Virus record (IMG/VR): IMGVR_UViG_3300031746_002572
Origin: an uncultured virus (IMG/VR IMGVR_UViG_3300031746_002572)
Taxonomy: Duplodnaviria > Heunggongvirae > Uroviricota > Caudoviricetes
DNA: 64,000 nucleotides
Reading direction: 5' to 3' (one strand)
Below, one piece after another: positions 1 through 64,000 of this stretch. How positions within the stretch are numbered: position 1 is the first letter of the stretch; each line of letters starts with the position of its first letter. Made by a program: the position numbers and the translations under genes. The notes beneath the pieces were generated by a model. It ran no database searches. It saw only the letters and a list, made by a program, of their open reading frames with translations, and was not told the origin of the DNA.

Positions 1-3
1 TCT

Positions 4-1425
4 TTGATTTGCAACGATGGTCAATTTAACAATGGAAATCCTGATGAAGAAAAAGGTATGGGAAGTCGTTGGAAATATTTAGTCGTGAATAATAATATAG
101 AATTACGACTTGCCGAAGAAGCGGCGATAGGACAAACCTATATCATCGTAAATAAAATTCCATTCGATAATTCTTCAAATGAAATTATGATTAGATCGGG
201 AAATATCGTTTATATCGGAAATAATGGCCCCTATTATATAAAAGAAAAATCAAGCGTTCAAAATAATAATTATAAAGGTAAAGCGGATATTTCGTATATA
301 GACAATAGAATTAATTTAACTACTGCACTTACAACGAATTTTGATAATGGGATGCCTGTGATAATAATAGAAGATGAAAGTCAGACAGGTATATTTCATG
401 CTGCTGGGAAAGGGGATGCACAGACAAAATTAACGTATTCTCCTCATGACTGGTATGCGGAAATAGGCGAATGGGCTTTTGATGAAAGTAAGAAAAGACC
501 TTATCGAAGATTAGTTTCTAATTTGCATGATGATAGCGATACATTACAATTAGATAACACTCAATATATGAGTGTTCGTGGTGGTATCATATCTATTAAC
601 GGTAATTTAATTCATTATAGCCGAATAGAAGGAAAAGTTCTTTATATAGATCGTGGCATTGAAATGCCTTCTGGCTCTAAAGTTTATTTAATGCCGGATA
701 GACCTGTAATGGAAGACCTTTTAAATGCCAATTACAATACGGAAGCATGGAGAATTGGCGGTAAAGATGAAATAGGACCGTCTGCATTGAGTGAATTAGC
801 TCTGTATGACCCGAATGGCGATGGTACGCCTTATTATGACGATGACCCTGAAAATGGGGGCATTCCAATTACCGCTCTTGAATTTTATTGGGAAAAACAA
901 AAAATTATATCCTATATTGACCCCACTGGGTCTGGTGATTTAATTCAAAATTATGATTTAATTTCAAAAATAGATTATCGCACGAGACATCGGACATTTG
1001 TAAATCTAAAAATTGATTTTGCCAGCCATAGATTTTCGGAAGGTGATAGAATAGATATTGATTTTCAAGGATTAAAATTAGAGGCGCAGGAACAATTAAA
1101 AAAGATATATTCTGATTATGATAGTATTATTAGAAATGGTTTGCGACAATATCCTTCTACTGATAATAGATTTTTTAATAATAAAACTGCGTTAATATTC
1201 GCCAAAAGGATATTGGCCGGTATTTCTAATATAGGTTGTAAGTTAGTAATAGAGGCCGATATAAACGATGTAAATATAATTGATTATTTGAAAATTATTA
1301 AAATAGTAGACCAAGATTTATTTTATGGTAAGTCTGGTAATTCCGTAAAAGCTTATATTAAAAATATTCAATTTAATAAGAGAACACAAAAAGCTATTTT
1401 GACTTGTTATACCGAAGCCATTTAA
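4..1425 (+). CDS. C-terminal part of a large protein, possibly virion/tail component (5' end outside window)
   Basis: Open from the window edge; N/G/D-rich, beta-type composition; no catalytic motif recognised. Confidence 0.35.
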   Translation: MICNDGQFNNGNPDEEKGMGSRWKYLVVNNNIELRLAEEAAIGQTYIIVNKIPFDNSSNEIMIRSGNIVYIGNNGPYYIKEKSSVQNNNYKGKADISYIDNRINLTTALTTNFDNGMPVIIIEDESQTGIFHAAGKGDAQTKLTYSPHDWYAEIGEWAFDESKKRPYRRLVSNLHDDSDTLQLDNTQYMSVRGGIISINGNLIHYSRIEGKVLYIDRGIEMPSGSKVYLMPDRPVMEDLLNANYNTEAWRIGGKDEIGPSALSELALYDPNGDGTPYYDDDPENGGIPITALEFYWEKQKIISYIDPTGSGDLIQNYDLISKIDYRTRHRTFVNLKIDFASHRFSEGDRIDIDFQGLKLEAQEQLKKIYSDYDSIIRNGLRQYPSTDNRFFNNKTALIFAKRILAGISNIGCKLVIEADINDVNIIDYLKIIKIVDQDLFYGKSGNSVKAYIKNIQFNKRTQKAILTCYTEAI

Positions 1426-1438
1426 TTCATAAATAAAT

Positions 1439-1470
1439 TTGTAATAAGAATATAAATAATTGTATTTATA
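1439..1470 (+). promoter_or_regulatory. Conserved promoter-like motif, copy 1
   Basis: TTGTAATAAG-N11-TTGTATTTATA followed by AAGGAGG and ATG 1486; same spacing in six copies. Confidence 0.75.
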
Positions 1471-1485
1471 CGTAAAGGAGGGTTT

Positions 1486-2049
1486 ATGAAACCTTATATT
1501 TTTCTATTTGTTTTATTTTGTATTTTTTCATGTAATGATAATTTAACGAATCCATCGCCGACACAAGCATATTTAGATTCTCTTGATTTTTATGATTCCA
1601 TAGACGTAAACGTTAATATAAGCGAAAATTTAAAACCTTTTGCTTATGAAATATTATTTAGAATATGGAATATAAATAGAGTTTATAAATCATGGTTAGA
1701 TACTATATGTATAGATACTATACATAGAGATAGTTTGCATTGTTATGTTGAACCTTTTAATAATGATTCTATAGTAGAATATAGATTCGTAAAATCAGAT
1801 TTAGACACTGGTTTGATTAAAAATTATAGAATTTTTTATCGCCGAAATCATTATAATATAGGATATGAATATTATGGAAAATCTTTAAGTATGTATATAA
1901 CAAATAAATCCGGTTATTATTTTTGTAATATCGAAGTATATCCGTCTCAAACAATTAATAAAAATATTATATCTATTTATATGTATTATGATAATTTATT
2001 AAATATTCAAGTTAAATTAAACGGAGACACAATAAAGAATACTCTATAA
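1486..2049 (+). CDS. Putative lipoprotein
   Basis: Signal peptide/lipobox MKPYIFLFVLFCIFSC; strong SD. Confidence 0.6.
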   Translation: MKPYIFLFVLFCIFSCNDNLTNPSPTQAYLDSLDFYDSIDVNVNISENLKPFAYEILFRIWNINRVYKSWLDTICIDTIHRDSLHCYVEPFNNDSIVEYRFVKSDLDTGLIKNYRIFYRRNHYNIGYEYYGKSLSMYITNKSGYYFCNIEVYPSQTINKNIISIYMYYDNLLNIQVKLNGDTIKNTL

Positions 2050-2061
2050 AGGATTTAGAAA

Positions 2062-3243
2062 ATGAATGAAGAAAAAGAAGTTGTGGCAGAAATAATTAGC
2101 ACGAAAGAAATTTTTGGCGTTACAGAACGTTTTCTTACAATAAATAATTATAGCCAATTTGCTTCATTGGATGTGTGGTCTGGAATGACAAAAGCTTTGC
2201 AACAGTTCGGGGCCACTTGTCTGCCTTTCCCTATTAATAAACTTCAAGCTTTTTTCTCCGATGATATGTTGAATCACTATATTTTATCTACAGCAGTGAG
2301 TACAAGAAATAATTTTACCCATGTTTTATTTGTAGGATCGGCGTTTTTGAAAGAATGGGTGATAAAATCAATAAAAAAGTCAGGTATAAAAACAATTTAT
2401 TGGAGTCTTGAAGACCCTCACTCATTAGACCAAAATTCAAGATTTTATGATATAGCGGATTACTATTTAACCAATGAAAAACGAGTTAAAGATGTTTTAC
2501 CAAAAGCTATTTATATGCCCACGGCAGGAAATACAGATATATGTTTTCCTGTAAATGATATTAACGCGATGCCAAGTGAATTTAAAAAAGATATTATTTT
2601 TGCCGGTAATATATACCCATCACGACAAAAAACATTGGAATATTTGATCCCGTTTATTGAATCAAAAGGTTATAGTTTTGGTATAATAGGCATAACAAAA
2701 CTTGCTGAAAATTTTGAAAAAAGCCCGTTAAAAAAATATATAATCAACGATCTCAATGGAGTCGTAGATCATAAATGGTTTACAATGGCCTATGGTTGCG
2801 CTAAAATTATTTTAAATCTTGAACGTGATCCTTTTTATGAATATGATTCCACATTCTTATCGAACAAGAAATATAAAATTGTTGGCGAATCTTTAAATCC
2901 AAGAGCCTATGAGATTGCCTTATGTAAAGGTGGATTACAATTAATCGACGATAAGAGAAAAGAAATTGAATCGGGGCAAACCATTGAAAATAACAAACAC
3001 TGCATTGTATTTAATTCAGATAATGACTTATGTAAAAAAATTGAATATTATTTATCTCACGAAGATGAGAGAAAAACTATTGTGGATAGGGCTTATGAAT
3101 ACGTCAGCGAAAATCATGTTTATATTAATCGCGCATTTAGATTGTTCAAGAAACTATATTTGTCCGAAGGGAAACAGGATAAAGTTATACAGGTTATATT
3201 AAATTCTTTTCGGAAATATAAAGATGTTGATAACGATAAATAA
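2062..3243 (+). CDS. CgeB-like glycosyltransferase (GT-B)
   Basis: WSLEDPH, DIIFAGNIYPSR, LNPRAYEIALC, KIEYYLSHEDER...HVYINRA. Confidence 0.75.
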   Translation: MNEEKEVVAEIISTKEIFGVTERFLTINNYSQFASLDVWSGMTKALQQFGATCLPFPINKLQAFFSDDMLNHYILSTAVSTRNNFTHVLFVGSAFLKEWVIKSIKKSGIKTIYWSLEDPHSLDQNSRFYDIADYYLTNEKRVKDVLPKAIYMPTAGNTDICFPVNDINAMPSEFKKDIIFAGNIYPSRQKTLEYLIPFIESKGYSFGIIGITKLAENFEKSPLKKYIINDLNGVVDHKWFTMAYGCAKIILNLERDPFYEYDSTFLSNKKYKIVGESLNPRAYEIALCKGGLQLIDDKRKEIESGQTIENNKHCIVFNSDNDLCKKIEYYLSHEDERKTIVDRAYEYVSENHVYINRAFRLFKKLYLSEGKQDKVIQVILNSFRKYKDVDNDK

Positions 3244-4684
3244 TACCTATACCTCCATCAGCAAGCATTTTAATTCACTCCCCCAACAAACGCAGAATAA
3301 AATAATTAAAGAATTTTCTTATAAAAAGAAAATAGGTTATTTTCGATACGAAGAAATCTATTTATTTAGAAAACGCAAAACCGCCGATTTAAATCAATAT
3401 TATTTAATCCCCACAGGTCTATTAATAAAATTGATAAGAACGTTTATGGAAAATGGAATTAAATATGAGATTATAGATAAAAGAAACAAATTTAATCCAG
3501 AAATAAGTATTGATGAATTCTACGAAAAGATGAAGTCTATTGATAATACTATAGAAAACCGTGATTATCAAAGAGAAGCTATAGAAATAGCGCTTAAACG
3601 AATTAGAGGGGTTATCCATCATGCAACAGCTAGCGGAAAAACTATTACTATGGCCGGTATTATATACTGTCTTAATGTCAAAACCCTAGTTCTGTGCCTA
3701 GGAATAGATCATGTTGAACAGATCGTCGATGACTTGAGGAAGTACACAGGTAGACGTGTTTCTGTCGTTTCTGGGGGTGATTACAGCACTAGTGGCGACA
3801 TCGTTGTTTCAAATGTTCAGGCACTACATGCAGTTAAAAAGAGAAGTAACACTAAATTCATTGAATTAATGAAAGAATTCAAGTGTTTAATAGTAGACGA
3901 GGCCCATTTATCTGGAATTACGTGGAAAGAAGTTATATATCATTGTACGAATGCTTATTATCGTATAGGGTTCACTGGAACGTTTTATCGTGAAGACGGA
4001 GCTATAATGGAATTAATCGGGGAAATAGGCCCTGTTTTAAGCCGAATCAATTATACTTATTTAACAGAAAACAAATTTATAAGCAATGCTAGATTTTTTA
4101 TTGTCGATCCTATGTGCGAAGAAATAGATTTAGATCAAGACATTTGGCCTAATTGTCTAGATCAAGCAATAATTAATAATGATAAACGTAATAATTTAAT
4201 TAAAAAAATTTGTGATAAATATACTGAAAAAGGACATCAGGTATTGATTATAAGTCCCTTGCGCGTAGAACATGGATATATCTTAAATAAATTAATTCCG
4301 GCCAGTGTATATTTATCAGGAAATTCAGAACGTTTTTTTAGAAAATCCGAATTAAATAAATTCAGGGATAAAAACAATAAAGTTATAATATGCAGCCGTA
4401 TTTTCGATCAAGCTATAAATATTCCAGATTTAAACTGTATTATATTGGCTGGCGGTGGAAAGGCTCATAATGCAATATATCAGAGAATAGGTAGAGGGAT
4501 AAGAAGAACTGTTGATAAAAACAGAGTGGATATTATTATTTTCTGGGATTCTCATTCTAAAATATTACTCGAACATTCGAGAAGAATTAAATCATTAATA
4601 TTAAAAGAAGAAGTGTGGAAAAATAATGTAAAACATCTGGGAAAATTCAGAAAAATGTATGAAGATGAAGAATTTTCTATTTAG
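3224..4684 (+). CDS. SF2 DEAH helicase (UvsW-like)
   Basis: RDYQ, ATASGKT, VDEAH, TGT, QRIGRGIR. Confidence 0.9.
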   Translation: MLITINNTYTSISKHFNSLPQQTQNKIIKEFSYKKKIGYFRYEEIYLFRKRKTADLNQYYLIPTGLLIKLIRTFMENGIKYEIIDKRNKFNPEISIDEFYEKMKSIDNTIENRDYQREAIEIALKRIRGVIHHATASGKTITMAGIIYCLNVKTLVLCLGIDHVEQIVDDLRKYTGRRVSVVSGGDYSTSGDIVVSNVQALHAVKKRSNTKFIELMKEFKCLIVDEAHLSGITWKEVIYHCTNAYYRIGFTGTFYREDGAIMELIGEIGPVLSRINYTYLTENKFISNARFFIVDPMCEEIDLDQDIWPNCLDQAIINNDKRNNLIKKICDKYTEKGHQVLIISPLRVEHGYILNKLIPASVYLSGNSERFFRKSELNKFRDKNNKVIICSRIFDQAINIPDLNCIILAGGGKAHNAIYQRIGRGIRRTVDKNRVDIIIFWDSHSKILLEHSRRIKSLILKEEVWKNNVKHLGKFRKMYEDEEFSI

Positions 4685-4945
4685 ATTATATCAATAGGCC
4701 AATAATTATATATATAATTTATAAATTATCAGATATAAATTATATATAACTATTAATTATATGTTATATTTTAGATATTAAGTTCTTTTTCTAGTTTTAT
4801 TAAGATTTAAAAATATAAGGATATAAATATTTTAAATAAAAATTAAATTAAAATAAATTATTAATAATATTAATAATCTAATATAATCTATAAGAGGTAA
4901 AATAAATAAGTAATATTTTTGTTTTAAAAAATAGTAAAAATAAAT
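4685..4945. other. Extremely AT-rich non-coding tract with inverted repeat, candidate replication origin
   Basis: Almost no G/C; TATATATAATTTATA...TATAAATTATATATA inverted repeat near 4710-4750. Confidence 0.35.
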
Positions 4946-4977
4946 TTGCAATAAGAAAAAAATAATTTGTATTTATA
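4946..4977 (+). promoter_or_regulatory. Promoter-like motif, copy 2, upstream of array A
   Basis: TTGCAATAAG-N11-TTGTATTTATA. Confidence 0.75.
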
Positions 4978-5055
4978 GGTATGAGAGAAATGAATTTTCT
5001 GTTTTTGGTTTTATTATATTTATCTGTATTTTAATATTTAAATGAAGGAGGGTAT

Positions 5056-5367
5056 ATGAGTATCATAGAAAAGGGTCTGGAAAAAACAGCAGAGGATAAG
5101 AAGAAAGAGATTGTCAACGCTTTTAATAGTAGATTGGAAGTTCTTACAATAGGATTTGCCAGACGTTTGAGAGAACATCCGAGAGCGCAAACTTATATGA
5201 AAGAACTTTATAATATGTTAAAAACTTTGATTTCTGAATATATTATTGATGGTAAAATTCCAGAAGATAAAAGTCCTTCTAAAGAACAAAGAGAAGGTTC
5301 TGTTGCTAGAACTATTGAAATATCTGAAAGAAAAGAAAATAAAATTAAGGAAAGAATTTCTTCTTAA
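5056..5367 (+). CDS. Hypothetical protein
   Basis: AAGGAGG SD; 103 aa. Confidence 0.7.
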   Translation: MSIIEKGLEKTAEDKKKEIVNAFNSRLEVLTIGFARRLREHPRAQTYMKELYNMLKTLISEYIIDGKIPEDKSPSKEQREGSVARTIEISERKENKIKERISS

Positions 5368-5377
5368 AAATATTAAT

Positions 5378-5414
5378 GTAAACTACCACGGGTACAAGAC
5401 CCGTGGTTTCCTTG
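5378..5414 (+). mobile_element. IS200/IS605-end-like hairpin remnant
   Basis: GTAAACTA-CCACGGGT-ACAAG-ACCCGTGG-TTTCC; related hairpins at ~47986 and ~56468; no transposase. Confidence 0.45.
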
Positions 5415-5661
5415 CGAAAGGATTATGAAAAAAATAACAAAAAAAGACATTGATTGGGTTTGTAATGCTTCTTTTGGTAGACATAAAAGCCCAGACATTG
5501 CAATCAAAAAATTTACTCTACGCCAAATTGCATCTGTAATTTTAATATGTTGGGAGGCTGGTAAGAAAGGTGTACTTTCAATAAATAAAGGTTGAAATTT
5601 ACTATAATATCATTCGTGTGGTGAACGTTATGGTAAAGTGGACTTTAAAATAAAAGGATAA

Positions 5662-5733
5662 AAATTATCTGAAAAATTTAAACCGTTTGTTGATAAAGTG
5701 TTAAATAAGGGAATGACAACATATCACTAGTTG
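5662..5733 (+). repeat. 72-bp attI-like array head (exact inverted copy at 57726-57797)
   Basis: Identity ends at the GTTG that starts the first cassette; core GACAAC-ATATCACTA-GTTG. Confidence 0.85.
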
Positions 5734-5770
5734 TGGGAAAGCGGGCTATAAAATTGAAAGGAGCGCGTGA

Positions 5771-6100
5771 ATGACAAAAGAAACTTTGGCGGCAATGTTC
5801 CACGAAACGTATGAGCACCTTGCTCCGGCTTTCGGGTATGTTACCAGAAAATCTACCCGTTGCAATTTTTCTGAGTTGCCGCAAAAAAACAAAGCATTAA
5901 TGATTGCGGTTTGCGGAACAATTCTGAACGCGCTCCAAGATAAGGAATCACCCGCCATCCCACAACAACCGCTTTGTGCTTCGGGCGATGCCAAATTGCC
6001 GCCATTGCCAGATTGTTGTGTGGAATGCCTTGAGGAAAGTATGAAAACTGATGATAATTCGTGTTGTGCTGCACTGCGGCGGCACTTCACAAAGCGGTAA
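5771..6100 (+). CDS. Cassette hypothetical protein; C-terminus encoded by the attC-like hairpin
   Basis: SD AAGGAG; ORF reads through 5960-6100. Confidence 0.7.
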   Translation: MTKETLAAMFHETYEHLAPAFGYVTRKSTRCNFSELPQKNKALMIAVCGTILNALQDKESPAIPQQPLCASGDAKLPPLPDCCVECLEESMKTDDNSCCAALRRHFTKR

Positions 6101-6109
6101 ACGTTGTCT
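5960..6109 (+). repeat. attC-like site
   Basis: CCACAAC...ACCGCTTTGTG / CACAAAGCGGT-AAAC-GTTGTCT. Confidence 0.8.
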
Positions 6110-6152
6110 AAAATAACCGTGCAAGGCCGAGACTGGCGCAGGAGAAAGACAA

Positions 6153-6341
6153 ATGACAAAAGAAAAAGAAGCTATTGAATTATTAAAAGAATGTGAAAAA
6201 GCATTTTTATCATGCGGAAATTGTCCAAATGTTAGACTTGATCCGTTTAATTTAGTTCCGTTTCGTTTGGGTTTTCGCATAGCTACGTTTTTGAAAGACG
6301 AAGATGCGCCAGAGAGCGCGGTTACTTCGGACAACAAATAA
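6153..6341 (+). CDS. Cassette hypothetical protein
   Basis: SD AGGAG; stop inside next attC-like site. Confidence 0.65.
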   Translation: MTKEKEAIELLKECEKAFLSCGNCPNVRLDPFNLVPFRLGFRIATFLKDEDAPESAVTSDNK

Positions 6342-6383
6342 AGGGTGATATTGAAACGATCACCCATTTATAGGACGTTGGTT
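6329..6383 (+). repeat. attC-like site
   Basis: GGACAAC-A-ATAAAGGGTGAT / ATCACCC-A-TTTAT-AGGAC-GTTGGTT, one bulged base. Confidence 0.85.
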
Positions 6384-6431
6384 GAAAGCCTGCCTAATTA
6401 CGGAGCGGGCGCAAAGAAAGGAAAAATTAAA

Positions 6432-6767
6432 ATGGGAATATATCATAGTACGAATATGATAAATAAAAAAATAAGACCAAAGAAAATAAATCTTAATGAT
6501 TATACTGTTGAACAAGCAACCCACAATTTATCATGCAGACATCAAATAGGCACGAGTGGGTTTGATTATACAATGCCATGTATTGTTTTATGGAAAAAAG
6601 GTAGTAATGCAAAAATAATTGTTTTTGGTGAAAGAGCGTGGGCAAATAAAGATTATAAAAAACACATACGATATGTAAACAGGTACAGTATTAAAATAAA
6701 AGATGCGCCCGCCAATATCGGAACGGCAGGCCATCAACCAACAGAGCAAAGTAAGGCGCAAGGCTAA
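6432..6767 (+). CDS. Cassette hypothetical protein ending DAPANIGTAGHQPTEQSKAQG
   Basis: Start reassigned to the ATG after AAGAAAGG. Confidence 0.7.
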   Translation: MGIYHSTNMINKKIRPKKINLNDYTVEQATHNLSCRHQIGTSGFDYTMPCIVLWKKGSNAKIIVFGERAWANKDYKKHIRYVNRYSIKIKDAPANIGTAGHQPTEQSKAQG

Positions 6768-6806
6768 ATTGCGAAGCGCAACTTCTTACTTTGTCGGACG
6801 TTAGGT
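6736..6806 (+). repeat. attC-like site (same core at 10916-10986 and inverted at 57314-57384)
   Basis: AACCAAC...CAAAGTAAG / CTTACTTTG-TCGGAC-GTTAGGT; inner TTGCG-AAG-CGCAA hairpin. Confidence 0.85.
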
Positions 6807-6811
6807 GCAAT

Positions 6812-7678
6812 ATGGCAAATTTTGAAATTATAGGCGCGGGGCAAGACACGGCGCGTCGTGCGCCGAAGATAAATACAATTACGTGCGGGGATTGTCTCGA
6901 AGTAATGCAAACGATACTGGACAAAAGCGTGGATATGGTGCTTTGTGATTTACCGTATGGTACAACACAATGTAAGTGGGATACGGTCATTCCGTTTGCC
7001 CCTCTTTGGGAGCAGTACGATAGGGTTTGCAGGGGGGCGATTGTCCTAACGGGGAGTGAGCCATTTTCAAGTTTATTGCGCGTGTCTAATTTAGCCCTGT
7101 TCAAATATGATTGGATATGGGAAAAATCAAAGGCGACAGGTCATTTAGATGCTAATCGCCGCCCGTTAAAAAAACATGAAACCATTTCTGTATTTGGCGA
7201 TTTGGGATGTTATAACCCCCAAGGGTTAGTCGTAAAAGATAAGCCTACTATAAGCAAGGGCAATAGGGGAAAGAAAGGCGAGGGAAGTAGCGGGGAATGT
7301 TATGGTTTGGCAAATAAAGACGCGGTGCAGACGCATAGTAATTATCCAAAATCAATCATCCCGTTTAATGTGGATATGAAAGCAGAGTTTCATCCAACTC
7401 AAAAACCCGTAGCCCTGTTTGAATATCTTATTCGCACCTACACAGACGAAGGTGATACCGTTCTTGATAACTGTATCGGCTCAGGAACAACCGCTATTGC
7501 CTGTATCAATACTGGTAGGAATTATATAGGAATTGAAAAAGAAGAGAAATACTGCCGGATAGCAGAAGAGCGCATCCATGCGCTAAGAAGCCCCGCGCAG
7601 GACACTAAGGAAATTTGCCATACAGCACCTAACAGCGCAAGCATGCAAATTGCGCAGGTGGAATTAGATTTATTATAG
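6812..7678 (+). CDS. DNA methyltransferase (N6A/N4C, beta class), cassette-borne
   Basis: GDCLEVM, DLPY, HPTQKPVAL, DNCIGSGTT. Confidence 0.92.
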   Translation: MANFEIIGAGQDTARRAPKINTITCGDCLEVMQTILDKSVDMVLCDLPYGTTQCKWDTVIPFAPLWEQYDRVCRGAIVLTGSEPFSSLLRVSNLALFKYDWIWEKSKATGHLDANRRPLKKHETISVFGDLGCYNPQGLVVKDKPTISKGNRGKKGEGSSGECYGLANKDAVQTHSNYPKSIIPFNVDMKAEFHPTQKPVALFEYLIRTYTDEGDTVLDNCIGSGTTAIACINTGRNYIGIEKEEKYCRIAEERIHALRSPAQDTKEICHTAPNSASMQIAQVELDLL

Positions 7679-7711
7679 CGCAATCAGCATGCGTTGCGCG
7701 AACTGTTGAAA
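7627..7711 (+). repeat. attC-like site
   Basis: ACCTAAC-A-GCGCAAGCATGC / GCATGC-G-TTGCGC-GAACT-GTT, bulged G; inner ATTGCGC/GCGCAAT. Confidence 0.85.
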
Positions 7712-7752
7712 GCCTGCCTAATTATGGAGCGGGCGCAAAGAAAGGAAATTAA

Positions 7753-7962
7753 ATGCACACAACGACCGGAGAAATAAAACCTTATTCAGAAGTGGAAAAA
7801 CTTTCGCCAAAAGAACAAAAAAACTTTGTAGAAATTAAGAGGGACTTGTCGGAACAGGAAAAAAATATGCGTCATATTATGCTTTACAGCCCGTGTGGCT
7901 GCGGGTCTGGAAAAAAATTTAAATTTTGTTGCCATGCTCATTTTCTTGGGAAAAAACCATAA
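7753..7962 (+). CDS. SEC-C motif protein
   Basis: SPCGCGSGKKFKFCC. Confidence 0.8.
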   Translation: MHTTTGEIKPYSEVEKLSPKEQKNFVEIKRDLSEQEKNMRHIMLYSPCGCGSGKKFKFCCHAHFLGKKP

Positions 7963-8213
7963 TGGACGGACTTCTTGCTGGTATTGGTGAAAAATTATTG
8001 CCATGTCCGATATGCAACGGCAGAGCAAAACGAACAATGGGTAAAAACGGTGGGTACATAGAATGCGTTGAATGCGGATTGCGGACACGGGATTGCAGAA
8101 AAAACGATAACGAACCAATAGATAACAGGTGGAATAAAAGACATGCGCCCGCAAATATAGGAACGGCAGGCCATCAACCAACTAATAAAGGCCAAAATCA
8201 TGAAGTTGGTTAA
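7962..8213 (+). CDS. Lar-family restriction alleviation-like Zn-ribbon protein
   Basis: LLPCPICNG...IECVECG...RWNKR; ATG overlaps upstream TAA. Confidence 0.65.
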   Translation: MDGLLAGIGEKLLPCPICNGRAKRTMGKNGGYIECVECGLRTRDCRKNDNEPIDNRWNKRHAPANIGTAGHQPTNKGQNHEVG

Positions 8214-8239
8214 AATAAAATTTTGGAGAAACGCTCGCT

Positions 8240-8431
8240 ATGAAATTAAAAATTGAAAAAGATATACAGAAGAAAGACACAATAAAAGAGGATATTAAAA
8301 AAATGGAGATTGGAGATTCTTTTGAACTTACAAAGTATAAAACGTGGCCTCATATTGTTGCTAAAGACATCGGAATTGTAATTGTAGGAATAAAAACAGA
8401 AGCAGGTTATAGATACTGGAGAAAAAAATAG
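8240..8431 (+). CDS. Small putative DNA-binding protein
   Basis: MEIGDSF...GYRYWR; SD GGAG. Confidence 0.55.
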   Translation: MKLKIEKDIQKKDTIKEDIKKMEIGDSFELTKYKTWPHIVAKDIGIVIVGIKTEAGYRYWRKK

Positions 8432-8501
8432 GCTCGCTAATTATAAAATCGTGAAAACCAGTTATTGTAGGCGGCGCGGAAAACCAAGAAAGGAAAACAA
8501 T

Positions 8502-8717
8502 ATGACAGTCCTCGAACTGAAAAGAATGCTGGGAAACTATCCTGATGACATGGAAGTAATTGTTGATAGATGCAGCGACTACACCTCCATTGAGGAAGGC
8601 GAGTGGTCAGTAGTGAAGGCTGTCAAAATCAATTACGGGTTTATGCGATCACACAAGACCATGAGCGATGAGAACAAAGCAAACGAGAAAGAGTATCTGC
8701 ATCTTGAAGGAAATTAA
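8502..8717 (+). CDS. Hypothetical protein
   Basis: MTVLELKRMLGNYPDDMEV; SD AAGAAAGG. Confidence 0.7.
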   Translation: MTVLELKRMLGNYPDDMEVIVDRCSDYTSIEEGEWSVVKAVKINYGFMRSHKTMSDENKANEKEYLHLEGN

Positions 8718-8764
8718 GACCGCATTCGCCGCCGACTATATGGTAAGCGCGGCAAGGAGGTTCT

Positions 8765-8983
8765 GTGGATTCTAACCAGGTTGTCAACACGTTCAACGAG
8801 TTGCGCAGCAATATCGAGGCGTGCGACAAGTCAACGCGAAGTATGCTCCCGGTTATTGCTGGACGGTTACAGCGTGCAACTCAGGATTGTTGCCGTGGCG
8901 AATGGTGTCAGGCGTTGACCGCGTTGAAGCGAGAGCTGCGCAACTGGGACATTATGAAGCAGCAGTGGATAGAGCCGCGCTAA
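8765..8983 (+). CDS. Hypothetical protein
   Basis: GTG start after AAGGAGG; flanked by GCGCGGC / GCCGCGC. Confidence 0.65.
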   Translation: MDSNQVVNTFNELRSNIEACDKSTRSMLPVIAGRLQRATQDCCRGEWCQALTALKRELRNWDIMKQQWIEPR

Positions 8984-9015
8984 AATGCGGAGCGGCGCGA
9001 AGAAAGGAAAATAAC

Positions 9016-9408
9016 ATGAGTGCAGATAATTGGACTTATTGCCCACGGTGCGAAGTAAAGGCGGAAACGGATCGTATTGCCTTTGAAGAAAAGGTTAAAA
9101 AATCGTATGGCAAGGTTTCGGCGGAAGAATATTTGCGGCTAACTGACCAACTTAAAAATCCTAAAAGGCTCGAACAAACACTTCGAGAAGATTACGAACT
9201 TGGAACTAATGAAGGATTTTTTAACGTTTCGTATCGAGCAGGTTGTTCAGTATGTAATTTTAGTTTTGAATTTCATGAGGAAAAAAAGATCGCGCCGCAG
9301 AATAATGCGGAAACGGCCAGCACAGACAAACAACAGCCCCATGCTGCGAGGGCGAAGCGCCACATGCCGGGAATACCGGCACGTCAGCATAGCGCGAACG
9401 TTGGTTGA
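9016..9408 (+). CDS. Hypothetical Zn-binding protein
   Basis: MSADNWTYCPRC...CSVC; SD AAGAAAGG; reads through attC-like site. Confidence 0.7.
   Translation: MSADNWTYCPRCEVKAETDRIAFEEKVKKSYGKVSAEEYLRLTDQLKNPKRLEQTLREDYELGTNEGFFNVSYRAGCSVCNFSFEFHEEKKIAPQNNAETASTDKQQPHAARAKRHMPGIPARQHSANVG
9328..9406 (+). repeat. attC-like site
   Basis: AAACAAC...ATGCTG / CAGCAT...GAAC-GTTGGTT; inner hairpins GGCG/CGCC and TGCCGG/CCGGCA. Confidence 0.75.
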
Positions 9409-9491
9409 AATTTCGTTTTGGCTGTACTATGCGGTTATTAGTAAGTGGTGGTTATTAATTTAGGCGGGCGCGACTACAAAAGGAGGAAAGA

Positions 9492-9737
9492 ATGGAAATT
9501 CTTGAAACGATTTTAAAATGGTTCAAACGATGTGCTGAACCAAATTTAAAGCGGAGATATTCAAGTTGTCCGATCTGTGGAGCAACTTGGTGGGACAACA
9601 AGGAACAACATAATCGTGATTGCTGGATACCGGAATTAGAAAATAAATTAAGAGCGCCCGCCAAAGACAAAAACGGGCAAAACGAAACATCAACCAACAG
9701 CCCTATTTTGCAACCGCAGGAACCGACAGCAACATAG
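9492..9737 (+). CDS. Cassette hypothetical protein (CPIC...H..DC)
   Basis: SD AGGAGG. Confidence 0.7.
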   Translation: MEILETILKWFKRCAEPNLKRRYSSCPICGATWWDNKEQHNRDCWIPELENKLRAPAKDKNGQNETSTNSPILQPQEPTAT

Positions 9738-9751
9738 GGCAAACGTTGTAT
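9692..9751 (+). repeat. attC-like site
   Basis: AACCAAC-A-GCCCTAT / ATAGGGC-AAAC-GTTGTAT. Confidence 0.8.
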
Positions 9752-9783
9752 GCCATTTTGCGCGAACATGAAAGGGGCGACAA

Positions 9784-10068
9784 ATGAATATTAAAATTCT
9801 CGATGCTAAAAAAGAGACATATTGGTATTCACGATTTATTGGGTCCGTGTTTGAAGTTACCGGGAAAGACAGTCCTGCTGGTTATTTTGTTCGACATGAT
9901 GGTTTTGATCAGCAGTATGTTGTTGACAAAGCAGATTGTCGCCCCACGACGAAAGGAACGCGCAAAACGGAGAAGCGTAGCACGGGGGCAGTAGCACATA
10001 CAACTGGCGCTATGCTAAAATGCCCTCATTGTGGAAAGGAAATTCGTATCGTAGGCACATCAGCATAG
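9784..10068 (+). CDS. Cassette hypothetical protein
   Basis: SD AAGGGG; C-terminal CPHC encoded in the hairpin loop. Confidence 0.7.
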   Translation: MNIKILDAKKETYWYSRFIGSVFEVTGKDSPAGYFVRHDGFDQQYVVDKADCRPTTKGTRKTEKRSTGAVAHTTGAMLKCPHCGKEIRIVGTSA

Positions 10069-10083
10069 CGCCATACGTTGGTG
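9998..10083 (+). repeat. attC-like site
   Basis: ATACAAC-TGGCGCTATGCT / AGCATAGCGCCA-TAC-GTTGGTG. Confidence 0.85.
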
Positions 10084-10123
10084 TAAAAATCGGCGGGTGG
10101 AATGCGCGCCAAGAAAGGAAATT

Positions 10124-10405
10124 ATGGAAAAAGATAAAGAGCCTTTTGCGTATCAATATGACCATGATAATGGGAACGATTTTATTATAACTCGCGCAAG
10201 TAACAGCAACACGTATTTTGGCAAAGAAGCAAACGATTTAATGTTTGAAATGTATAAAAGGCAAAGGAATAATGATTTTTATCCTAACGAATTTAATAAC
10301 CAGTTATTGATTGAATTGAATAACAGAAAAGAATGGGCGCGCTCAAATAGATATGTTTTGGCCGCCGATTCATCAACCAACAGCCCTTATATGGCGCAAG
10401 GCTAA
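10124..10405 (+). CDS. Cassette hypothetical protein
   Basis: ATG after AAGAAAGG. Confidence 0.65.
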   Translation: MEKDKEPFAYQYDHDNGNDFIITRASNSNTYFGKEANDLMFEMYKRQRNNDFYPNEFNNQLLIELNNRKEWARSNRYVLAADSSTNSPYMAQG

Positions 10406-10439
10406 ATGAGTACACTTCATATAAGGGCATACGTTGGTT
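10375..10439 (+). repeat. attC-like site
   Basis: AACCAAC-A-GCCCTTATATG / CATATAAGGGC-ATAC-GTTGGTT. Confidence 0.85.
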
Positions 10440-10483
10440 GAAAGCCTGCCTAATTACGGAGCGGGCGCAGGAGAATTAAAGAA

Positions 10484-10633
10484 ATGACAAGACTTGAAGA
10501 CATAAAAAAGAATCTGCTTATTAAACACGAATTATCCGTACTGGATATTAATTGGAAATGTTTAAAGCAAGGGGAATTGGGAAAATTGATTTCATGGGAA
10601 ATTAAAAAAGACAAAGGAAGGAAAATAAAATGA
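10484..10633 (+). CDS. Small cassette protein (49 aa, below ORF-track cutoff)
   Basis: SD AGGAG; MTRLEDIKK...; ATGA overlap with next gene. Confidence 0.55.
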   Translation: MTRLEDIKKNLLIKHELSVLDINWKCLKQGELGKLISWEIKKDKGRKIK

Positions 10634-10947
10634 CAAATGAATTAAATTTACGCCAGGATGGATTACCATTATTCCATTCGGAAGACAGATTGTTTTTTGG
10701 CAGAAAAGAAAATGGCGATGTTATCATTATTAAAAAAGGAGTAGATGCTGGGGGTGGTTTTGAAGAGATACTGTTTAAACAAATTATTCCAAACGATATT
10801 TGGTGTTCTGCTGTAGCGTCTGTTTCAAAATTGGGAGAAGAACAGGGGCGATGGTACAAGGCAACGGAATTTCATAACCAAGATGCGCCCGCGAATATCG
10901 GAACGGCAGGCCATCAACCAACAGAGCAAAGTAAGGCGCAAGGCTAA
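10630..10947 (+). CDS. Cassette hypothetical protein ending DAPANIGTAGHQPTEQSKAQG
   Basis: SD AAGGA. Confidence 0.7.
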   Translation: MTNELNLRQDGLPLFHSEDRLFFGRKENGDVIIIKKGVDAGGGFEEILFKQIIPNDIWCSAVASVSKLGEEQGRWYKATEFHNQDAPANIGTAGHQPTEQSKAQG

Positions 10948-10986
10948 ATTGCGAAGCGCAACTTCTTACTTTGTCGGACGTTGTAT
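10916..10986 (+). repeat. attC-like site
   Basis: Identical to 6736-6802 from AACCAAC to GTT. Confidence 0.85.
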
Positions 10987-11028
10987 GAAAGCCGGTTGCG
11001 AAAACCATTTATAGGAGCGGCGCAAATT

Positions 11029-11493
11029 ATGACAGAAAAGGAAATGGAAGAAAAAAATAAAAAGCACCTCGAAAGAGTAAAATTATATGAAAACACAATT
11101 ATTAATAATAAAAACAGGTTGTTTCTGTGTCCGTTTTGTGGAGACTTCCCAATTTTAGAAAGAAACAAACATTCGGGGAGTTTTATAAATATAGAATATC
11201 ATGCGAGATGTGATTGTATGCAAATTTCAACACCTTATTACAGAAATATTGAACTTGTTATAAAAAAATGGAATACCCGCGCCGCAATTGCGGAATCGCC
11301 CGCCATCATACAACAACCGCTTTGTGCTTCGGAGGCCAAATTGCCAAGTTTTGATGAGGTATTTAAAATGGTCAAGCAACATCTTTGTGCTGTTCGTGAT
11401 TCCGGAACTCTTTGGAAAAATATTGGCGATGATGAAATTATAAAAAACACTTATTTAGCTATTGAAAAACTTGGCAACTTCACAAAGTGGTAA
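11029..11493 (+). CDS. Lar-like Zn-ribbon protein with attC-encoded C-terminal extension
   Basis: LCPFCG...ARCDC...KKWNTR; tail ESPAIIQQPLCAS shared with 5771-6100. Confidence 0.6.
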   Translation: MTEKEMEEKNKKHLERVKLYENTIINNKNRLFLCPFCGDFPILERNKHSGSFINIEYHARCDCMQISTPYYRNIELVIKKWNTRAAIAESPAIIQQPLCASEAKLPSFDEVFKMVKQHLCAVRDSGTLWKNIGDDEIIKNTYLAIEKLGNFTKW

Positions 11494-11502
11494 ACGTTAG
11501 CC
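11308..11502 (+). repeat. attC-like site with long coding loop
   Basis: ATACAAC...ACCGCTTTGTG..TTGCCAAGTTTT / AAAACTTGGCAA..CACAAAGTGGT-AAAC-GTTAGCC. Confidence 0.8.
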
Positions 11503-11548
11503 AAAATAAACCGCGCTGAGTTTATAGTTCGGCGGCAATGGAGGAACA

Positions 11549-11821
11549 ATGGATTTGCATGTTTTATTTGGATCGGCCCTCTGCTACACTAAGGAATTTA
11601 CTATAAACGGTGTGGCCGCATCAGACAAGGATTTCGGCGAGAAATATGATCGATCACCCGATGATGCAGAACTGTATGGGTGCGGGGACATGCGGTTTAC
11701 TCGCAAGCCATCTCTCGCCGAAATTCTTTTGAAGTATGCTATAACCGAGGGTGAGTATTCAACCGTTTGTGATAAGTTGGAAGAGGGCCTTTCTTTTGGA
11801 TCGTGCGGATGGTGTGTTTAA
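11549..11821 (+). CDS. Cassette hypothetical protein (C-terminal CGWC)
   Basis: SD GGAGG. Confidence 0.7.
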   Translation: MDLHVLFGSALCYTKEFTINGVAASDKDFGEKYDRSPDDAELYGCGDMRFTRKPSLAEILLKYAITEGEYSTVCDKLEEGLSFGSCGWCV

Positions 11822-11865
11822 TTGTCCGCCGCCGAAAGAAAGATAATCGATGCGCGGTTTACATC

Positions 11866-11926
11866 GGCTAACAGCCAAAGCCGCGCAATGTCAAGGCCCA
11901 CTGCGGGCGTTTGGCGAACGTTGGGC
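11866..11926 (+). repeat. attC-like site
   Basis: GGCTAAC-A-GCCAAAGCC / GGC-G-TTTGGC-GAAC-GTTGGGC. Confidence 0.85.
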
Positions 11927-11984
11927 ACAATTCGCCCGCAATACATGGCCCCATCGTGGGGCCTAAGAATTAAGGAGAGGACAA

Positions 11985-12428
11985 TTGATTAAAAATTACA
12001 CAAGCGGTGTTCCAGCACAAAAAAGCGTTATGAAGATAGAAGAACTTCTGGCAATTCATGGAGCGCAAAGCGTAGTGAAGCAATACGAAAACCAGAAGTT
12101 AATTGCAGTTTCCTTTTTTATGCAGATCACCGGGAAGCTCATCCCATTTCGTCTACCCGCTAGAATATCTCAAGTGGAAAAAGTTTTAAAAGCAGAGGTC
12201 AAAAAACCACACAAGGGGACTCTTGACAGAATCACCGAACAATCGGAAAGAACAGCGTGGAAAATAATTTTGGATTGGGTAGAAGCGCAAATGGCGCTGG
12301 TTGAATTGCAACAGGCGGAAATGGCAGAGATATTCATGCCATATATGTGGAGTGAAAAATTAGGTCAATCTTTTTATCAAATTGCCGTTGAAAAAGGTTT
12401 TAATCTTTTGGAGGCACCAAAGAAATGA
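11985..12428 (+). CDS. Conserved phage-type hypothetical protein
   Basis: TTG start after AAGGAGAGG; IKNYTS...RTAWKIILDWVEAQMA. Confidence 0.7.
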   Translation: MIKNYTSGVPAQKSVMKIEELLAIHGAQSVVKQYENQKLIAVSFFMQITGKLIPFRLPARISQVEKVLKAEVKKPHKGTLDRITEQSERTAWKIILDWVEAQMALVELQQAEMAEIFMPYMWSEKLGQSFYQIAVEKGFNLLEAPKK

Positions 12429-12477
12429 AACATACGCATAGTTGTGGTAAAACCGCGCAAAGAAAGGAGTAACAACA

Positions 12478-12699
12478 TTGAAAAATAAATTTTGGTACAT
12501 AAAAGAAAGACATAATCCGCAATTCAAACAACCGTATTACGTTGCCCTTGGAAACATATCGAAGAAACAAGCAAAAGCGTATGAAAGTTCAATATACGGG
12601 GATAATACCGTTTTTAGCTTCGACTCGGAAGAAAGGTACAGAGAAGAAATTAAGAGATTAAAAAATGCGCGGTTCAACGTACAACAGGCCGCTTTATGA
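12478..12699 (+). CDS. Cassette hypothetical protein
   Basis: TTG start after AAGGAG; flanked by AACCGCGCA / TGCGCGGTT. Confidence 0.65.
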   Translation: MKNKFWYIKERHNPQFKQPYYVALGNISKKQAKAYESSIYGDNTVFSFDSEERYREEIKRLKNARFNVQQAAL

Positions 12700-12839
12700 A
12701 ACTATCGCATCACAAAGCGATGAACGCATGCGGTACGGGGCAAAAGCCCCAAATTGCCGAAGCGTCAACTTCCGCATAGCGAAAACGGTTGAAAGCCTGC
12801 CTAATTACGGAGCGGGCGCAAAGAAAGGAAAATTAAAGA

Positions 12840-13304
12840 ATGGTAACAAATAAAAATTCTCATATTTGGTGCAGGCTTTCTGGCCCAGGCCGTGGGGACT
12901 GTGAACATTTTATCGGATTGCCGGACAAAATAGATGATAGTGCAACCGATGAATATGGTATTCCATTTGGTTGGTGTGAATGGTGCTGGTTAGTTTTTAA
13001 ATTTGAAGAATTAAATAAAGTTTACAAAAATGCAAAGGCTGTCGTACAACATTGGAATGAATTTGGGCCAGAGTATGGACATGAAGAGCATGTTGATAGC
13101 TTGGAAAAGTCAATTAAAAAATACCATGAAGCAATTGGAACTAAAGATGCGCCCGCCAATCTTAGAACGGCAGGCCATCAACCAACAGAGCAAAGTAAGA
13201 CGCAGCCAGAAATTTGCCCTCATTATTTTGAGGCGACCGATGGGGTACATGCTTGCGTGGTAGGTCAATGTGCGTGTCATGGCAACCTATCTGGCGTGCG
13301 GTGA
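12840..13304 (+). CDS. Cassette hypothetical protein containing DAPANLRTAGHQPTEQSK
   Basis: Same leader/trailer shell as 6377, 7705, 10433 and 57725. Confidence 0.7.
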   Translation: MVTNKNSHIWCRLSGPGRGDCEHFIGLPDKIDDSATDEYGIPFGWCEWCWLVFKFEELNKVYKNAKAVVQHWNEFGPEYGHEEHVDSLEKSIKKYHEAIGTKDAPANLRTAGHQPTEQSKTQPEICPHYFEATDGVHACVVGQCACHGNLSGVR

Positions 13305-13323
13305 ACATAAGGAGGCGGCGCAA

Positions 13324-13674
13324 ATGACAAAAACAAAACATCATTTTGGAAGATTAGAATTTAAAAGCAACAACCTAAAGTTACTTGATAAATTAAAACT
13401 ATTTTTTTACCTTTTGTTTAATAAAAAAATTGTGTTTGTAAATATAGAATTGATAGTAGAAAGCGGCATGATAGAAAATGAACTTGCTTTACTTTGTGAA
13501 GTTGCTTCGCCGGGAATGTTTCCAACCACTGTTCTTACATCAAATATTCTTTGCAATTGGCCTCGTGAACGTATTGTAAGATTTGCAAAGCATCTTCTTG
13601 GTGATAAGTGCCAGGAATGCCGCGCTTGTGAAAACAAGGAAGCGATTGCCACAACCGAGGAAAGGAAAACATGA
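13324..13674 (+). CDS. Hypothetical protein
   Basis: ATG after AAGGAGG. Confidence 0.6.
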   Translation: MTKTKHHFGRLEFKSNNLKLLDKLKLFFYLLFNKKIVFVNIELIVESGMIENELALLCEVASPGMFPTTVLTSNILCNWPRERIVRFAKHLLGDKCQECRACENKEAIATTEERKT

Positions 13675-13856
13675 AAATCTCTATTGCCGAACACATACAA
13701 GAAATTGATAGATTAGTAAAGCGATATGGAGTTGAGTTTGATTATTATTCGTGGAACGAAATAAAAACAGCACTACAAACGCGATGTCCAAATTTAATAG
13801 AAGATAAAAACAAAATATGGAGATGTAAAATTATAATTGAAGATGCGCAAAAATAA
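13671..13856 (+). CDS. Hypothetical protein
   Basis: ATGA overlap; SD AAGGA. Confidence 0.6.
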   Translation: MKISIAEHIQEIDRLVKRYGVEFDYYSWNEIKTALQTRCPNLIEDKNKIWRCKIIIEDAQK

Positions 13857-13876
13857 TGAAGTTTGGCATAGATGTT

Positions 13877-13997
13877 TAATAACCGTATGGCGAAGCAAAT
13901 TTGGCAACCAACGGAAATAGGAATTGTACCAGCAATGAACCTATTACTTATAGCCGTTGTCTGGTGTTGCCAAACTTCGCCATACTCTATGTTAATT
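13877..13997 (+). repeat. attC-like site
   Basis: TAATAAC-C-GTATGGCGAAG..TTTGGCAAC / GTTGCCAAA-CTTCGCCATAC-TCTAT-GTT. Confidence 0.8.
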
Positions 13998-14028
13998 GGT
14001 GGAAACACGGCACGAAGGAGGCCGCACA

Positions 14029-14199
14029 ATGAAAAAAACAAAAGACGATATTGAACTTTCGATTCGAGCAGCAAAACTTGGGAAAAAAGTTCTTACCTTG
14101 GTTGCTATTACAGATAAGGGTCTTGCCTTGCTTATATTGAAGGAAATTGCTGAAATATTAAAAGAAACTGAAAAATGGCTAAAATCATGCGCAGCTTAA
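14029..14199 (+). CDS. Last cassette hypothetical protein
   Basis: SD AAGGAGG; followed by trailer and a truncated attC-like site to ~14289. Confidence 0.6.
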   Translation: MKKTKDDIELSIRAAKLGKKVLTLVAITDKGLALLILKEIAEILKETEKWLKSCAA

Positions 14200-14325
14200 T
14201 TAGATTTTTGGCGTACCGTGCATCCATCAACAAACAAAGTAAGGTGCAGGGCTAAATTGCCGAAGCGTAAACTTCGGCATAGGTTGAATGTTATTAATAG
14301 GTAAAAGAATAATTCAACAGATATT

Positions 14326-15126
14326 ATGTATTATAGAGAACAAGAATTTTATTCTATTATTGAGCGTTTATATAATTCAACTATTTTGAAATGTAAAAAA
14401 TGCAATAATGGTTTTATTGAAAAGAAAATTAAAGATATAGAATCTTCTATTTATTCTGACCCTTTAAAGTGCGATTGTTTTAAAGTATATGAAAAGTGCA
14501 AATCATATATAATTAGTGGTATTCCTAGAGAATTTTGGGATGCTAAAAATAAAGACTTACAAATAGAACCGGATAATAAAAAAACAATACAAAAATATAT
14601 TGATAATATAGAAAAAATGTATTTAAAGGGGCTAGGTATTTTATTTATAGGTTCAAAACTTGGTCTTGGCGAACCTAATAGTGGCAGTGGCAAAACAATT
14701 TCAAGTATTAAAATATTAGAAAATGCGGCAGAAATGAAAAAAAACGTTCATTATATAACTATGAATAGTTTTTTTCATTTTTTATATAGAACGATGAGTG
14801 ATGATATAAATAACAATAAAGAGCACTATTTGAATTTAATAGACGAAATTAATAGTGTTGATTTTTTGGTTATTGATGAAATAGGGAAGATTAAAAAATC
14901 CGATTATGTATATTATTGTTTCGAAGATATGATAAGAAAGCGGGCAGCGCAATTACTTGTAACGATATTGATAACTAATATGAGCGAAAAAGAATTAGAA
15001 GATTTTGTAGGGCCTTCTTTAATGGATATATTAAAAACGACGATGATTAAATTAAGATTGGAGAGTAAAAGTTATAGAGAAAAGAAATTTTTAGATATAA
15101 AACAAAACTTAAATATAGGAGGTTAA
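14326..15126 (+). CDS. DnaC/IstB-like AAA+ ATPase (helicase loader)
   Basis: CKKC...CDC, SGSGKT, FLVIDEIG, ILITN. Confidence 0.85.
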   Translation: MYYREQEFYSIIERLYNSTILKCKKCNNGFIEKKIKDIESSIYSDPLKCDCFKVYEKCKSYIISGIPREFWDAKNKDLQIEPDNKKTIQKYIDNIEKMYLKGLGILFIGSKLGLGEPNSGSGKTISSIKILENAAEMKKNVHYITMNSFFHFLYRTMSDDINNNKEHYLNLIDEINSVDFLVIDEIGKIKKSDYVYYCFEDMIRKRAAQLLVTILITNMSEKELEDFVGPSLMDILKTTMIKLRLESKSYREKKFLDIKQNLNIGG

Positions 15127-15336
15127 ATGGAACAAAGAACATATACGATTTCTATAAAAGAATTAAATAAATTTCTCTTCCCGATGCAGGGAAAGATAGG
15201 AATTGAAGAACTTACTTTTATACATAGAGAAGAAGAGATAGACGGGATTAAACACAGTATACTCTCTATTTGCGGCACGACTCCTAATAATATTATAGAC
15301 CTTAAAGAAATTATAAATTTGGCGAATATAGAATGA
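15127..15336 (+). CDS. Hypothetical protein
   Basis: SD AGGAGG; couples to dnaB. Confidence 0.6.
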   Translation: MEQRTYTISIKELNKFLFPMQGKIGIEELTFIHREEEIDGIKHSILSICGTTPNNIIDLKEIINLANIE

Positions 15337-16616
15337 TAATTCAATTACAACGTGCTATTATTTCCGGTATGATTTATGATAATAATTTTTTTCTTGAAGC
15401 CAAGAAAATAATAAAATCTGATTATTTTTCTTCTGACGCACATAAATGGATTATAAAACAAATAATTCTTTTTGATAAAATAACCCCAGCTATACTTATA
15501 AATGAATTTAAAGATAAATGCAACGCTATGAATGAGGATTTAAAACAGATAGTAGGGGAAGAATTAAAATTAATACTTAAAAAGAATGATTTAGTTGAAG
15601 CTAATTACAGTATTAATATTTTAAAAGATTTTATAGAACGTCAGGAATTGGAAACTCATTTATATGATGCCGTACAGATATTGAAAAGTAAGAATGATGT
15701 CAGAGCGGCTAAAAACAAATTAAAAGAAATTTATAGTAATGATGATGATAATGAATTTATTAAAACCATAAATATTATTGATGATTTTGAAGATAGAATA
15801 AATATAAGAGAAGAAAAGGTTAGAAATAATGAGGTTATTTTTTACCCAACCGGTATAAAACTATTGGATCAGCAATTAGGAGGCCCGCAGGTTGGCGAAT
15901 TTTGGTCGTGGTATGCGGACACAAATATGGGCAAATCAGCACTAGCTATGAATATGGGTAAGATTTGTATGTTGATGTTGGTTCCGGTATGGCATATTGT
16001 AGTTGAAGATATGCTTGAAATGACGATGCAACGGTATGATACGTCTTTGTCTGGTCTTGAATATTTAAAACTTACAAAATGCGATTATACTAAAGAAGAA
16101 AAAAATAAGTTGTTTAATATATTTGAATTATTAAAAAAGAAAAGAGATAAATATTTGTATGTGACTAAAATCGAAGAAGGTTGTACGATGGCAGAAATAG
16201 AAGAAGAGTATAAAAATCTTCAAAATAAATATGGTTTTAAACCAAATGTAATTATTCTTGATAGTCCCTATAATATGGAACCTACCTTTAGAAGAGAAAA
16301 TTATCGTTTGAATTGTTCGCAAATTTATAAAGAAATACGTAAGTTTACTAGATATAATAAAGTAGCTTTTAATGCTTATGATCAGAGTAAACAATCGGCA
16401 AGAGGTATAGTTGCTGATTTAGAAGATGCGAGTTCTGAAAGTTATGATAAAGCTAGAATTGTTGATGGATTTATTACAATTAATCAAACAAGGATACAAA
16501 AAAAAGAGGGTATTATGGAATTATTTGTGGCTAAGATGAAGGGGAGAGAAAAGTATATGTCTTTTTTTATAAGACCTTGTTTAAATATAATGAGATTTGA
16601 TTCGATTGAAAAATAA
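15333..16616 (+). CDS. dnaB: Replicative DNA helicase (DnaB/gp41-like)
   Basis: PTGIKLLDQQLGG, ADTNMGKS, IILD, VAKMKGR. Confidence 0.85.
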   Translation: MIIQLQRAIISGMIYDNNFFLEAKKIIKSDYFSSDAHKWIIKQIILFDKITPAILINEFKDKCNAMNEDLKQIVGEELKLILKKNDLVEANYSINILKDFIERQELETHLYDAVQILKSKNDVRAAKNKLKEIYSNDDDNEFIKTINIIDDFEDRINIREEKVRNNEVIFYPTGIKLLDQQLGGPQVGEFWSWYADTNMGKSALAMNMGKICMLMLVPVWHIVVEDMLEMTMQRYDTSLSGLEYLKLTKCDYTKEEKNKLFNIFELLKKKRDKYLYVTKIEEGCTMAEIEEEYKNLQNKYGFKPNVIILDSPYNMEPTFRRENYRLNCSQIYKEIRKFTRYNKVAFNAYDQSKQSARGIVADLEDASSESYDKARIVDGFITINQTRIQKKEGIMELFVAKMKGREKYMSFFIRPCLNIMRFDSIEK

Positions 16617-16618
16617 AT

Positions 16619-16650
16619 TAGTAATAAGGAAAAGAATAATTGTATTTATA
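16619..16650 (+). promoter_or_regulatory. Promoter-like motif, copy 3
   Basis: TAGTAATAAG-N11-TTGTATTTATA, then AAGGAG and ATG 16667. Confidence 0.7.
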
Positions 16651-16666
16651 TAATAAAGGAGATAAA

Positions 16667-16843
16667 ATGTCAGATATTACTATGAACGTAGTTAAAGAAA
16701 AACAATTAATTCTTGTAAGTGAGATTATTAAACTTGTAAAAAAGTTTGAAGAAGATACAGGGGTATGTGTTAATGACGCTTCTTTTATAAAAGATTTTTC
16801 TGGTAAAACTAATGACGTGATTTTGAATTGTAATTTGAAATAA
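16667..16843 (+). CDS. Hypothetical protein
   Basis: ATG after AAGGAG. Confidence 0.6.
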   Translation: MSDITMNVVKEKQLILVSEIIKLVKKFEEDTGVCVNDASFIKDFSGKTNDVILNCNLK

Positions 16844-16850
16844 AATTAGC

Positions 16851-17843
16851 ATGATTGATTATAAAAAAATATTAGTCGATAAATATGGTGGGCATAAATC
16901 AAAAATGTCTTCCAGACAAGAAGAAATATCATTACATAATTGTCCTAAATGCGGGAAAGATGGCGATCATTTTAGTTTTAATGTTTTAACTTGTAAAGGT
17001 GGTTGTTTTAGTTGTGGCTATACGGTATTTAATTTTTGTGATTTAATTGCACATATTGAAAATATAACTATAGAAGCGGCAAATATTTTTGTTTCTGGGA
17101 TAGAGGGGAAGAATAAATTAGATATTATTGATGATTTTTTTGTAGATAAAAATAATAAAAGCGAAATAAAAAAATATGAGCATATTAATGTGGAATTACC
17201 GGATGAATTTATTTTAATGATTGATTATTTAAGACACCCTGTGGCTAGAATACCTAAAGTTTTTACGAGTCGTAAATACCCATTATCTATTATAGAAAAA
17301 TTTGGGCTAGGTTACTGTGAAACCGGGAAATATGCAAATCGGATTATATTTCCAGTGTATTGTAAAGATAAAAAATCTTTTGTTGCGCGACGAATAAAAG
17401 ACATTATGCCGGAAAAATATAAGAATCCATTAGGTAGTTTACATTCACAATTATTATATGGATATAATTTTATTTCTAAAGATAAAATTATTTTCTTGAC
17501 AGAAGGGCCTACTGATGTTTTGAGATTGGCTTCTTATGAATATTTTGCTGTTTGTTCTTTTGGAAAAAAAGTATCTTATGAACAAATTGATTTATTGGTC
17601 GATCTTGAACCAAAAGAAGTCGTATGCGTCTTTGATGGAGACGCATTAAAACAGAATATAAAAGCATTTAATAAATTATCTAATAGATTAGATACGACTT
17701 ATATTATATTGCCGGATGAATATGATCCTGACGATTGTCCAAGAGATATTTTTGAATCCTGTTATATTAATAGGAAAAATATGTCTAAATTAAATTTTGT
17801 TGAAGAATTTTTGGATATTAAAATTAAAAGGAGGATATTGTAA
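16851..17843 (+). CDS. dnaG: DNA primase (Zn finger + TOPRIM)
   Basis: CPKC...CFSC, RIIFP, KYKNP, EGPTD, FDGD, DPDD. Confidence 0.9.
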   Translation: MIDYKKILVDKYGGHKSKMSSRQEEISLHNCPKCGKDGDHFSFNVLTCKGGCFSCGYTVFNFCDLIAHIENITIEAANIFVSGIEGKNKLDIIDDFFVDKNNKSEIKKYEHINVELPDEFILMIDYLRHPVARIPKVFTSRKYPLSIIEKFGLGYCETGKYANRIIFPVYCKDKKSFVARRIKDIMPEKYKNPLGSLHSQLLYGYNFISKDKIIFLTEGPTDVLRLASYEYFAVCSFGKKVSYEQIDLLVDLEPKEVVCVFDGDALKQNIKAFNKLSNRLDTTYIILPDEYDPDDCPRDIFESCYINRKNMSKLNFVEEFLDIKIKRRIL

Positions 17844-18037
17844 TGGTTGGAATTAATGTTAGCGCAAAAATAACTATAGAAATAACAATAGAATCCGAGA
17901 AGGATTTTGAAACTATGAAGGAGGTGTCAGCTTATTTAAAAACTAGTGTTTCAGCGAAAGGTATTTCTCCTGTAGCTAATATGACTTTAAAGGGTATAGG
18001 AGAGGCGATTCAAAAATTTATTGATACGGATAATTAA
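17843..18037 (+). CDS. Hypothetical protein
   Basis: SD GGAGG; TAATG coupling. Confidence 0.6.
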   Translation: MVGINVSAKITIEITIESEKDFETMKEVSAYLKTSVSAKGISPVANMTLKGIGEAIQKFIDTDN

Positions 18038-18054
18038 TTTTAAAAGGAGTTTTT

Positions 18055-19092
18055 ATGGCCGATCCAATTAAAAGAACACGATCTAGTTGTTTTGCTACTT
18101 GCGACCCAAATGATAAGGAATATTGTAATCATCCCACAGAAGGTAAGTGTCAGGCTTATGATAAATGTGCAAAGGCGAAAACAATAGCGATAGAAAAACT
18201 TGGGTCAAATGGTTCTAAACGATATGTAGATATGACAGAAAAAGAACAATTAACTATTGAAGCTTTATTAATAGATAAAGGAGATAGAGAAAGAAAAGTA
18301 GAAACGTCTGTAGAATCTACTCCTTCTAATAGTGCCGCAATAGACGATATTGAGGCGCAAATATCAAAGGAATTAAATCAATCTTTAGATGTGTCTTCGC
18401 CTATTGTTCCTGTTATTCCTCAAGAAACAGAAATGGCTCCTAGACGAGGTAGAAAACCAAAACGAATATCTATTATTAAGCAAGAAGAAAAAGCAAAGGA
18501 ACAGTCAGAAATCGCCAGTACTTCTGTGGCAATTGTAAATGATGACGTAATAAAAAAAGCCGATCCTCCGTATATTATGGATGAAAAAATTATGGGAGAG
18601 GTGATTTGCAGTAATTTTTATATTCTTTTTCACCCTATTTTTAAAGCTATATTACCTGATTTTTTTGCTAATAAGATTAAAATAAATGTAATATCTCCAT
18701 ATAAGGCCGAACTTCTTATTAAAACTATAAACGTGCATAATGATATGCTTACGCGAGTTGGATATGCTGAAATAGATGGTGTTAATGTTAATCTTTTTGT
18801 ACCTGTTAATATAGTGGATAAAGATATGTGCTATGCGTCTGAAAATTGTGTTCATGTTATTACGGCTAAAAATGTAGACCAAGGTATTAATTTGATCGTA
18901 TTTTGCATGAATTCTATTTTGAAATATTTGAATTTTTTAAATTCTTTGCCTATTATAGATAATACAAAGAATTCTACAATTAATCCACAGGATGATGTAA
19001 TAGATGATGAAAAACAAAAAGTTATTTTTAAAAGGAAGAGAGGAAGGCCAGCTAATAAGGCAAGCAAAAGGGGGCGACCTAAAAAGGTATGA
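18055..19092 (+). CDS. Hypothetical protein with Cys-rich N-terminus and AT-hook-like motifs
   Basis: PRRGRKPK, KRGRPANK, KRGRPKK. Confidence 0.6.
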   Translation: MADPIKRTRSSCFATCDPNDKEYCNHPTEGKCQAYDKCAKAKTIAIEKLGSNGSKRYVDMTEKEQLTIEALLIDKGDRERKVETSVESTPSNSAAIDDIEAQISKELNQSLDVSSPIVPVIPQETEMAPRRGRKPKRISIIKQEEKAKEQSEIASTSVAIVNDDVIKKADPPYIMDEKIMGEVICSNFYILFHPIFKAILPDFFANKIKINVISPYKAELLIKTINVHNDMLTRVGYAEIDGVNVNLFVPVNIVDKDMCYASENCVHVITAKNVDQGINLIVFCMNSILKYLNFLNSLPIIDNTKNSTINPQDDVIDDEKQKVIFKRKRGRPANKASKRGRPKKV

Positions 19093-19316
19093 TTGTAGAT
19101 TTTAAATGTGAAAAATGCGGGTATATTGAAGAAGAGTATTATTCTTTGTCTTCTCAAGTGCCTACATATAAAAAATGTAAATGTGGCGAAGGTATGAAAC
19201 GTCTTTTTGGAGGATTTAAAGTAAGGATGGGGGCTGAAATTAGTGGTTATGAAAAAGAAAATGAAGGTAAATTAACTCTTGGTAAAGCTGTTGATATGAA
19301 ACAAAGATGGGTTTAA
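19089..19316 (+). CDS. FmdB-type zinc-ribbon protein
   Basis: DFKCEKCG...CKCGEGMKRLF. Confidence 0.7.
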   Translation: MIVDFKCEKCGYIEEEYYSLSSQVPTYKKCKCGEGMKRLFGGFKVRMGAEISGYEKENEGKLTLGKAVDMKQRWV

Positions 19317-19337
19317 ATTTTATTTAAAGGAGTCATT

Positions 19338-19805
19338 ATGTCCAAAGAAATGAATTATTATAAATTTATTTTTTCTAGTGGTACTGTTGATATAGCGGGT
19401 AAAAACTTGGTATCTAGCGCAGAAAAAGAAGTAGAAAGAATACGTTTAAATAAATTAAATAAAATAGGGATTTCAGAAATTTCAGAAGAAGAAATAGAGT
19501 TAATAAAGAAAAATATGACTTCTAAAAGACAAGCGGAAAAGGATTTATTGCTTACACTTGCTAGTCTTGTGGTAAAATCAGATGATGGAAAAGGATTAGC
19601 AAGGTTTAATAAATTAGCTGATTTATCGCAACGTATAGATTCTTCAGAAGATTGGGTTGAAATAGAAGCAGAAGAATTGGAATGGCTTAAAAAAGCATTT
19701 GAATCAGGACATAAAGATCGCCCGATGTGGTGGTGGAGATGTATTGAAATATTAAAACAGTTAGAAGAACCAATTAAAATTGATAATATTTCTAAAACGT
19801 CTTAA
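19338..19805 (+). CDS. Hypothetical protein
   Basis: SD AAGGAG. Confidence 0.7.
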   Translation: MSKEMNYYKFIFSSGTVDIAGKNLVSSAEKEVERIRLNKLNKIGISEISEEEIELIKKNMTSKRQAEKDLLLTLASLVVKSDDGKGLARFNKLADLSQRIDSSEDWVEIEAEELEWLKKAFESGHKDRPMWWWRCIEILKQLEEPIKIDNISKTS

Positions 19806-19820
19806 TATTTTAAATTTTGT

Positions 19821-19856
19821 ATCGTAGCGGGAATTTATATCCCGCTACGATTTTAA
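19821..19856 (+). terminator. Intrinsic terminator-like hairpin
   Basis: ATCGTAGCGGGA-7nt-TCCCGCTACGAT then T-rich sequence. Confidence 0.65.
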
Positions 19857-19868
19857 ATTCTTTTTTAT

Positions 19869-22800
19869 ATGATTTCTAAATCTTTTAAAGAAATATCAAG
19901 ATATTTACAGGCTCTAGGAAAATTAATAAAAACAGAAAGTAATACTTATATTTATACGGATAGATATGGTATTATAGCGCATCTAAAAGATTCTATATTC
20001 GATCAAATACCAGTATTAGTTTCTGTAATTGAAGATAAAATAAGTGATGTATGGTTATATGGTGTTAGTCATAATGATGGTATTATCTACGTACAGACAT
20101 TAAAAAATATTAGAAATTTTGCGAAATCAGATAAGGTTAATGACTGTTATTTATATGATAAGTCTAAATTTGTAGATATAAAGAAAATAGAACCTAATCA
20201 ATGGGCTAATAAATTTATACATCTGCATAATCACCAACAATATTCCTCTCTTGATGGAATAGGAAAAGCAGAAGATTATGCTAGACGTGCAAAACAATTA
20301 GATATACCTGTATTAGCTATTACCGATCATGGTAATATGGCAGGTATTATTGAATTTTATAAAGCTTGTAAAAACTATGGAATAAAACCAATCATAGGCC
20401 AAGAATTTTATTTAGATGAGAAAATGAGTGAAAAGGGATTACCTGACGATTTTAAGAAATCTATTAAAAAAGAAAAAAATAAAAAAGAGATTACGAAATT
20501 ATACGAGAAAGAACATAGAATTAATTTAAGACGACATCTGTGTTTATTTGCTAAAAATGATGAAGGGTTGCACAATCTATATAAATTGTCTTCTATCGCC
20601 TATTCAGAAGGCTTTTATTATAGACCTAGAATTGATTGGGATGTATTACAGAGGCATAGTAGTGGAATTGTGGCTTCTACGGCATGTATGGGAGGTATTC
20701 TATGTGCAGAAACAGATATTAAACAGAGACTTGATAATTTAAGAAAATTGGTTAAGATATTTGGCCGCGATAATTTATTTCTTGAAACCATGCTTATTGA
20801 ATACGAACAACAACCTAATTGTAATGATATGATTTTTGAGTTAAGTGAAAAATATAATATACCTGCTATTTTAACTGTTGACGCTCATTTTGTTGATCCT
20901 GATGTAGATCATCTTCATCATATTTATATGAAAATAGGCAGTGGGTTTACTTATGGTGAAGGTGATAATTATTTAAAGATTTATCCTGAATTAAAGGCTA
21001 CATATCATAAATTGTATTCTAAATGTAAATATGGATGGCAATATTATGAAAAAGCGATTCAAAATAATTTTAAATTAGCGGATTTATGCAATGTAGAGCT
21101 TGAATTAGGAAAATTTAGACTTCCTAGTGTTGATTTGAAAACAATGAAAGACTATAAAGAAAACGACACAGAAACCATCTATTTTAAACGTAGAATAATG
21201 CAAGGTTGGAAAGAAAAAATTACGAATATAATTTCTGTAGATAAACAAGAAATTTATAAAAAACAATTAATACACGAAATAGACGTAATAATAAATGCTG
21301 GATATGTAGGGTATATGTTAATTGTTTTAGATGCTATAGATTGGTGTCATCAGAATAATATTATGGACAATGTTAGGGGATCGGCAGCGGCAAGTATTGT
21401 GTGCTATTTACTAGGCATAACTAGAGTGGATTCTATTAAAAGAGAATTATTGTTTGAAAGATTTATTAGTGCTGCGCGTACAGGCGATATAGACACATCT
21501 TATAAGTCGTTTCCTGATATAGATTTAGACGTAACTCACAGAGATTTATTAATTAAATATTTCGAGAATAAATACGGTAAAGATAGGGTAGCTAGAATAG
21601 GTACATATAATCGGATGCAGATTAGACAGGCTATTAAAGAAATAGCTATTGTAACTGAATTTATGACTAAAGAAGAAGCAAATAAATTAACGACTAAATT
21701 ACCCAATCAGGCTACGGATTTAGAAAAGGCATTAGAAATAGAAGAATTTAAAAAATGGTATAATTTGGAAAAGAATAAGGAATGGTTTGATAAATATGTA
21801 GAACCTTTATTAGACACGGTTGGGCATGGAGGTATTCATGCTTCTGGAATTGTTATCACACCAGGACCTTTAAGTGATTATATGCCTATTAAAGTACAGG
21901 AACGTAAAAAAGAAGAGGATTATGATGAAGATGAAAAAAGACTTACAGTAACTCAATTTGATGGTGATGCTGTCGAAGCTATAGGTTTTTTAAAGTTGGA
22001 TATTTTAACTGTAACGACATTGGAAAGTTTATCTGAATCAAAAAAATTAATAGAACAACGGCATAATAGGATATTTGAATTTGATAAAATAGATATTGAT
22101 AACCCTAAAATATATGACGGTTTTGTTAATGGCGATACAATGGGAATATTTCAATTAGATACTCCTGTTTCGACTAGATTAGTTAAAGAAAGCAAACCTA
22201 CTAATTTTTTTGAATTGATGGTAACGATAGCTTTATCGCGGCCTGGTACTGCGGGGCCTGGGCTAGATATGGAATATTGTTTAAGAAAGAAAGGAAAACC
22301 ATTTGAATATGACCATCCTTTATTAAAACCTATTTTAAATAATACATTTTCTATACCATGTTTTCAGGAACAGATTATGAAAATTGTTCATATTATTGGT
22401 GGTTTAACTTTAATAGAAGCAGATAAATTAAGAACAGTGATGAAGAAGAAAGATCATAAAGAAATGGCGAGTTATCAGGAAAGGTTTATTAAAGGTGCGT
22501 TAGAACGCGGCTGTAAAGATAGAAATGATGCAATGAGTATTTGGAATAAAATTAGTTCGTGGAGTAAATATGGATTTAACTCTGCGCATAGTGCATCATA
22601 TTCTCAAGTTTCTGCTTGGTGTATGGTATTAAAAAAATATTTTCCATTGGAATTTTATATGGGCGTATTATTTGCGTATTCAGATGATAAAGATTATTTA
22701 AAATTGGTTTATAAGGATTTGAAAAAACATAATATTGCCGTATGTTTGCCTAATGTGAATAAAGGTAAAAATGAATTTTATATAAATGATAATGAAATCG

Positions 22801-23471
22801 TGTGGGCGTTGAGTTCGTGTAAATACGTTGGAGAGATAGATGCTAAAAAAATAGGTGAATGCGGGCCTTATAAAAGTATTGCAGATTTATTGGAAAAGAC
22901 AGAAAAGGTCGATGGAAAGAAAATAAACAAGCGGTGTATGGATGCTTTAATATGCGTGGGGGCATTTAAAGATATTTATATATATCCAAAAAATGCAGCC
23001 ATAGACTATTATGTGCATTGTAGAAAAGAATCATTACCTTCACAATTTGATATTGAGGACAATAAATATTGGGAATCCGTTTTTATGAGATATATGGGTT
23101 TTTATTCTGTAGACCCTATGATTACATACGCAGATACATTAAAACCTTATGGTAAAATAGATTCTTATGAAGAATTTTCAACTATCGAGTGTTTGCAAGA
23201 TGTTAAAATAGCAGGATTTATTACTTTTATAAAGAAAATAGAATCAAAACGGGGGCCAATGTGTATTCTTAGATTAGAAGTAGAAGGGGAGGATGTATCT
23301 ATTGTGGCTTGGAATAGTTTTTATTCCAAACATCAAATAAGTCAAATGGATTCGGATGATTTAATGGGTAAGTTTTGCTATGTATTTGGACAAAAAGATT
23401 TAGACCCGCAGGGAAAAGTACAGGTGCAATTAAGTGATGTTAAAGAGGAAAAATTAGAATTTTTAAATTAA
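19869..23471 (+). CDS. dnaE: DNA polymerase III alpha subunit with PHP domain and ~110 aa N-terminal extension
   Basis: HLHNHQQYSSLDG, AITDHG, RGSAAAS, PDIDLD, GIHASG, KLDIL, YGFNSAHS. Confidence 0.96.
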   Translation: MISKSFKEISRYLQALGKLIKTESNTYIYTDRYGIIAHLKDSIFDQIPVLVSVIEDKISDVWLYGVSHNDGIIYVQTLKNIRNFAKSDKVNDCYLYDKSKFVDIKKIEPNQWANKFIHLHNHQQYSSLDGIGKAEDYARRAKQLDIPVLAITDHGNMAGIIEFYKACKNYGIKPIIGQEFYLDEKMSEKGLPDDFKKSIKKEKNKKEITKLYEKEHRINLRRHLCLFAKNDEGLHNLYKLSSIAYSEGFYYRPRIDWDVLQRHSSGIVASTACMGGILCAETDIKQRLDNLRKLVKIFGRDNLFLETMLIEYEQQPNCNDMIFELSEKYNIPAILTVDAHFVDPDVDHLHHIYMKIGSGFTYGEGDNYLKIYPELKATYHKLYSKCKYGWQYYEKAIQNNFKLADLCNVELELGKFRLPSVDLKTMKDYKENDTETIYFKRRIMQGWKEKITNIISVDKQEIYKKQLIHEIDVIINAGYVGYMLIVLDAIDWCHQNNIMDNVRGSAAASIVCYLLGITRVDSIKRELLFERFISAARTGDIDTSYKSFPDIDLDVTHRDLLIKYFENKYGKDRVARIGTYNRMQIRQAIKEIAIVTEFMTKEEANKLTTKLPNQATDLEKALEIEEFKKWYNLEKNKEWFDKYVEPLLDTVGHGGIHASGIVITPGPLSDYMPIKVQERKKEEDYDEDEKRLTVTQFDGDAVEAIGFLKLDILTVTTLESLSESKKLIEQRHNRIFEFDKIDIDNPKIYDGFVNGDTMGIFQLDTPVSTRLVKESKPTNFFELMVTIALSRPGTAGPGLDMEYCLRKKGKPFEYDHPLLKPILNNTFSIPCFQEQIMKIVHIIGGLTLIEADKLRTVMKKKDHKEMASYQERFIKGALERGCKDRNDAMSIWNKISSWSKYGFNSAHSASYSQVSAWCMVLKKYFPLEFYMGVLFAYSDDKDYLKLVYKDLKKHNIAVCLPNVNKGKNEFYINDNEIVWALSSCKYVGEIDAKKIGECGPYKSIADLLEKTEKVDGKKINKRCMDALICVGAFKDIYIYPKNAAIDYYVHCRKESLPSQFDIEDNKYWESVFMRYMGFYSVDPMITYADTLKPYGKIDSYEEFSTIECLQDVKIAGFITFIKKIESKRGPMCILRLEVEGEDVSIVAWNSFYSKHQISQMDSDDLMGKFCYVFGQKDLDPQGKVQVQLSDVKEEKLEFLN

Positions 23472-23481
23472 AGGAGGATTT

Positions 23482-23739
23482 ATGGATCATTGTGGTAACT
23501 CTGATTGTGATTGCAACTTTGTGGGAACTAGGGAATATCATTTAGGCGTGATGTTTGATCAGCATTGGAATAATTTATTCAAATTGCGTTATAAAAATGA
23601 ATTAGAAAAATATGCGGATTCTTATAGATTAAATAACGATGATAAACATTATGTTGTTTCTAATTTAGAACCCATAATTAAAGAAATCGCGTTTTTATTT
23701 TATAAAAATGGATTTGAAGATGGTGAATTACCGGATTAA
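23482..23739 (+). CDS. Hypothetical protein
   Basis: SD AAGGAGG. Confidence 0.65.
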   Translation: MDHCGNSDCDCNFVGTREYHLGVMFDQHWNNLFKLRYKNELEKYADSYRLNNDDKHYVVSNLEPIIKEIAFLFYKNGFEDGELPD

Positions 23740-23744
23740 ATATT

Positions 23745-24014
23745 ATGATCTATGTGGATTGGATACAAAAATGTGATAGGAATAATATATGGAATTATGA
23801 TCAATTTTGTCATTTATATGCAGATACAAAAGAAGAATTAATTAATTTTGCTGTTAAAATTGGATTGAAACCAGAATGGTTGCAGAAAAGTAATTTCGAT
23901 ATTTATCATTTTGATTTAACTATAAATAAACGGAATAATGCTATTGCGAATGGAGCATATATTTTAACACGGCAAGAATTAATAATTCTATATCGAAGGT
24001 TAAAAAGAAATTAA
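23745..24014 (+). CDS. DUF4031-like protein
   Basis: IYVD...CHLYADTKEEL..FA..IGLK.EWLQ...HFDLT. Confidence 0.75.
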   Translation: MIYVDWIQKCDRNNIWNYDQFCHLYADTKEELINFAVKIGLKPEWLQKSNFDIYHFDLTINKRNNAIANGAYILTRQELIILYRRLKRN

Positions 24015-24587
24015 ATGGCATATTTCAATTGTGATAAATGTAATCTAGGTGAATTTTCCCGTAGCGTTAGCGGGGAAGGAGATATTAATTCAGGTATATT
24101 TGTATGTGGTTTTTGCCCTGGCGAAGATGAAGAGCGTATAGGTAGCCCATTTGTAGGTAGAAGCGGAAAATTGTTGGGTTTGATTTTTGAATTATTGGAT
24201 ATAAATAGAAAACAAATATGGATTACTAATATAATTAAATGCAAAACTATTAATAATAGAAAACCAAGATTAGAAGAAATTGTAAGTTGTTCTGGATATA
24301 TAGAAAAAGAAATAGCAATGGGAAAACCTAAAGTAGTGATCGCTTTGGGTTCGGTGCCCATAAAATATTTTACTGATATTAACTCTGTTCAAGAAGCCAG
24401 AGAAAAGAAAGCGATAAAAATGATTGAAAGAGATTTCTGGGTTATACCGACTTTTCATCCAAGTTACTATTTAAGACAAGGTGTTTCTTCAGAAGTTAAA
24501 GAAGGATTAGTAAAAAAAATTCCAGAATATATCCATGATTTTGAATTATCTTTAGGATTATATAAAAAAATTGGTAATAAGATATGA
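24015..24587 (+). CDS. Uracil-DNA glycosylase, family 4
   Basis: CDKC, PGEDEE..G.PFVGRSGKLL, TNIIKC, TFHPSY. Confidence 0.9.
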   Translation: MAYFNCDKCNLGEFSRSVSGEGDINSGIFVCGFCPGEDEERIGSPFVGRSGKLLGLIFELLDINRKQIWITNIIKCKTINNRKPRLEEIVSCSGYIEKEIAMGKPKVVIALGSVPIKYFTDINSVQEAREKKAIKMIERDFWVIPTFHPSYYLRQGVSSEVKEGLVKKIPEYIHDFELSLGLYKKIGNKI

Positions 24588-24603
24588 AAAAACTGTATTT
24601 ATA
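24572..24603 (+). promoter_or_regulatory. Promoter-like motif, copy 4, pointing into array B
   Basis: TGGTAATAAG-N11-CTGTATTTATA, 15 bp before the first attC. Confidence 0.65.
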
Positions 24604-24618
24604 TATAACGGGTATAGT

Positions 24619-24733
24619 ACCTAACGATAGAACTGTGCGGAAATGAGGAGATTGTATGAAGACTGCATACGGTGATTGCAAACTAAACCTAACTTGGCCT
24701 CCAAGTTTTTTCCGTTCCAGCGACGGGTTGGGC
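24619..24733 (-). repeat. attC site B1
   Basis: - strand: GCCCAAC-CCGTC-GCTGGAACGGAA...TTCCGCACAGT-TCTATC-GTTAGGT. Confidence 0.9.
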
Positions 24734-24745
24734 AACTTCTTAAAT

Positions 24746-25135
24746 CTATACATAACCTTTTATTATTGGATGCGATGGTTTATTGTATGGAAATTTACAT
24801 TTAGGGCATATCATAAATTTATTATCAAAACCAAGCATAATTTCAATATTTTTATTCAAACATTGGGTACAGTAATATTCTCCTGTTTTTTTATTAATCA
24901 TGGTTTTTGTTTCTCTATTAAATCTGTATCTACGTTTTTTAAAATATGGATATTTAAATGATAAGTATGCAGGCAAAAATAACAGCAATAGAATTAATGT
25001 TGTTGTGGTTAATAATAATGTTAATATGGCGTAAAATTTCTTGGGAAAAGCATGATAAATTGGATTTAATAAGGAAAATACGCGATCCAGAATATAATCC
25101 AGAATACGATAAGCAATATGATTTAGAAAATCCAT
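24746..25135 (-). CDS. Cassette membrane protein with C-terminal Zn finger (paralog of 25830-26252)
   Basis: TM segment, CTQC...CPKC; SD AAGGA. Confidence 0.7.
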   Translation of the reverse strand: MDFLNHIAYRILDYILDRVFSLLNPIYHAFPKKFYAILTLLLTTTTLILLLLFLPAYLSFKYPYFKKRRYRFNRETKTMINKKTGEYYCTQCLNKNIEIMLGFDNKFMICPKCKFPYNKPSHPIIKGYV

Positions 25136-25214
25136 TGGTTGATTATTCCTTTATTTCTAAAATATTTTGGTTAATTATTATTATTATTATTTTTATTTTT
25201 TTGCATATTTAGTT

Positions 25215-25329
25215 GCTCAACGATAGAGCTGTGCGGAAATGAGGAGATTGTATGAAGACTGCATACGGTGATTGCAATTACGCCTTACGAACCTTGCGAG
25301 TAAATTCCGTGTTCAGCGACGGGTTAGAA
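25215..25329 (-). repeat. attC site B2 (variant arm)
   Basis: Same ends and length; ~25278-25313 differs from the other copies. Confidence 0.88.
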
Positions 25330-25355
25330 TGCGTCATAATTATTGAAAGGATTTT

Positions 25356-25538
25356 ATGAATTATAATATTAAATATCATAAATTATTGTCTTTGATAAAT
25401 AATAAAAATAAATTAAATAAATTTTCAACTTATGAATTAATTGTTTTAATTAAAGCAATTTCAAAATGTATGAAAAAAGATAATAAAATAAACCGAAGTA
25501 ATTTATTTAGAATTATTGATAAATTTATTACCAAATAA
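25356..25538 (+). CDS. Small cassette protein on the + strand
   Basis: SD GAAAGGA; 3' end overlaps the convergent 25503-25670. Confidence 0.5.
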   Translation: MNYNIKYHKLLSLINNKNKLNKFSTYELIVLIKAISKCMKKDNKINRSNLFRIIDKFITK

Positions 25539-25670
25539 TATGACTAATTGTTTTGCCAATTCTTCTATAGTTTTTCTTAATTCAAAATTACAAAATTTAC
25601 ATTTTGATGATTTATCTTTATTTAATAGTTTTACAATATTATTGCAATTAGGACATTTAATTTTTGTCAT
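25503..25670 (-). CDS. Cassette Zn-ribbon protein
   Basis: MTKIKCPNC...CKFC; SD AAGAAAGG. Confidence 0.65.
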   Translation of the reverse strand: MTKIKCPNCNNIVKLLNKDKSSKCKFCNFELRKTIEELAKQLVILFGNKFINNSK

Positions 25671-25709
25671 GTATTTTCCTTTCTTAAATGGTTTTAATTT
25701 AATTACACA

Positions 25710-25824
25710 TTCTAACGATAAAGCTGTGCGGAAATGAGGTAACTGCATGAAGACTACATACGGGGATTGCAAACTAAACCTAACTTGGCCGCCAAGTTTT
25801 TTCCGTTCCAGCGACGGGTTGGGC
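25710..25824 (-). repeat. attC site B3
   Basis: + strand TTCTAAC...GTTGGGC, 115 bp. Confidence 0.9.
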
Positions 25825-25829
25825 ATTCT

Positions 25830-26252
25830 TTATTTTCTTGTATATAATTTTATTATTGGATTTATTGGTTTATTATATTTTTCGTTGCATTTAGGACAAA
25901 TCATAAATTCATCGTTAGAACCAAGTATATATTCTTTATTGTCGTTTAGTAAGCAGGAATAACAATGGTATTCATTTGTTTTCTTATTAATCATAGATTT
26001 GGTTTCTCTATTAAACATATATCTTCTTTTTTTAAAATACGGAGTATCGTAAAAATATGAATAAAGCAAAAGAAATAATAGAATCAATGCTATTAGTAGG
26101 AATAGGCACATTAATACAGTTATTAATATCTTTGGGGCATGATGATATATTGCATGAAACATATAAGAAATCTTATGAAAAGTTTGTTTTATTATCATTG
26201 ACAGAATACCTATTAATAGTCCCACCAACCCTGATATTACTTGGTTTTTCAT
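25830..26252 (-). CDS. Cassette membrane protein with C-terminal Zn finger
   Basis: Shares PYFKKRRY.FNRETK.MINKKT...FMICPKC with 24746-25135; stop 5 bp from attC. Confidence 0.75.
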   Translation of the reverse strand: MKNQVISGLVGLLIGILSMIIKQTFHKISYMFHAIYHHAPKILITVLMCLFLLIALILLFLLLYSYFYDTPYFKKRRYMFNRETKSMINKKTNEYHCYSCLLNDNKEYILGSNDEFMICPKCNEKYNKPINPIIKLYTRK

Positions 26253-26274
26253 TATGGATTTGTTCTTCTAAAAT

Positions 26275-26389
26275 GCTCAACGATAGAGCTGTGCGGAAAT
26301 GAGGTGACTGCATGAAGGTTACATACGGGGATTGCAAACTAAACCTAACTTGGCCGCCAAGTTTTTTCCGTACCAGCGAAGGGTTATAC
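26275..26389 (-). repeat. attC site B4
   Basis: + strand GCTCAAC...GTTATAC. Confidence 0.9.
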
Positions 26390-26394
26390 ACCTC

Positions 26395-26790
26395 TTATTT
26401 TAATTTCCATTGTTTTTCTAATTTAATTAATTGTTTTAATAATATTGTTCGTTTTATATCATCTTGGTTTTGTTCAGGGTTACTTACTACAAATATTATT
26501 CTGAAGTATATTTCTCTTTCTTGTGGTGTCATAATATTGGATAATTCAGTCCATGCAGATGAATTTAAGATTTCATTAAATGTTTTAATATTCTCAATTT
26601 GTTTTCTAATTTTGTTAATTAATTTGATCTTATAATTTAATAATAAATTTTGTTTATCGAATTTATGTTTGATAAGGAGCAATATTAATGAAAGAACGAA
26701 AATGGATACAAGAATTAGAAGAATCTGAAACAATGACAGAATTGAAGCAAGTTCTTTCAGAAATGGAATCGTATTTAAGAAAGTCATCAT
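26395..26790 (-). CDS. Cassette membrane-anchored hypothetical protein
   Basis: N-terminal TM; stop 5 bp from attC. Confidence 0.7.
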   Translation of the reverse strand: MMTFLNTIPFLKELASILSLFQILLILVSIFVLSLILLLIKHKFDKQNLLLNYKIKLINKIRKQIENIKTFNEILNSSAWTELSNIMTPQEREIYFRIIFVVSNPEQNQDDIKRTILLKQLIKLEKQWKLK

Positions 26791-26864
26791 TGAATTTCGA
26801 TACAGATATTCAATTATGGATTATAATTGGTTTATTGGTTTTTATTTGTATTAAAATTATATAA
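26688..26864 (+). CDS. Antisense 58-aa protein with C-terminal TM (below ORF-track cutoff)
   Basis: AAGGAG SD; MKERKWIQELEE...LWIIIGLLVFICIKII; stop 3 bp before attC B5. Confidence 0.5.
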   Translation: MKERKWIQELEESETMTELKQVLSEMESYLRKSSLNFDTDIQLWIIIGLLVFICIKII

Positions 26865-26867
26865 GGT

Positions 26868-26982
26868 GTATAACGATAGAGCTGTGCGGAAATGAGGTAA
26901 CTGCATGAAGGTTACATACGGGGATTGTAAACTAAACCTAACTTGGCCGCCAAGTTTTTTCCGTACCAGCGATGGGTTGGGT
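26868..26982 (-). repeat. attC site B5
   Basis: + strand GTATAAC...GTTGGGT. Confidence 0.9.
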
Positions 26983-26986
26983 GGTG

Positions 26987-27397
26987 TTATAATTTTTCAA
27001 GAATATTTTGGAATTTTTGTGTTTTGTCTTGTCCTAAATATGGCTTTAAATATTCCAATTGTTTGCTTATCATTTCTTTATGTTTGTCTGTTATTTGTTC
27101 TGTATTTTTTAAAATTGATAATATTGTAAAAGGAGTACATAATAATGCCGTGGTTATTGCTTTTATTTTTTCTTGTTCGCCCTGAATATCTTTGGCTTGC
27201 TTCTTTAATTGTATCATTGAAAAGTATTTATTGGTTAATCCAACATTCAGAAACAAAAGAAGGAATACCGCTACAAATAGAAATAAAGATGCGATTGCTA
27301 AAATGGATGAAGGATAGGAATTATTTTGGTATGCAAAATAAAATGAAATTATGGTGCATAAAAATAAAAATATAGTTATGAAATATTGTTTTTTCAT
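26987..27397 (-). CDS. Cassette protein with two TM helices
   Basis: Fills cassette end to end; ATG 8 bp after GTTGAGT. Confidence 0.75.
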   Translation of the reverse strand: MKKQYFITIFLFLCTIISFYFAYQNNSYPSSILAIASLFLFVAVFLLLFLNVGLTNKYFSMIQLKKQAKDIQGEQEKIKAITTALLCTPFTILSILKNTEQITDKHKEMISKQLEYLKPYLGQDKTQKFQNILEKL

Positions 27398-27405
27398 ATT
27401 AAACC

Positions 27406-27520
27406 ACTCAACGATAAAGCTGTGCGGAAATGAGGTGACTGCATGAAGGTTACATACGGTGATTGTAAACTAAACCTAACTTGGCCGCCAAGTTTTTTCC
27501 GTACCAGCGACGGGTTGGGC
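27406..27520 (-). repeat. attC site B6
   Basis: + strand ACTCAAC...GTTGGGC. Confidence 0.9.
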
Positions 27521-27670
27521 AACTTTTTTGTAATAAAGGATGAAAATAATATGGCATTGAGAAATAGTTTTTCTGATATATTTATGAAAAATTCAACTAT
27601 TCATTTCTTTCAGATTATTACTCCTATTTTATTGTTATTTAATATTTTGATAATGGTATTAGTTATTCTT

Positions 27671-27934
27671 TTAAAAGAAAAAGAATTGTATGATTATAAA
27701 TAATAGAGTTAAAAAAGAAATTATTAATATTATTAACGTCATCCATTTAATTGATGCTTGTATTTTAAAATTAATGTTTTCATTATTAATTTTTCTTTCA
27801 TGTAATATTTGTTTTGCAGTAATATGTCTATTATCGTGCAGAACCCATTCTGCCATAATAACTATTAATTGTTCATCCGTATAGGAATTATATGTTTTCT
27901 TTAATTCAGTTATTACTTTATTATCAATGTGCAT
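27671..27934 (-). CDS. Cassette protein with C-terminal TM
   Basis: Starts shortly after GTTGAGC of B7. Confidence 0.65.
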   Translation of the reverse strand: MHIDNKVITELKKTYNSYTDEQLIVIMAEWVLHDNRHITAKQILHERKINNENINFKIQASIKWMTLIILIISFLTLLFIIIQFFFF

Positions 27935-27952
27935 TTGATTTTAAATTGAGTT

Positions 27953-28066
27953 GCTCAACGATAGAGCTGTGCGGAAATGAGGTGACTGCATGAAGGTTAC
28001 ATAAGGTGATAGGAACTAAACCTAACTTGGCCGCCAAGTTTTTTCCGTACCAGTGATGGGTTGGGT
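27953..28066 (-). repeat. attC site B7
   Basis: + strand GCTCAAC...GTTGGGT, 114 bp. Confidence 0.88.
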
Positions 28067-28222
28067 TGCTCTTAATTTTTTAAATAAGGAGTTCATTATG
28101 AAAAAGAAAATAAAAAAAAGTGTCCTTGATAAAAAGATTCGTAATGCACGTAAATTATCTGTATTGTCAAAATTATTGCATGTTAAATATTAATTTACGA
28201 GTATAAATTATAGGGCCAACCT

Positions 28223-29110
28223 ATGAAAAATTTAATTATTGTTGATTTTAGTAATTTTGCATTTAGAACGTTTTTTACTCACGCAGAGTTAAAAAATTCT
28301 ATTGGTATTGGCACAGGGATGATTTATGGATTTATACAATCTCTTGTTTATCTTATTAGTAAATATAAGTGGAGTCCGAATCAATTTTTATTTGCATTAG
28401 ATCATAAACCTAAACATAAATTTGAAATATATCCTGAATATAAGGCAAATAGACAGAAACATGAATTTGAACAGGGTATGACCGTTCCATTACAGATAAA
28501 ATTGACAAAATTGATAGTTTCTTATTTAGGGTTAAATTTTGTAGATTCTATAGATCAGGAATGTGATGATGTTATTTATACGGTTTCAAATAAGTGCAAG
28601 AATTTAGATGTTGCTATTATTTCTAATGACCATGATATGAATCAATGTTTAAAAAACAATGTGAAAATAATGACGCTTCATAAAATTGGTGAAGATATAT
28701 TTACTGAAAGAAAGTTTATAGATAAATATGGAATTGTGCCAGAAGATTATTATAAGGTTCAAATGCTTTGTGGGTGTGAAACGGATAATGTCAAGGGTAT
28801 GCGAGGGATAGGGGAGAAAAGCGCGGTAGATATAGTTAAAATGAATAACTGGTTAAATATATTACAGGGTAAAAAAGATTTAAAGTTTTCTTCTAAAAGA
28901 ACACAGACAATGTTTTATAAGAATTTAACACAATGGAATTTAATAAGAGAAGAGAAATTAGTTAGATTAAACAACGTAGAAATAAGATTTATTAAAAATA
29001 GTTTTAATGAAACTAAATTAAAAGAATGGTTTATTAAATTAGAATTTGAAAAATATTTAACTAATTTCGATAAAGTTATTGAAATGTTTGGGAAAGGACG
29101 GCTTAAATGA
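28223..29110 (+). CDS. 5'-3' exonuclease / flap endonuclease (PolA N-terminal type)
   Basis: IVDFSNFAFR, YPEYKANR, ECDDVI, SNDHD, TDNVKGMRGIGEKSA. Confidence 0.92.
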   Translation: MKNLIIVDFSNFAFRTFFTHAELKNSIGIGTGMIYGFIQSLVYLISKYKWSPNQFLFALDHKPKHKFEIYPEYKANRQKHEFEQGMTVPLQIKLTKLIVSYLGLNFVDSIDQECDDVIYTVSNKCKNLDVAIISNDHDMNQCLKNNVKIMTLHKIGEDIFTERKFIDKYGIVPEDYYKVQMLCGCETDNVKGMRGIGEKSAVDIVKMNNWLNILQGKKDLKFSSKRTQTMFYKNLTQWNLIREEKLVRLNNVEIRFIKNSFNETKLKEWFIKLEFEKYLTNFDKVIEMFGKGRLK

Positions 29111-29592
29111 GAGAAATAAAACCAAATATAGGTGAAGATTTTTTTGTGCCTGATAAAAATATATTGCCAGAATTATTGGTTACTCGTCTTTATGATCTCT
29201 TATCTAATTTTGAATATAGACCAAGCGAGATTATGGATATATCGAAGCATATTCTTGATGCCGATATAGAAACTGCCCTTGAGGATAGTGTGCCTTTATT
29301 TGCATGGCTTGTATTAGAAGGAAATAATGCAAAAGAAAAAGAGGAATATTTAGAAGATAAATTGAAAATATTGGTTATGGCTAAACCAGAAGAGGGTAAA
29401 AAAGTAAGTCAATTAAAAGCTGAAAATAAAAATACAGATGAATATAAACGTACGTTTTCATTGTATTTAAAATATAAAAAGATCGTTAGAAATTGTGAAG
29501 GTATGAAAGAAGCGATGAAATTAAGAAAAGAAGTGGCTCAGACAAAATCAGCAAATATACGAAAGGAAGGCCCTTATGTAACAAAAGAATGA
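29107..29592 (+). CDS. Helical protein, possibly UvsY-like recombination mediator
   Basis: Coiled-coil, ends QTKSANIRKE; lies next to SSB and RecA. Confidence 0.4.
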   Translation: MREIKPNIGEDFFVPDKNILPELLVTRLYDLLSNFEYRPSEIMDISKHILDADIETALEDSVPLFAWLVLEGNNAKEKEEYLEDKLKILVMAKPEEGKKVSQLKAENKNTDEYKRTFSLYLKYKKIVRNCEGMKEAMKLRKEVAQTKSANIRKEGPYVTKE

Positions 29593-29636
29593 TATTAATT
29601 CTTTAATTAAATTTTAAACCATTTTTAGGAGGTTCT

Positions 29637-30602
29637 ATGAACAGCACAGATCGTTCTATAATCAATAAAGGTAAAGAGGAATTAGAAAAGAAATCTTTGT
29701 ATCCTCGTATTAATTTACAATCAGGCAATAAAGATAAACAAATTTTTTATATAAAATTGTTACCGCGTCTTATTCCTCCAAGTGAAATATGCAAGACACC
29801 GTGGTTTCATTATATAAAACATTTTTCGTGCGGGCCAGCGCATGATCAATCTTTTATATGTTTGAATAAAACAATAGCTGAAAAAAAGACTAATGCAAAA
29901 AAATGTCCACAGTGTATTGAGTGCCGAAAGATATTATTCAATAAATCTGAATTTAATGAAAATATTATTAAACGTGCTCAAACTATGTCGGCCAAAGGCC
30001 AATTTAATTGGCCCATATATGATTTGGAAAAGAGGAAACAAGTGGAAATGCTTGAACGTAATGATTTTATTCTAGATGAGTTATTGGATAAATTTGGCAC
30101 AGATGCTAACCCTATTGATTTAACTGATCTGATGGAATCATTTACTAAAAATAAGACTCCATCGGCGATTAAAATTACTAGACGCGGTATAGGTCAGTTT
30201 GGTAGTAAGTATAGTTATGATGTGGTTTATGGGGCTGAATATGCTTTGACTAAAGAAGACCTGATTAAAATTAAAAAAACTTATATTGTCCCTGAAACTT
30301 TAGATGGTGTCATTACCTTGCAGGAAATTGTTGATATTATGACTACCGGCGTTGAAGTTGATGAAAATGAAATTGTCGATAGTAAAATAACAGAGACTAT
30401 TCCTGTTTCGCAGTCTAGTGATACAGATATAACGGATACAGAAGCCGCCGCTATATTAGGCACAAGGGACCCAAATACCGCAGGACAGGCCAGACAAAGA
30501 GAGCGTGAAAAACCTGCGGAAGCAACAGAACCCAAAAAGGTTTCTACCATACCTGCTTCAGACAATATAGACGATGAAATAAACGCTATTTTAAATGGTT
30601 AA
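29637..30602 (+). CDS. gp32-like single-stranded DNA-binding protein
   Basis: IKLLP, H...C...CPQC Zn site, IKITRRG.G...KY, acidic tail. Confidence 0.7.
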   Translation: MNSTDRSIINKGKEELEKKSLYPRINLQSGNKDKQIFYIKLLPRLIPPSEICKTPWFHYIKHFSCGPAHDQSFICLNKTIAEKKTNAKKCPQCIECRKILFNKSEFNENIIKRAQTMSAKGQFNWPIYDLEKRKQVEMLERNDFILDELLDKFGTDANPIDLTDLMESFTKNKTPSAIKITRRGIGQFGSKYSYDVVYGAEYALTKEDLIKIKKTYIVPETLDGVITLQEIVDIMTTGVEVDENEIVDSKITETIPVSQSSDTDITDTEAAAILGTRDPNTAGQARQREREKPAEATEPKKVSTIPASDNIDDEINAILNG

Positions 30603-30658
30603 TTAAATAAGGATAATGGGTGCGTATTTTAAATAAATACGGGCCCATTTTATATCTA

Positions 30659-31915
30659 ATGGCTAAAATTAAAAAAAATAAAGAAAAACATAATAAAGAA
30701 AAATTAAAAGAAAAACCAAAAGAAAAGATTATTGATTATGGTGATTCTTTGGATATTAGAGATTCTTTGATTACCGGGATACAGAATAAAGAAAAAGATA
30801 ATATTACGGGAATTTATTCTAATAATGTTGGTGTAAAAAAAGTTGTTTATAGTGGACTTCCAAGTTTGGATCGTATCTTATCTTTTGTTGAAGATACAAA
30901 AATTTATGGCTTGCCGTTTAAAATTATTGAAGTTTATGGAAAACAAAGCAGTGGTAAAACAACATTGGCAAAATATTTATGTTGTTCTTTTATTAAAAAA
31001 GGGGGTTTAGCTTTTTTTGTTGATTTTGAACATAAATTTGCTCCACAATGGTTTAAAACAATTGCGTATGCGGCAGGTATAACAGACGAAGATATAAATA
31101 AATATTTTAGGTATGTTGATCCTAAATCATTTGAGAATTTTTGTATTTGGCTTATTAAAACGATGAAAAAAGTCATTGACATGAAGAGTAAGGTTACGGA
31201 TTTAACGTTTAAATTGGAAAAAGAGAAAATTAAACCTGATAATTATGATGAATTAAAGACTAAATATCAACAGGCATTAAATATGCCATGTATTATAGTT
31301 ATAGATTCAATTGCTAGTATGTATACGGAAAGTGAATTAAAGGATGAAGAAGAGGATCAGGCTCATGTGGCTGAATTAGCCCGTGGATTTTCAAATAAAC
31401 TAAAACTTATTAGGCGTTATTTAGGCGAAGCCAACACTCTTATTGTGTTTACGAATCAAGAACGTAGTAAAATAGCTATGGGTGGTCAGAAGGTACGGCC
31501 TGGAATGATGGTAGAGCCTGGTGGGAACGCTGTAAAGCATTATGAGGATGCTAGGCTTGAAATATCCTTTGTAGAAGCTTTAAAGCGCACCAGGGGCAGC
31601 GTAGAGCGTATTTACGGGTCTATTCACAAGGTCAGAGTAACTAAAAATCAATTAGGTGTGCCTCCGTTTCAATTTACAGAGTTAAGATTGTTAAATGATC
31701 GAGGTTTTTTTAGTTTTTATAGCGTTTTAGAAGCTTGTGTTGAAGCAGGTTTGATAAAGAAAACAGGGCCTAGATATATTATCAAAAAAGATAAAATAGA
31801 GTTCGAAGAGTCTGAATTAGACGAAATTCAGAATAAAATGCCTAAAATTGAGGGATTGCTTCATAATTTATATCAACAAAATATGGAGAAAATTAGTTAT
31901 GGAAAAAAAATATAA
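30659..31915 (+). CDS. recA: RecA/UvsX recombinase with insertion
   Basis: EVYGKQSSGKTT, DFEH, VIDSIA, TNQER, PGGNAVK, KNQLGVPPF. Confidence 0.9.
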   Translation: MAKIKKNKEKHNKEKLKEKPKEKIIDYGDSLDIRDSLITGIQNKEKDNITGIYSNNVGVKKVVYSGLPSLDRILSFVEDTKIYGLPFKIIEVYGKQSSGKTTLAKYLCCSFIKKGGLAFFVDFEHKFAPQWFKTIAYAAGITDEDINKYFRYVDPKSFENFCIWLIKTMKKVIDMKSKVTDLTFKLEKEKIKPDNYDELKTKYQQALNMPCIIVIDSIASMYTESELKDEEEDQAHVAELARGFSNKLKLIRRYLGEANTLIVFTNQERSKIAMGGQKVRPGMMVEPGGNAVKHYEDARLEISFVEALKRTRGSVERIYGSIHKVRVTKNQLGVPPFQFTELRLLNDRGFFSFYSVLEACVEAGLIKKTGPRYIIKKDKIEFEESELDEIQNKMPKIEGLLHNLYQQNMEKISYGKKI

Positions 31916-32282
31916 TCATGTTGAAGCTTATTGTTTGATGACGTATTCTTGTTGTAAATGTGGTTTTACGGAAATTTTATGGAATAGTAGAGATGGGGTA
32001 ACGCCTTTTATGATTGGTTGTCCAAAATGTAATGGCTTGATGAAACATATTTCGTTTAAAGATGATGAAAGAAATGAGACTTATATACCTGAAAAAGGGC
32101 AACGTATATTTGTTGATTTAACCGAAGAAAGAAATAGAATATGTATGAAACAATGTGTAGATAATAATTGGAATAGGAAACCATATCCAGCTAGTGAAAT
32201 GTATAAATCAAAAGAACAAATGATGAATGAATTATGCAAAGATTTTAAAACAGGTGATCCTGATATTATCGTAGTGGAATAA
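31899..32282 (+). CDS. Conserved phage-type Zn-binding hypothetical protein
   Basis: EAYCLMTYSC..CG..E.LWNSRDGVTPF...CPKC. Confidence 0.65.
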   Translation: MEKKYNHVEAYCLMTYSCCKCGFTEILWNSRDGVTPFMIGCPKCNGLMKHISFKDDERNETYIPEKGQRIFVDLTEERNRICMKQCVDNNWNRKPYPASEMYKSKEQMMNELCKDFKTGDPDIIVVE

Positions 32283-32284
32283 AA

Positions 32285-33382
32285 ATGAATTTATTAGTTA
32301 CGTCTGATTTTCATATCACAAGTAATTATCCCTTTTCTACTTCGCCTAATCCCTTTAAAGATATTTTCTTTACTACTGCGATGAAGGCTATGTTTCAGGT
32401 TGTTAATTATGCTATAGATAATAAAGTCGATGCGATCATACACGGAGGAGACTGGTTTAATGAGGAAAAGATAAATGCGCCCGCTTATATGATTTCAAGG
32501 GCGATGTTATCAAAATTAGAAAAAGTTAAAATTCCTTTGTATATAAATATAGGGAATCACGAAATTGATTATAAAGAATCTATTCCTGCTGTTATCTGTG
32601 AAATAATGAAAGATTATTCTAATGTTAAAATGCCAATTTGTAATCAACCCTATACTTGTATTCCTATTAGCGAAGCGTACTTATATGTGGTTCCTTACAA
32701 TGGAACAGAGAATTTTTATTTAACTATAGATAAAATAAAGAAAGAAATAATAAGACCGGCAATATTGTGTATTCACGAAGACATAGGAGGTATAGAATTT
32801 GGCGGGGCTAAAATGAGGGCAGGAGTAACATTAGATTTTTTACAAAGTATTTCTAATGAATTTTTATTTATTGTCTGTGGGCATATACACCATCATAGAA
32901 TATGGGAAAAGAAAATCATAACTCCTGGTTCCGTATATTCTGGCGACTTTAGAGATAAAGGCGATACCAAATATTTTTATCATGTTCTTACCGATGGAAA
33001 CAGAGTTAAAGAAATCAAGTCTATTTTAATAAATAATCAAATTTATTTTAGAGACTTAATTTCTATTTATGATGCCGAAGAATTTATAAATGACTGTGAT
33101 GCGCAGGATGGCGATTATAAAAACTATTATATAAAAATACATGGTGAAATGAAAGATATGAATAAGTTTAATGAATTAAAAAAAATTATGATGGATAAGG
33201 GTGCGTTAAATGTGGTACATAGTCTTGTTGAAAATAATAGTAGCCCTGATTTAAGTGGATATGCTCGCCCTGTGGAAATGAAAATAAATGATTGGTTTGT
33301 TGAATTTTTGAAACGTAACGATTATGAAGATGAAGAAATTGAAAATTTAATTAGATTCCATGATAAGATTTTGGAAATATAA
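32285..33382 (+). CDS. sbcD: SbcD/Mre11 nuclease
   Basis: SDFH, GDWF, GNHE, GHIH, PGS. Confidence 0.88.
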   Translation: MNLLVTSDFHITSNYPFSTSPNPFKDIFFTTAMKAMFQVVNYAIDNKVDAIIHGGDWFNEEKINAPAYMISRAMLSKLEKVKIPLYINIGNHEIDYKESIPAVICEIMKDYSNVKMPICNQPYTCIPISEAYLYVVPYNGTENFYLTIDKIKKEIIRPAILCIHEDIGGIEFGGAKMRAGVTLDFLQSISNEFLFIVCGHIHHHRIWEKKIITPGSVYSGDFRDKGDTKYFYHVLTDGNRVKEIKSILINNQIYFRDLISIYDAEEFINDCDAQDGDYKNYYIKIHGEMKDMNKFNELKKIMMDKGALNVVHSLVENNSSPDLSGYARPVEMKINDWFVEFLKRNDYEDEEIENLIRFHDKILEI

Positions 33383-33424
33383 TAAGGAACAGAAGATTAG
33401 CAACCGATAGGCAAAAATATTCAA

Positions 33425-33700
33425 ATGAAATACCCTATTTTTACTTTAGATTGTATAAAGTCTGATTATCCATGTCATTTTTGTGTTGGCGTTAAATATA
33501 GGGTGGATTTGAACACTTTAAACAAAGATAAAGAATGTGATATATATTGGTATCACCCTATGGAAAATAAATGGGTTTTAATAGGTGCTGCGCCTTTATC
33601 TTATTTTAATGTATTGCCTGTAAAAAAATGGATTGAAAACAATAAAGAATCTGTTAATAAACCTAAAGAAAGAATACAACCATTGAGAGAAAGAGTATAA
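33425..33700 (+). CDS. Hypothetical protein
   Basis: Co-oriented ORF abutting the methylase. Confidence 0.55.
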   Translation: MKYPIFTLDCIKSDYPCHFCVGVKYRVDLNTLNKDKECDIYWYHPMENKWVLIGAAPLSYFNVLPVKKWIENNKESVNKPKERIQPLRERV

Positions 33701-34849
33701 ATGGCTAATGGTATAATAATTTGTGGAGATTGTGTAGATGTAATGAAAAAGATTCCAGATAATTCTATAAATTGTTGTGTTACTAGTCCTCCTTATTATG
33801 GTTTACGAGATTATCAAACTGCCAAATGGGAAGGTGGAGATATAAATTGTTCACATAAAAGAGATAGTAAAAAAAGTCTTTGCCATGAAACAGGTTCAGA
33901 TGATGTAATCGGTGGTATTGGCGATGCGATATATAAAAATTTATGTTTTAAATGCGGTGCGGTTCGTATTGATAAACAGATAGGTCTTGAAGAAACACCA
34001 GATAAATATATAGAAAAATTAGTTATGGTATTTCGTGAAGTCAAACGAGTATTAAAAGATGATGGGTGTTTATGGTTAAATCTTGGAGATACTTATTCTT
34101 CTCATAAGGATTGTAAATCAGTTTCGGATTCTTTACGAGTAGGTGGGAAAAGCGGACAAGCTAATGTTATTGAAAAAGGATTATCACATTCAAGAAATAC
34201 GAAAATGTTGAAATCAGTAGGATTAAAAAATAAAGACCTTATAGGTATACCGTGGATGGTAGCATTCGCATTAAGAAATGATGGTTGGTATCTTCGTCAA
34301 GATATAATTTATCATAAAAGAAATCCTATGCCGGAAAGTGTAACTGATCGTTGCACAAAAAGCCATGAATATATTTTTTTATTGTCAAAATCACAGAAAT
34401 ATTATTTTGATTATAAATCTATACGAGAAAAAGCAGAATATGATGGTAGAAAAGATACGATAATGAAAGGAAGCGATAAATATAAAACTAGTGTTGTGCC
34501 AAATAAGAAAGAACATATAATGGCTGCAAGAGGGCATGAACGATGGCAACAAGATGAAGAAGGAAATTATTTACGTAATAAACGTTCTGTTTGGACGATT
34601 TCTGTGAAACCTTTTAGAACCGCACATTTTGCTGTTTTCCCGGAGGCTTTAATTGAACCTTGTCTTTTATCAAGTTGCCCTGTTGGTGGTGTTGTACTAG
34701 ACCCGTTTATAGGGTCAGGGACTACGGCGATTGTAGCAATAAAACAAAATAAAAGATATATAGGAATTGATTTGAATCCTAAATATTGTGAAATAGCGAG
34801 AAAAAGAATAGATATGATTAAACTTCCCGTATTAAGAGAAAGGCCATGA
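33701..34849 (+). CDS. DNA methyltransferase (N4C/N6A, beta class)
   Basis: TSPPY, HFAVFP, DPFIGSGTT. Confidence 0.93.
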   Translation: MANGIIICGDCVDVMKKIPDNSINCCVTSPPYYGLRDYQTAKWEGGDINCSHKRDSKKSLCHETGSDDVIGGIGDAIYKNLCFKCGAVRIDKQIGLEETPDKYIEKLVMVFREVKRVLKDDGCLWLNLGDTYSSHKDCKSVSDSLRVGGKSGQANVIEKGLSHSRNTKMLKSVGLKNKDLIGIPWMVAFALRNDGWYLRQDIIYHKRNPMPESVTDRCTKSHEYIFLLSKSQKYYFDYKSIREKAEYDGRKDTIMKGSDKYKTSVVPNKKEHIMAARGHERWQQDEEGNYLRNKRSVWTISVKPFRTAHFAVFPEALIEPCLLSSCPVGGVVLDPFIGSGTTAIVAIKQNKRYIGIDLNPKYCEIARKRIDMIKLPVLRERP

Positions 34850-34850
34850 T

Positions 34851-35435
34851 ATGCCAAATTTAGGTGATTTATTTAAAGAGAAACAGGAAAAGATAATTAA
34901 TAAGGCTAAATATAGAAAAAATATAGAAGAAAACGAAGGTGAATATATAAAGGATATAAATAAAGAACTTTTGATAGTTATAACAAATTTTTTAAATAAA
35001 AAACAAGTAGAGATAGAATCGCAATTCAAATATCAGATATTAGAAGTTAATAATATTACCGAAACTATGCACAAAACAATTAAAAAAATGAAAGATGAAA
35101 TTAACGAGTTTGGCAAACACTTGGCAAATACAGAAAAAGATATTAAAAACGATTTATTAGTGGACGCAAAAGAGATTGAAGAAAAAATGAAAAAAATCGA
35201 AGAGAAAACATTGACAGATATAAAGAAAAAAAGCGAAGAAGATATAAATAAAATTAAATGTGATTATAATGAATTGTTAGATAAGATTAAATCTATACAT
35301 GATGAAATTATTAATAAATATGATGTCTCGTTTAAGAGTAAGATGAACGATATAGAAGAAGAAATTAAGAAATATGTGGCTAAAAATTTTGTTAAATTAT
35401 TTTTTAAATCCATACCAAAAATATTTAGGGGATAA
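34851..35435 (+). CDS. Coiled-coil hypothetical protein
   Basis: K/E-rich heptads. Confidence 0.65.
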   Translation: MPNLGDLFKEKQEKIINKAKYRKNIEENEGEYIKDINKELLIVITNFLNKKQVEIESQFKYQILEVNNITETMHKTIKKMKDEINEFGKHLANTEKDIKNDLLVDAKEIEEKMKKIEEKTLTDIKKKSEEDINKIKCDYNELLDKIKSIHDEIINKYDVSFKSKMNDIEEEIKKYVAKNFVKLFFKSIPKIFRG

Positions 35436-35437
35436 TT

Positions 35438-35632
35438 ATGATTTACGAAGAGGCAAAAAAATGGTGTCATGTAAGGTCTTCGATTTATAGAAAAGCAATC
35501 CCTAATATTAAATATGCAAAAAATCATACAGACTCATTTGATAGTAGAATTTCAGACGAAGATAAAAAATGTGATGATTGGGAAGAATGGGACCCAAATG
35601 AATTTTATGATACAAGTTTACCGGCGGAATAA
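35438..35632 (+). CDS. Hypothetical protein
   Basis: Co-oriented, tightly packed. Confidence 0.6.
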   Translation: MIYEEAKKWCHVRSSIYRKAIPNIKYAKNHTDSFDSRISDEDKKCDDWEEWDPNEFYDTSLPAE

Positions 35633-35638
35633 AATTAA

Positions 35639-37507
35639 ATGTTTATAATCAATAGTCTTAAAATTCATAATTTTATAAAGTTTAAAGACGTAGAAATTAA
35701 TATGCGTAATCAGGGTTTAGTGTGGTTAAAGGGAGAGAACTTTGATGAACCAGAGAAGGGGAAAACAGGAGCCGGAAAAAGTCTTTTTGGTGATGCAATA
35801 CATTGGTTATTATCTGGCAATACTACAAGACCTGTGTTGGCGACAAGAATAGTAGGAAATAATGATAAATCGTGTTTTGTCGAAGCAGAAATAGAGATTC
35901 AGAATGAAAAGATTAAAATAATACGTTATCGCAATGATAAAAAATATGGTAGCGGTGTGCGTATTATTTCTCATGGCAATGATGTAAGTCATCGTAATTT
36001 ATCAGAATCGCAGGATCGTATAAATAAAATTATAGGTTGTTCTTTTGATTTATTCAGACTTTCTTGTTTTTATAACACGTCTAGTAAATATCATTTTTCA
36101 TATATGAGTTCTGTTGAACGTGCGAAGATTTTAGATGAAATTATAGGCACGGATGAAGCTAATGTAACCGATAGAATTAAAAAAGTGAATATTTTATTAA
36201 AACAAAAAAATGAATTGTTAGTTTCTATTCAAAACTCACTATATAATAATGAAAATAAGATATTAAAATTACGTGAAGTGATTATAGATAATGAAAAATT
36301 GCAAGATAATAAGATTTATGAAGAACAAATAGAAAAAATAAAGTCGGAAATAACAATATTATCTATTTCAAAATTATCTGTTTTACTAGACACATTGTTG
36401 AAATTGAAAAAAAAATCTAATGTTCTTGAAGAGAAACAAAAAGAATTGGATTTAATTACCAATACCGTAAATAAATTGGCTAATCGTATAGAACTAGTTA
36501 ATTATAAATTATCAGATTATGATAAAAAAATTAGTAATGTTAGTTTAAATGTCAAAGCGAATATAGGGGAACTATGTGATGGTTGTGGAAATATAATCAC
36601 TGAAAATTCATTAGAGTGTCTAAAATCTAAAAGGCGCGATGAAATATTAAAAATTAATTTAGAAAAAGCAAGTGTTGAAAAAGAGTTGATAATTTTAAAA
36701 GATAATTTAGATATACAGGAGAATAAGTTAAAAAAGTTTAGTGAACTGGGTGTTGATGAAAATATAGGAATTGATATAAATAACGTAGAAAATGAGATAA
36801 GGAAGGAAAAAGAAAAAGAAAGACTATTGGAAAATAAAAAGAAAGACCTTGTTGAATATGAATTAAAATATAGGTCTTATAAAAGTGATATAGAAAAAAT
36901 TATTGAAAAAAATAAAAATGAAATTACAATAGTAAAAAAAGACATTAATTTTTTAAATATAAAACAGGCGCGTATAGAAATAGAAATAGAAAAATTAAAA
37001 ACTATTGGTGATTTTTATGGGCCATCGGGTTATAGACCATTAGTAATGAGTCATTATTCTCCTGTTTTATCCGATGCCGCTAATTTTTATCTTTCTGAAT
37101 TTATAGGGACAAAGGAAAAAATAATAATAGATTCAAAGACACAATTAGCAAGTGGGGAAATAAGAGATAAAGTTGATGTGAATATTTATGATAATGGACA
37201 ATTGAAATATTTTCCAGAAGAATTTAGTGAAGGCGAGAGATGTTCGATTGATTTAGCACTAAATTTTGGTATTATGCGTATAGCTGCAATGAGAGCCGCA
37301 AAGGATTTTAATTTTATGTGGTTTGATGAAATCACTAATGGATTATCCGAAAGTCTTATTAATAGATTAATAACTATTGTTCGTAATAAGATAATGAGAG
37401 AAAATATGACGGTTATAATGACCAGTCATCATCCTCTTAACCCGGATTTATTTGATTCTGTATGGACAGCAGTAAAGGAAAATGGTATATGCAGAATAAA
37501 ACAATAA
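35639..37507 (+). CDS. sbcC: SbcC/Rad50 SMC ATPase
   Basis: GKTGAGKS, CDGC hook, FSEGE signature, FDE, TSH. Confidence 0.92.
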   Translation: MFIINSLKIHNFIKFKDVEINMRNQGLVWLKGENFDEPEKGKTGAGKSLFGDAIHWLLSGNTTRPVLATRIVGNNDKSCFVEAEIEIQNEKIKIIRYRNDKKYGSGVRIISHGNDVSHRNLSESQDRINKIIGCSFDLFRLSCFYNTSSKYHFSYMSSVERAKILDEIIGTDEANVTDRIKKVNILLKQKNELLVSIQNSLYNNENKILKLREVIIDNEKLQDNKIYEEQIEKIKSEITILSISKLSVLLDTLLKLKKKSNVLEEKQKELDLITNTVNKLANRIELVNYKLSDYDKKISNVSLNVKANIGELCDGCGNIITENSLECLKSKRRDEILKINLEKASVEKELIILKDNLDIQENKLKKFSELGVDENIGIDINNVENEIRKEKEKERLLENKKKDLVEYELKYRSYKSDIEKIIEKNKNEITIVKKDINFLNIKQARIEIEIEKLKTIGDFYGPSGYRPLVMSHYSPVLSDAANFYLSEFIGTKEKIIIDSKTQLASGEIRDKVDVNIYDNGQLKYFPEEFSEGERCSIDLALNFGIMRIAAMRAAKDFNFMWFDEITNGLSESLINRLITIVRNKIMRENMTVIMTSHHPLNPDLFDSVWTAVKENGICRIKQ

Positions 37508-38325
37508 ATGTAATTATACCTCTTTGTAATATAGGCGAAAAGGATTTTGAGGATAGAATTTATTCATTGAATTATTTAATCAATGATTTTTATTGTAAAC
37601 AACAGGGAATAGATATTTGTGTTGTTTTTGTAGAGCAAATTATTGATGAGAGTTATAAAAAATATCAAGATTGTTTGTATTATGGTAGATTAAAATATAA
37701 ATATTATACGGTAAAATACGGTATTAATTTTAATAAGTCATGGTTATATAATATCGGGGTACACAATTCAGAGGGAGATGATATTGTGCTTGCCGAAGCT
37801 GATACGATGAAACTTGATAATTCTTATTTTGTAAATTTTATGAAATTTGCGGAATTAACGAAATTAGACTGGTCTTTTATGTGGGAACATATTTGTTATT
37901 TAAGTTTGTATGATAAAGAAAGATTGATTTTAGGAAATAAACCAATGACACAATTTTATAATAATCATCAGAAAGTTGGGCATAAAGGAATTGAAGGTGG
38001 ATTTGTATATTTTAAGAAAAGTTTTTATTTTAAAATCGGGGGTATGAATGAATGGATAGAAAGATTTGGAGGTATGGATAATGAAATCGTGGCGAGAGCA
38101 GAATATATGACTCAAACATATCCTATTTATCCTAGTGTGATTTATCACTTATATCATAACCTTTCTTCAATGAATGCAATAGATCAGTATAGAATTAAAA
38201 ATTCAAAAATATTACAATATACGCGAGAACACACGAAAAAAATTATAGATTTTTTATGTTGTTATAAAATAGGAAATATGGTCTATCCTTTATGCGTGAA
38301 AGAGAAATATGCGGAAGAAATATAA
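37489..38325 (+). CDS. GT-A glycosyltransferase (GT2/GT7-like)
   Basis: FNKSWLYNIG, EAD, IGGMNE...GGMD, HLYH. Confidence 0.75.
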   Translation: MQNKTINVIIPLCNIGEKDFEDRIYSLNYLINDFYCKQQGIDICVVFVEQIIDESYKKYQDCLYYGRLKYKYYTVKYGINFNKSWLYNIGVHNSEGDDIVLAEADTMKLDNSYFVNFMKFAELTKLDWSFMWEHICYLSLYDKERLILGNKPMTQFYNNHQKVGHKGIEGGFVYFKKSFYFKIGGMNEWIERFGGMDNEIVARAEYMTQTYPIYPSVIYHLYHNLSSMNAIDQYRIKNSKILQYTREHTKKIIDFLCCYKIGNMVYPLCVKEKYAEEI

Positions 38326-38503
38326 AAATAAAAATATGGTTAGAGATGTAAAGATGTCTAAAAATCCAAATTGGAAAGGTGGAAAAATTAAAAATATAAA
38401 GGGTTATATTCTAATAAGAATGCCAAAACATCCTTGCGCTGTTCAAGGTTATGTTCGAGAAGATATATTATTAATGGAAAAACGGATTAAAAATCTTAAA
38501 TAA
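38309..38503 (+). pseudogene. Truncated HNH homing endonuclease remnant
   Basis: NPNWKGG...GYILI..PKHP...GYVRE..L.ME; stops before the HNH core. Confidence 0.6.
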
Positions 38504-38513
38504 AAGGCAAATA

Positions 38514-39356
38514 ATGAGTAATAGAATAACAATTATAGGTGAGATTGGTATAAATCATAATCATAATATGGAAATTATAAAAAAGTTGATAGATTTATGC
38601 GTAGAATTAAGAATTTCAATAGTTAAATTTCAAAAACGTACCGTAGATTTATGTTATTCTAAAGAGTTTTTAGATAGTCCAAGAGAGTCTCAATTTGGAA
38701 AAACTGTTAGAGATCAAAAGAATGGATTAGAATTATCACAAAATGATTATGATGAAATAAATAAATATTGTGATGAAAAAAATATTTATTGGATGGCTAG
38801 TGCATGGGATATTCCAAGTCTAGTTTTTTTAAGACAATATAGGTCGTTATTCAATAAAGTTGCTTCTGCGATAATTACGAATTTACCGTTAATAGAAGAA
38901 ATAGCGAAAGAAAAAAAATATACATATATTTCTACGGGGATGAGCACTTTACAAGAAATACATAGAGTTGTAGATATTTTTAAAAAATATAGATGTGCTT
39001 TTGAATTAATGGTGTGTACGAGTACATATCCTATGAAAGATGAACATGCTCGTTTAGGCCGTATTATATCTCTACGCCGAGAGTTTAATTGTAACGTAGG
39101 TTATAGTGGCCATGAAACAGGGTTACAAATATCATTGGCTGCTGTGGTATTAGGGGCATCAAGTATAGAAAGACATATTACGCTTGACAGAACAATGGAA
39201 GGATCGGATCATGCGGCTTCTTTAGAACCAAATGGTTTAAGAAGATTAGTAAGAGATATACATATAATTAAGAATGCTATTGGAAATGGCGTAATAGAAC
39301 CTATCTTAGAAGAAATACCTATAATGGAAAAATTAAGATATTGGGAGAATAATTAA
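38514..39356 (+). CDS. neuB: N-acetylneuraminate (nonulosonate) synthase, no SAF domain
   Basis: EIGINHN, VKFQKR, ISTGMS, CTSTYP, GYSGHE, IERHITLD, GSDH. Confidence 0.93.
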   Translation: MSNRITIIGEIGINHNHNMEIIKKLIDLCVELRISIVKFQKRTVDLCYSKEFLDSPRESQFGKTVRDQKNGLELSQNDYDEINKYCDEKNIYWMASAWDIPSLVFLRQYRSLFNKVASAIITNLPLIEEIAKEKKYTYISTGMSTLQEIHRVVDIFKKYRCAFELMVCTSTYPMKDEHARLGRIISLRREFNCNVGYSGHETGLQISLAAVVLGASSIERHITLDRTMEGSDHAASLEPNGLRRLVRDIHIIKNAIGNGVIEPILEEIPIMEKLRYWENN

Positions 39357-39562
39357 TGGAAAATAAATTTATAGATTTTATAGAAAAAAATTATATCTTT
39401 GGTTCTTTAAGAGAATGTATTATAAATTTTGTTTATAATCATCTAGAGAGAGAAGATTTACCGCGTGATAATGGAGAATGCGCATTTCAAATGATTAAAG
39501 GTATGATAAAATATTTAGAACTTAAAAATATAAAAAAAAGTAAGATATTGGCAGATGAATAA
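39356..39562 (+). CDS. Hypothetical protein
   Basis: Coupled between neuB and neuA. Confidence 0.55.
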   Translation: MENKFIDFIEKNYIFGSLRECIINFVYNHLEREDLPRDNGECAFQMIKGMIKYLELKNIKKSKILADE

Positions 39563-40238
39563 AAAAATTATTGTTATTATTGGAGCACGTAGTAAAAGTA
39601 AAAGTATAAAAGATAAGAATTTACTTCTTATAAATAATATACCTTTATTGGCATGGCCTATTGTTATAGCAAAACAGTGTAAAAATATTGATAAAATATA
39701 TTTATCTACTGATAGCGTTAAATATGGCAAAATAGGCGAATGTTTTGGGGCTGAATTTATATTAAGACCTCCTGGATTAGCGCAAGATAATAGTGTGGAT
39801 TATGATTGGATCAGAGATTTGATGATAACACCCGCAATGATATGGGATGATGATATGTTGGTTTTGTTGCGGCCTACTAGTCCTTTGAGAAATCCAAAAA
39901 TATTAGAAGACGTGATAAAAAAATTTGATGATAAAAACTATGATTCTTTACGTACCATAGAAGAACTATTAGACCCGATAGAAAAGTTATATGAATTTCA
40001 AACAGATATGAAGACTATACAAAGATTTAGAATAGGTGATAAATATCCGGTACATGATATGCCGCGTCAGGAATGTAAAAAAATATATAGACCTAATGGA
40101 TATGCAGATATTTTAAAAGTTGAGACAATAAGAAAATATGGGAATTTATTTGGTAATAAAGTACAAGGTTATATTACGCCTAAAATATTAGAAATAGATG
40201 AATATGATGATTATGAATTAGTTAAAGGAATTAGATAG
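39555..40238 (+). CDS. neuA: CMP-nonulosonate synthetase
   Basis: ARSKSKSIKDKN, STDS, RPTSPLR, EIDEYDD. Confidence 0.9.
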   Translation: MNKKIIVIIGARSKSKSIKDKNLLLINNIPLLAWPIVIAKQCKNIDKIYLSTDSVKYGKIGECFGAEFILRPPGLAQDNSVDYDWIRDLMITPAMIWDDDMLVLLRPTSPLRNPKILEDVIKKFDDKNYDSLRTIEELLDPIEKLYEFQTDMKTIQRFRIGDKYPVHDMPRQECKKIYRPNGYADILKVETIRKYGNLFGNKVQGYITPKILEIDEYDDYELVKGIR

Positions 40239-40263
40239 TATAAAATGGACAAGGAGATAAAAA

Positions 40264-41226
40264 ATGGTTGAAAGAATATCATATTTTAATGGAAAATATG
40301 TTCCTGTGTCTAAAGTATATATTTCTCAATATAGTTTATGGGCAATGCAGGGCGTGTGCGTTTTTGAAATGTTAAGGAGTTTTAATAAGATTCATTTTAA
40401 ATTAGGTGATCATTTGGATAGACTTTATAAAGGTTTAAAAGTATATAGAATAGAACCAAAAGAAAGTATAGTGGAAATGGCTCGAATCTGTGAAAAAGTT
40501 ACAGATATAAACAGAGATTTTTTTAAAAAAGATGATGAGTTCAGACTAAAAATAAATATCGGTGGTGGAAATTTATCTATATATCCTTCTCCTCATACTC
40601 CAATTGTTATCGTAGACGTGTTCCCTTTGCGATGGACTATAAAAGGGATGGGTAAATTATTTGATGAAGGTGTAAACGCAATTATACCATCACACCGTAC
40701 TATTGATCACGACTTAATAGATCAACGAGTTAAAAATTGCAATAGATTACATTTTTATCTAGCTAATCAGGATATTAGTGGATATAGTGGTGAAAATAAT
40801 TGGGCTTTGTTGTTAGATAGTAGGGGTTTTATAGCTGAAGGTACTGGTGATAATTTTTTCATTGTTAAAAATAATAAAATTATTACGCCTAAATGTATGA
40901 ATATATTAGGAGGCATTAGTAGAGATTATATAAGATCAATGGTTAAAAATAATTTGAAGTATGAATTTATTGAAACAGATATAAATTTTTATGATGTTTG
41001 TAACGCCGATGAAGCCTTTTATAGCGCAACACCATTTTGTATTATGCCTTGTGTGTCTATTCAAGGCGTTAAAATAGGGAATGGTAAAGTAGGCCCTTGT
41101 GTTAAATACTTATTGGCTTTATGGTCTAAAATAGTAGGGGTAGATATAGTTGAACAGATTAAAAAATGGGATATAAATAATAAAGATATTAATGGCATTA
41201 CTCCTTATATGATAAGGAAAAATTAA
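40264..41226 (+). CDS. PLP aminotransferase class IV (IlvE/Dat-like)
   Basis: GVCVFE, HLDRL, EGTGDNFF, LGGISR, ADEAF. Confidence 0.88.
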   Translation: MVERISYFNGKYVPVSKVYISQYSLWAMQGVCVFEMLRSFNKIHFKLGDHLDRLYKGLKVYRIEPKESIVEMARICEKVTDINRDFFKKDDEFRLKINIGGGNLSIYPSPHTPIVIVDVFPLRWTIKGMGKLFDEGVNAIIPSHRTIDHDLIDQRVKNCNRLHFYLANQDISGYSGENNWALLLDSRGFIAEGTGDNFFIVKNNKIITPKCMNILGGISRDYIRSMVKNNLKYEFIETDINFYDVCNADEAFYSATPFCIMPCVSIQGVKIGNGKVGPCVKYLLALWSKIVGVDIVEQIKKWDINNKDINGITPYMIRKN

Positions 41227-41253
41227 TTGATTTAATAGATAGAAAGGATAAAG

Positions 41254-42051
41254 ATGATAACATTTAATGAAATTAATATTGAATTAACAAATAGATGTAA
41301 TAAAAATTGTGTTCCTTGTGGACGTAGAAAACTTGAAAAATTATTTCCTGAACGTAAATATGAAGAAGACATGGATTTTGAATTGTTAAAAAAAATTCAT
41401 GCTGAATTACCCGATGGTATGGTTATTCAATTTCACAATAATGGTGAACCATTATTATATCCTCAATTAAGTAAAGCTATAGATTTATTTACAACTGAAC
41501 ATATCGTTTGTCTTAATACTAATGGGAAATTGCTAAGGGAAAGATCAAAAGATATTATAGGTAATTTACATACAATGGCAGTTTCGGTTGTAGAAGATGA
41601 CGAAGAAAGTAATGAGCAATATTTAATTTTAAGACAATTCTTAAAATTAAAAGGAGATAAAAGCCCTTATGTAATAATAAGGATTCTAGGTAAAGTAGAT
41701 ATGGAAAGGTATGTTGAAATAGCAAAACAATATAATTGTCTAATCGCTACGCGAACTCTACATTCGCCTATGGGGTCTTTTAATTATGAAAAATCTGTTA
41801 CGATCCCAGAAAACGGAATTTGTAGGGATTTTTTATCTAAACCCTGTATTTCTGTTAATGGGGATTTTTCTATATGCGTTAGATTTGATCCATATAAAGA
41901 AGGCGTTATAGGTAATGTTCAAACGCAGTCTATAAATGAAATCTGGCATAGCGAGATCAGGATAAAATGGTTAAGAAATCATATTAAGGGGCAAAGAGAT
42001 AAAATAAATTTATGTTCTAAATGTCATTTTTATGGGTGCCCAACACCATGA
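41254..42051 (+). CDS. Radical SAM/SPASM protein
   Basis: CNKNCVPC, GEPLL, TNG, C-terminal CSKC. Confidence 0.9.
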   Translation: MITFNEINIELTNRCNKNCVPCGRRKLEKLFPERKYEEDMDFELLKKIHAELPDGMVIQFHNNGEPLLYPQLSKAIDLFTTEHIVCLNTNGKLLRERSKDIIGNLHTMAVSVVEDDEESNEQYLILRQFLKLKGDKSPYVIIRILGKVDMERYVEIAKQYNCLIATRTLHSPMGSFNYEKSVTIPENGICRDFLSKPCISVNGDFSICVRFDPYKEGVIGNVQTQSINEIWHSEIRIKWLRNHIKGQRDKINLCSKCHFYGCPTP

Positions 42052-42848
42052 TACAAATAATAATTTTCAGTAAAGATAGACCATGCCAGTTAGATGCGCT
42101 TTTAGACAGCATCAAATGGTTTTATGGAGTTCCTTCTTTTATTAATATTTTGTATTTATATTCTAATGATTTTTATTCCAAAGGTTATAATCAATGTATG
42201 GCTGATTATATAATAAACAAAAACATAGAATGGCATTGCCAATTGAACAGTAAAGATGGTTTTAAAGCTCAAATAGAAAATTTAAGTATAAAAAATAATT
42301 GCGAATATATAACTTATTTTACCGATGATGATATTATTAAATCTAAATTTCAATATGATGAAATTTTTAAACAATTCGAAAATAATAAAGACATCTTGAC
42401 TTTATCATTGAGACTTGGCCTTCACGTTAATTTTAATTATGTGAATCAAGAGTATACACCTTCTCCCGTAACAAATTTATGGGAATGGCGTAAATATCCT
42501 CCTTTATCTGATTGGGGTTATCCAATGTCAATACAGGGTAATATATTCAGAAGAGAAGATATAATTCCTTGTATCAAAAGAATACATTTTGATTGCCCTA
42601 ATAATTTTGAGGGTTCTATGTATCATAGTCCTATAAATAAACCTTATATGCTTTGTTATCCTAAATCGAAAGTATTAGGATTACAATTGAATCGCGTGGC
42701 CTCTACTTCTACGAATAGAAGTGGGAATATATCCATTGAACATTTGAACAAAGAATATCTTAATGGAAAAAGATTGGATTTTAGAAAATTATGTGATGTT
42801 GATTTTAATTCACCGGATATAGAATTAAAGGAGATACAATGGATGTGA
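42048..42848 (+). CDS. GT-A glycosyltransferase-like protein
   Basis: IIFSKDRPCQL, TDDD, WGYPMS. Confidence 0.7.
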   Translation: MIQIIIFSKDRPCQLDALLDSIKWFYGVPSFINILYLYSNDFYSKGYNQCMADYIINKNIEWHCQLNSKDGFKAQIENLSIKNNCEYITYFTDDDIIKSKFQYDEIFKQFENNKDILTLSLRLGLHVNFNYVNQEYTPSPVTNLWEWRKYPPLSDWGYPMSIQGNIFRREDIIPCIKRIHFDCPNNFEGSMYHSPINKPYMLCYPKSKVLGLQLNRVASTSTNRSGNISIEHLNKEYLNGKRLDFRKLCDVDFNSPDIELKEIQWM

Positions 42849-43762
42849 GAAAACGTCAATTGGAAGAACTAGACAAACGAAGAAAGCGGATTGTTTATAG
42901 AATGAATCAAAAGCCAGAAATAAAATATTATACACAATCTACAAATAATGAAAGTATAAATAATGATAAAGCGGTAATAGATAGTATAAATTTTGTTAAT
43001 AAAAATAAAATAGAAAGTGGTAATAATCCTTATTTTACTATTTTAATTACAGGGTATAATTCTAAAGAATGGTGCCGACGTTGTTTTGAAAGTGTATGTA
43101 GTCAAAATTATAAATATTTTGAAATCATTTATATAGATGCTCAATCTACAGATGGTTCATGGGATATAGCATGTGAATATGCTCGAAAGTTTTCATATTT
43201 TACAATATTTAGAAATAATATACGTCAATATCAAGTAGAAAATATATTGCAAGGTGTGAAAATGACCCGTAATAAAACTATTATAGTAAGTGCTGATAGT
43301 GATGACTGGTTTCCTGATAATGAAGTGTTATCCCGATTATCTAAATATTATACTGATAATATATGGATGACTTATGGAACTTTTGCAGAATACCCAGGAA
43401 TGAAATCAAGTTTACATAATTTTGGCCCTTATCCTGAAGGTGTGATAAGAGATAATAATTTTAGAGGTTCTAGATGGCAAGGCAGCCATTTGAGAACATG
43501 GCGTAAAGAACTATTTTTAAAAATAAATGAAGATGATTTAAAAGATTTAGACGGTGATTATTTTAAAATGGCAGGTGATATTGCTTTTATGTTTCCTATG
43601 CTTGAAATGGCCGGTGAACATGCAAAACATATATTGGAAGTTATGTATGTGTATAATTTAACTAATCCTTTAACTGAAACAAAAGTAAATAGGGATAATG
43701 TATATCGAATTGAAAAATTAGTTAGAACGAGAAAAGTTTATCAAAGATTGGTTTCATTATAA
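42839..43762 (+). CDS. GT2 glycosyltransferase
   Basis: GYN, SVCSQNY, IDAQSTDGS, DSDDW, SHLRT. Confidence 0.88.
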   Translation: MDVRKRQLEELDKRRKRIVYRMNQKPEIKYYTQSTNNESINNDKAVIDSINFVNKNKIESGNNPYFTILITGYNSKEWCRRCFESVCSQNYKYFEIIYIDAQSTDGSWDIACEYARKFSYFTIFRNNIRQYQVENILQGVKMTRNKTIIVSADSDDWFPDNEVLSRLSKYYTDNIWMTYGTFAEYPGMKSSLHNFGPYPEGVIRDNNFRGSRWQGSHLRTWRKELFLKINEDDLKDLDGDYFKMAGDIAFMFPMLEMAGEHAKHILEVMYVYNLTNPLTETKVNRDNVYRIEKLVRTRKVYQRLVSL

Positions 43763-45039
43763 TGTCTAATCTTTATATACAACAACGTGAAATCTTAAAG
43801 AAACGCAGAGAAAGAACGTTAAATAATATGCAAAATATTGTACGGTCTAATATTATTCCTAATGAAAAAAAATATAATCCCGTGATGGAAATAAATATAA
43901 AAAAGAAAAAATATTCTCCTATTATGGAAGCGAATATAAAAGAAGAATGCGGCTCTGTTATAGAAATAAATACAAAAAAAGAAGAACAAAATATTAAAAA
44001 AAAAGAAATAATAAAACCAACGATCACGTATTTTAATAGAAGAAATAGAATAGATCGTAAGACTGTAGCTCCTAATATAGATACTACGGCTATTTTCTAT
44101 ACTAAAGAAGAATTTTATAAATATTTTGAAAGTAAAAAAATAAATTATAACACTATTATGAATGGGGCCATAGTTACAATAGAAAAAAATAAGCCCTATA
44201 TTAATTTAATGTTGGCGGTTCAAGGACGTAAAAATAATTTTGAAACCTGTATAAGATATTTAAAATATGCAATTAAAGAATGTGTTTACAAAGTAGAGAA
44301 TGAATATGATCGTCTTATAAAGATAACCGTTCTTGAAAATGATATAGTCCCTAAATATCAGCAATTTTGTAAAAATAATAATTATGACTATGTTTTTTTG
44401 CCTATGAGTTTGTCGCAATCAAAAAATAAGTTTGCCAAGTCTTTGTTATGGAATCTAGGTTTTATATTTGCAAATTCTTCACCGTGGTATTGCCTACATG
44501 ATATAGATATTATTATGGAATCTAATTTTTTTGAACTCATCACAACTAATTATATAAATACTAATAAATTATGGATACAACCATATAACGATAAAGTGGT
44601 GAAACGATTTGAAATCAAAGAAACTATAAATATTATAAAGACGAATAAATATCTTGAATTAGATAAAATTCCTTGTAAAAATCCATTACCAGGAAGCGTT
44701 GGGGGAAGTATATTTGTTAAAAGGAAGGCATTTCTTGATGTCGGTGGTTTTGATCCTGAATTATATAGTGGTTATGCTCCAGAAGACGCTATGTTTTGGG
44801 CTAAATTGGAATGTTCGTGGGGGATTAGTCATAGTGGTAGTAATACTCATTTAGGTGGTGCTTGTTATGCGGATAATCCTTCAATTACCTTATATCATTT
44901 AGATCATCCGTTTGTTTTAAATCCAGAACAACGCCGGTATATGGGTATTTATAATGCTTTTGTGGCCATGAATCATACAGAAAAAATAGAATATATGAAA
45001 TTAAAAAGAAATATACTTATTCAGTATATAAAGGAATAA
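43762..45039 (+). CDS. GT2/GT7-like glycosyltransferase with low-complexity N-terminus
   Basis: FAKSLLWNLG, HDID, VGGFDPE..GYAPED, HLDH. Confidence 0.75.
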   Translation: MSNLYIQQREILKKRRERTLNNMQNIVRSNIIPNEKKYNPVMEINIKKKKYSPIMEANIKEECGSVIEINTKKEEQNIKKKEIIKPTITYFNRRNRIDRKTVAPNIDTTAIFYTKEEFYKYFESKKINYNTIMNGAIVTIEKNKPYINLMLAVQGRKNNFETCIRYLKYAIKECVYKVENEYDRLIKITVLENDIVPKYQQFCKNNNYDYVFLPMSLSQSKNKFAKSLLWNLGFIFANSSPWYCLHDIDIIMESNFFELITTNYINTNKLWIQPYNDKVVKRFEIKETINIIKTNKYLELDKIPCKNPLPGSVGGSIFVKRKAFLDVGGFDPELYSGYAPEDAMFWAKLECSWGISHSGSNTHLGGACYADNPSITLYHLDHPFVLNPEQRRYMGIYNAFVAMNHTEKIEYMKLKRNILIQYIKE

Positions 45040-45041
45040 AA

Positions 45042-45857
45042 ATGTCGCCTGTAAAAATATCATTTAAAGATCAGGCTTTTGCAGATGAAAAAGGAATCGT
45101 TGAAAGAAACACGCCTTATATTAATTGGGATCGTAATTGTGAAAATAAAAAATTGTGTGTTTATACTGATACTAAACTTTTTGAACCTTTAATAGCTAAA
45201 TTTAATATCGCGTGGCTTTTAGAACCTATGGCGGTGAGAACTGACACGTATGAATATATTTTAAGAAATCCCAATAAGTTTGATTTAATATTAACATATA
45301 CCAGAGAATTTTATGAGAATCCTATATTAAAAAACAAAATTAGATATTATCAGTTTGGAGGTTGTTGGGTTAAACCAGAGGATTCGAAAATATATGATAA
45401 AACAAAAGATACGTCTATTATTGCGAGTTGGAAAAAGATGACAGAAGGCCATAAATTAAGGCATGAGACCATAGGTAAATTTAAAGGTATGATTGATGTC
45501 TATGGAAATGGTTATAAGTTTATTCAGAATAAATTAGAAGGGCATAAAGATTATAGATATAGTATTATTATCGAAAATATAAGACAAGACTTTTGGTTTA
45601 CGGAGAAAATTATAGATGCGTTTGCGTGTGGGAGCATACCTATTTATTGGGGATGTCCAAGTATAGGCAATTTTTTTAATATAGATGGAATTATTACGTT
45701 TAATGATTTACAAAAACTTGAATGTATATTGCAAAAAAATGTTTCTGAACGTGATTATAATAACAGAATGAAAGCGATTATAGAAAATTTTAATAAAGTC
45801 GAAGACTACCGATGGTGTGAAAAATCTATTTATGAGGCTATAAAGGAATTTTTATGA
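45042..45857 (+). CDS. GT10 (fucosyltransferase-like)
   Basis: YRYSIIIEN...FTEKIIDAF..GSIPIYWG. Confidence 0.85.
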   Translation: MSPVKISFKDQAFADEKGIVERNTPYINWDRNCENKKLCVYTDTKLFEPLIAKFNIAWLLEPMAVRTDTYEYILRNPNKFDLILTYTREFYENPILKNKIRYYQFGGCWVKPEDSKIYDKTKDTSIIASWKKMTEGHKLRHETIGKFKGMIDVYGNGYKFIQNKLEGHKDYRYSIIIENIRQDFWFTEKIIDAFACGSIPIYWGCPSIGNFFNIDGIITFNDLQKLECILQKNVSERDYNNRMKAIIENFNKVEDYRWCEKSIYEAIKEFL

Positions 45858-46648
45858 TCCATTTTGTTACGTTTGCAGATAATAAGATGATAAAAACAAG
45901 AGATAGATTAGTTGAAGAGGCTAAAAATTCTGGGTTCTTTAATGAATACCATGTATTTGATGAAAAAAATTTACCGCAAGAAATGGTTGCATATTGTCAA
46001 GGAAGACATAGCTACGGTAATTATATATGGAAATCATTCGTAGTTGATCAAGTATTAAATAAAATAGAAGAAAATGATATTTTAATATGGGTTGATGCGG
46101 GATGCGTAATACAAAAAGAAGGCAAATGGAGATTTGACGAATATATTGATATGGTGAATAAAAGTGAATATGCGAATGTTAGTTTTGAATTATGCGATAC
46201 CTATTGTTTTGAAAAAAGATATACTAAAGCAGATATATTCGATCATTTTAATGCAGAAGATTTAATAGAAGGAATACAGTTAAATACAACCTCGTTTTTA
46301 TTGAGAAATACAGAATATACAAGAAAGATTGTATCACTATGGAAAGATACAACCTTAAATCATTTATATTTATCTGAAGGTAACGATTCTGTAAGACTTT
46401 TTGTTAAAACTCATAAAGATTTTTATGACAATAGACAGGACCAATCTATATTTTCGATAATAAGAAGAAAATATGGAACCACAATTATTCCTCATCCTAT
46501 TAAAGGTTTAAAAATTATCAATGATGAAGGTAGGTATATTGTTCCAGACCCATTTTTTAGTGAATTAGAGACTAATACGTGTGAGTATAATAGCGAACTA
46601 GGAAGTAATAAGATATATCCTATAGTTGCAAAAAGATTGAGATATTAA
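45854..46648 (+). CDS. Putative glycosyltransferase
   Basis: YIWKS, WVDAG, RQDQSIFS. Confidence 0.6.
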   Translation: MIHFVTFADNKMIKTRDRLVEEAKNSGFFNEYHVFDEKNLPQEMVAYCQGRHSYGNYIWKSFVVDQVLNKIEENDILIWVDAGCVIQKEGKWRFDEYIDMVNKSEYANVSFELCDTYCFEKRYTKADIFDHFNAEDLIEGIQLNTTSFLLRNTEYTRKIVSLWKDTTLNHLYLSEGNDSVRLFVKTHKDFYDNRQDQSIFSIIRRKYGTTIIPHPIKGLKIINDEGRYIVPDPFFSELETNTCEYNSELGSNKIYPIVAKRLRY

Positions 46649-46717
46649 AGACTATATGATTATAATGTTATTAATTGATTTAAAGCGATTAATTAAGGGC
46701 TGTGGAGGCTTTAAACC

Positions 46718-47056
46718 ATGAGTGCAGAACATATTGAGTATTTGATTCATAAGACAGTATACGAGTTATTAGATAAAGATAAGCATGTAAAAGATTATGA
46801 TGACACTTATACGGATACGATTGCAGAAATAATAGAAAAAATGATTATAATTAATACTAGGCAATGGTATCTAGAAGACCAAATGGGTATTGCAAAAACA
46901 AAAGAAGAAATATGTGCACTAAAAAAGAAAATGGATATAATGTTTAAAGTTAAAAGGCCCGCTTTGATTAATGCTTTAGATAAGATGATATATCAAGTAT
47001 TAAAAGGTAAAATAGAATATTCATCGGAAGATTTAAAATTATATAAAAAGGAATAA
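46718..47056 (+). CDS. DUF4254-like helical protein
   Basis: IIEKMIIINTRQWYLED...R..LINALD. Confidence 0.5.
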   Translation: MSAEHIEYLIHKTVYELLDKDKHVKDYDDTYTDTIAEIIEKMIIINTRQWYLEDQMGIAKTKEEICALKKKMDIMFKVKRPALINALDKMIYQVLKGKIEYSSEDLKLYKKE

Positions 47057-47057
47057 T

Positions 47058-47945
47058 ATGGCATCTTATGGTATTTGGAGACACGAATCGAGTCTAGGAA
47101 ATTCCGCAGAACAAATAGTTAATTTGTGCCACTTTATCAAACAAATGAATGATAAAGACCCTATTATTTATGTTGAATCTGATTTTCAAAAATATTTTGC
47201 TATGTGTATAGAAGAAATCATACCGGAAAATATTCGGTATTATTCTAAAGAAATTGAAATGGATAGGCTTAATGAAAATGTGATGAAATATTATGGCCTG
47301 TTAAAAGATATTTATATGCCTGATGTGTATTTCAGAGACTTGCCTTATTATTATCCTTCGGTATGGGAAAATTTAAGTATGAATAAATGTTTATTGAAAT
47401 TTCCATATAAATATTATGAACACAAATTTGATCATTTATTGCCTAAAGACGCTATTGTAATTCAATTCAGACAGGCTAAAACATATTGGCATCGTATTGA
47501 TGGGGATAATATGGAACCTAGAAGGTTTGTTGATCCTCTGATGTTTGGTAAAGTTGCTTTACATTATGCTAATAAAGGATTTAAAGTTGTAAAAATAGGC
47601 GATCCCAGACAAATGTTGTTTCCTAGCCATCCTAATATCATAGATTTCGGTTGTTTTCAACATCAAAATAAAACCATTCTTGATGATCTATATTTAATAG
47701 ACAATTGCAAAGTCTTTTTATCCTGTGATAGCGGAGTCTGGCCTATGGCTGGCGGTATGAAGAAGAAATTGGTTTTATCTAATGTGGCGTGTGTATTTAA
47801 TGGAGAAATGAAACTTTATAAAGAATGTATTGTAAAATGGATGGTTCCAGAAATTACTAGAGTTATTTATAAAGATATTATTAATGGGCAATATATGGAT
47901 AATAGTTTTGAACAATTAATTCAAAATGTGGATTCATTATTATAA
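47058..47945 (+). CDS. Putative glycosyltransferase (GT-B-like)
   Basis: SLGN, GFKVVKIGD, DDLYLIDNCKVFLSCDSG. Confidence 0.65.
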   Translation: MASYGIWRHESSLGNSAEQIVNLCHFIKQMNDKDPIIYVESDFQKYFAMCIEEIIPENIRYYSKEIEMDRLNENVMKYYGLLKDIYMPDVYFRDLPYYYPSVWENLSMNKCLLKFPYKYYEHKFDHLLPKDAIVIQFRQAKTYWHRIDGDNMEPRRFVDPLMFGKVALHYANKGFKVVKIGDPRQMLFPSHPNIIDFGCFQHQNKTILDDLYLIDNCKVFLSCDSGVWPMAGGMKKKLVLSNVACVFNGEMKLYKECIVKWMVPEITRVIYKDIINGQYMDNSFEQLIQNVDSLL

Positions 47946-47976
47946 AAATTAAAAAAGAATTGACGATAGATCAAAT

Positions 47977-48012
47977 AGTAAATATCCCACGACTAAAGTC
48001 GTTGGTTTCCTT
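47977..48012 (+). mobile_element. IS200/IS605-end-like hairpin remnant
   Basis: GTAAATATCCCACGACTAAAGTCGTTGGTTTCC. Confidence 0.45.
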
Positions 48013-48044
48013 TCCACGAAAGATCATGAAGGTGGAATTATTTT

Positions 48045-48632
48045 ATGACATCAGAAGAGTTAGTACAATCTTCTTGTGATATTATTGGTAAATTGGAGCA
48101 AAATAACAATGAGATTATACAATGTGTTAAATACATTATAGATTTAAAACCTCATAATATATTAGAAATAGGCACTCGTAAAGGCGGTACATTTCATATT
48201 TGGTGTAGTTTGGCTACGGGAAAGCGAATATCTGTGGATTTATGTGAAGAGATGAGTCTTGAAGAAGTTGTGGAACGTAATAAAAAGATCAATGAACGTT
48301 TTGATCGTGTTTATTTTATTCAAGGTAATTCACATGACGGCCATATACTTAATAGAGTTAAAAAAGTTTTGAAAGGGGAACTATTAGATTTTCTTTTTAT
48401 TGATGGTGAACATATTAATGATGGCCCAGAAAAAGATTATCAAATGTATAGCCCCTTAGTTAGAGCTGGAGGTATTATAGGATTTCACGATATTGGTGAA
48501 ATGACCAATAATGGATGGGGTGGACATCCTTATGATGATTGGCAACGAATAAAAAAACAATATGCAAGCGATAAAATTATAGAAATTATTGAACAGTATG
48601 ATTATAAAGGAATAGGATTGATTAAATTATGA
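48045..48632 (+). CDS. Class I SAM methyltransferase (Methyltransf_24-like)
   Basis: LEIGTRKGG, FIDGEH, GGIIGFHD. Confidence 0.85.
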   Translation: MTSEELVQSSCDIIGKLEQNNNEIIQCVKYIIDLKPHNILEIGTRKGGTFHIWCSLATGKRISVDLCEEMSLEEVVERNKKINERFDRVYFIQGNSHDGHILNRVKKVLKGELLDFLFIDGEHINDGPEKDYQMYSPLVRAGGIIGFHDIGEMTNNGWGGHPYDDWQRIKKQYASDKIIEIIEQYDYKGIGLIKL

Positions 48633-49468
48633 ATATTCATGTGTTTACAGAAATTATAAATTGTGGTAAGATTGGTGCTATTACTATTAAGTCTTATTTA
48701 AAAAATAATAAAACAATACTACATATCTATGGAACAGAAGAAGATTATAATACTATATTTCTAACTAATCCTAAAATTATACCTCATATAGTTAATGATC
48801 AATATATTCTTGATGGTTATAAGAATAATCATCAGGGATTGCCTAGATTATGGACTAAAATTTTAATGGAATTACCTAGTAATGCTTATTTTATTCATTT
48901 TGATAGCGATGTATTATTTCGAGCACCTATTGTTGATGAATTAATTAAAAAAACTGCTGATTATGATCTCATAGGATGCCGTAGAAACCAAAAGAAAGGC
49001 CCTACGACGCTCGCTACGGCCTTATTCGGGTTTAATAAGACATTTCTTGGTAATTGGAATCAAAATCAATTAGAGGGTATGTGTGTTACCACAGACCCAT
49101 TAGGAATGCCTTGTTTAGACCATTTAGACCCTATTTCGTATGATATTCTGCGTAATGGAGGTAGGCCCTATTTTTTCGATTTTAATGAAGTCGGGGCTGT
49201 TAATGAGAATTATAGCCGTGAAAATTGTTTGGCTTACTTAAATCGTGAAATAGATGTGGGGACAAAGTTTGTTCATTTTGCTGCCGTAGGTTCTGGTATG
49301 GACGTATATTTAAACCGAGTTAAATTAGAAGAAGGATATGCTACTTATGCTAAAAAACGATATGCTCTTTTTTGTAAATTATTCTATAATGAAGATTTAG
49401 GAATTGATTTATCCGAATTTAAAAACGTTCTTGAAAATAAAGAATTATTTTTAAAGGAAATTCAATAG
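48629..49468 (+). CDS. Putative GT-A glycosyltransferase
   Basis: HFDSDV DxD motif; cluster context. Confidence 0.55.
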   Translation: MNIHVFTEIINCGKIGAITIKSYLKNNKTILHIYGTEEDYNTIFLTNPKIIPHIVNDQYILDGYKNNHQGLPRLWTKILMELPSNAYFIHFDSDVLFRAPIVDELIKKTADYDLIGCRRNQKKGPTTLATALFGFNKTFLGNWNQNQLEGMCVTTDPLGMPCLDHLDPISYDILRNGGRPYFFDFNEVGAVNENYSRENCLAYLNREIDVGTKFVHFAAVGSGMDVYLNRVKLEEGYATYAKKRYALFCKLFYNEDLGIDLSEFKNVLENKELFLKEIQ

Positions 49469-50001
49469 TGGATTATAGTATTGTTTGTGATAATTGTTGG
49501 GGTTGGGGTATATATGAAAAATTACAAAAACAATATAATTCTCCATTTGTAGCGGTGTTTATAGAAACACCTGACTATTTAAAACTACTTAAAAATTTTG
49601 ATTATTATATAAATAAAGAAATAGAAGTTATTAGTGATAGTAAAATTTTTTTAGGTGATATAGCGATATTAATAGCACATCCGCATCAAAAAGCCACGCA
49701 AGAACAGATTAAAGAAACATGGAATAGACGTAGAGATAGATTGCAAGCTAAAATTTTATTTAAAATGGGGGATTTATATAATATAAAGGGAGAGAAAATA
49801 ATACATGATAATTTTGGCGATATGATAAAAGAATTTCACGAATTATGTTTGCCATATAAAATTAGTTTTACTTATAAGAAATATGAATATAAAAATAATT
49901 TTCAAATAATGGAACAACATGCTTTTGATGCACGTAAATTAGGACATGATTATAATCTTTATTTTAATATGGAAAATATTCTAAATGAAACTTCAATTTA
50001 A
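49468..50001 (+). CDS. DUF1919-like protein
   Basis: SIVCDNCWG..IY..L...YNSPF, WNRRRDR. Confidence 0.75.
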   Translation: MDYSIVCDNCWGWGIYEKLQKQYNSPFVAVFIETPDYLKLLKNFDYYINKEIEVISDSKIFLGDIAILIAHPHQKATQEQIKETWNRRRDRLQAKILFKMGDLYNIKGEKIIHDNFGDMIKEFHELCLPYKISFTYKKYEYKNNFQIMEQHAFDARKLGHDYNLYFNMENILNETSI

Positions 50002-50698
50002 AGATGTCATTGGAAAACATAAAAATATACCCGCTGTGATTTGTGGGCATGGACCTTCTTTAAATTTTTATAAAAAAAAGTTTGTAGATTTACAGAATCA
50101 GGGATGGATTAGATACGATTGTAATGATTGGTTTAATTTTATGTCTATACCGCCTACTTATTGGCTCTTTGCAAGCACAGTAGATACGATTAAATCACAG
50201 CAGGATAAAATAACTGCATATAATTCCACGATTTTATACGCAGATAGCGTGGATTTAATGGATAGAGATAAAGTTGATAATATTTTAGTTAATACATTTT
50301 ATTTACCTTATGACCAACGTCATTTTAAAGGTATGCCTTGTGGTGAAAATATTATAGGATGTTGTAAACATATTATCCCTAATCGTCTGACCATTCAAGA
50401 AGAATTGGCTAAATATTCTAAAACTGATATTTTATATGGTGGTTATAATGCAGGTTGCCACATGATAGCATTTGCATTAGTAATGGGGTGTAATCCTATT
50501 TATGTAGCAGGTATTGAATTAGATTATAAATTTGGTTATGCAAGCACAATAGTACGACCTACGGGGTATGATTTATGTAGAGAAGGATGTTTAGAAGATT
50601 TTAAAAAATTTAATATGATTGCTACTGCTTTGGGTTCAAAGATATATCAATTAAATCCTAATTCTACATATAATGAATTTGAATTTATTAAATTATAA
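49985..50698 (+). CDS. Maf/DUF115-like protein
   Basis: VICGHGPSL, ALVMGCNPIYVAGIE. Confidence 0.7.
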   Translation: MKLQFKDVIGKHKNIPAVICGHGPSLNFYKKKFVDLQNQGWIRYDCNDWFNFMSIPPTYWLFASTVDTIKSQQDKITAYNSTILYADSVDLMDRDKVDNILVNTFYLPYDQRHFKGMPCGENIIGCCKHIIPNRLTIQEELAKYSKTDILYGGYNAGCHMIAFALVMGCNPIYVAGIELDYKFGYASTIVRPTGYDLCREGCLEDFKKFNMIATALGSKIYQLNPNSTYNEFEFIKL

Positions 50699-50710
50699 AA
50701 GGAGTAGTAT

Positions 50711-50965
50711 ATGAATGCATATAACAGAGATAACCAACCAAAGTATAGAAAAGATGTAGATTCTTTAAAAATCTCTATTTTGCTTTATATGTTAAAGAAA
50801 GGAAAAGCAACAATGGATAATATCTACACAGACCTTAAATGTGAAGATATAACTATGTATGTTGCTATTCACGAATTAATTAAAGAAAATAGAATATCTG
50901 GTGAAAGCCTTTATGAATCAGATAAACAAGATCATAGAGATTTCATATATAAAGTTAAATTATAA
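50711..50965 (+). CDS. Winged-helix-like small protein
   Basis: ILLYMLKKGKATMDNIY..L; SD AAGGAG. Confidence 0.5.
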   Translation: MNAYNRDNQPKYRKDVDSLKISILLYMLKKGKATMDNIYTDLKCEDITMYVAIHELIKENRISGESLYESDKQDHRDFIYKVKL

Positions 50966-50979
50966 ACGAAAGGATATTT

Positions 50980-51900
50980 ATGAAAAAAAGCATCCTTGTT
51001 ACCGGTGGTAATGGTTTACTCGCAAGTAATCTAAAAAATATAATGCCAGATGCAAAATATGTAGATATTGATAGTTATAATTTATGTTTTCAACGTGATG
51101 TGGAAAGAATATTTTATCACGATCATTTTCATACGGTTGTTCATTTAGCCGCAAGAGTAGGAGGCATAAAAGATAACATGGAAAAACCAGTGCAATTTTT
51201 AGAAGATAATATTTTAATGAATACCAATGTATTGCAAACGGCTTATGAATGCGGGGTTCAAAGATTTATTGGTATGGCTTCTACGTGTATATTTCCAGAT
51301 AATAGTCTTAATCCAGATTTTAAATATCCTTTGGTGGAGGAAAATTTAATTGAAGGAATGCCGGAAAAAACAAACATATATTATGCCTATGCAAAACGTT
51401 GTATGGCAATGCAAATAAATGCTTATAATGAACAATATAAAACAAAATATTGCTATTTGATTCCTGGTAATATGATAGGTATGGGCGACCATAGTAAGGG
51501 AAATAAAATGCACTTTGCTACAGCTCTTATCTATAAAATCGTACAGGCACAAAAAGAAGGCAAAAAAGAGATACGGCTATTCGGCACAGGAAAACCATTA
51601 AGACAGTTTGTAGATGCTATGGACGTGGCTAAAGTAATAAAAATAATGATAGATAGAGATATTATGAACAACTTTAATGTAGTTCCAAATGAAAATTTAT
51701 CTATTAACGAAATCGCGTTAAAAGCGTTAAAAGTTTGTGGTGCCGAAGATTTTAATATAATTTATGAGACAGGGCCAGATGGTATATATAGAAAAGACGC
51801 GAGTAATGAAAAACTTAAAAAATTTATTCCTGATTTTAAATTTACGCCTTTAGAAGAGAGTATAAAAAAAGTTTATGAATGGATAAAAAATAATGGCTGA
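50980..51900 (+). CDS. fcl: GDP-L-fucose synthase
   Basis: TGGNGL, HLAARVGGI, STCIFP, YAYAKR, GTGKPLRQF. Confidence 0.9.
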   Translation: MKKSILVTGGNGLLASNLKNIMPDAKYVDIDSYNLCFQRDVERIFYHDHFHTVVHLAARVGGIKDNMEKPVQFLEDNILMNTNVLQTAYECGVQRFIGMASTCIFPDNSLNPDFKYPLVEENLIEGMPEKTNIYYAYAKRCMAMQINAYNEQYKTKYCYLIPGNMIGMGDHSKGNKMHFATALIYKIVQAQKEGKKEIRLFGTGKPLRQFVDAMDVAKVIKIMIDRDIMNNFNVVPNENLSINEIALKALKVCGAEDFNIIYETGPDGIYRKDASNEKLKKFIPDFKFTPLEESIKKVYEWIKNNG

Positions 51901-52040
51901 AATAATAAGACAAGAAACTAAAATTTTTAGAGATTTAGAAACCGGTATTATTTTAAATATACAAGGCGAAATAGCAATAAAATTAACAACAGAAGAAAAT
52001 AATAATTTGATGAAAGCCGTTAATAAATGGAAAAAATTAG

Positions 52041-52952
52041 ATGAAGAAGAAAGTCGCTCATTATAAATTTACTGGTGTTTGCCATGCGCCGGATCAATTA
52101 GTAAAATGTATTAATAAATATAGCGATAGATTTGAAGCCATATTAGTTACTTGTTTACAGGGTTCTGTAGAAACAGATATACATGAATTAATTCCTATTC
52201 AACATATTATTGATTTTAGTAATTTTGACATTGTTCATTTTCATAATAAATATACCCCAACAAATAAACCCGCTTTAATTCAATATCATAGTCCTTCAAA
52301 TTATGTCGATTTAGATTTTAAAGGATTTAAAACCGTAATAGCTCAATATCAGGCTACGTTATGTGATTATAATGACTGTATGGTTGTTAGGAATATTATT
52401 GATTTTGAATCCAAAGAATATAATCAGATTTATGAAGATAATGAAAAAATAAGAATAGGTTTTGCTCCTACGACAAAATTAGAGAGAGGCGATAGGACAA
52501 ATGTAAGTAAAGGTTATATTGAAACCGAAGAAATATTACAAAAGATTTGTAGTAAATATAAGAATGTAGAATATGATTTAATGTATGAAATTCCATTTGA
52601 TGAATGTATTCGTAGAAAATCAAGATGTGATATAATTATAGATGAATGTGTAACAAAAAGTTATCATAGAAATGCGTTAGAAGGTTTGGCTTTAGGTAAA
52701 TTAACAATTTGTTCTTTAGGGTCAGACGTAAAAGATATTTTTAAAAAGATCAGCGGAAGTAGTTATGTTCCTTTGGTTAGTTTATGGATTGAAGAATTAA
52801 CGTATGGATTGGAAAAGATAATTAATAATGGAATTGATTATATTAAAGAACAGGGTAAACATAATAGGATTTGGATGGAAAAATACTGGCATCCTAAACA
52901 AATTGTTAATGAATTTGAATCTATATATATGCAGTTATTGAATATTAAATAA
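52041..52952 (+). CDS. GT-B glycosyltransferase (GT4-like)
   Basis: FAPT...KG, DIIIDE, ALEGLALGK. Confidence 0.7.
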   Translation: MKKKVAHYKFTGVCHAPDQLVKCINKYSDRFEAILVTCLQGSVETDIHELIPIQHIIDFSNFDIVHFHNKYTPTNKPALIQYHSPSNYVDLDFKGFKTVIAQYQATLCDYNDCMVVRNIIDFESKEYNQIYEDNEKIRIGFAPTTKLERGDRTNVSKGYIETEEILQKICSKYKNVEYDLMYEIPFDECIRRKSRCDIIIDECVTKSYHRNALEGLALGKLTICSLGSDVKDIFKKISGSSYVPLVSLWIEELTYGLEKIINNGIDYIKEQGKHNRIWMEKYWHPKQIVNEFESIYMQLLNIK

Positions 52953-53128
52953 GGAGAAAAAATGAAGAAGAAAGTTAATCTAAATAATATATGTAATAAA
53001 TCAGGAGAAAAAATAAAATATTGTTTTGAATGTAAAAAATGTATTTATAAGAATATAAGTAAAAGAGATAGAATATTAGTTAAAAAATTACAAAGTGATT
53101 GTGATGTTCAATATTAAAGGAAAATTAT

Positions 53129-53431
53129 ATGCCTCCGTATCCAGCAATACATGAGTGCCCTAACAAAACTTGGCGTATAGGCAAAGGTAAATGCAGGTTT
53201 AAATCAAAACAGGCCGCTATTGCGGCTTTTGAACAATGGATTAAATCAAAACAACAATGTGATTTTGAAATTTTCATGGAAACAAAAGAAGGAGAATCTT
53301 ACAAAGATAAAGAAATGATTTCATGTATAAATTGTGGAAAATTAATTTTATATTGTAATATACCAGAAATTGCTATGGGGGCTATTAAATGTCCGTATTG
53401 CAATAAAATTATAAATCAAGAAGGATTTTAA
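53129..53431 (+). CDS. Hypothetical Zn-ribbon protein
   Basis: CINC...CPYC. Confidence 0.6.
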   Translation: MPPYPAIHECPNKTWRIGKGKCRFKSKQAAIAAFEQWIKSKQQCDFEIFMETKEGESYKDKEMISCINCGKLILYCNIPEIAMGAIKCPYCNKIINQEGF

Positions 53432-54085
53432 ATGACGCATCAAGAATACGCGCTTAAAAATAAAAAAAGATTGATTGATTTTTTAATCGCAAAAGATATA
53501 GAAAAAATACATTTTATAGGAATAGACAGGTCTTTAACGGCGACAGGATTTGCTGTTGTGAATGCGGGAAAATGTATAAAATCATTTGAAATAGGATCAA
53601 AGGAATATGGAGATAATAGACTGTATGATATAGGTAAACAATATATTGTAAATATAATGTCTTATTCAAATAATTTTGTATGTATGGAAAATTATGCTTA
53701 TGGTATTAGTAATAGCCAATCATTAACCGGGTTAGGTGAACTTGGGGGAGTTTGTAAGGTTTTTTTTCGTATGAAAAATATAGATTATTTGTCTGTTGCT
53801 CCTACTTTGTTAAAGAAATATGTTTCTGGGTCTGGTATATCAAGTAAAACACAAATGATGATGTTTGTGTTGAAAAAATTTAAGATAGAACCTGTTTCGG
53901 ATAATACCGCTGACGCTATTGGGTTAGCTTATTTAATTTATAATACTATTAGATATGCCAAAGGCAATAAAAACTATACGCAAAAAGAGATCGAATGTTT
54001 TGATTCATTTTTATCATGTGAACCAAAGAAGAAAAATATAAAGAAAAGATTGTTGCAAAATGAATTAGACTTGATAGATGGCTAG
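53432..54085 (+). CDS. ruvC: RuvC-like Holliday junction resolvase
   Basis: IGIDRSLTATG, MENY, ELGGV, PTLLKK, DNTADA. Confidence 0.85.
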   Translation: MTHQEYALKNKKRLIDFLIAKDIEKIHFIGIDRSLTATGFAVVNAGKCIKSFEIGSKEYGDNRLYDIGKQYIVNIMSYSNNFVCMENYAYGISNSQSLTGLGELGGVCKVFFRMKNIDYLSVAPTLLKKYVSGSGISSKTQMMMFVLKKFKIEPVSDNTADAIGLAYLIYNTIRYAKGNKNYTQKEIECFDSFLSCEPKKKNIKKRLLQNELDLIDG

Positions 54086-54641
54086 AAGAAAAATGATAAA
54101 ATCACTATGGAATGTCGATCCTTGTGATTTAACAGAGAAAAATATAGTTTATTTATTACAACATCCAATAGTAAGCGCGGTTATTAATAAAACCGTAAAA
54201 AGTTTATATTTTCGTTATAAAGATTATTTTAAAGTAGATGAATTAAAATGCGCGGCTCGTGAAGGGGCATGGAAAGCTATTAAAACGCATGATCCTGGCC
54301 GTGGTGAACTTATACAACACATGAGTTATGTATGCCGCGCTTATGTGAACAGATATATAGAGACTGGGTTAAGACGTAATAAATACGAACAGAATTTTGG
54401 CGATAACGTATATTATGTTTATAATAATAGCGATGAAATCAGCGATGAAATTTTAAATTCGATTACTGTAAATAAGATTTTAGATCAAATGAAAAATAAA
54501 GACAGGAATTTATTGGAACGGCATTATTTAATGAATTATAAAATAAAGGATTCAATGACGATAAATAGGTTAAAATATAAATTATATAAAAAGAGATTGG
54601 AAAAGGCACTTCATCATGCAAGAGAAATTTCAGATAAATAA
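54078..54641 (+). CDS. Sigma-70 family sigma factor
   Basis: Region 2-like ELKCAAREGAWKAIKTHDPGRG; region 4-like C-terminus. Confidence 0.75.
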   Translation: MARRKMIKSLWNVDPCDLTEKNIVYLLQHPIVSAVINKTVKSLYFRYKDYFKVDELKCAAREGAWKAIKTHDPGRGELIQHMSYVCRAYVNRYIETGLRRNKYEQNFGDNVYYVYNNSDEISDEILNSITVNKILDQMKNKDRNLLERHYLMNYKIKDSMTINRLKYKLYKKRLEKALHHAREISDK

Positions 54642-55104
54642 ATCATATATTTTTGTAGATTGTGAATATATTTATACTTGCGCTGTGCATGAAGGTAAAA
54701 TACCTAATTACAAATTTATTTTAGATATACTTAATAAAGATCATCCTGCTTCAACAAAAATAGCTTATTTTGTCGGAGCAATGAGTCATAAAAAAGGTAT
54801 TGCTGATTATTTGATTAAAATTGGTTTTGAATATGTAAATGTATTGAATTTTATTAATGCTTCAAAAACTCAAATTATAAGTTCGGCAATGTCTGTGGAT
54901 GTGGCTAAATTATTATTTGCGATAACGTGTGAAAAATTTATTTTTATAAGCGGAGATGATTATATGCTTAATATCATAGATTTTTTAAATGAAAAAACAG
55001 ATAAAATATGCGTATATTATTTCCCTTTAATATTTAACAACGGATTAATTAATAAATGTCTTTTAACAAGATTGCCTGATTCATGTTTTATGTATTCAAA
55101 ATAA
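54616..55104 (+). CDS. NYN/LabA-like PIN-fold protein
   Basis: IFVDCEY, SGDDY. Confidence 0.6.
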   Translation: MQEKFQINKSYIFVDCEYIYTCAVHEGKIPNYKFILDILNKDHPASTKIAYFVGAMSHKKGIADYLIKIGFEYVNVLNFINASKTQIISSAMSVDVAKLLFAITCEKFIFISGDDYMLNIIDFLNEKTDKICVYYFPLIFNNGLINKCLLTRLPDSCFMYSK

Positions 55105-55123
55105 TTCAGGTAGAAAAAGACTA

Positions 55124-55645
55124 GTGCGTGCTCCCACGATTCGTAGAATTTTTATTGATAATAAAATAAGATTTTTATTATCAATAAATAAAAATCTTAC
55201 AGAACGGGATATTGGGGTCATATTAGGTGTTAAAGGTATTGTAAGAGAATATTTTTATTATACTGCCTTAGTTAATTCTATTAAAAAATATAAACCATTG
55301 AATCCAAAATTTAATATACCGTTAAGTCGTAATAGATTCACAAAAAAAAATAAAAAGATACGGAAACCATGTTATATATATAAAGATGAAAAAAACGATG
55401 CTACAAATAGACTAAAGAAAAAATTATGTTATATATTGACCCGTGAAAATCAAATGAAACCATATAAGGATATAGAATTAAAACAAATGCCGACATTACA
55501 CCACACAAATATAATATATTTAAGAAATATTACTAATATTCCCTGTACGCGGCAAAGAAAAAGAATTTATTTTCTTAGGGGTCGGATGATTTGGAAATCA
55601 AATAAAAAGCATGTAATTTGTAAGAAAAAAATAAAACTATTTTAG
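55124..55645 (+). CDS. Basic protein with a sigma-54 C-terminal (RpoN-box)-like segment
   Basis: ENQMKPYKDIEL...YLRNITNIPCTRQRK. Confidence 0.45.
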   Translation: MRAPTIRRIFIDNKIRFLLSINKNLTERDIGVILGVKGIVREYFYYTALVNSIKKYKPLNPKFNIPLSRNRFTKKNKKIRKPCYIYKDEKNDATNRLKKKLCYILTRENQMKPYKDIELKQMPTLHHTNIIYLRNITNIPCTRQRKRIYFLRGRMIWKSNKKHVICKKKIKLF

Positions 55646-55887
55646 ATCATATTTAACATTTTCGATATATCTACAGATGATTTAAATTTAAGCCTATATC
55701 CTTTTTTGCTTTTTTTAACTAAAAACGTGCCAATGTCTTCGAGTTCTAAATTTTCTTTATTTAATATATTTTTTCGTATAATACGTAAAAAATGTTCAAT
55801 AAGTTCTAATGAAGTAGAAAGATCAGGAATCCCTGTGTGGTCATCTAATAACTGTTGCGCCAGTTTTTTATTTATTTCATTGCCCAT
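55642..55887 (-). CDS. HU/IHF-like DNA-binding protein
   Basis: INKKLA...LELEDIGTFLV...LKFKSS. Confidence 0.7.
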   Translation of the reverse strand: MGNEINKKLAQQLLDDHTGIPDLSTSLELIEHFLRIIRKNILNKENLELEDIGTFLVKKSKKGYRLKFKSSVDISKMLNMI

Positions 55888-56066
55888 TTAATTCCTTTTT
55901 TAATAATAGCACTAAATAAATTATAAGTGTGTTCGGTAGTTAATTGTATTGTATTATTTTTTTCTTTTAATATAATATCGCCCGTTTTAGGATTTAAGTA
56001 GGCTATAGGACATTTTTTTTTCCCACAACACAAATGAATAAGACTATAATCTTTACCTATTGTCAT
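55872..56066 (-). CDS. Hypothetical protein
   Basis: Overlaps neighbours in an operon-like run. Confidence 0.55.
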   Translation of the reverse strand: MTIGKDYSLIHLCCGKKKCPIAYLNPKTGDIILKEKNNTIQLTTEHTYNLFSAIIKKGIKWAMK

Positions 56067-56425
56067 AATTTCTCCATTGTTTCGTCAAATTTTTTTTCTG
56101 ATCGTTTCATTATCTGTTCTATTGATAAATTTAATATAGAATCCATAATAATACAACAAAAATTTAAAACTAATGTGTTAATGAACCATTCTAAAAGAAT
56201 TTCGAACCCTTTTACATTCATTATAATAGGGCGAGAAAACAAACATACAATCATTGCAAATTTACCGATAAAACAAAATCTACAAAAGAAAAATTTATGC
56301 CAGAATTTACTTTTTTTATAAAGTTTGATTTGAAAAGAATCAAATATGTGTTGTCCTATAATATATTCTGTTATCATAGATATACAGATAGTATATATAA
56401 TTAAAGCCAAAAAATCAAAACTCAT
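56063..56425 (-). CDS. Membrane protein
   Basis: Hydrophobic segments, CRFC; SD AGGA. Confidence 0.55.
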   Translation of the reverse strand: MSFDFLALIIYTICISMITEYIIGQHIFDSFQIKLYKKSKFWHKFFFCRFCFIGKFAMIVCLFSRPIIMNVKGFEILLEWFINTLVLNFCCIIMDSILNLSIEQIMKRSEKKFDETMEKL

Positions 56426-56460
56426 TTAATTAAAAATATCCTATTTTAATTCTTCTATTC

Positions 56461-56494
56461 TGACTACTCCCACGACTAAAGTCGTGGGGTTCTA
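56461..56494. mobile_element. IS200/IS605-end-like hairpin remnant (may act as terminator)
   Basis: TGACTACT-CCCACGACT-AA-AGTCGTGGG-GTTC. Confidence 0.45.
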
Positions 56495-56744
56495 TTTTAT
56501 TTGGAAACTCAAAATTCATTTTAGCATCATAAATTTGTGCTTTTAATATTTTTGTTTTTCTCATTGCGAGTGTTCCTTCAAAATTTTATTACCGAGTTTT
56601 GCACTTTAGCCGGTTGTACGTTGGTCTGATTTTGAAGCCGCGCATTCATTGGACATTGATATTCCGCGCAATCATAATATTTCAATATTTTGCAAATATT
56701 GTTTTTTGTTAATTCTGGACAAAATTTTCGTAAGTCTTTAAAAT

Positions 56745-57287
56745 TTACTTCCATATTTTTCCTTTCTTTTGTGCCACTCTTAAAATTATTTCGGTATTAC
56801 CTTTATATCCTCGCTGATAATATAAGCAACCAACAGGGAAACCAAAAGCGAATCCATGTTGCTGTCCTCCACCCATGTATAATATTTCTTTCAGACCCCC
56901 GTACTGTTCTACCATTTGCATTATCTTATTGCTCTTTAATGCTTTAGCGACGGGAACAAAAAGAACGATATTATCCGCAACCATAAAACAATGCTCTAAA
57001 AAATTATCGTAAATAGAATATGGTGGGTTAGTCATTATCCAATCAACCTTTTTATTCCACTTAAAAAAATCTATTCCATCCTCTATTTCACAACGATATT
57101 TTGGCTGGTTGAATAAATCGAAAAAAACATTTTTACCTGCGGCTGGTTCTAAAATCGTTCCTTTTGGTTTATACCAACCATAAATAAATTTTGCAGTTTC
57201 TTTTTTTGTCATCACGCTATCTGATGCAGTAGCAACTCCGCTTTTATTTGCTTTTGTTGGTTTTCCTTTTCTGGCGCAAAAATTCAT
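56745..57287 (-). CDS. DNA adenine methyltransferase, cassette-borne
   Basis: ILEPAAG, DFF, TNPPYS. Confidence 0.85.
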   Translation of the reverse strand: MNFCARKGKPTKANKSGVATASDSVMTKKETAKFIYGWYKPKGTILEPAAGKNVFFDLFNQPKYRCEIEDGIDFFKWNKKVDWIMTNPPYSIYDNFLEHCFMVADNIVLFVPVAKALKSNKIMQMVEQYGGLKEILYMGGGQQHGFAFGFPVGCLYYQRGYKGNTEIILRVAQKKGKIWK

Positions 57288-57313
57288 ATTAAAAGTTCCT
57301 CAAATTTTATTTC

Positions 57314-57384
57314 TGCCAACGTATGATAAAGTAAGAAGTTGCGCTTCGCAATTTAGCCTTGCGCCTTACTTTGCTCTGTTGGTT
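57314..57384 (-). repeat. attC-like site
   Basis: - strand AACCAAC-AGAGCAAAGTAAG...CTTACTTT-ATCATAC-GTTGGCA. Confidence 0.85.
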
Positions 57385-57679
57385 GATGGCCTGCCGTTCC
57401 GATATTCGCGGGCGCATGTCCTTGTAAAAATTCCTCAATTGCTTCACGACATTGATTGCATACACTTCTTGCCCTTTCATTGTTCGCGCAATCAAGGGCA
57501 TTCCTTAATAATTCTCTTCCTCTTCTGCCTGATAATCTTTCATGCTCAAATACTTTTGTTGCTTCTTCGGCTTCTAAATTTGCAGCATCCCAAGCTAAAG
57601 ACGCAACCGTTAACCTATGGGCTACTTCTCTCTCAGGACATTCAAAAACCAAAGAGTCTAAATATTCTTTTTTTGTCAT
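57353..57679 (-). CDS. Cassette hypothetical protein ending HAPANIGTAGHQPTEQSKAQG
   Basis: ATG after AGGAG. Confidence 0.7.
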   Translation of the reverse strand: MTKKEYLDSLVFECPEREVAHRLTVASLAWDAANLEAEEATKVFEHERLSGRRGRELLRNALDCANNERARSVCNQCREAIEEFLQGHAPANIGTAGHQPTEQSKAQG

Positions 57680-57725
57680 TCTTCGATTCTCCTGCGCCCG
57701 CTCCGTAATTAGGCAGGCTTTCAAC

Positions 57726-57797
57726 CAACTAGTGATATGTTGTCATTCCCTTATTTAACACTTTATCAACAAACGGTTTAAATTTTTCAGATAATTT
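57726..57797 (-). repeat. 72-bp attI-like array head (inverted copy of 5662-5733)
   Basis: Exact reverse complement. Confidence 0.85.
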
Positions 57798-57950
57798 AAA
57801 ACCATCTCGAATCAATTGATTAATTACAGCATATCTAATGTATTTTGATCTTGTTCTACATTTAATTTTACTTGCCATAATAAGTGCTTTATCTGCCAAT
57901 TCAGGTTCAAGATAAATTTTGTAGTTTTTTCTTAATGAATTCGTATCCAT
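57729..57950 (-). CDS. Ribbon-helix-helix (CopG-like) protein whose 3' end is the array head
   Basis: YKIYLEPELADKA...TRSKYIRYAV; the G of its TAG is the G of the first GTT. Confidence 0.7.
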   Translation of the reverse strand: MDTNSLRKNYKIYLEPELADKALIMASKIKCRTRSKYIRYAVINQLIRDGFKLSEKFKPFVDKVLNKGMTTYH

Positions 57951-57955
57951 ATATC

Positions 57956-57987
57956 TATAAATACAATTATTCAAAACCTTATTGCAA
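57956..57987 (-). promoter_or_regulatory. Promoter-like motif, copy 5, upstream of RHH gene and array C
   Basis: TTGCAATAAG-N11-TTGTATTTATA, 5 bp before ATG. Confidence 0.75.
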
Positions 57988-57993
57988 AAAAGA

Positions 57994-59022
57994 TTATAAA
58001 AAATTTAATATAAATTCGGATCGTTTAATATAATTTTCATTAGAAATAAAATCATTTAAAGTATCTTTATCAATACTATCATAAGTTTCTATATATTTTT
58101 CTAAATTTCTTTTAATATTATCTTTAGGCAATAATATAGGAAATTGGCAATTAGAAAAATAAATATTCATATAATCCATGATTGTTGTTCTTTCAATATT
58201 ACATAACGGTATTGCTCCGCAGCCTAAAGCGTTAAAAAATCTGGGATTCGGGCTAACTGCCGAATTAACTATTTGTCTGCATTTAATACCACTCATAATA
58301 ACATTAACTTTGATACCTGTTTCATTTACTAATCTTATTGGATTTATAACAAATTTAGACATCGAATATGATTCTAATTCTTTATGATGAGGAATTAATT
58401 TAGGTTCTTGATTAAACATACTTATGTCATAGGATAGCGAACCTTGATCTTGCATTTCAAATAGCGGCATTATACTACCCGCTATATATTTTTTACACTG
58501 AATTTCATTTATTTGTTTTAAATAGTCCATACGATTTTTATAAAAAGTACAGATATAACATAAATCTATATTTCTTTCTTCATTTTTTTTGTATAGATAC
58601 AAATGGTCAAAAGCCAATGGTAAATAAATAAAACCAAGTTTTGAAAACGATTCAGCTACGATTTTTTCATTTGTAAATTTTTTATCAAATAAATGTTGGA
58701 TACTTAAAATAGTTTCAGTGGAATAAGGATCATCTGTATTAATACTAAAAAATCTTATACCTTGTTGTTTTTTTATAAGCATTAAATATGTAGCCGTAAT
58801 AGTAGTAAGATAACTGGGTTGAATAAAAATTATGATTTTATAATTACCTGTACTGATTTTATAATATAAATTATGATTTAATATTTCAATAGAAGATGAG
58901 GAATCATAATAGTATTCAAAATCAATGCCCAAAACTTCAAATGCTTTTTTATAAGCTTCTGCTATTAAAGTAATGCCTATATGAATTGAATTAGATACGA
59001 GAAGAATTTTATTATTTTCCAT
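57994..59022 (-). CDS. CgeB-like glycosyltransferase (distant paralog of 2062-3243)
   Basis: TDDPYS, FTNEK, YLPLA, SPNPRFFNALGCG, ENYIKRS. Confidence 0.7.
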   Translation of the reverse strand: MENNKILLVSNSIHIGITLIAEAYKKAFEVLGIDFEYYYDSSSSIEILNHNLYYKISTGNYKIIIFIQPSYLTTITATYLMLIKKQQGIRFFSINTDDPYSTETILSIQHLFDKKFTNEKIVAESFSKLGFIYLPLAFDHLYLYKKNEERNIDLCYICTFYKNRMDYLKQINEIQCKKYIAGSIMPLFEMQDQGSLSYDISMFNQEPKLIPHHKELESYSMSKFVINPIRLVNETGIKVNVIMSGIKCRQIVNSAVSPNPRFFNALGCGAIPLCNIERTTIMDYMNIYFSNCQFPILLPKDNIKRNLEKYIETYDSIDKDTLNDFISNENYIKRSEFILNFL

Positions 59023-59238
59023 GAAGTTTTCTTTATTTAAGTGATTCTTTAGTTAATCTTTTGATTTCTTTATCAATTAATCTTTCGATTTCTTCATCTC
59101 TTGGCCTTGGACTAAAAAGATAAATTTTTGTAGCAATAATACCAATTATTAAAATAATAATTACTGCAATGGTATAAGATGTCATATATTATTCCTTTAT
59201 GATAGAGTTTTATAACACCAGACAACGGCGGTGTAAAT

Positions 59239-59442
59239 TTACTCCGCTATACTTTTTATTTTCTTGTTATTCCATTGTTCAGTAGTCATAATTATATGAT
59301 GACCACACGCTCCTTTAACTATTCTCTTATTACAATTAAAGTCAGCACAAATTATACAACTATAACAGGAATTCAATTCACATAAATCCCTAATATTAAG
59401 TCCAGGATATTTTATTAAAATATTAATTATTTCTTTATTCAT
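59239..59442 (-). CDS. Cys-rich hypothetical protein
   Basis: Co-oriented small ORF. Confidence 0.5.
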   Translation of the reverse strand: MNKEIINILIKYPGLNIRDLCELNSCYSCIICADFNCNKRIVKGACGHHIIMTTEQWNNKKIKSIAE

Positions 59443-59450
59443 ATAGGGTA

Positions 59451-59669
59451 TTAGTGTTTATTAAAGCGCGGCTTTTTTGATTCCTTTTTTTCCCATGAAC
59501 TAAAAATTGATTGCTTTCTTTTATCTTCATAATCAAACAGGCATTCTTGGCATTTTAAATCAGAACAACAATTTTGCATTATCTTGGTATTTTCGCAACA
59601 TGACATCATGCGGCCAAGAATTCCAATACCTTTAAAATTTGGTACGAAAAGTCCTTTGTATTTTTTCAT
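59451..59669 (-). CDS. Cys-rich hypothetical protein
   Basis: SD AGGA. Confidence 0.55.
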   Translation of the reverse strand: MKKYKGLFVPNFKGIGILGRMMSCCENTKIMQNCCSDLKCQECLFDYEDKRKQSIFSSWEKKESKKPRFNKH

Positions 59670-59776
59670 TTTTTTATTTTCCTATTTCACAGGGTGAACA
59701 GGTAATCGGCAGAGTAAATTTTATTCATTAATAATTATTCTGCCTATTCACGATTTTTAGTTATTTCTTTCCATCT

Positions 59777-60406
59777 TTAGATTTTTTCGTAATATATGCC
59801 TATCGAAATTGCAAATTGATATGCCCCGTCTAGAATTAAAACACATCTTTTTTTTGAACTCTTTGCAATAGCTTGAGCACAGAATTCTTTTAAGTCATTT
59901 ATATCGTCGCCATTTATACAATGACCATCGGTATTGTCGAATTCAACGTTACCTACAAAATTTAATATCTTTTTATCATAAGTACCGGCTACTGGAATTA
60001 AATGAGGGGCTTTTCTAATCATATCGAAACTGATTTTATCTATTTCTTTTTTATGAATAAAATTTGAATCTTCGGATAAATAAATATCTAATGCACAATT
60101 AAGGCAAAATTGTTCCCCATTTACTATAGTATAATAATCTTCCCATGTATAATTTTCTATATGTAATTTTCCACAGTTATTACAATAGAAATAACCTTCA
60201 CATACAATACCGGATGAATTATGGTGTCCTTCACATAAAGCTATTTCACCTTTTGGATAATTAGAAAATACATCATAATATTCTTGCCATATCAAAGCTT
60301 TTTTATTGCAATAATCACAACTATTTTTTTCATGTATATTTTGTTTGTTTTTATAATTCTTTTCAGCCACTGTATTAAGTCTGCTAATGTCTGGTAGTGC
60401 CCACAT
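59777..60406 (-). CDS. Zn-binding hypothetical protein
   Basis: CDYC, CNNC, CLNC; SD AAGGAG. Confidence 0.7.
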   Translation of the reverse strand: MWALPDISRLNTVAEKNYKNKQNIHEKNSCDYCNKKALIWQEYYDVFSNYPKGEIALCEGHHNSSGIVCEGYFYCNNCGKLHIENYTWEDYYTIVNGEQFCLNCALDIYLSEDSNFIHKKEIDKISFDMIRKAPHLIPVAGTYDKKILNFVGNVEFDNTDGHCINGDDINDLKEFCAQAIAKSSKKRCVLILDGAYQFAISIGIYYEKI

Positions 60407-60438
60407 ATTTAAACTCCTTTATTTAATTGTTTTATACT

Positions 60439-60470
60439 AATAAATACAAATAAATTAATTCTTATTGCAA
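60439..60470 (-). promoter_or_regulatory. Promoter-like motif, copy 6
   Basis: TTGCAATAAG-N11-TTGTATTTATT. Confidence 0.7.
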
Positions 60471-60820
60471 ATATTAATTAAATATAATTCTAAATTATCT
60501 AATTGTTTCCATTGATCAGGATGATTCATAGATTGCCAGCATGACCAGCATATATTTCCTAATGATGTTTGCGTGAATATCGAAGCGGAATATTCATTAT
60601 AACAGATAGGACACGAAATGTTTTTAAATAAACTTATGATAAATAGTTCTTCTTCTATATTCCCAATATTTATACTGGCTTCGTGGATAGGTTTAAACAT
60701 ACCTTGATTTTTTTTATATAAAATTATTTTTGTGTTTGTCGGCGTTATTATAGGCAAATAATAAAAATTTTCAATGGTGTTGCCGTAAATAATTAATTCT
60801 TTAAATGATAATTTATTCAT
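60455..60820 (-). CDS. Hypothetical protein (CPIC, CWSC)
   Basis: Co-oriented ORF. Confidence 0.6.
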   Translation of the reverse strand: MNKLSFKELIIYGNTIENFYYLPIITPTNTKIILYKKNQGMFKPIHEASINIGNIEEELFIISLFKNISCPICYNEYSASIFTQTSLGNICWSCWQSMNHPDQWKQLDNLELYLINICNKN

Positions 60821-60825
60821 AGTTA

Positions 60826-61302
60826 TTAATGTTTAACTTGTGAACAAATGACTATTAAATCCAATAGAATTAAAAAAGATATAAGAAATAGCCAACCAAA
60901 CGAAATCTTTGGTTTTTTAATGTTTTTGTCTTCTATTTTTATTATAGCTTGTTCGCATATTGTTTTAATCAGTTCTTTCGCTTCCATACGTTCAGATATA
61001 TTAATAATAAAATCTAAATTACAGTTAATTAAACCATTGTAGTAAAAAAAATCATATTTACTTATGTTTAATGCTCTTGTGCTGATATAAATTTTTCCTT
61101 CGGCATTTATGATTTTATTGTTTTCGTCTAACTTTAAATAAGTTATTTTTACTTGATCTAATTTTATTCTTTCATCATTAAATTTATTATTTTTTATTAG
61201 AATAAAATTATTTGATTCATTATTGCAAATATAGAAATCATTATCTTGTTTTTCTAACTTTTTTAATGCTTGTTTGTATTCATTTATTTCTTTGATTTTC
61301 AT
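60826..61302 (-). CDS. Hypothetical protein with C-terminal TM
   Basis: Co-oriented ORF. Confidence 0.6.
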   Translation of the reverse strand: MKIKEINEYKQALKKLEKQDNDFYICNNESNNFILIKNNKFNDERIKLDQVKITYLKLDENNKIINAEGKIYISTRALNISKYDFFYYNGLINCNLDFIINISERMEAKELIKTICEQAIIKIEDKNIKKPKISFGWLFLISFLILLDLIVICSQVKH

Positions 61303-61506
61303 AATTAATTACTTTCAAATTTATTGTTAATGAAATAAAAATATATGTATATATTGTGTTATTTTTAAAATAAATTTATCAATTTTCACAAATAGAAATA
61401 TTAAAAGTAATACAGGTAAAGCTAAAGTTATTTGAATTGTTATTATTTTTATTTCTTCTATTATTTTTTTATCCATTTTTTCTTTCTTTGTATTTATTAT
61501 TCCTAT

Positions 61507-61842
61507 CTAAAATATAAGATGATACCGCTCGTCTTTTAATATACTATAAAAACGCCCTATGAACTGAAATCTATCTGCATGATCTTTAAGATATGTTTTA
61601 AGCTCAACCTCATCCTTGAAAAATACATGGGTGAAGTTACACCCTCTCTGAATTTTATCGTAGACTTCTTTTGGGATACCCAGTATACACTTCATAAAGG
61701 AGGATGTTCTGCCTGCGTCTTGGTTGTAACAGACATGACAGTTATGACAAGAGGGTGTGCTCACCACAACGTTCTCATTATCTTGAACCACGAGTTCCAT
61801 AACGCTTCCATGTTTACATCTTATTGTACCGCCAACACTCAT
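61507..61842 (-). CDS. Hypothetical protein
   Basis: SD GGGGG. Confidence 0.55.
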   Translation of the reverse strand: MSVGGTIRCKHGSVMELVVQDNENVVVSTPSCHNCHVCYNQDAGRTSSFMKCILGIPKEVYDKIQRGCNFTHVFFKDEVELKTYLKDHADRFQFIGRFYSILKDERYHLIF

Positions 61843-61874
61843 TTAAACCCCCAATACTTTTGTAATTTTACTTA

Positions 61875-62141
61875 TTATTTTTTTATCTTTTGCTTCCTTA
61901 TATCTTCTAAAATTTGTTTCCTTTCCTTCTCTACTTTATTCAGGTCAATCTTGAAATATTCAGCAAGAATCTGTTCTATGGCCTTATGTATCGGAAACAA
62001 TAACGCCTCACCCTCCTCATCATCGCTATATTCTGCAATTATATACTTGGTTTCATTCTGCAACCAATCAAGAAACGCTCCGATTTTTTGAGACTCCTCA
62101 GAAACCTTTTCTAGCTTTTCACATTCAGGATATTTATTCAT
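61875..62141 (-). CDS. Conserved phage-type hypothetical protein
   Basis: YPECEKL...SQKIGAFLDWL; SD AAGGA. Confidence 0.7.
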   Translation of the reverse strand: MNKYPECEKLEKVSEESQKIGAFLDWLQNETKYIIAEYSDDEEGEALLFPIHKAIEQILAEYFKIDLNKVEKERKQILEDIRKQKIKK

Positions 62142-62172
62142 TAATTATTCCTTTCAAAATTTATTAAAATGA

Positions 62173-62442
62173 TTAATTATTTTTACCATAATGAGATTTA
62201 TAAATATCAATTATCTTTTCTTTTAGATGTTGAATATTATCCATTTTCATTGATTCTATGTTTTCGCTTGAGTGATCGCAAGCTATTATATTCAGTTCTT
62301 TTATTTTATCTTTAGATAAAAATGGCATGATTTCATCTTCACCTATTTTTACGCTAATTACATCAGCCATTCCATCATCTTCTATATATCCAACCTTAAT
62401 TGGTAATTCAAGATTTATTTCAAATTCTTTATTTCTAAACAT
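62173..62442 (-). CDS. Hypothetical protein
   Basis: SD GGAGG. Confidence 0.65.
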   Translation of the reverse strand: MFRNKEFEINLELPIKVGYIEDDGMADVISVKIGEDEIMPFLSKDKIKELNIIACDHSSENIESMKMDNIQHLKEKIIDIYKSHYGKNN

Positions 62443-62481
62443 AAATTACCTCCATAAATTATTAGATTGTGTAAATATATT

Positions 62482-62751
62482 TTAACATTTCATCTCATTT
62501 TTTAACGCTTTTTGGCAATCCTTTGGTAAGTCTTTAAATTTAATACATTTACCAAGATGCTTTCCACGTTGCCCGCAAGTATGCTGATAAACTCCTTTAT
62601 TAGGGCTTAACGGGGATTCATTCATGGCGATCATAGTATATAATTTTACCCCATTGCCAACAATACGGTCAACTTCATTCAATACGACTGTATATCTATC
62701 AATAGCAAAATCTGGATTATCATGGATGCTTAAAATCTTACCTGTATTCAT
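62482..62751 (-). CDS. Conserved phage-type hypothetical protein
   Basis: DRYTVV...HLGKCIKFKDLP; SD AGGAG. Confidence 0.7.
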   Translation of the reverse strand: MNTGKILSIHDNPDFAIDRYTVVLNEVDRIVGNGVKLYTMIAMNESPLSPNKGVYQHTCGQRGKHLGKCIKFKDLPKDCQKALKNEMKC

Positions 62752-62926
62752 ACTTTCTCCTGTAAAAGTTTAATTAATTCTTCCAAAATAAACTGGGCCT
62801 TATACGGCATCTCGGATTCTGTTCTCATAGCTTTGTCATTAATAATCAAAATAACATACCTTGAAATTTCCTTAACTGCATTAATTAATTCAGGATACCT
62901 TTCTTCTTTTTTCACGATAATCCCCC

Positions 62927-63178
62927 TTACATAATATGCTTTTGAAAAAACGACTTTGGATTCGTCTCTTGCACTGACTCGATCTTAACTGCAATAGCCA
63001 TCGAACAACTAAAATAGTATGTATTACTATTTTTACTAACGCAATCTTGATACCATGTACGGGCTATTTTCTTAGCCCTTTTCTTGGCAGATATAATATC
63101 TTTCTCTTTCACTACTACCCGATGAGTGTATTCCTGTTCGCCATTACGTTCTTCTAACACAATTTCAAAGTATTTCAT
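62927..63178 (-). CDS. Hypothetical protein
   Basis: SD AAGGAG. Confidence 0.65.
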   Translation of the reverse strand: MKYFEIVLEERNGEQEYTHRVVVKEKDIISAKKRAKKIARTWYQDCVSKNSNTYYFSCSMAIAVKIESVQETNPKSFFQKHIM

Positions 63179-63305
63179 TTTATCTCCTTTATTTAAGTGT
63201 TTAATTTACCGCTTTCCAGCCACTAGGATTGAACTTACCAATTTTTTAATGGTATTACCTTATCTGGTATATAAATAATAAGGAATTTATTCATTTTATT
63301 TTCTC

Positions 63306-63608
63306 CTAAAACCTAAAGGTTTTCAATGATTTCCGATATATCAAATAAAATTGTTTTGTATGTCCATATTTAAAACCATGAACAAATAAATAATAATGAA
63401 CGATTTCGTGTATAAACTTCTTATATAATAACTTATTATTTTTGCTTAATTCTTTTGTCATAATTATTTTAGGTTTTCGATATGGATAAAATAATCCATA
63501 GGCATTTTTTAATATAGTCTTTGAAAAATAAATACATATATTTTTAAGCTTATTACCAAAACAATATTTATTTATTTGATCAAAGATTATTTTTAATTCT
63601 TTGTTCAT
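63306..63608 (-). CDS. SprT-like zinc metalloprotease
   Basis: IHEIVH...GHTKQF. Confidence 0.75.
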   Translation of the reverse strand: MNKELKIIFDQINKYCFGNKLKNICIYFSKTILKNAYGLFYPYRKPKIIMTKELSKNNKLLYKKFIHEIVHYYLFVHGFKYGHTKQFYLIYRKSLKTFRF

Positions 63609-63896
63609 TTAATTGCATCCAAGATAACATCTAATGGTTCATTATCTTTTTTAATTATTTTTGATATTACGTTATCGGATTCAAAAGAAAGACAATGGTT
63701 TAAAACGTATTCGAGATACTCTTTATCTGTTAAATTCCCGTTTACCCATTGTTTTGTCCTGTATTTTAAATCTCTTGTATCCATTTTTCTTCTCCTTATA
63801 ATAATATCTACTTAAAAATTTTATATTAACCAACAACGTTTATAAACAGGTAATTGTTTTAATGTCACTCTTTATTTATTATACGGTGTTTTCTTT

Positions 63897-64000
63897 TTAC
63901 AAGCTGCAAGTCGTACCGAAAGGCGCAATAGAATTATTATTGCATACCCAAAGTACCGAATATTCCGGTTGTTCGCTTGGAAATTTTCCTTGTAAATCAG
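63897..64000 (-). CDS. C-terminal end of a VWA-like (DUF2201-type) protein, truncated by the window edge
   Basis: Reads DLQGKFPSEQPEYSVLWV...APFG. Confidence 0.45.
   Translation of the reverse strand, partial: DLQGKFPSEQPEYSVLWVCNNNSIAPFGTTCSL

Follow-up and report, generated by a model that had tools for sequence, protein, structure and literature searches.

Cassette arrays of a large phage in which one self-complementary shell surrounds unrelated genes

The window (the whole stretch of DNA analysed, 64,000 nucleotides, or 64 of the 116 kb of its contig) belongs to a large phage of 28% GC that encodes RecA-like, RuvC, Metallophos/AAA_23 (SbcCD-like), and 5'-3' exonuclease genes. Between 5731 and 14288, a stretch of 40% GC holds an array of about 20 small-gene cassettes, all in one orientation, with ORFs of 34-54% GC (some 28%), and 56.6-57.7 kb is taken up by a second mini-array. 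With an arrow marking the junction, the G of G↓TT falls in the main array at 6103, 6377, 6800, 7705, 8205, 9400, 9745, 10077, 10433, 10980, 11496, 11920, 12440, and 12788, and the stretches at 8.2-9.0 kb and 13.3-14.2 kb are degenerate. The features are as follows, the basis of each being given in brackets:

5662..5733, plus strand: head of the main array, an attI-like site (blastn, 72/72 identity to 57725-57796 on the minus strand)
5731..14288, plus strand: main cassette array (composition, junction list, end pairing, hairpins, array end)
6377..6800, plus strand: shell copy 1 (leader/trailer matches, end pairing, hairpin)
6800..7705, plus strand: cassette of a second shell type (Pfam, PHROGs, end pairing)
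7705..8205, plus strand: shell copy 2 (leader/trailer matches, Pfam and PHROGs, end pairing)
9400..9745, plus strand: cassette of another allele with the same architecture (end pairing, inner stem)
10433..10980, plus strand: shell copy 3 (leader/trailer matches, end pairing, hairpin)
12788..13320, plus strand: shell copy 4 (leader/trailer matches, ORF, array end)
56578..57319, minus strand: probable further cassette material (reading by eye)
57320..57729, minus strand: shell copy 5, first cassette of the second mini-array (leader/trailer matches)
57729..57974, minus strand: gene X, a small protein of 73-81 aa (ORF and homologues)

The 30-nt leader core of the five-copy shell recurs exactly at 6384, 7708, 10440, and 12791 on the plus strand and at 57722-57693 on the minus strand (five matches against 0/100 shuffles), and the 22-nt end of its trailer does so at 6721, 8161, 10901, and 13165 (+) and at 57399-57378 (-) (five against none in shuffles). 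With five exact copies of each around unrelated genes where none is expected, the shell announced by the original prediction is real, and its perfect 9-bp inverted repeat, GCGGGCGCA/TGCGCCCGC, is present in 5/5 copies. The left edge reads GTTGGTTGAAAG in copies 1, 3, and 5 and GTTGAAAG, 4 bases shorter, in copies 2 and 4. Homology was said to end near this inner repeat with the ribosome-binding site partly shared, and indeed the 5' homology stops in the ribosome-binding region just past GCGGGCGCA, where two variants occur (AAGAAAGGAAA in copies 1, 2, and 4; GGAGAAT in copies 3 and 5), while the 3' homology resumes 0-3 nt before TGCGCCCGC. All five cargo ORFs continue through the trailer in the same frame, giving the tail APANIGTAGHQPT.... 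No target-site duplications flank the five copies.

Copy 1 consists of a leader (6377-6413, inner arm 6405-6413), a cargo ORF (6432-6767), a trailer (6704-6742, inner arm 6704-6712), and an attC-like hairpin (6743-6800). Copies 2 and 3 carry two genes each, as had been claimed from the sequence: ORFs 7753-7962 and 7962-8213 in the former, the second with a Lar-like restriction alleviation domain, and ORFs 10484-10632 and 10630-10947 in the latter, the hairpin of which is that of copy 1. After the trailer of copy 2 (inner arm 8144-8152) comes a different, short hairpin; a copy with 86.5% identity to copy 2 follows the methyltransferase cassette in the metagenome contig L002. Copy 4 has an ORF at 12840-13304, and its hairpin gives way after about 18 nt to a further coding stretch. 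Copy 5 has its leader at 57729-57693, cargo ORF at 57679-57353, trailer inner arm at 57416-57408, and hairpin at 57377-57320. The probable cassette material at 56578..57319 comprises a DNA methyltransferase (56745-57287) and a 58-aa ORF (56578-56754) that, by eye, has the ribosome-binding motif of the cassette family and a trailer-like 3' end.

Rather than being a special, pre-formed object, the five-copy shell is one sequence allele of an architecture common to the whole cassette family. A cassette begins at G↓TTR; its opening ~21 nt are reverse-complementary to its own end and base-pair with the final ~21 nt (…YAAC). Further in, just 5' of the ribosome-binding site, lies a GC-rich arm whose pairing partner is at the gene's 3' end, and the attC-like hairpin comes after this partner arm. 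In the window and 10 public contigs (L002-L012), 39 cassettes with 32 unique end pairs were found, against 2.7 in shuffles (counted on both strands, before orientation filtering and de-duplication), and two whole phages, G001 and G005, hold 12 and 4 cassettes against 0 in shuffles. Within the end stem, positions 1-7 and 12-21 are paired and position 11 is A·C in 32/32 pairs. The 33 pairs comprise 17 different 7-mers and 30 different 10-mers, GTTR being the only invariant part of the GTTRRRY box, and cognate ends match at 94% against 29% for non-cognate ones. Inner stems reach 7 nt or more in 39/39 cassettes, compared with 21% of non-cognate pairs, and in 39 cassettes the ends fall exactly at the base of the end stem. 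All stems covary, and this covariation, together with the invariant A·C mismatch, points to recognition of a folded strand.

The same architecture appears with other sequences. The cassette at 6800..7705 encodes an N6/N4 DNA methyltransferase (ORF 6812-7678). A 23-nt stretch of pairing links its ends, GTTAGGTGCAATATGGCAAATTT and AAATTTGCCATACAGCACCTAAC, and includes the start codon; this second shell type, which provides the first ~19 codons of its gene, also surrounds other enzymes, in 9 viral contigs. The cassette at 9400..9745 has ends GTTGGTTGAAATTTCGTTTTG and CAAAACGAAACATCAACCAAC and inner arms GGCGGGCGC and GCGCCCGCC, with compensatory variation relative to the five-copy shell. In the array of a genuine Vibrio integron the long end pairing is missing, and it is thus specific to the phage cassette family. 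Long-range pairing could equally be under selection in RNA.

In integrons and CALINs, an attC site is an imperfect hairpin of the form R''-L''-loop-L'-R', with R' being G↓TTRRRY and R'' RYYYAAC, and is kept in structure more than in sequence. The hairpin of the phage cassettes has attC geometry, with AAC…GTT ends and an asymmetric loop; folded bottom strands present an R stem, then a 3-nt bulge, then an L stem, and the latter shows compensatory changes in 5/6 pairs across 15 aligned sites. It moves together with the upstream cassette, and an Rfam search returned no match for it.

The 14 window junctions read (A/C)(C/G)G↓TTR. At array heads the sequence is TAG↓TTG, seen twice in the window, twice in G001, and also in L001 and G005. 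At the head of the main array, 72 bp reproduce the 3' end of gene X exactly, and the junction, ...CACTAG↓TTG, lies between 5730 and 5731; the first junction takes its G from the stop TAG of gene X, the last ~70 bp of which form the attI-like site. Homologues of gene X lie immediately upstream of arrays in L001 and G001, both arrays of G001 have the same head layout and strong promoter-like sites upstream, and the two-array platform is shared by two unrelated phages. Cassette order differs in other samples; in a short-read assembly it may also be wrong, because the repeats are 50-100 nt long and identical. The cargo/shell junctions are seen again in other samples.

With the shared tail removed, an all-against-all BLASTP of 7 window ORFs and 4 metagenomic tail-bearing proteins yielded no pair at E<1 (three pairs at E 1.3-9.6); the proteins carried in the one shell are unrelated. 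The cargo-proximal breakpoint is the inner stem in 5/5 window copies and in 5/5 further tail-bearing proteins, and in the second shell type it is at CCCCGCGC in 4/4 viral loci with that trailer. The cargo family of copy 1 has 137 homologue clusters without the tail, one cargo family is present in two different shell alleles (P0035), and one cargo has shell-free homologues in phages, which stop at the point where the tail of the shell sets in. Cargo has been replaced repeatedly at the inner stem. Other breakpoints lie within the leader, separating its outer from its inner stem, between trailer and hairpin, and inside genes, and hairpins are at times swapped relative to trailers; examples are a trailer R'' joined to another hairpin (7638->9375), a leader chimera at 7720, and breaks within the methyltransferase gene. 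Because breakpoints occur elsewhere too, ordinary recombination at short conserved blocks is still live for the swapping; breakpoints in leaders and genes and swapped hairpins form a pattern that fits general recombination.

The claim that genes are captured into, or swapped within, a pre-formed shell at the inner stem keeps the breakpoints and the shell-free homologues, but the shell itself is an allele of a family-wide structure, and a search for strictly empty shells found none. The "snapshot of cassette creation" holds only in part, on the strength of recurrent cargo replacement at the inner stem and of the one cargo with shell-free homologues ending at the tail.

The shells are present in phage contigs, and three shell motifs searched against a prokaryote genome collection of 185,579 species gave 0 matches, so that no bacterial integron source is in sight. 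A co-occurring recombinase or reverse transcriptase, also looked for, is not consistently present. Pfam found no tyrosine recombinase or Phage_integrase among the 96 ORFs of the window (64 of the contig's 116 kb), which also holds no transposase, and the complete, array-bearing jumbo phages G001 and G002 lack genes for tyrosine and serine recombinases, reverse transcriptase, and Y1 transposase. PF00589 matched in 1/5 viral records, neither G001 nor G002 among the matches, and PF01797, the Y1 transposase family, in 0/5. In G005, a Xer/IntI-like gene adjoins the array; it scores under every NCBIfam cut-off, including that of the integron integrase (141.9 bits vs. 265). What the visible DNA shows is a family of phage cassettes with no integron integrase, not a bacterial integron.

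As a whole, these observations are best explained, tentatively and with slightly less than even confidence, as mobile gene cassettes of an integron-like, phage-borne system. A circular cassette would consist of one or two genes and one long, imperfect, structure-defined recombination site of ~150 nt. Going from outside to inside, this site would begin with the GC-rich arm of the inner stem, located at the gene's 3' end, and continue through a loop, a stem of 10 bp, and a small bubble containing the fixed A·C mismatch to the 7-bp R box (…YAAC / GTTR…), inside which lie an asymmetric loop and an L stem with a variable tip (the attC-like hairpin). Drawn on the circle, trailer, hairpin, and leader would form a single long recombination-site-like hairpin, cut at G↓TT. 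Strand exchange there, in the 3' R box, would divide the site, ~40 nt becoming the leader with its ribosome-binding site and the remainder the trailer and hairpin; the shell would thus be a divided recombination site. Downstream of a promoter, cassettes would build up head to tail behind the conserved attI-like site that forms the 3' end of gene X, through a structure-specific tyrosine recombinase acting on folded single strands and presumably mostly host-derived. Ordinary phage genes may join by stop-codon fusion to a trailer, and identical shells would surround unrelated genes because cassettes exchange cargo at the ribosome-binding block and at the inner arms, which are short and rich in GC.

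We are somewhat more doubtful about a separate gene-capture system, restricted to phages and working without an integron integrase, that would combine self-complementary shells, array growth behind an attI-like site, and conversion of genes into cassettes at the inner stem. Its shell would comprise the R box, two covarying stems, the fixed A·C mismatch, and the attC-like hairpin, and would supply translation signals and terminal peptides; arrays would extend behind a putative small DNA-binding gene and the attI-like site, and inner-stem fusion would turn ordinary phage genes into cassettes. If so, this would be a new class of mobile element, and no earlier system would have allowed the de novo formation of cassettes to be followed gene by gene, from shell-free relative to cassette.

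It is unlikely, yet worth serious weight, that the conserved blocks are regulatory or fragile sequences, the hairpins break-prone palindromes, and the cassettes shuffled by general recombination (RecA/UvsX-like, RuvC, SbcCD-like, 5'-3' exonuclease) with no site-specific enzyme, as modeled for the PeSL motifs of T4-type phages. The phage has the RecA-like, RuvC, Metallophos/AAA_23, and exonuclease genes, the complete G001 and G002 lack a recombinase, reverse transcriptase, or Y1 transposase, and breakpoints fall at several conserved blocks besides G↓TT (7638->9375, 7720, the methyltransferase gene). The small vocabulary of GC-rich inner arms, in which 21% of non-cognate pairs have 7 nt or more in common, would moreover offer microhomology for cargo swaps, and PeSL shuffling and mini-circles have been described (PMC2839356, PMC4122927). 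However, homology at G↓TT junctions is just 5-7 nt, the ends of 39 cassettes sit exactly at the end-stem base, and the invariant mismatch and covarying stems point instead to folded-strand recognition. Nor are PeSL-type signals enriched: in 5600-14400, promoter-like sites number 26 against 20.9±5.1 in shuffles and terminator-like ones 13 against 9.1±3.0, with none in leaders, under a sigma-70 consensus that may not be the host's; PeSL cassettes were rejected on these counts.

A primary constraint on RNA seems quite improbable: leader and trailer would pair in the transcript into a ~45-nt stem round each cistron, creating an insulated, context-independent expression unit with mobility as a secondary feature. 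Such a stem resembles the RNase III processing stems around rRNAs. The inner arm does lie directly 5' of the conserved ribosome-binding block AAGAAAGGAAA with its partner arm at the ORF end, the G001 arrays lie 3' of strong promoter-like sites, and the ORFs pass through the trailer to a stop codon in the hairpin. Yet what is A·C in the fixed mismatch of the sense strand would be a G·T wobble on the opposite strand, the other stem mismatches are about balanced (4 G·T-type vs. 5 A·C-type) and so give no sign of sense-strand RNA pairing, and a mobile unit ending exactly at GTT/AAC, like the conserved array-head site, is left unexplained. Finally, the imperfect terminal inverted repeats of ~21-45 nt on each unit recall non-autonomous TIR transposons (MITE-like or IS200/IS605-like) served by a transposase encoded elsewhere. 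We consider this very improbable and rejected such elements: the five copies lack target-site duplications, the repeats, in contrast to the sites that transposases bind, vary freely in sequence with pairing alone kept, insertion is always head to tail and into a single type of site, PF01797 is found in 0/5 viral records, and the window has no transposase.

The integron-like reading finds its closest parallel in integron cassettes and in clusters of attC sites without integrase (CALINs), which, with methyltransferase cassettes included, are published for virulent phages (Qi et al. 2023, PMC9892861). As far as these are described there, the resemblance extends to co-oriented arrays of small, mostly unknown genes, an imperfect hairpin after each gene bounded by …AAC and G↓TT…, a cassette start complementary to its own R'' box, stems kept in structure and not in sequence, and DNA methyltransferases among the cargo. 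Unlike in integrons and CALINs, the pairing here runs ~40 nt past the R box into the cassette, where two extra stems covary and one A·C mismatch is fixed; a Vibrio integron array shows nothing of the kind, and cassettes of this type are absent from the published CALIN phage TJE1. A complete integron was rejected, since no IntI adjoins the array among the 96 ORFs of the window (64 of 116 kb); unlike in integrons, the array head is the 3' end of small gene X and not an intI/attI pair, the integrase is absent from two complete phage genomes with arrays, and the shell motifs are absent from the prokaryote collection searched. Like PeSLs, which combine a strong sigma-70 promoter and a terminator in T4-type phages (PMC2839356, PMC4122927), the shells are short conserved stem-loop motifs between small accessory genes of hyperplastic phage regions in which unrelated ORFs are swapped; unlike PeSLs, going by those descriptions, each unit pairs end to end and joins at G↓TT.

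The cassettes also share with pdif modules gene units chained in arrays between inversely oriented sites. In Acinetobacter plasmids, pdif (Xer) modules place genes between such sites, conserved 28-bp XerC/XerD binding sequences with XerC and XerD arms around a 6-bp spacer, for a host recombinase; Xer/dif modules were rejected here, as the arms vary freely (17 7-mers and 30 10-mers in 33 pairs) and pairing alone is kept. In sedentary chromosomal integrons, one near-identical attC site of ~120-150 nt (the Vibrio cholerae repeats) stands on many unrelated genes, and such homogeneous sites are the classical puzzle from which the question of cassette origin springs. The phage cassettes likewise attach a near-identical site of this length to many unrelated genes; unlike in the Vibrio cholerae repeats, crossover takes place ~40 nt into the site, which therefore brackets the gene and provides it with a ribosome-binding site and a translated C-terminal tail. 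The same wrapper around unrelated genes thus makes the old question of cassette origin accessible to direct study.

The core of the leader and the end of the trailer were each found five times without mismatch in the window, and not once in 100 shuffles, at the places where the original prediction had put one shell around five unrelated cargoes.

Features of the window named in the text
6377, plus strand: shell copy 1
7705, plus strand: shell copy 2
10433, plus strand: shell copy 3
12788, plus strand: shell copy 4
57729, minus strand: shell copy 5
6800..7705, plus strand: cassette of a second, methyltransferase-type shell, with an N6/N4 DNA methyltransferase ORF at 6812-7678
57729..57974, minus strand: gene X, a small protein gene whose 3' end is an attI-like array-head site

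Read side by side, copies 1, 3, and 5 have GTTGGTTGAAAG as their left edge and copies 2 and 4 have GTTGAAAG, and all five carry GCGGGCGCA directly 5' of the purine-rich ribosome-binding block and TGCGCCCGC at the 3' end of the coding region. The trailer is translated in one frame by all five cargo ORFs, the stop codon lying in the loop of the next hairpin, so that the cargo proteins end in a common tail, APANIGTAGHQPTEQSKAQG. Without this tail they are unrelated: an all-against-all BLASTP of 11 proteins gave no pair with E<1. GC content ranges from 28 to 54% in the cargoes and is 57% in the leader and 60% in the trailer. At least nine unrelated cargoes occur within this shell; the cargoes of the window that could be named are one N6/N4 methyltransferase and two Lar-like restriction-alleviation domains. 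The observation behind the original prediction is confirmed and generalizes, its interpretation being partly right. The idea that the tail works as a peptide tag was set aside, as it leaves the DNA-level identity and the pairing described below unexplained.

The two ends of a cassette pair with each other. Between the leader and trailer of the shell, GTTGGTTGA pairs with TCAACCAAC, GCCTGCC with GGCAGGC, and GCGGGCGCA with TGCGCCCGC; in the methyltransferase cassette, 23 nt at 6800-6822 pair with 7611-7633; and generally the first bases of a cassette are the reverse complement of the bases ending in its own …AAC. Since the cassette ends are mutually complementary, leader and trailer are two arms of one structure: when the cassette is drawn as a circle, trailer, hairpin, and leader join into a single long, imperfect hairpin, the G|TT junction falling midway along its 3' arm. 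The inter-ORF imperfect hairpins start with …YAAC-AG and end with …(C)RAAC-G|TTR, and 15 aligned sites, taken from four viral contigs as well as the window, revealed compensatory changes in five of the six predicted pairs of the L stem.

A scan for such end pairing (20 nt, at most 4 mismatches) over the window and contigs L002-L012 identified 39 cassettes with 32 unique end pairs, the shuffle figure being 2.7 when counted on both strands, with hits neither filtered by orientation nor de-duplicated. The scan allows no gaps, and copies 2 and 4 do not pass it, being four bases short. Positions 1-7 and 12-21 are paired in 29-32 of the 32 end pairs, position 11 opposes a leader A to a trailer C in all 32, position 10 is mismatched in 24 (A·A-type in 23), and position 8 in 15. 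The paired 10-mers are highly diverse (30 distinct among 33) and match at 94% between cognate ends versus 29% between non-cognate ones, the cognate value being partly imposed by the scan, so that the weight of the pairing evidence lies in the excess over shuffles and in the placement of hits at cassette boundaries. An inner stem with 7 nt or more of perfect pairing, at a fixed offset, is present in 39/39 cassettes versus 21% of non-cognate pairs.

The arrays also share a platform at their head. The main array of the window lies directly 3' of 72 bp that repeat the 3' end of gene X exactly. A second mini-array, which opens with shell copy 5, is headed by the entire gene X (57729-57974, minus strand). 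The complete 253-kb phage G001 (33.5% GC) likewise has two arrays, one headed by a homologue of gene X with a promoter-like site (TTGACA-17-TATATT), the other by a ~37-nt copy of the 3' end of this homologue, behind another such promoter-like site. On L001, a contig of 57% GC, a homologue 49% identical to gene X ends in TAG|TTGGTTGAAAG, and the leader that follows is identical over the 36 bases visible up to the contig end. The three gene-X ends have in common the motif GTTRRAYA-AGGGAATGRCA…TAG|TTG. The gene X family comprises 26 homologue clusters, none of them named; its presence in one of nine viral records searched indicates that it is not universal, and a gene X pattern search found no match in viral or genome contigs. 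The fold model of gene X (mean pLDDT 76.8) has three helices, and Foldseek gave no match in the PDB at E<=0.001, NikR (rank 9) and VapB (rank 16) being weak, so that a putative ribbon-helix-helix assignment comes from the sequence pattern only. Two database proteins, P0004 (a tail-bearing 66-aa cargo) and P0012 (a gene X homologue), each sit on a 4,922-base contig of the same source type; this is probably one contig, which would add a gene X and shell pair. The array of another phage, G005, starts 30 nt after a gene for a 279-aa Xer/IntI-like recombinase, which scores below all family cut-offs and has no close relative in viral contigs besides itself.

For cargo 1, an exhaustive search returned 137 clusters at E<=0.001, nearly all aligning to query residues ~20-88 only (P0004 aligns to the tail only). 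These homologues stop 3-15 residues past a conserved RIRYV block, where the window protein runs into the tail, and P0035, a database protein 64% identical to cargo 1, has a different tail, resembling those of two other window cassettes. At 11 loci of cargo 1 homologues in viral and MAG contigs (30-67% GC; two pairs are duplicates), gene packing was ordinary and tight, and no such cassette was found within 2.5 kb of any. Together, the homologue ends, the P0035 tail, and the cassette-free loci suggest that a normal phage gene family became cassette cargo; judging from the sequences, it would have entered the cassette format via stop-codon fusion and appears to have moved between shell alleles. 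The pattern is the same for a Lar-like cargo: by residue 60 its Pfam domain has been covered in full (profile 1-57 of 58), and the tail begins at residue 62. Shell-free homologues, which the original prediction had proposed to look for, exist for cargo 1, with native ends where the shell tail begins. Of the idea that genes are captured into, or swapped within, a pre-formed shell, exchange of cargo and its capture at the inner stem stand, but the shell is no unique pre-formed vessel, and no creation event was caught in the act. Two much longer hairpins of the window (5958-6109, 152 nt; 11306-11502, 197 nt) have stems in common and are translated as part of upstream ORFs (…ESPAI(P/I)QQPLCAS…), a tail type also found on P0035.

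The leader of the five-copy shell was recovered in three metagenome contigs and its tail on four further unrelated proteins and an 88% identical homologue of cargo 1; a 30-mer of this leader had no match in viral contigs, the trailer none in genome contigs, and the two-allele hairpin motif none in either collection. The leader of the methyltransferase cassette is present in nine viral contigs (39-49% GC) and in no prokaryote genome contig, and the second shell encloses there N6/N4 methyltransferases, one C5 methyltransferase, and one Mom protein, that is, three DNA-modification enzyme families. Its leaders are common through …GCGCCGAA in 7/9 loci, and its trailers start at CCCCGCGC in all four loci having one. 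At 6812-6870 of the window and its equivalents in L004-L012, the start codon and first ~19 codons (MANxEIIGAGQDTxRxAPK) are second-shell sequence, fused in frame to the N6/N4 methyltransferase, C5 methyltransferase, or Mom.

Pieces of the array were also found in contigs of four other sediment studies (runs X2-X5, where uncovered parts are not informative on absence), the best-covered bins being the ends of the methyltransferase-type shell. At loose ends in these contigs, the first 19 codons of the shell continue in frame into other DPPW-type methyltransferases; cassette J occurs in a different order, one trailer is joined to another hairpin, and one leader is a chimera, joined between outer and inner part. 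On contig L003 (1913-2400), an attC-like hairpin and the leader of the five-copy shell are followed by a different small gene, without trailer: half a shell, continuing into ordinary phage genes. Strictly empty shells, which the original prediction had also proposed to look for, did not turn up, the smallest (155-170 nt, G001) holding a 37-codon ORF or non-coding filler. The nearest to empty are two tiny minus-strand cassettes of G001 (13604-13773, 170 nt; 15583-15737, 155 nt), which have outer stem and hairpin in common and differ in inner stem and ~70-90 nt of filling; the 37-codon ORF is the sole content of one, and their cargo may be non-coding.

The window belongs to a 116-kb contig from a large phage, with genes for DnaE-type polymerase, DnaB, primase, RecA-like, RuvC, SbcCD-like, UDG, and sugar-biosynthesis proteins and methyltransferases; the phage has 28% GC and the 6-14 kb stretch 39-43%. 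Megablast with the array and replication region found no near relative among GenBank phages, the flanking helicase and DnaC-like proteins had no related loci in viral contigs, and Rfam and tRNA scans of the window gave no match. CRISPR, DGR, retron, and intron readings were dropped, no defining feature of any being visible by eye. The gene at 19869-23471 encodes a 1200-aa DnaE-type DNA polymerase III alpha subunit (PHP, NTPase, finger, and HhH domains) and adjoins DnaB-like and primase genes. A long stretch of sugar-modification genes at 37462-52952 (NeuB, CMP-sugar cytidylyltransferase, class IV aminotransferase, radical SAM/SPASM, several glycosyltransferases, epimerase, methyltransferases) may be for the synthesis of nonulosonic acid or for glycosylation of DNA or virion. 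Both GC skew and gene orientation change sign at ~56000, each array being co-oriented with the genes of its side.

The structure and its covariation, the junctions, the platform, cassette re-ordering, and cargo replacement are matters of direct comparison; for the underlying process, attC logic, with its recombination of folded single strands, serves as an analogue. By this likeness, a structure-specific tyrosine recombinase would act at G|TT on folded single strands. The same enzyme is suggested by published phage attC sites, whose junctions are reported as G|TTRRRY (PMC9892861). The fixed A·C mismatch and the unit ends lying exactly at the stem base point to recognition of the fold. Scattered secondary breakpoints, which the original prediction had taken as the mark of ordinary homologous recombination, are present too, and together with the common GC-rich vocabulary on which the inner arms draw, they argue for cargo swapping via short homologies by general recombination. 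The leader-trailer stem could conceivably act in RNA.

With regard to the putative recombinase, none was found among the 96 window ORFs scanned with Pfam; the tyrosine family was detected in one of five viral records and was absent from the complete phages G001 and G002, and serine recombinase, reverse transcriptase, and Y1 transposase were each detected in none of the five, G001 and G002 included. Of the co-occurring recombinase or reverse transcriptase genes that the original prediction had proposed to look for, a tyrosine recombinase was seen in a single record. Since two complete phages have no such enzyme, recombination would be left to an enzyme of the host, to some unknown enzyme of the phage, or to phage general recombination.

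How a gene joins a recombination site, and hence how integron cassettes originate, is to our knowledge unsolved. Here the site brackets its gene, so that both fusion points can be read and the cassette-origin problem becomes tractable: more than 130 shell-free relative clusters of one cargo mark the point at which the native gene gives way to the shell. Because the cargoes are methyltransferases, Mom, Lar-like proteins, and small zinc-ribbon proteins, our observations suggest a common pool of anti-restriction genes, exchanged among unrelated sediment phages of 28-57% GC. As a design found in nature, the self-contained shell could also be used for portable expression units.

Phage CALINs (PMC9892861) and PeSLs (PMC2839356, PMC4122927) are in print. 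Our literature search returned no account of long self-pairing cassette ends or of a gene-X platform; most subscription journals lay outside its scope, and novelty is unproven. Subjected to the same scan, a genuine, prophage-borne Vibrio integron array gave one match, intragenic and off any cassette boundary, and the published phage CALIN TJE1 had no such cassettes (1 match at <=5 mismatches versus 1.2 in shuffles). The architecture of the shell is common to the whole family of phage cassettes, the shell being their extended, putative recombination site in split form.

Follow-up and report, generated by a model that had tools for sequence, protein, structure and literature searches.

A probable CALIN of seven attC-type sites with six small cassettes in the replication block of a large phage-like contig

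Between the uracil-DNA glycosylase (UDG) and 5'-3' exonuclease (FEN) genes of a large phage-like contig from sediment, seven similar repeats alternate with six small pieces of DNA, and the locus raises the question of whether these repeats are recombination sites of the integron type and, if so, whether they belong to a bacterial host or to the phage itself. The array extends from 24619 to 28066 (cores with 4-nt box flanks) in the window, by which we mean the whole 64,000-nt stretch of the contig analysed here. We consider it probable that the array is a CALIN of integron-type attC sites carrying six small cassettes.

The seven repeats of about 115 bp that had been described in the original prediction were found at exactly the same span. 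Each is 114–115 nt long, and their AAC...GTT cores (107 nt in six repeats, 106 nt in the last) lie at 24623–24729, 25219–25325, 25714–25820, 26279–26385, 26872–26978, 27410–27516 and 27957–28062, with start-to-start spacings of 596, 495, 565, 593, 538 and 547 nt. A covariance model built from the seven copies, with which both strands of the window were searched with filters off, recovered all of them at 107–144 bits (E = 2e-31 to 6e-43): r1 (24619–24733; 133.5 bits), r2 (25215–25329; 107.3 bits), r3 (25710–25824; 137 bits), r4 (26275–26389; 139.5 bits), r5 (26868–26982; 141 bits), r6 (27406–27520; 143.7 bits) and r7 (27953–28066; 134.8 bits). All seven sites lie on the minus strand, in which order r7 is the first and r1 the last. 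No eighth copy exists on either strand of the window, the next best match of the model reaching 12.1 bits (E = 0.22). Over 108 aligned columns, r3 to r7 differ pairwise at 3–12 positions and r1 differs from them at 9–15, its closest copy being r3 (9 differences). The second repeat differs from every other copy at 20–29 columns, nearly all of them in the central and 3' part (17–20 in the plus-strand 3' half), and its central part is unlike that of the other copies.

Read on the minus strand, every copy has the order AAC, 5 nt, L'' (GCTG[G]TACGG...), ..., L', 6 nt, GTT, in agreement with the R''-5 bp-L''...L'-6 bp-R' layout claimed earlier; the description of a homogeneous attC-type array on the minus strand, with its boxes in the canonical layout, also holds. 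The minus strand is the "top" strand and the plus strand is the "bottom" strand. AAC and GTT are invariant in all seven copies, as are the lengths of the minus-strand spacers (5 nt of CCGTC type and 6 nt of TCTATC type). The R boxes conform exactly to RYYYAAC/GTTRRRY in 10 of 14 cases and deviate once in each of the other four, and 52 of their 56 R/Y positions thus agree with the integron consensus. The R stems, of 9–12 bp, extend beyond the usual 7-bp box, and the L stem has 12 pairs with 95% of the cells paired. A clean single C is bulged out of the L stem in r4 to r7; the same bulge stands next to a mismatch in r1 and r3, and r2 has two bulged bases. The bulged base is on the arm expected for attC, but is a C after 4 bp (in aadA7, a G after 3 bp). 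The fold of r6 consists of the R stem, a 6x5 spacer and the L stem with one bulge. Known attC sites range from 57 to 141 nt, and the length of the present sites, boxes included, falls inside this range. In R boxes, R'/R'' pairing, L stem and spacers, and length, the seven sites fit integron attC. Compared with shuffles, the sites as they stand in the array show no significant gain in folding (z = +0.7 to -1.4), and internal covariation is small, 17 of 26 pairs never varying. The plus strand folds better than the minus strand in five of six sites rebuilt from cassette ends, and the plus-strand G.T pairs, which become A.C mismatches on the minus strand, are counted beside this as a strand asymmetry.

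The ends of the cassettes carry the most specific information. The 3' flank of each repeat matches the 5' flank of the next at 7–8 of 10 positions beyond GTT/AAC in all six cassettes, whereas the two flanks of one repeat match at only 1–5 of 10. Past GTT/AAC the stem is extended contiguously by 6–9 bp per cassette, giving a sum of 45 (G.T allowed) that was reached in only two of 720 partner permutations (mean, 21.3); when Watson-Crick pairs alone were counted, the sum fell to 18 and 24 of the 720 permutations attained it. In every row of the comparison, the best fold is that of the site rebuilt from cognate ends (-15.4 to -23.7 kcal/mol, vs -9.5 to -18.6 kcal/mol for non-cognate ones), the only ties being between c1 and c6, which have common ends. 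Cassette-specific complementary ends had been claimed previously, and they are present in six of six cassettes, including all three end pairs then quoted. Because the ends are complementary cassette by cassette, the crossover is placed at GTT/AAC, and the end pairing is the footprint of a G|TT crossover in a folded single strand. At the outer margins, the R' flank of r1 is phage DNA, and no partner of its 5' flank, GTACCTAAC, was found anywhere in the window; the outer R'' flank of r7 is GAGCAACCCAAC, for which the window holds no partner at two or fewer mismatches besides the site itself.

The six cassettes are 388–489 bp each and have a GC content of 17–26%, vs 29% in the backbone. Their genes lie on the minus strand, upstream of their own sites, which is the canonical order, and in c1, c3, c4 and c5 the stop codon is 8–16 nt from the site core. 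Cassette c1 (24730–25218) encodes a 129-aa protein with a membrane anchor and a four-Cys zinc ribbon (24746–25135, minus strand), and c3 (25821–26278) encodes its 140-aa paralogue (25830–26252, minus strand), whose stop codon is 9 nt from the site core. The two proteins are 52% identical (E = 6e-32), the 142-aa protein P0011 is a full-length relative (E = 2e-33), all four Cys are retained without exception in 11 sequences, and pN/pS is 0.35 over the C-terminal 67 codons. The public gene call assigns plus-strand ORFs to c1, c3 and c4, and codon-usage scores did not separate the strands of the cassette ORFs. The minus-strand reading of c1 and c3 is real. In c2 (25326–25713), the ORF list gives a candidate 55-aa zinc-ribbon-like protein (CPNC...CKFC; 25503–25670, minus strand), which matched no family above threshold in profile searches, and an alternative 60-aa ORF on the plus strand (25356–25538). 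The longest reading of c4 (26386–26871) is a candidate 131-aa ORF with an N-terminal membrane segment (26395–26790, minus strand; stop 9 nt from the site core). The alternative in c4 is a 58-aa plus-strand ORF in the ORF list with an AAGGAG ribosome-binding site (26688–26864), and it is this ORF, without the 131-aa form, that the public gene call contains. Cassette c5 (26979–27409) is filled by a gene (26987–27397, minus strand) that starts 12 nt past the upstream site and stops 8 nt ahead of its own; its 136-aa product has two membrane segments followed by a helical tail, and the identical protein is among the public gene calls for the contig of 116,007 bp. In c6 (27517–27956), an 87-aa protein with a C-terminal membrane segment (27671–27934, minus strand) is found in both the public gene call and the ORF list. 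The products are small proteins with membrane anchors or zinc ribbons and may plausibly be accessories of infection. The c1 and c3 genes are 68% identical as DNA with pS of 0.62, near saturation at synonymous sites, whereas r1 and r3 differ at only 9 of 108 columns, so that the attC-type sites are better conserved than the cassette genes.

The array lies inside a replication and recombination block, with DnaE, DUF4031 and UDG (24015–24587, plus strand; PF03167, E = 9e-27) to its left and FEN (28223–29110, plus strand; PF02739, E = 6e-31), a UvsX/RecA-like protein and SbcCD-like proteins to its right, in agreement with the replication module originally named as the setting. The orientation of the array is opposite to that of the neighbouring genes. 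The 64-kb window contains phage-type replication genes and no virion gene, and the contig is likely to be phage. Neither tyrosine recombinases (PF00589) nor other recombinase families were found among the scanned ORFs of the window (Pfam on 76 ORFs of at least 85 aa; PHROGs, NCBIfam and looser Pfam on unannotated ORFs). The integrase-free stretch covers 24 kb to the left and 36 kb to the right of the array, and the other 52 kb of the 116-kb contig lie outside the window. No attI-like sequence adjoins the array, and neither end resembles the attI-like junction that exists elsewhere in the window. The combination of a complete integron (intI, attI and a promoter beside the array) does not occur within the window; if the sites count as attC, their number (seven), their spacing (495–596 nt) and the absence of a nearby integrase are those of a CALIN.

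We infer the enzyme, its present-day activity and the role of the cassette proteins as follows. A cassette unit would consist of one gene on the minus strand with its site behind it. Whenever the plus strand is exposed as a single strand, the site would fold into an R stem of 9–12 bp and an L stem from which one base is flipped out, with an unpaired 6x5-nt spacer between the stems and a branched tip. A tyrosine recombinase of the integron-integrase type, acting in trans and encoded either by the host or in the other 52 kb of the contig, may cut the folded site at G|TT. Cassettes cut in this way could be released as circles and inserted again at a different site, and their proteins may serve as accessories in infection.

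A distinctly less probable explanation, which we would still take seriously, is that folded strands are exchanged at GTT by a recombinase that is not of the integron kind (Xer-like, or a novel phage enzyme encoded in the part of the contig outside the window), the sites being only attC-like. Departures from the aadA7 and Vibrio references are indeed seen in the L boxes, in the bulged base (C after 4 bp) and in the 9–12-bp R stems, and the site family was not found in the bacterial genomes scanned. A model of 15 real Vibrionales-type sites, a single-taxon stand-in that says little of attC in general, matched none of the seven sites, its best hit in the window (12.6 bits, E = 0.73) being elsewhere. 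Long end-to-end pairing is also found in the other two arrays of the window and may point to a single enzyme that has preferences of its own. However, the agreement of the R boxes with the integron consensus, together with spacer lengths and a bulge side as in integron sites, speaks for an integron integrase; such integrases tolerate very varied site sequences, and the window contains no candidate enzyme of any kind for the alternative either.

Another explanation, somewhat weaker again, is that the whole array was taken over in one piece from a sedentary chromosomal integron of the host, in which case the site family would name the host. Near-identical attC sites are typical of such integrons, and the homogeneity of the array is as expected from them. 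The literature also offers a precedent in a Vibrio prophage with 16 host-type sites, as given in the relevant part of PMC9892861. However, the context here is a phage-type block without intI, neither end of the array retains a remnant of attI or intI, the GC content of the cassettes is below that of the backbone, and the c1/c3 family is weakly related to proteins on two viral contigs. A pattern of 23 specified bases that are invariant in all seven copies, which requires an exact 14-mer and so misses diverged relatives, gave one match in a set of one genome for each of 185,579 species, one in JGI metagenome contigs and none in IMG/VR; GenBank phages and PLSDB plasmids gave none. Both matches have only 15 nt in common with the repeat and were rejected as chance. 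The expectation that the cassettes had been captured from a host integron, and that the host could be identified from them, is thus unsupported, since bacterial genomes, metagenomes and viral contigs yielded only chance matches to the pattern. These scans yielded neither a related phage nor a variant arrangement, and cassette movement was therefore not observed.

It is possible, although we put this forward tentatively, that the phage lineage keeps an integron-like gene bank of its own that is not borrowed from the host. This reading is drawn from the absence of the site family from the scanned bacterial genomes, the higher AT content of the cassettes than of the phage, the phage-type cargo of small membrane and zinc-ribbon proteins, the duplication of gene and site together, followed by divergence, in c1 and c3, and the identical attI-like junction at which two further arrays on the contig start. 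If it is true, cassettes would be made and exchanged in the phage gene pool, and the recombinase would be encoded on the remaining part of the contig.

T4-type phages have promoter/stem-loop cassettes that are exchanged by homology within the repeat, and the present repeats might similarly be regulatory intergenic elements (a terminator and a ribosome-binding site) spread by homologous recombination; we regard this as very improbable. In six of the seven repeats there is a G+C hairpin of 7 bp, with a T run on each strand, and these hairpins supply 12 of the 14 terminator-like sites found, vs 1.7 expected. GAGG followed by ATG is present on the plus strand of each repeat, and a phage promoter-like motif after the UDG gene (24553–24603; four copies of the motif, family D7) ends 20 nt ahead of r1. 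However, r2 lacks both hairpin and T run and still has its R and L boxes; promoter-like sites are not enriched (25 found vs 29.4 expected), and homologous exchange would not yield complementary ends that are particular to each cassette and flush with GTT/AAC, in which respects the array is unlike the T4-type cassettes. The roles of terminator and attC are in any case compatible, attC sites being described as weak terminators in a passage of PMC9892861. That the array is an assembly artefact, phage DNA joined to a bacterial cassette array, is barely credible: although assembly is difficult across repeats of about 107 nt and Logan contigs break in every repeat, leaving the cassette order unverified, both outer junctions are bridged in a second assembly, made independently from the likely source run (support that is not fully independent, because the contigs come from the probable source sample) by an 11,493-nt contig that runs from the DnaE/UDG side to 40 nt into r1 and a 29,334-nt contig that runs from 39 nt before the end of r7 through FEN, the depth of the six cassette pieces (12.4–14.7) is even with that of the left and right flanks (15.1 and 14.5), and a second run from another study contains pieces of 151 nt that match DnaE and c1 exactly. 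On the question of chimerism at the array edges, raised with the original prediction, these contigs favour intact junctions.

As a CALIN, the array is a variant of a kind already published for phages. The earlier statement that integrons are rare in phages needs qualifying, because phage attC clusters were already published in 2023 (Qi, Rajabal, Ghaly, Tetu and Gillings 2023; PMC9892861). In the data tabulated there, the sites were called by IntegronFinder or HattCI, the CALINs of Table S1 have 2–4 predicted sites each, five sites were shown to recombine, and attC sites from virulent phages are recombined by IntI1, whereas the sites described here are known from sequence, our own model and the fold. 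The present array is like those examples (PMC9892861, phage entries) in having attC-type sites between small cassettes, no integrase nearby, GTTRRRY-type R boxes and a cargo of no known function, or of anti-restriction genes (methylases) in a neighbouring array. It differs from them, as far as they are presented in that source, in its seven sites, five of which differ at 3–12 of 108 columns, in its R stems of 9–12 bp, and in sharing the contig with two further arrays; it is thus larger and more uniform than the published phage examples. The plus strand of the present sites shares its order and spacer lengths with the bottom strand of the aadA7 attC from a class 1 integron (Table S3 of PMC9892861), in which RYYYAAC is followed by 6 nt and L', and L'', carrying one extra base, by 5 nt and GTTRRRY. 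However, as tabulated, that site is about 60 nt with a simple hairpin tip, whereas those here are 115 nt with a branched tip bearing the terminator-like hairpin, and the L-box sequences are unrelated.

Among sedentary chromosomal integrons, the Vibrio array fragment in prophage Va_90-11-286_p16 (MK672802) is similar in being a long run of similar sites (about 115–125 nt), with one or a few genes per cassette upstream of the site on the top strand and with extra bases on the 5' arm of that strand. It stands beside intIA and has host-type sites, whereas the present array lacks intI and attI and has no known counterpart in bacteria, and the unpaired spacer is 5x6 nt here vs about 3x3 nt in the Vibrio consensus. 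Within the window, the model of the seven-copy family found no site in the other two arrays, as expected from the earlier claim that the site type is distinct from that of arrays A and C. Those two arrays start at one identical 72-nt attI-like junction, which is preceded by a phage promoter motif and by a small gene of ribbon-helix-helix-like type.

Seven copies of a single repeat family, each 114–115 nt long, occupy positions 24619–28066 of the window, and the repeat array of the original prediction was found to be real and correctly described. The AAC-to-GTT cores of the copies, designated r1 to r7 along the plus strand, lie at 24623–24729, 25219–25325, 25714–25820, 26279–26385, 26872–26978, 27410–27516 and 27957–28062. 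Copies r3–r7 differ from one another in 3–12 of 108 columns, and r1 differs from these five in 9–15. The outer parts of r2 are common to the other copies, whereas its centre differs, giving 20–29 differences over the 108 columns. A covariance model of the seven copies, run without filters on both strands of the window, matched exactly r1–r7 (107–144 bits), and its next match reached 12 bits. Rfam at gathering thresholds matched nothing in the window, and a tRNA scan of the window found none. The GC content is 45–48% in the repeats, 17–26% in the six gene cassettes between them (c1 to c6) and 29% in the backbone.

Immediately beyond its GTT, each repeat is complementary to the sequence immediately beyond the AAC of the next, and therefore the two ends of each segment pair with each other. 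These ends match at 7–8 of 10 positions in all six segments, whereas flanks belonging to one and the same copy match at only 1–5. When G.T pairs are allowed, the stem runs 6–9 bp past GTT/AAC in every cassette, and only two of 720 re-pairings of the ends equal this result; one is the observed order, and the other exchanges c1 and c6, whose ends are shared. The sites that an excised, circularised cassette would carry were rebuilt by script; in every row the cognate ends were the most stable (−15.4 to −23.7 kcal/mol), non-cognate ends giving −9.5 to −18.6, and c1 and c6 alone were tied with each other. All six rebuilt sites fold alike, with an outer stem of 9–12 bp, an unpaired 6 × 5-nt bubble, an inner stem of 12 bp with a bulge (mostly one base) on the 3' arm, and a branched tip. 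Four of the six outer stems contain a plus-strand G.T pair whose minus-strand equivalent is an A.C mismatch, and the plus strand folds better in five of the six rebuilt sites; thus, the strand that folds, the "bottom" strand, is the plus strand, and the "top" strand is the minus strand. Both the cassette-specific complementarity and the minus-strand "top" orientation claimed for this array are borne out by these results.

The outer boxes agree exactly with RYYYAAC or GTTRRRY in 10 of 14 cases, and 52 of the 56 R/Y positions conform. The order on the minus strand is AAC, 5 nt, the inner box L'' with one extra base, the tip, the inner box L', 6 nt and GTT. The plus strand accordingly reads AAC, 6 nt, the extra base further on, 5 nt and GTT, which is the order of the aadA7 attC bottom strand as listed in Table S3 of PMC9892861. 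The 15 genuine Vibrio-type sites of prophage MK672802 are similar in bearing extra bases on the top-strand 5' arm. However, the inner-box sequences are unrelated to those of the aadA7 and Vibrio reference sites, the bulged base is a C after 4 bp instead of a G after 3 bp as in aadA7, the Vibrio consensus has a smaller bubble, and the outer stems are unusually long for attC sites. A Vibrionales-type attC model made from the 15 sites of MK672802 gave no match to r1–r7. Our own crude box-and-stem scanner was not discriminating (10 hits, versus 1–10 in 20 shuffles), with r4–r7 scoring best. When complementary GTT/AAC ends in general were scanned for, 146 hits were obtained, compared with 109–165 in shuffles, and such a scan is therefore useless without the repeats.

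Integron cassettes are excised and inserted by a site-specific crossover at a fixed point within GTT, and the cassette-wise pairing of ends is the footprint of such a crossover. Among the ORFs scanned in the window, no tyrosine recombinase or other recombinase family was found as a cassette mover, nor was an attI-like sequence found flanking the seven-repeat array. With no mover among these ORFs, the recombinase would have to be supplied in trans, by the host or by the remaining 52 kb of the contig. Integron-type recombination supplied in this way is the most likely reading, and we regard it as reasonably probable. Its main rival, that a recombinase other than an integron integrase moves the cassettes, appears rather unlikely; the unrelated inner boxes stand on its side, and the outer boxes and the aadA7-like order on the other. 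Homologous exchange between the repeats would not yield cassette-wise complementary ends. If the cassettes are moved by integron-type recombination with the integrase of a host integron, phages would form a two-way route for cassette traffic; because the sites are defined to the base, the question of which enzyme moves phage cassettes becomes testable.

Small ORFs exist on both strands of the cassettes, and the public gene call has plus-strand ORFs in c1, c3 and c4; nevertheless, the evidence favours the minus strand as the coding strand. The minus-strand ORFs of c1 (129 aa, 24746–25135) and c3 (140 aa, 25830–26252) are 52% identical over 124 residues (E-value = 6e-32), whereas the plus-strand ORFs of the two cassettes are unalike (E-value = 0.29). 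The pN/pS of the C-terminal 67 codons of the former is 0.35. A profile of the c1 and c3 proteins recovered a full-length relative, P0011 (142 aa, E-value = 2e-33), and in all 20 proteins at E-values up to 0.001 among 1.84 billion representatives; most of the distant relatives have 134–160 aa and are aligned over most of their length. Together with P0011–P0029, the c1 and c3 proteins constitute an unnamed family of about 140 aa, characterised by a zinc ribbon whose four cysteines are invariant, a membrane segment and the motif KY.FD..TG...KKT. In the public gene call, the two members in the window are shortened to 51 and 62 aa. Weak relatives of P0011 (37% identity over 41 residues) occur at two IMG/VR loci, neither of which contained a repeat array. 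The minus-strand ORFs of c5 (136 aa, filling the cassette) and c6 (87 aa) are the same as in the public gene call. In c1, c3, c4 and c5 the stop codon lies 8–16 nt from the site core; these minus-strand genes end just before the sites, and therefore the cassettes follow the canonical integron order on the top strand, with the gene preceding its site. The whole array is oriented against the neighbouring genes. Additional plus-strand ORFs may exist in c2, c4 and c6. Codon-usage scoring did not separate the strands (−0.27 to +0.27 for cassette ORFs, versus 0.42 for backbone genes). No Pfam or PHROGs family reached the threshold for any cassette protein, Atlas look-alikes were unnamed clusters only (scores of 0.88–0.90), and no paralogues were found elsewhere in the window.

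Although the DNAs of c1 and c3 are only 68% identical, with a pS of 0.62 (near saturation), r1 and r3 differ in just 9 of 108 columns. Either selection or conversion must therefore keep the attC-type sites similar. At 24691–24707 in r1, and at the same place in r3–r7, the sequence AACTTGG...CCAAGTT forms a hairpin of 7 bp flanked by T-rich runs on both strands, which is a bidirectional terminator-like element in six of the seven sites; 14 terminator-like sites were found in all, where 1.7 were expected. Active hairpins would end plus-strand transcription from the upstream promoter-like motif within r1. Every repeat also bears, on the plus strand, GAGG, 6–7 nt and ATG (for example, 27428–27445), and in six of the seven the frame is open for 35–107 codons, which exceeds the expectation for such AT-rich DNA. 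These frames are probably spurious, because they are antisense to the real genes and score poorly in codon usage (−0.27 to +0.10).

The window has a GC content of 28–29%, and its genes lie on one strand for 55 kb. The array is surrounded by genes for DnaE, a DnaB-like helicase, a loader and a primase, as well as UDG, FEN, a UvsX/RecA-like recombinase, SbcCD-like proteins and RuvC; methylases and a sugar (NeuB-type) pathway are also encoded. With these replication-type genes, and with no tRNA, ribosomal gene or virion gene found in the window, the contig (116,007 bp in full) is likely, though not proven, to be that of a phage. A copy of a promoter-like motif that recurs ahead of other genes ends 20 nt before the array, which thus seems to have been inserted between a promoter and the gene it serves. 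FEN lies 160 nt beyond the array.

Contigs of Logan from the probable source run end inside every repeat, and the cassette order is not covered by them. A check for chimerism at the outer junctions of the array came out in favour of the assembly, in that an 11.5-kb Logan contig extends from the DnaE/UDG side into r1 and a 29-kb contig from r7 on through FEN. The six cassette pieces match the flanks in depth (12.4–14.7, compared with 14.5–15.1). A run of another study contained identical 151-nt pieces of DnaE and c1 at a depth of 2, a small share of the sequence that is given no weight as a sign of habitat. Contig joints and loose ends were considered as cassette rearrangements and rejected, as they have short sides or are single contigs.

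The cassettes had been proposed to be captured from the integron of the host, which could identify it. Neither proposal is supported, as no true match to the repeat was found in the bacterial genomes, metagenomes, IMG/VR, GenBank phages and plasmids scanned. An exact 16-mer scan of IMG/VR gave nine loci matching over 16–17 nt only, all of them chance hits. A gapped pattern of invariant positions, searched in one genome for each of 185,579 species, in JGI metagenome contigs and in IMG/VR, gave one metagenome match, one genome match (a Paenibacillus contig) and none in IMG/VR; both matches share only 15 nt with the repeat and are not true matches. These pattern scans need exact words and may miss diverged relatives. 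Neither GenBank phages nor PLSDB plasmids matched the array by BLASTN. DnaE provided no usable locus as a route to phage relatives, a FEN pattern had no match in IMG/VR, and the best FEN relative among 5.8 billion clusters was 27% identical; these searches thus gave no array-free or variant relative for comparison.

Integrons are commonly regarded as bacterial devices. According to PMC9892861, a screen of 10,705 phage genomes yielded 17 CALINs (clusters of attC sites without an integron integrase) with 2–4 sites each in Table S1, one Vibrio prophage carried 16 host-type sites, and IntI1 recombined five phage attC sites; what this paper describes in phages is clusters of 2–4 sites and prophages bearing pieces of host arrays. 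Beyond this paper, a full-text literature search found none on attC arrays in phage genomes, and the large-phage papers it returned made no mention of integrons or attC. Phage attC clusters are already known; what is new, relative to the CALINs of Table S1, is a larger array (seven sites versus 2–4) with more uniform sites and longer outer stems, located within a replication module and one of three on one contig. No bacterial counterpart of this uniform array was found in the genomes scanned. These features suggest that accessory genes may be stored and exchanged in large environmental phages through the folded-DNA mechanism of integrons.

The other two arrays, A and C, both begin right after an identical sequence of 72 nt, present in inverted orientation at 5662–5733 (plus strand) and 57726–57797 (minus strand) and ending in ...ACATATCACTAG/TTG (...CACTAG/TTG). 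The first cassettes after this junction differ, being GTTGTGGGAAAG... at one place and GTTGGTTGAAAG... at the other. A constant junction followed by differing first cassettes is characteristic of attI, and by this analogy the 72-nt stretch behaves like an attI site in two inverted copies. A 73-aa ribbon-helix-helix-like gene (57729–57950, minus strand) behind a promoter-like motif has the 57.7-kb copy as its 3' end, and the 5.7-kb copy comprises only the last ~20 codons of such a gene. Array A (5730 to about 14290, plus strand) has about 15 cassettes with 41% GC, versus 29% in the backbone. Its sites are heterogeneous and end in ...RAC/GTTRRRY; 12 of the 24 plus-strand ACGTTR words of the window lie in this array, ten of them at junctions. 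Two Lar-like restriction-alleviation proteins and an N6/N4 DNA methylase are among its cargo, which points to counter-defence as a likely use. Array C (57729 down to about 56430, minus strand), near which the 29-kb Logan contig ends, has at least two cassettes after the attI-like junction, and the second encodes a 180-aa methyltransferase-like protein (phrog_799, E-value = 7e-19). P0003, a 342-aa ORF upstream of this junction, was considered as a recombinase and rejected, having a faint glycosyltransferase hint and no recombinase signal.

Common ends were recognized on cassettes with different genes, at 6377–6429 with 6693–6742, 7691/8133, 10423/10873, 12774/13137 and 57729/57378. The shared ends are complementary over ~45 nt (GTTGGTTGAAAGCCTGCC...GGGCGCA with TGCGCCC...GGCAGGCCATCAACCAAC) and would give an outer stem far longer than in known attC sites. 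The shared 5' end bears a ribosome-binding site, and the shared 3' end encodes a common C-terminal tail, ...DAPANIGTAGHQPTEQSKAQG.

The promoter-like motif, AAATAAATTnGTAATAAG...TGTATTTATA, occurs at 1420–1470, 4927–4977, 16600–16650 and 24553–24603, on the minus strand near 57955–57985, and as a weaker copy near 28125–28160; at two genes it lies 10–15 nt before a ribosome-binding site and ATG. The plus strand of 37462–52952 encodes a NeuB-family synthase, a cytidylyltransferase, an aminotransferase, a radical-SAM/SPASM protein, several glycosyltransferases and an epimerase, which suggests synthesis of a nonulosonic-acid-type glycan by the phage.
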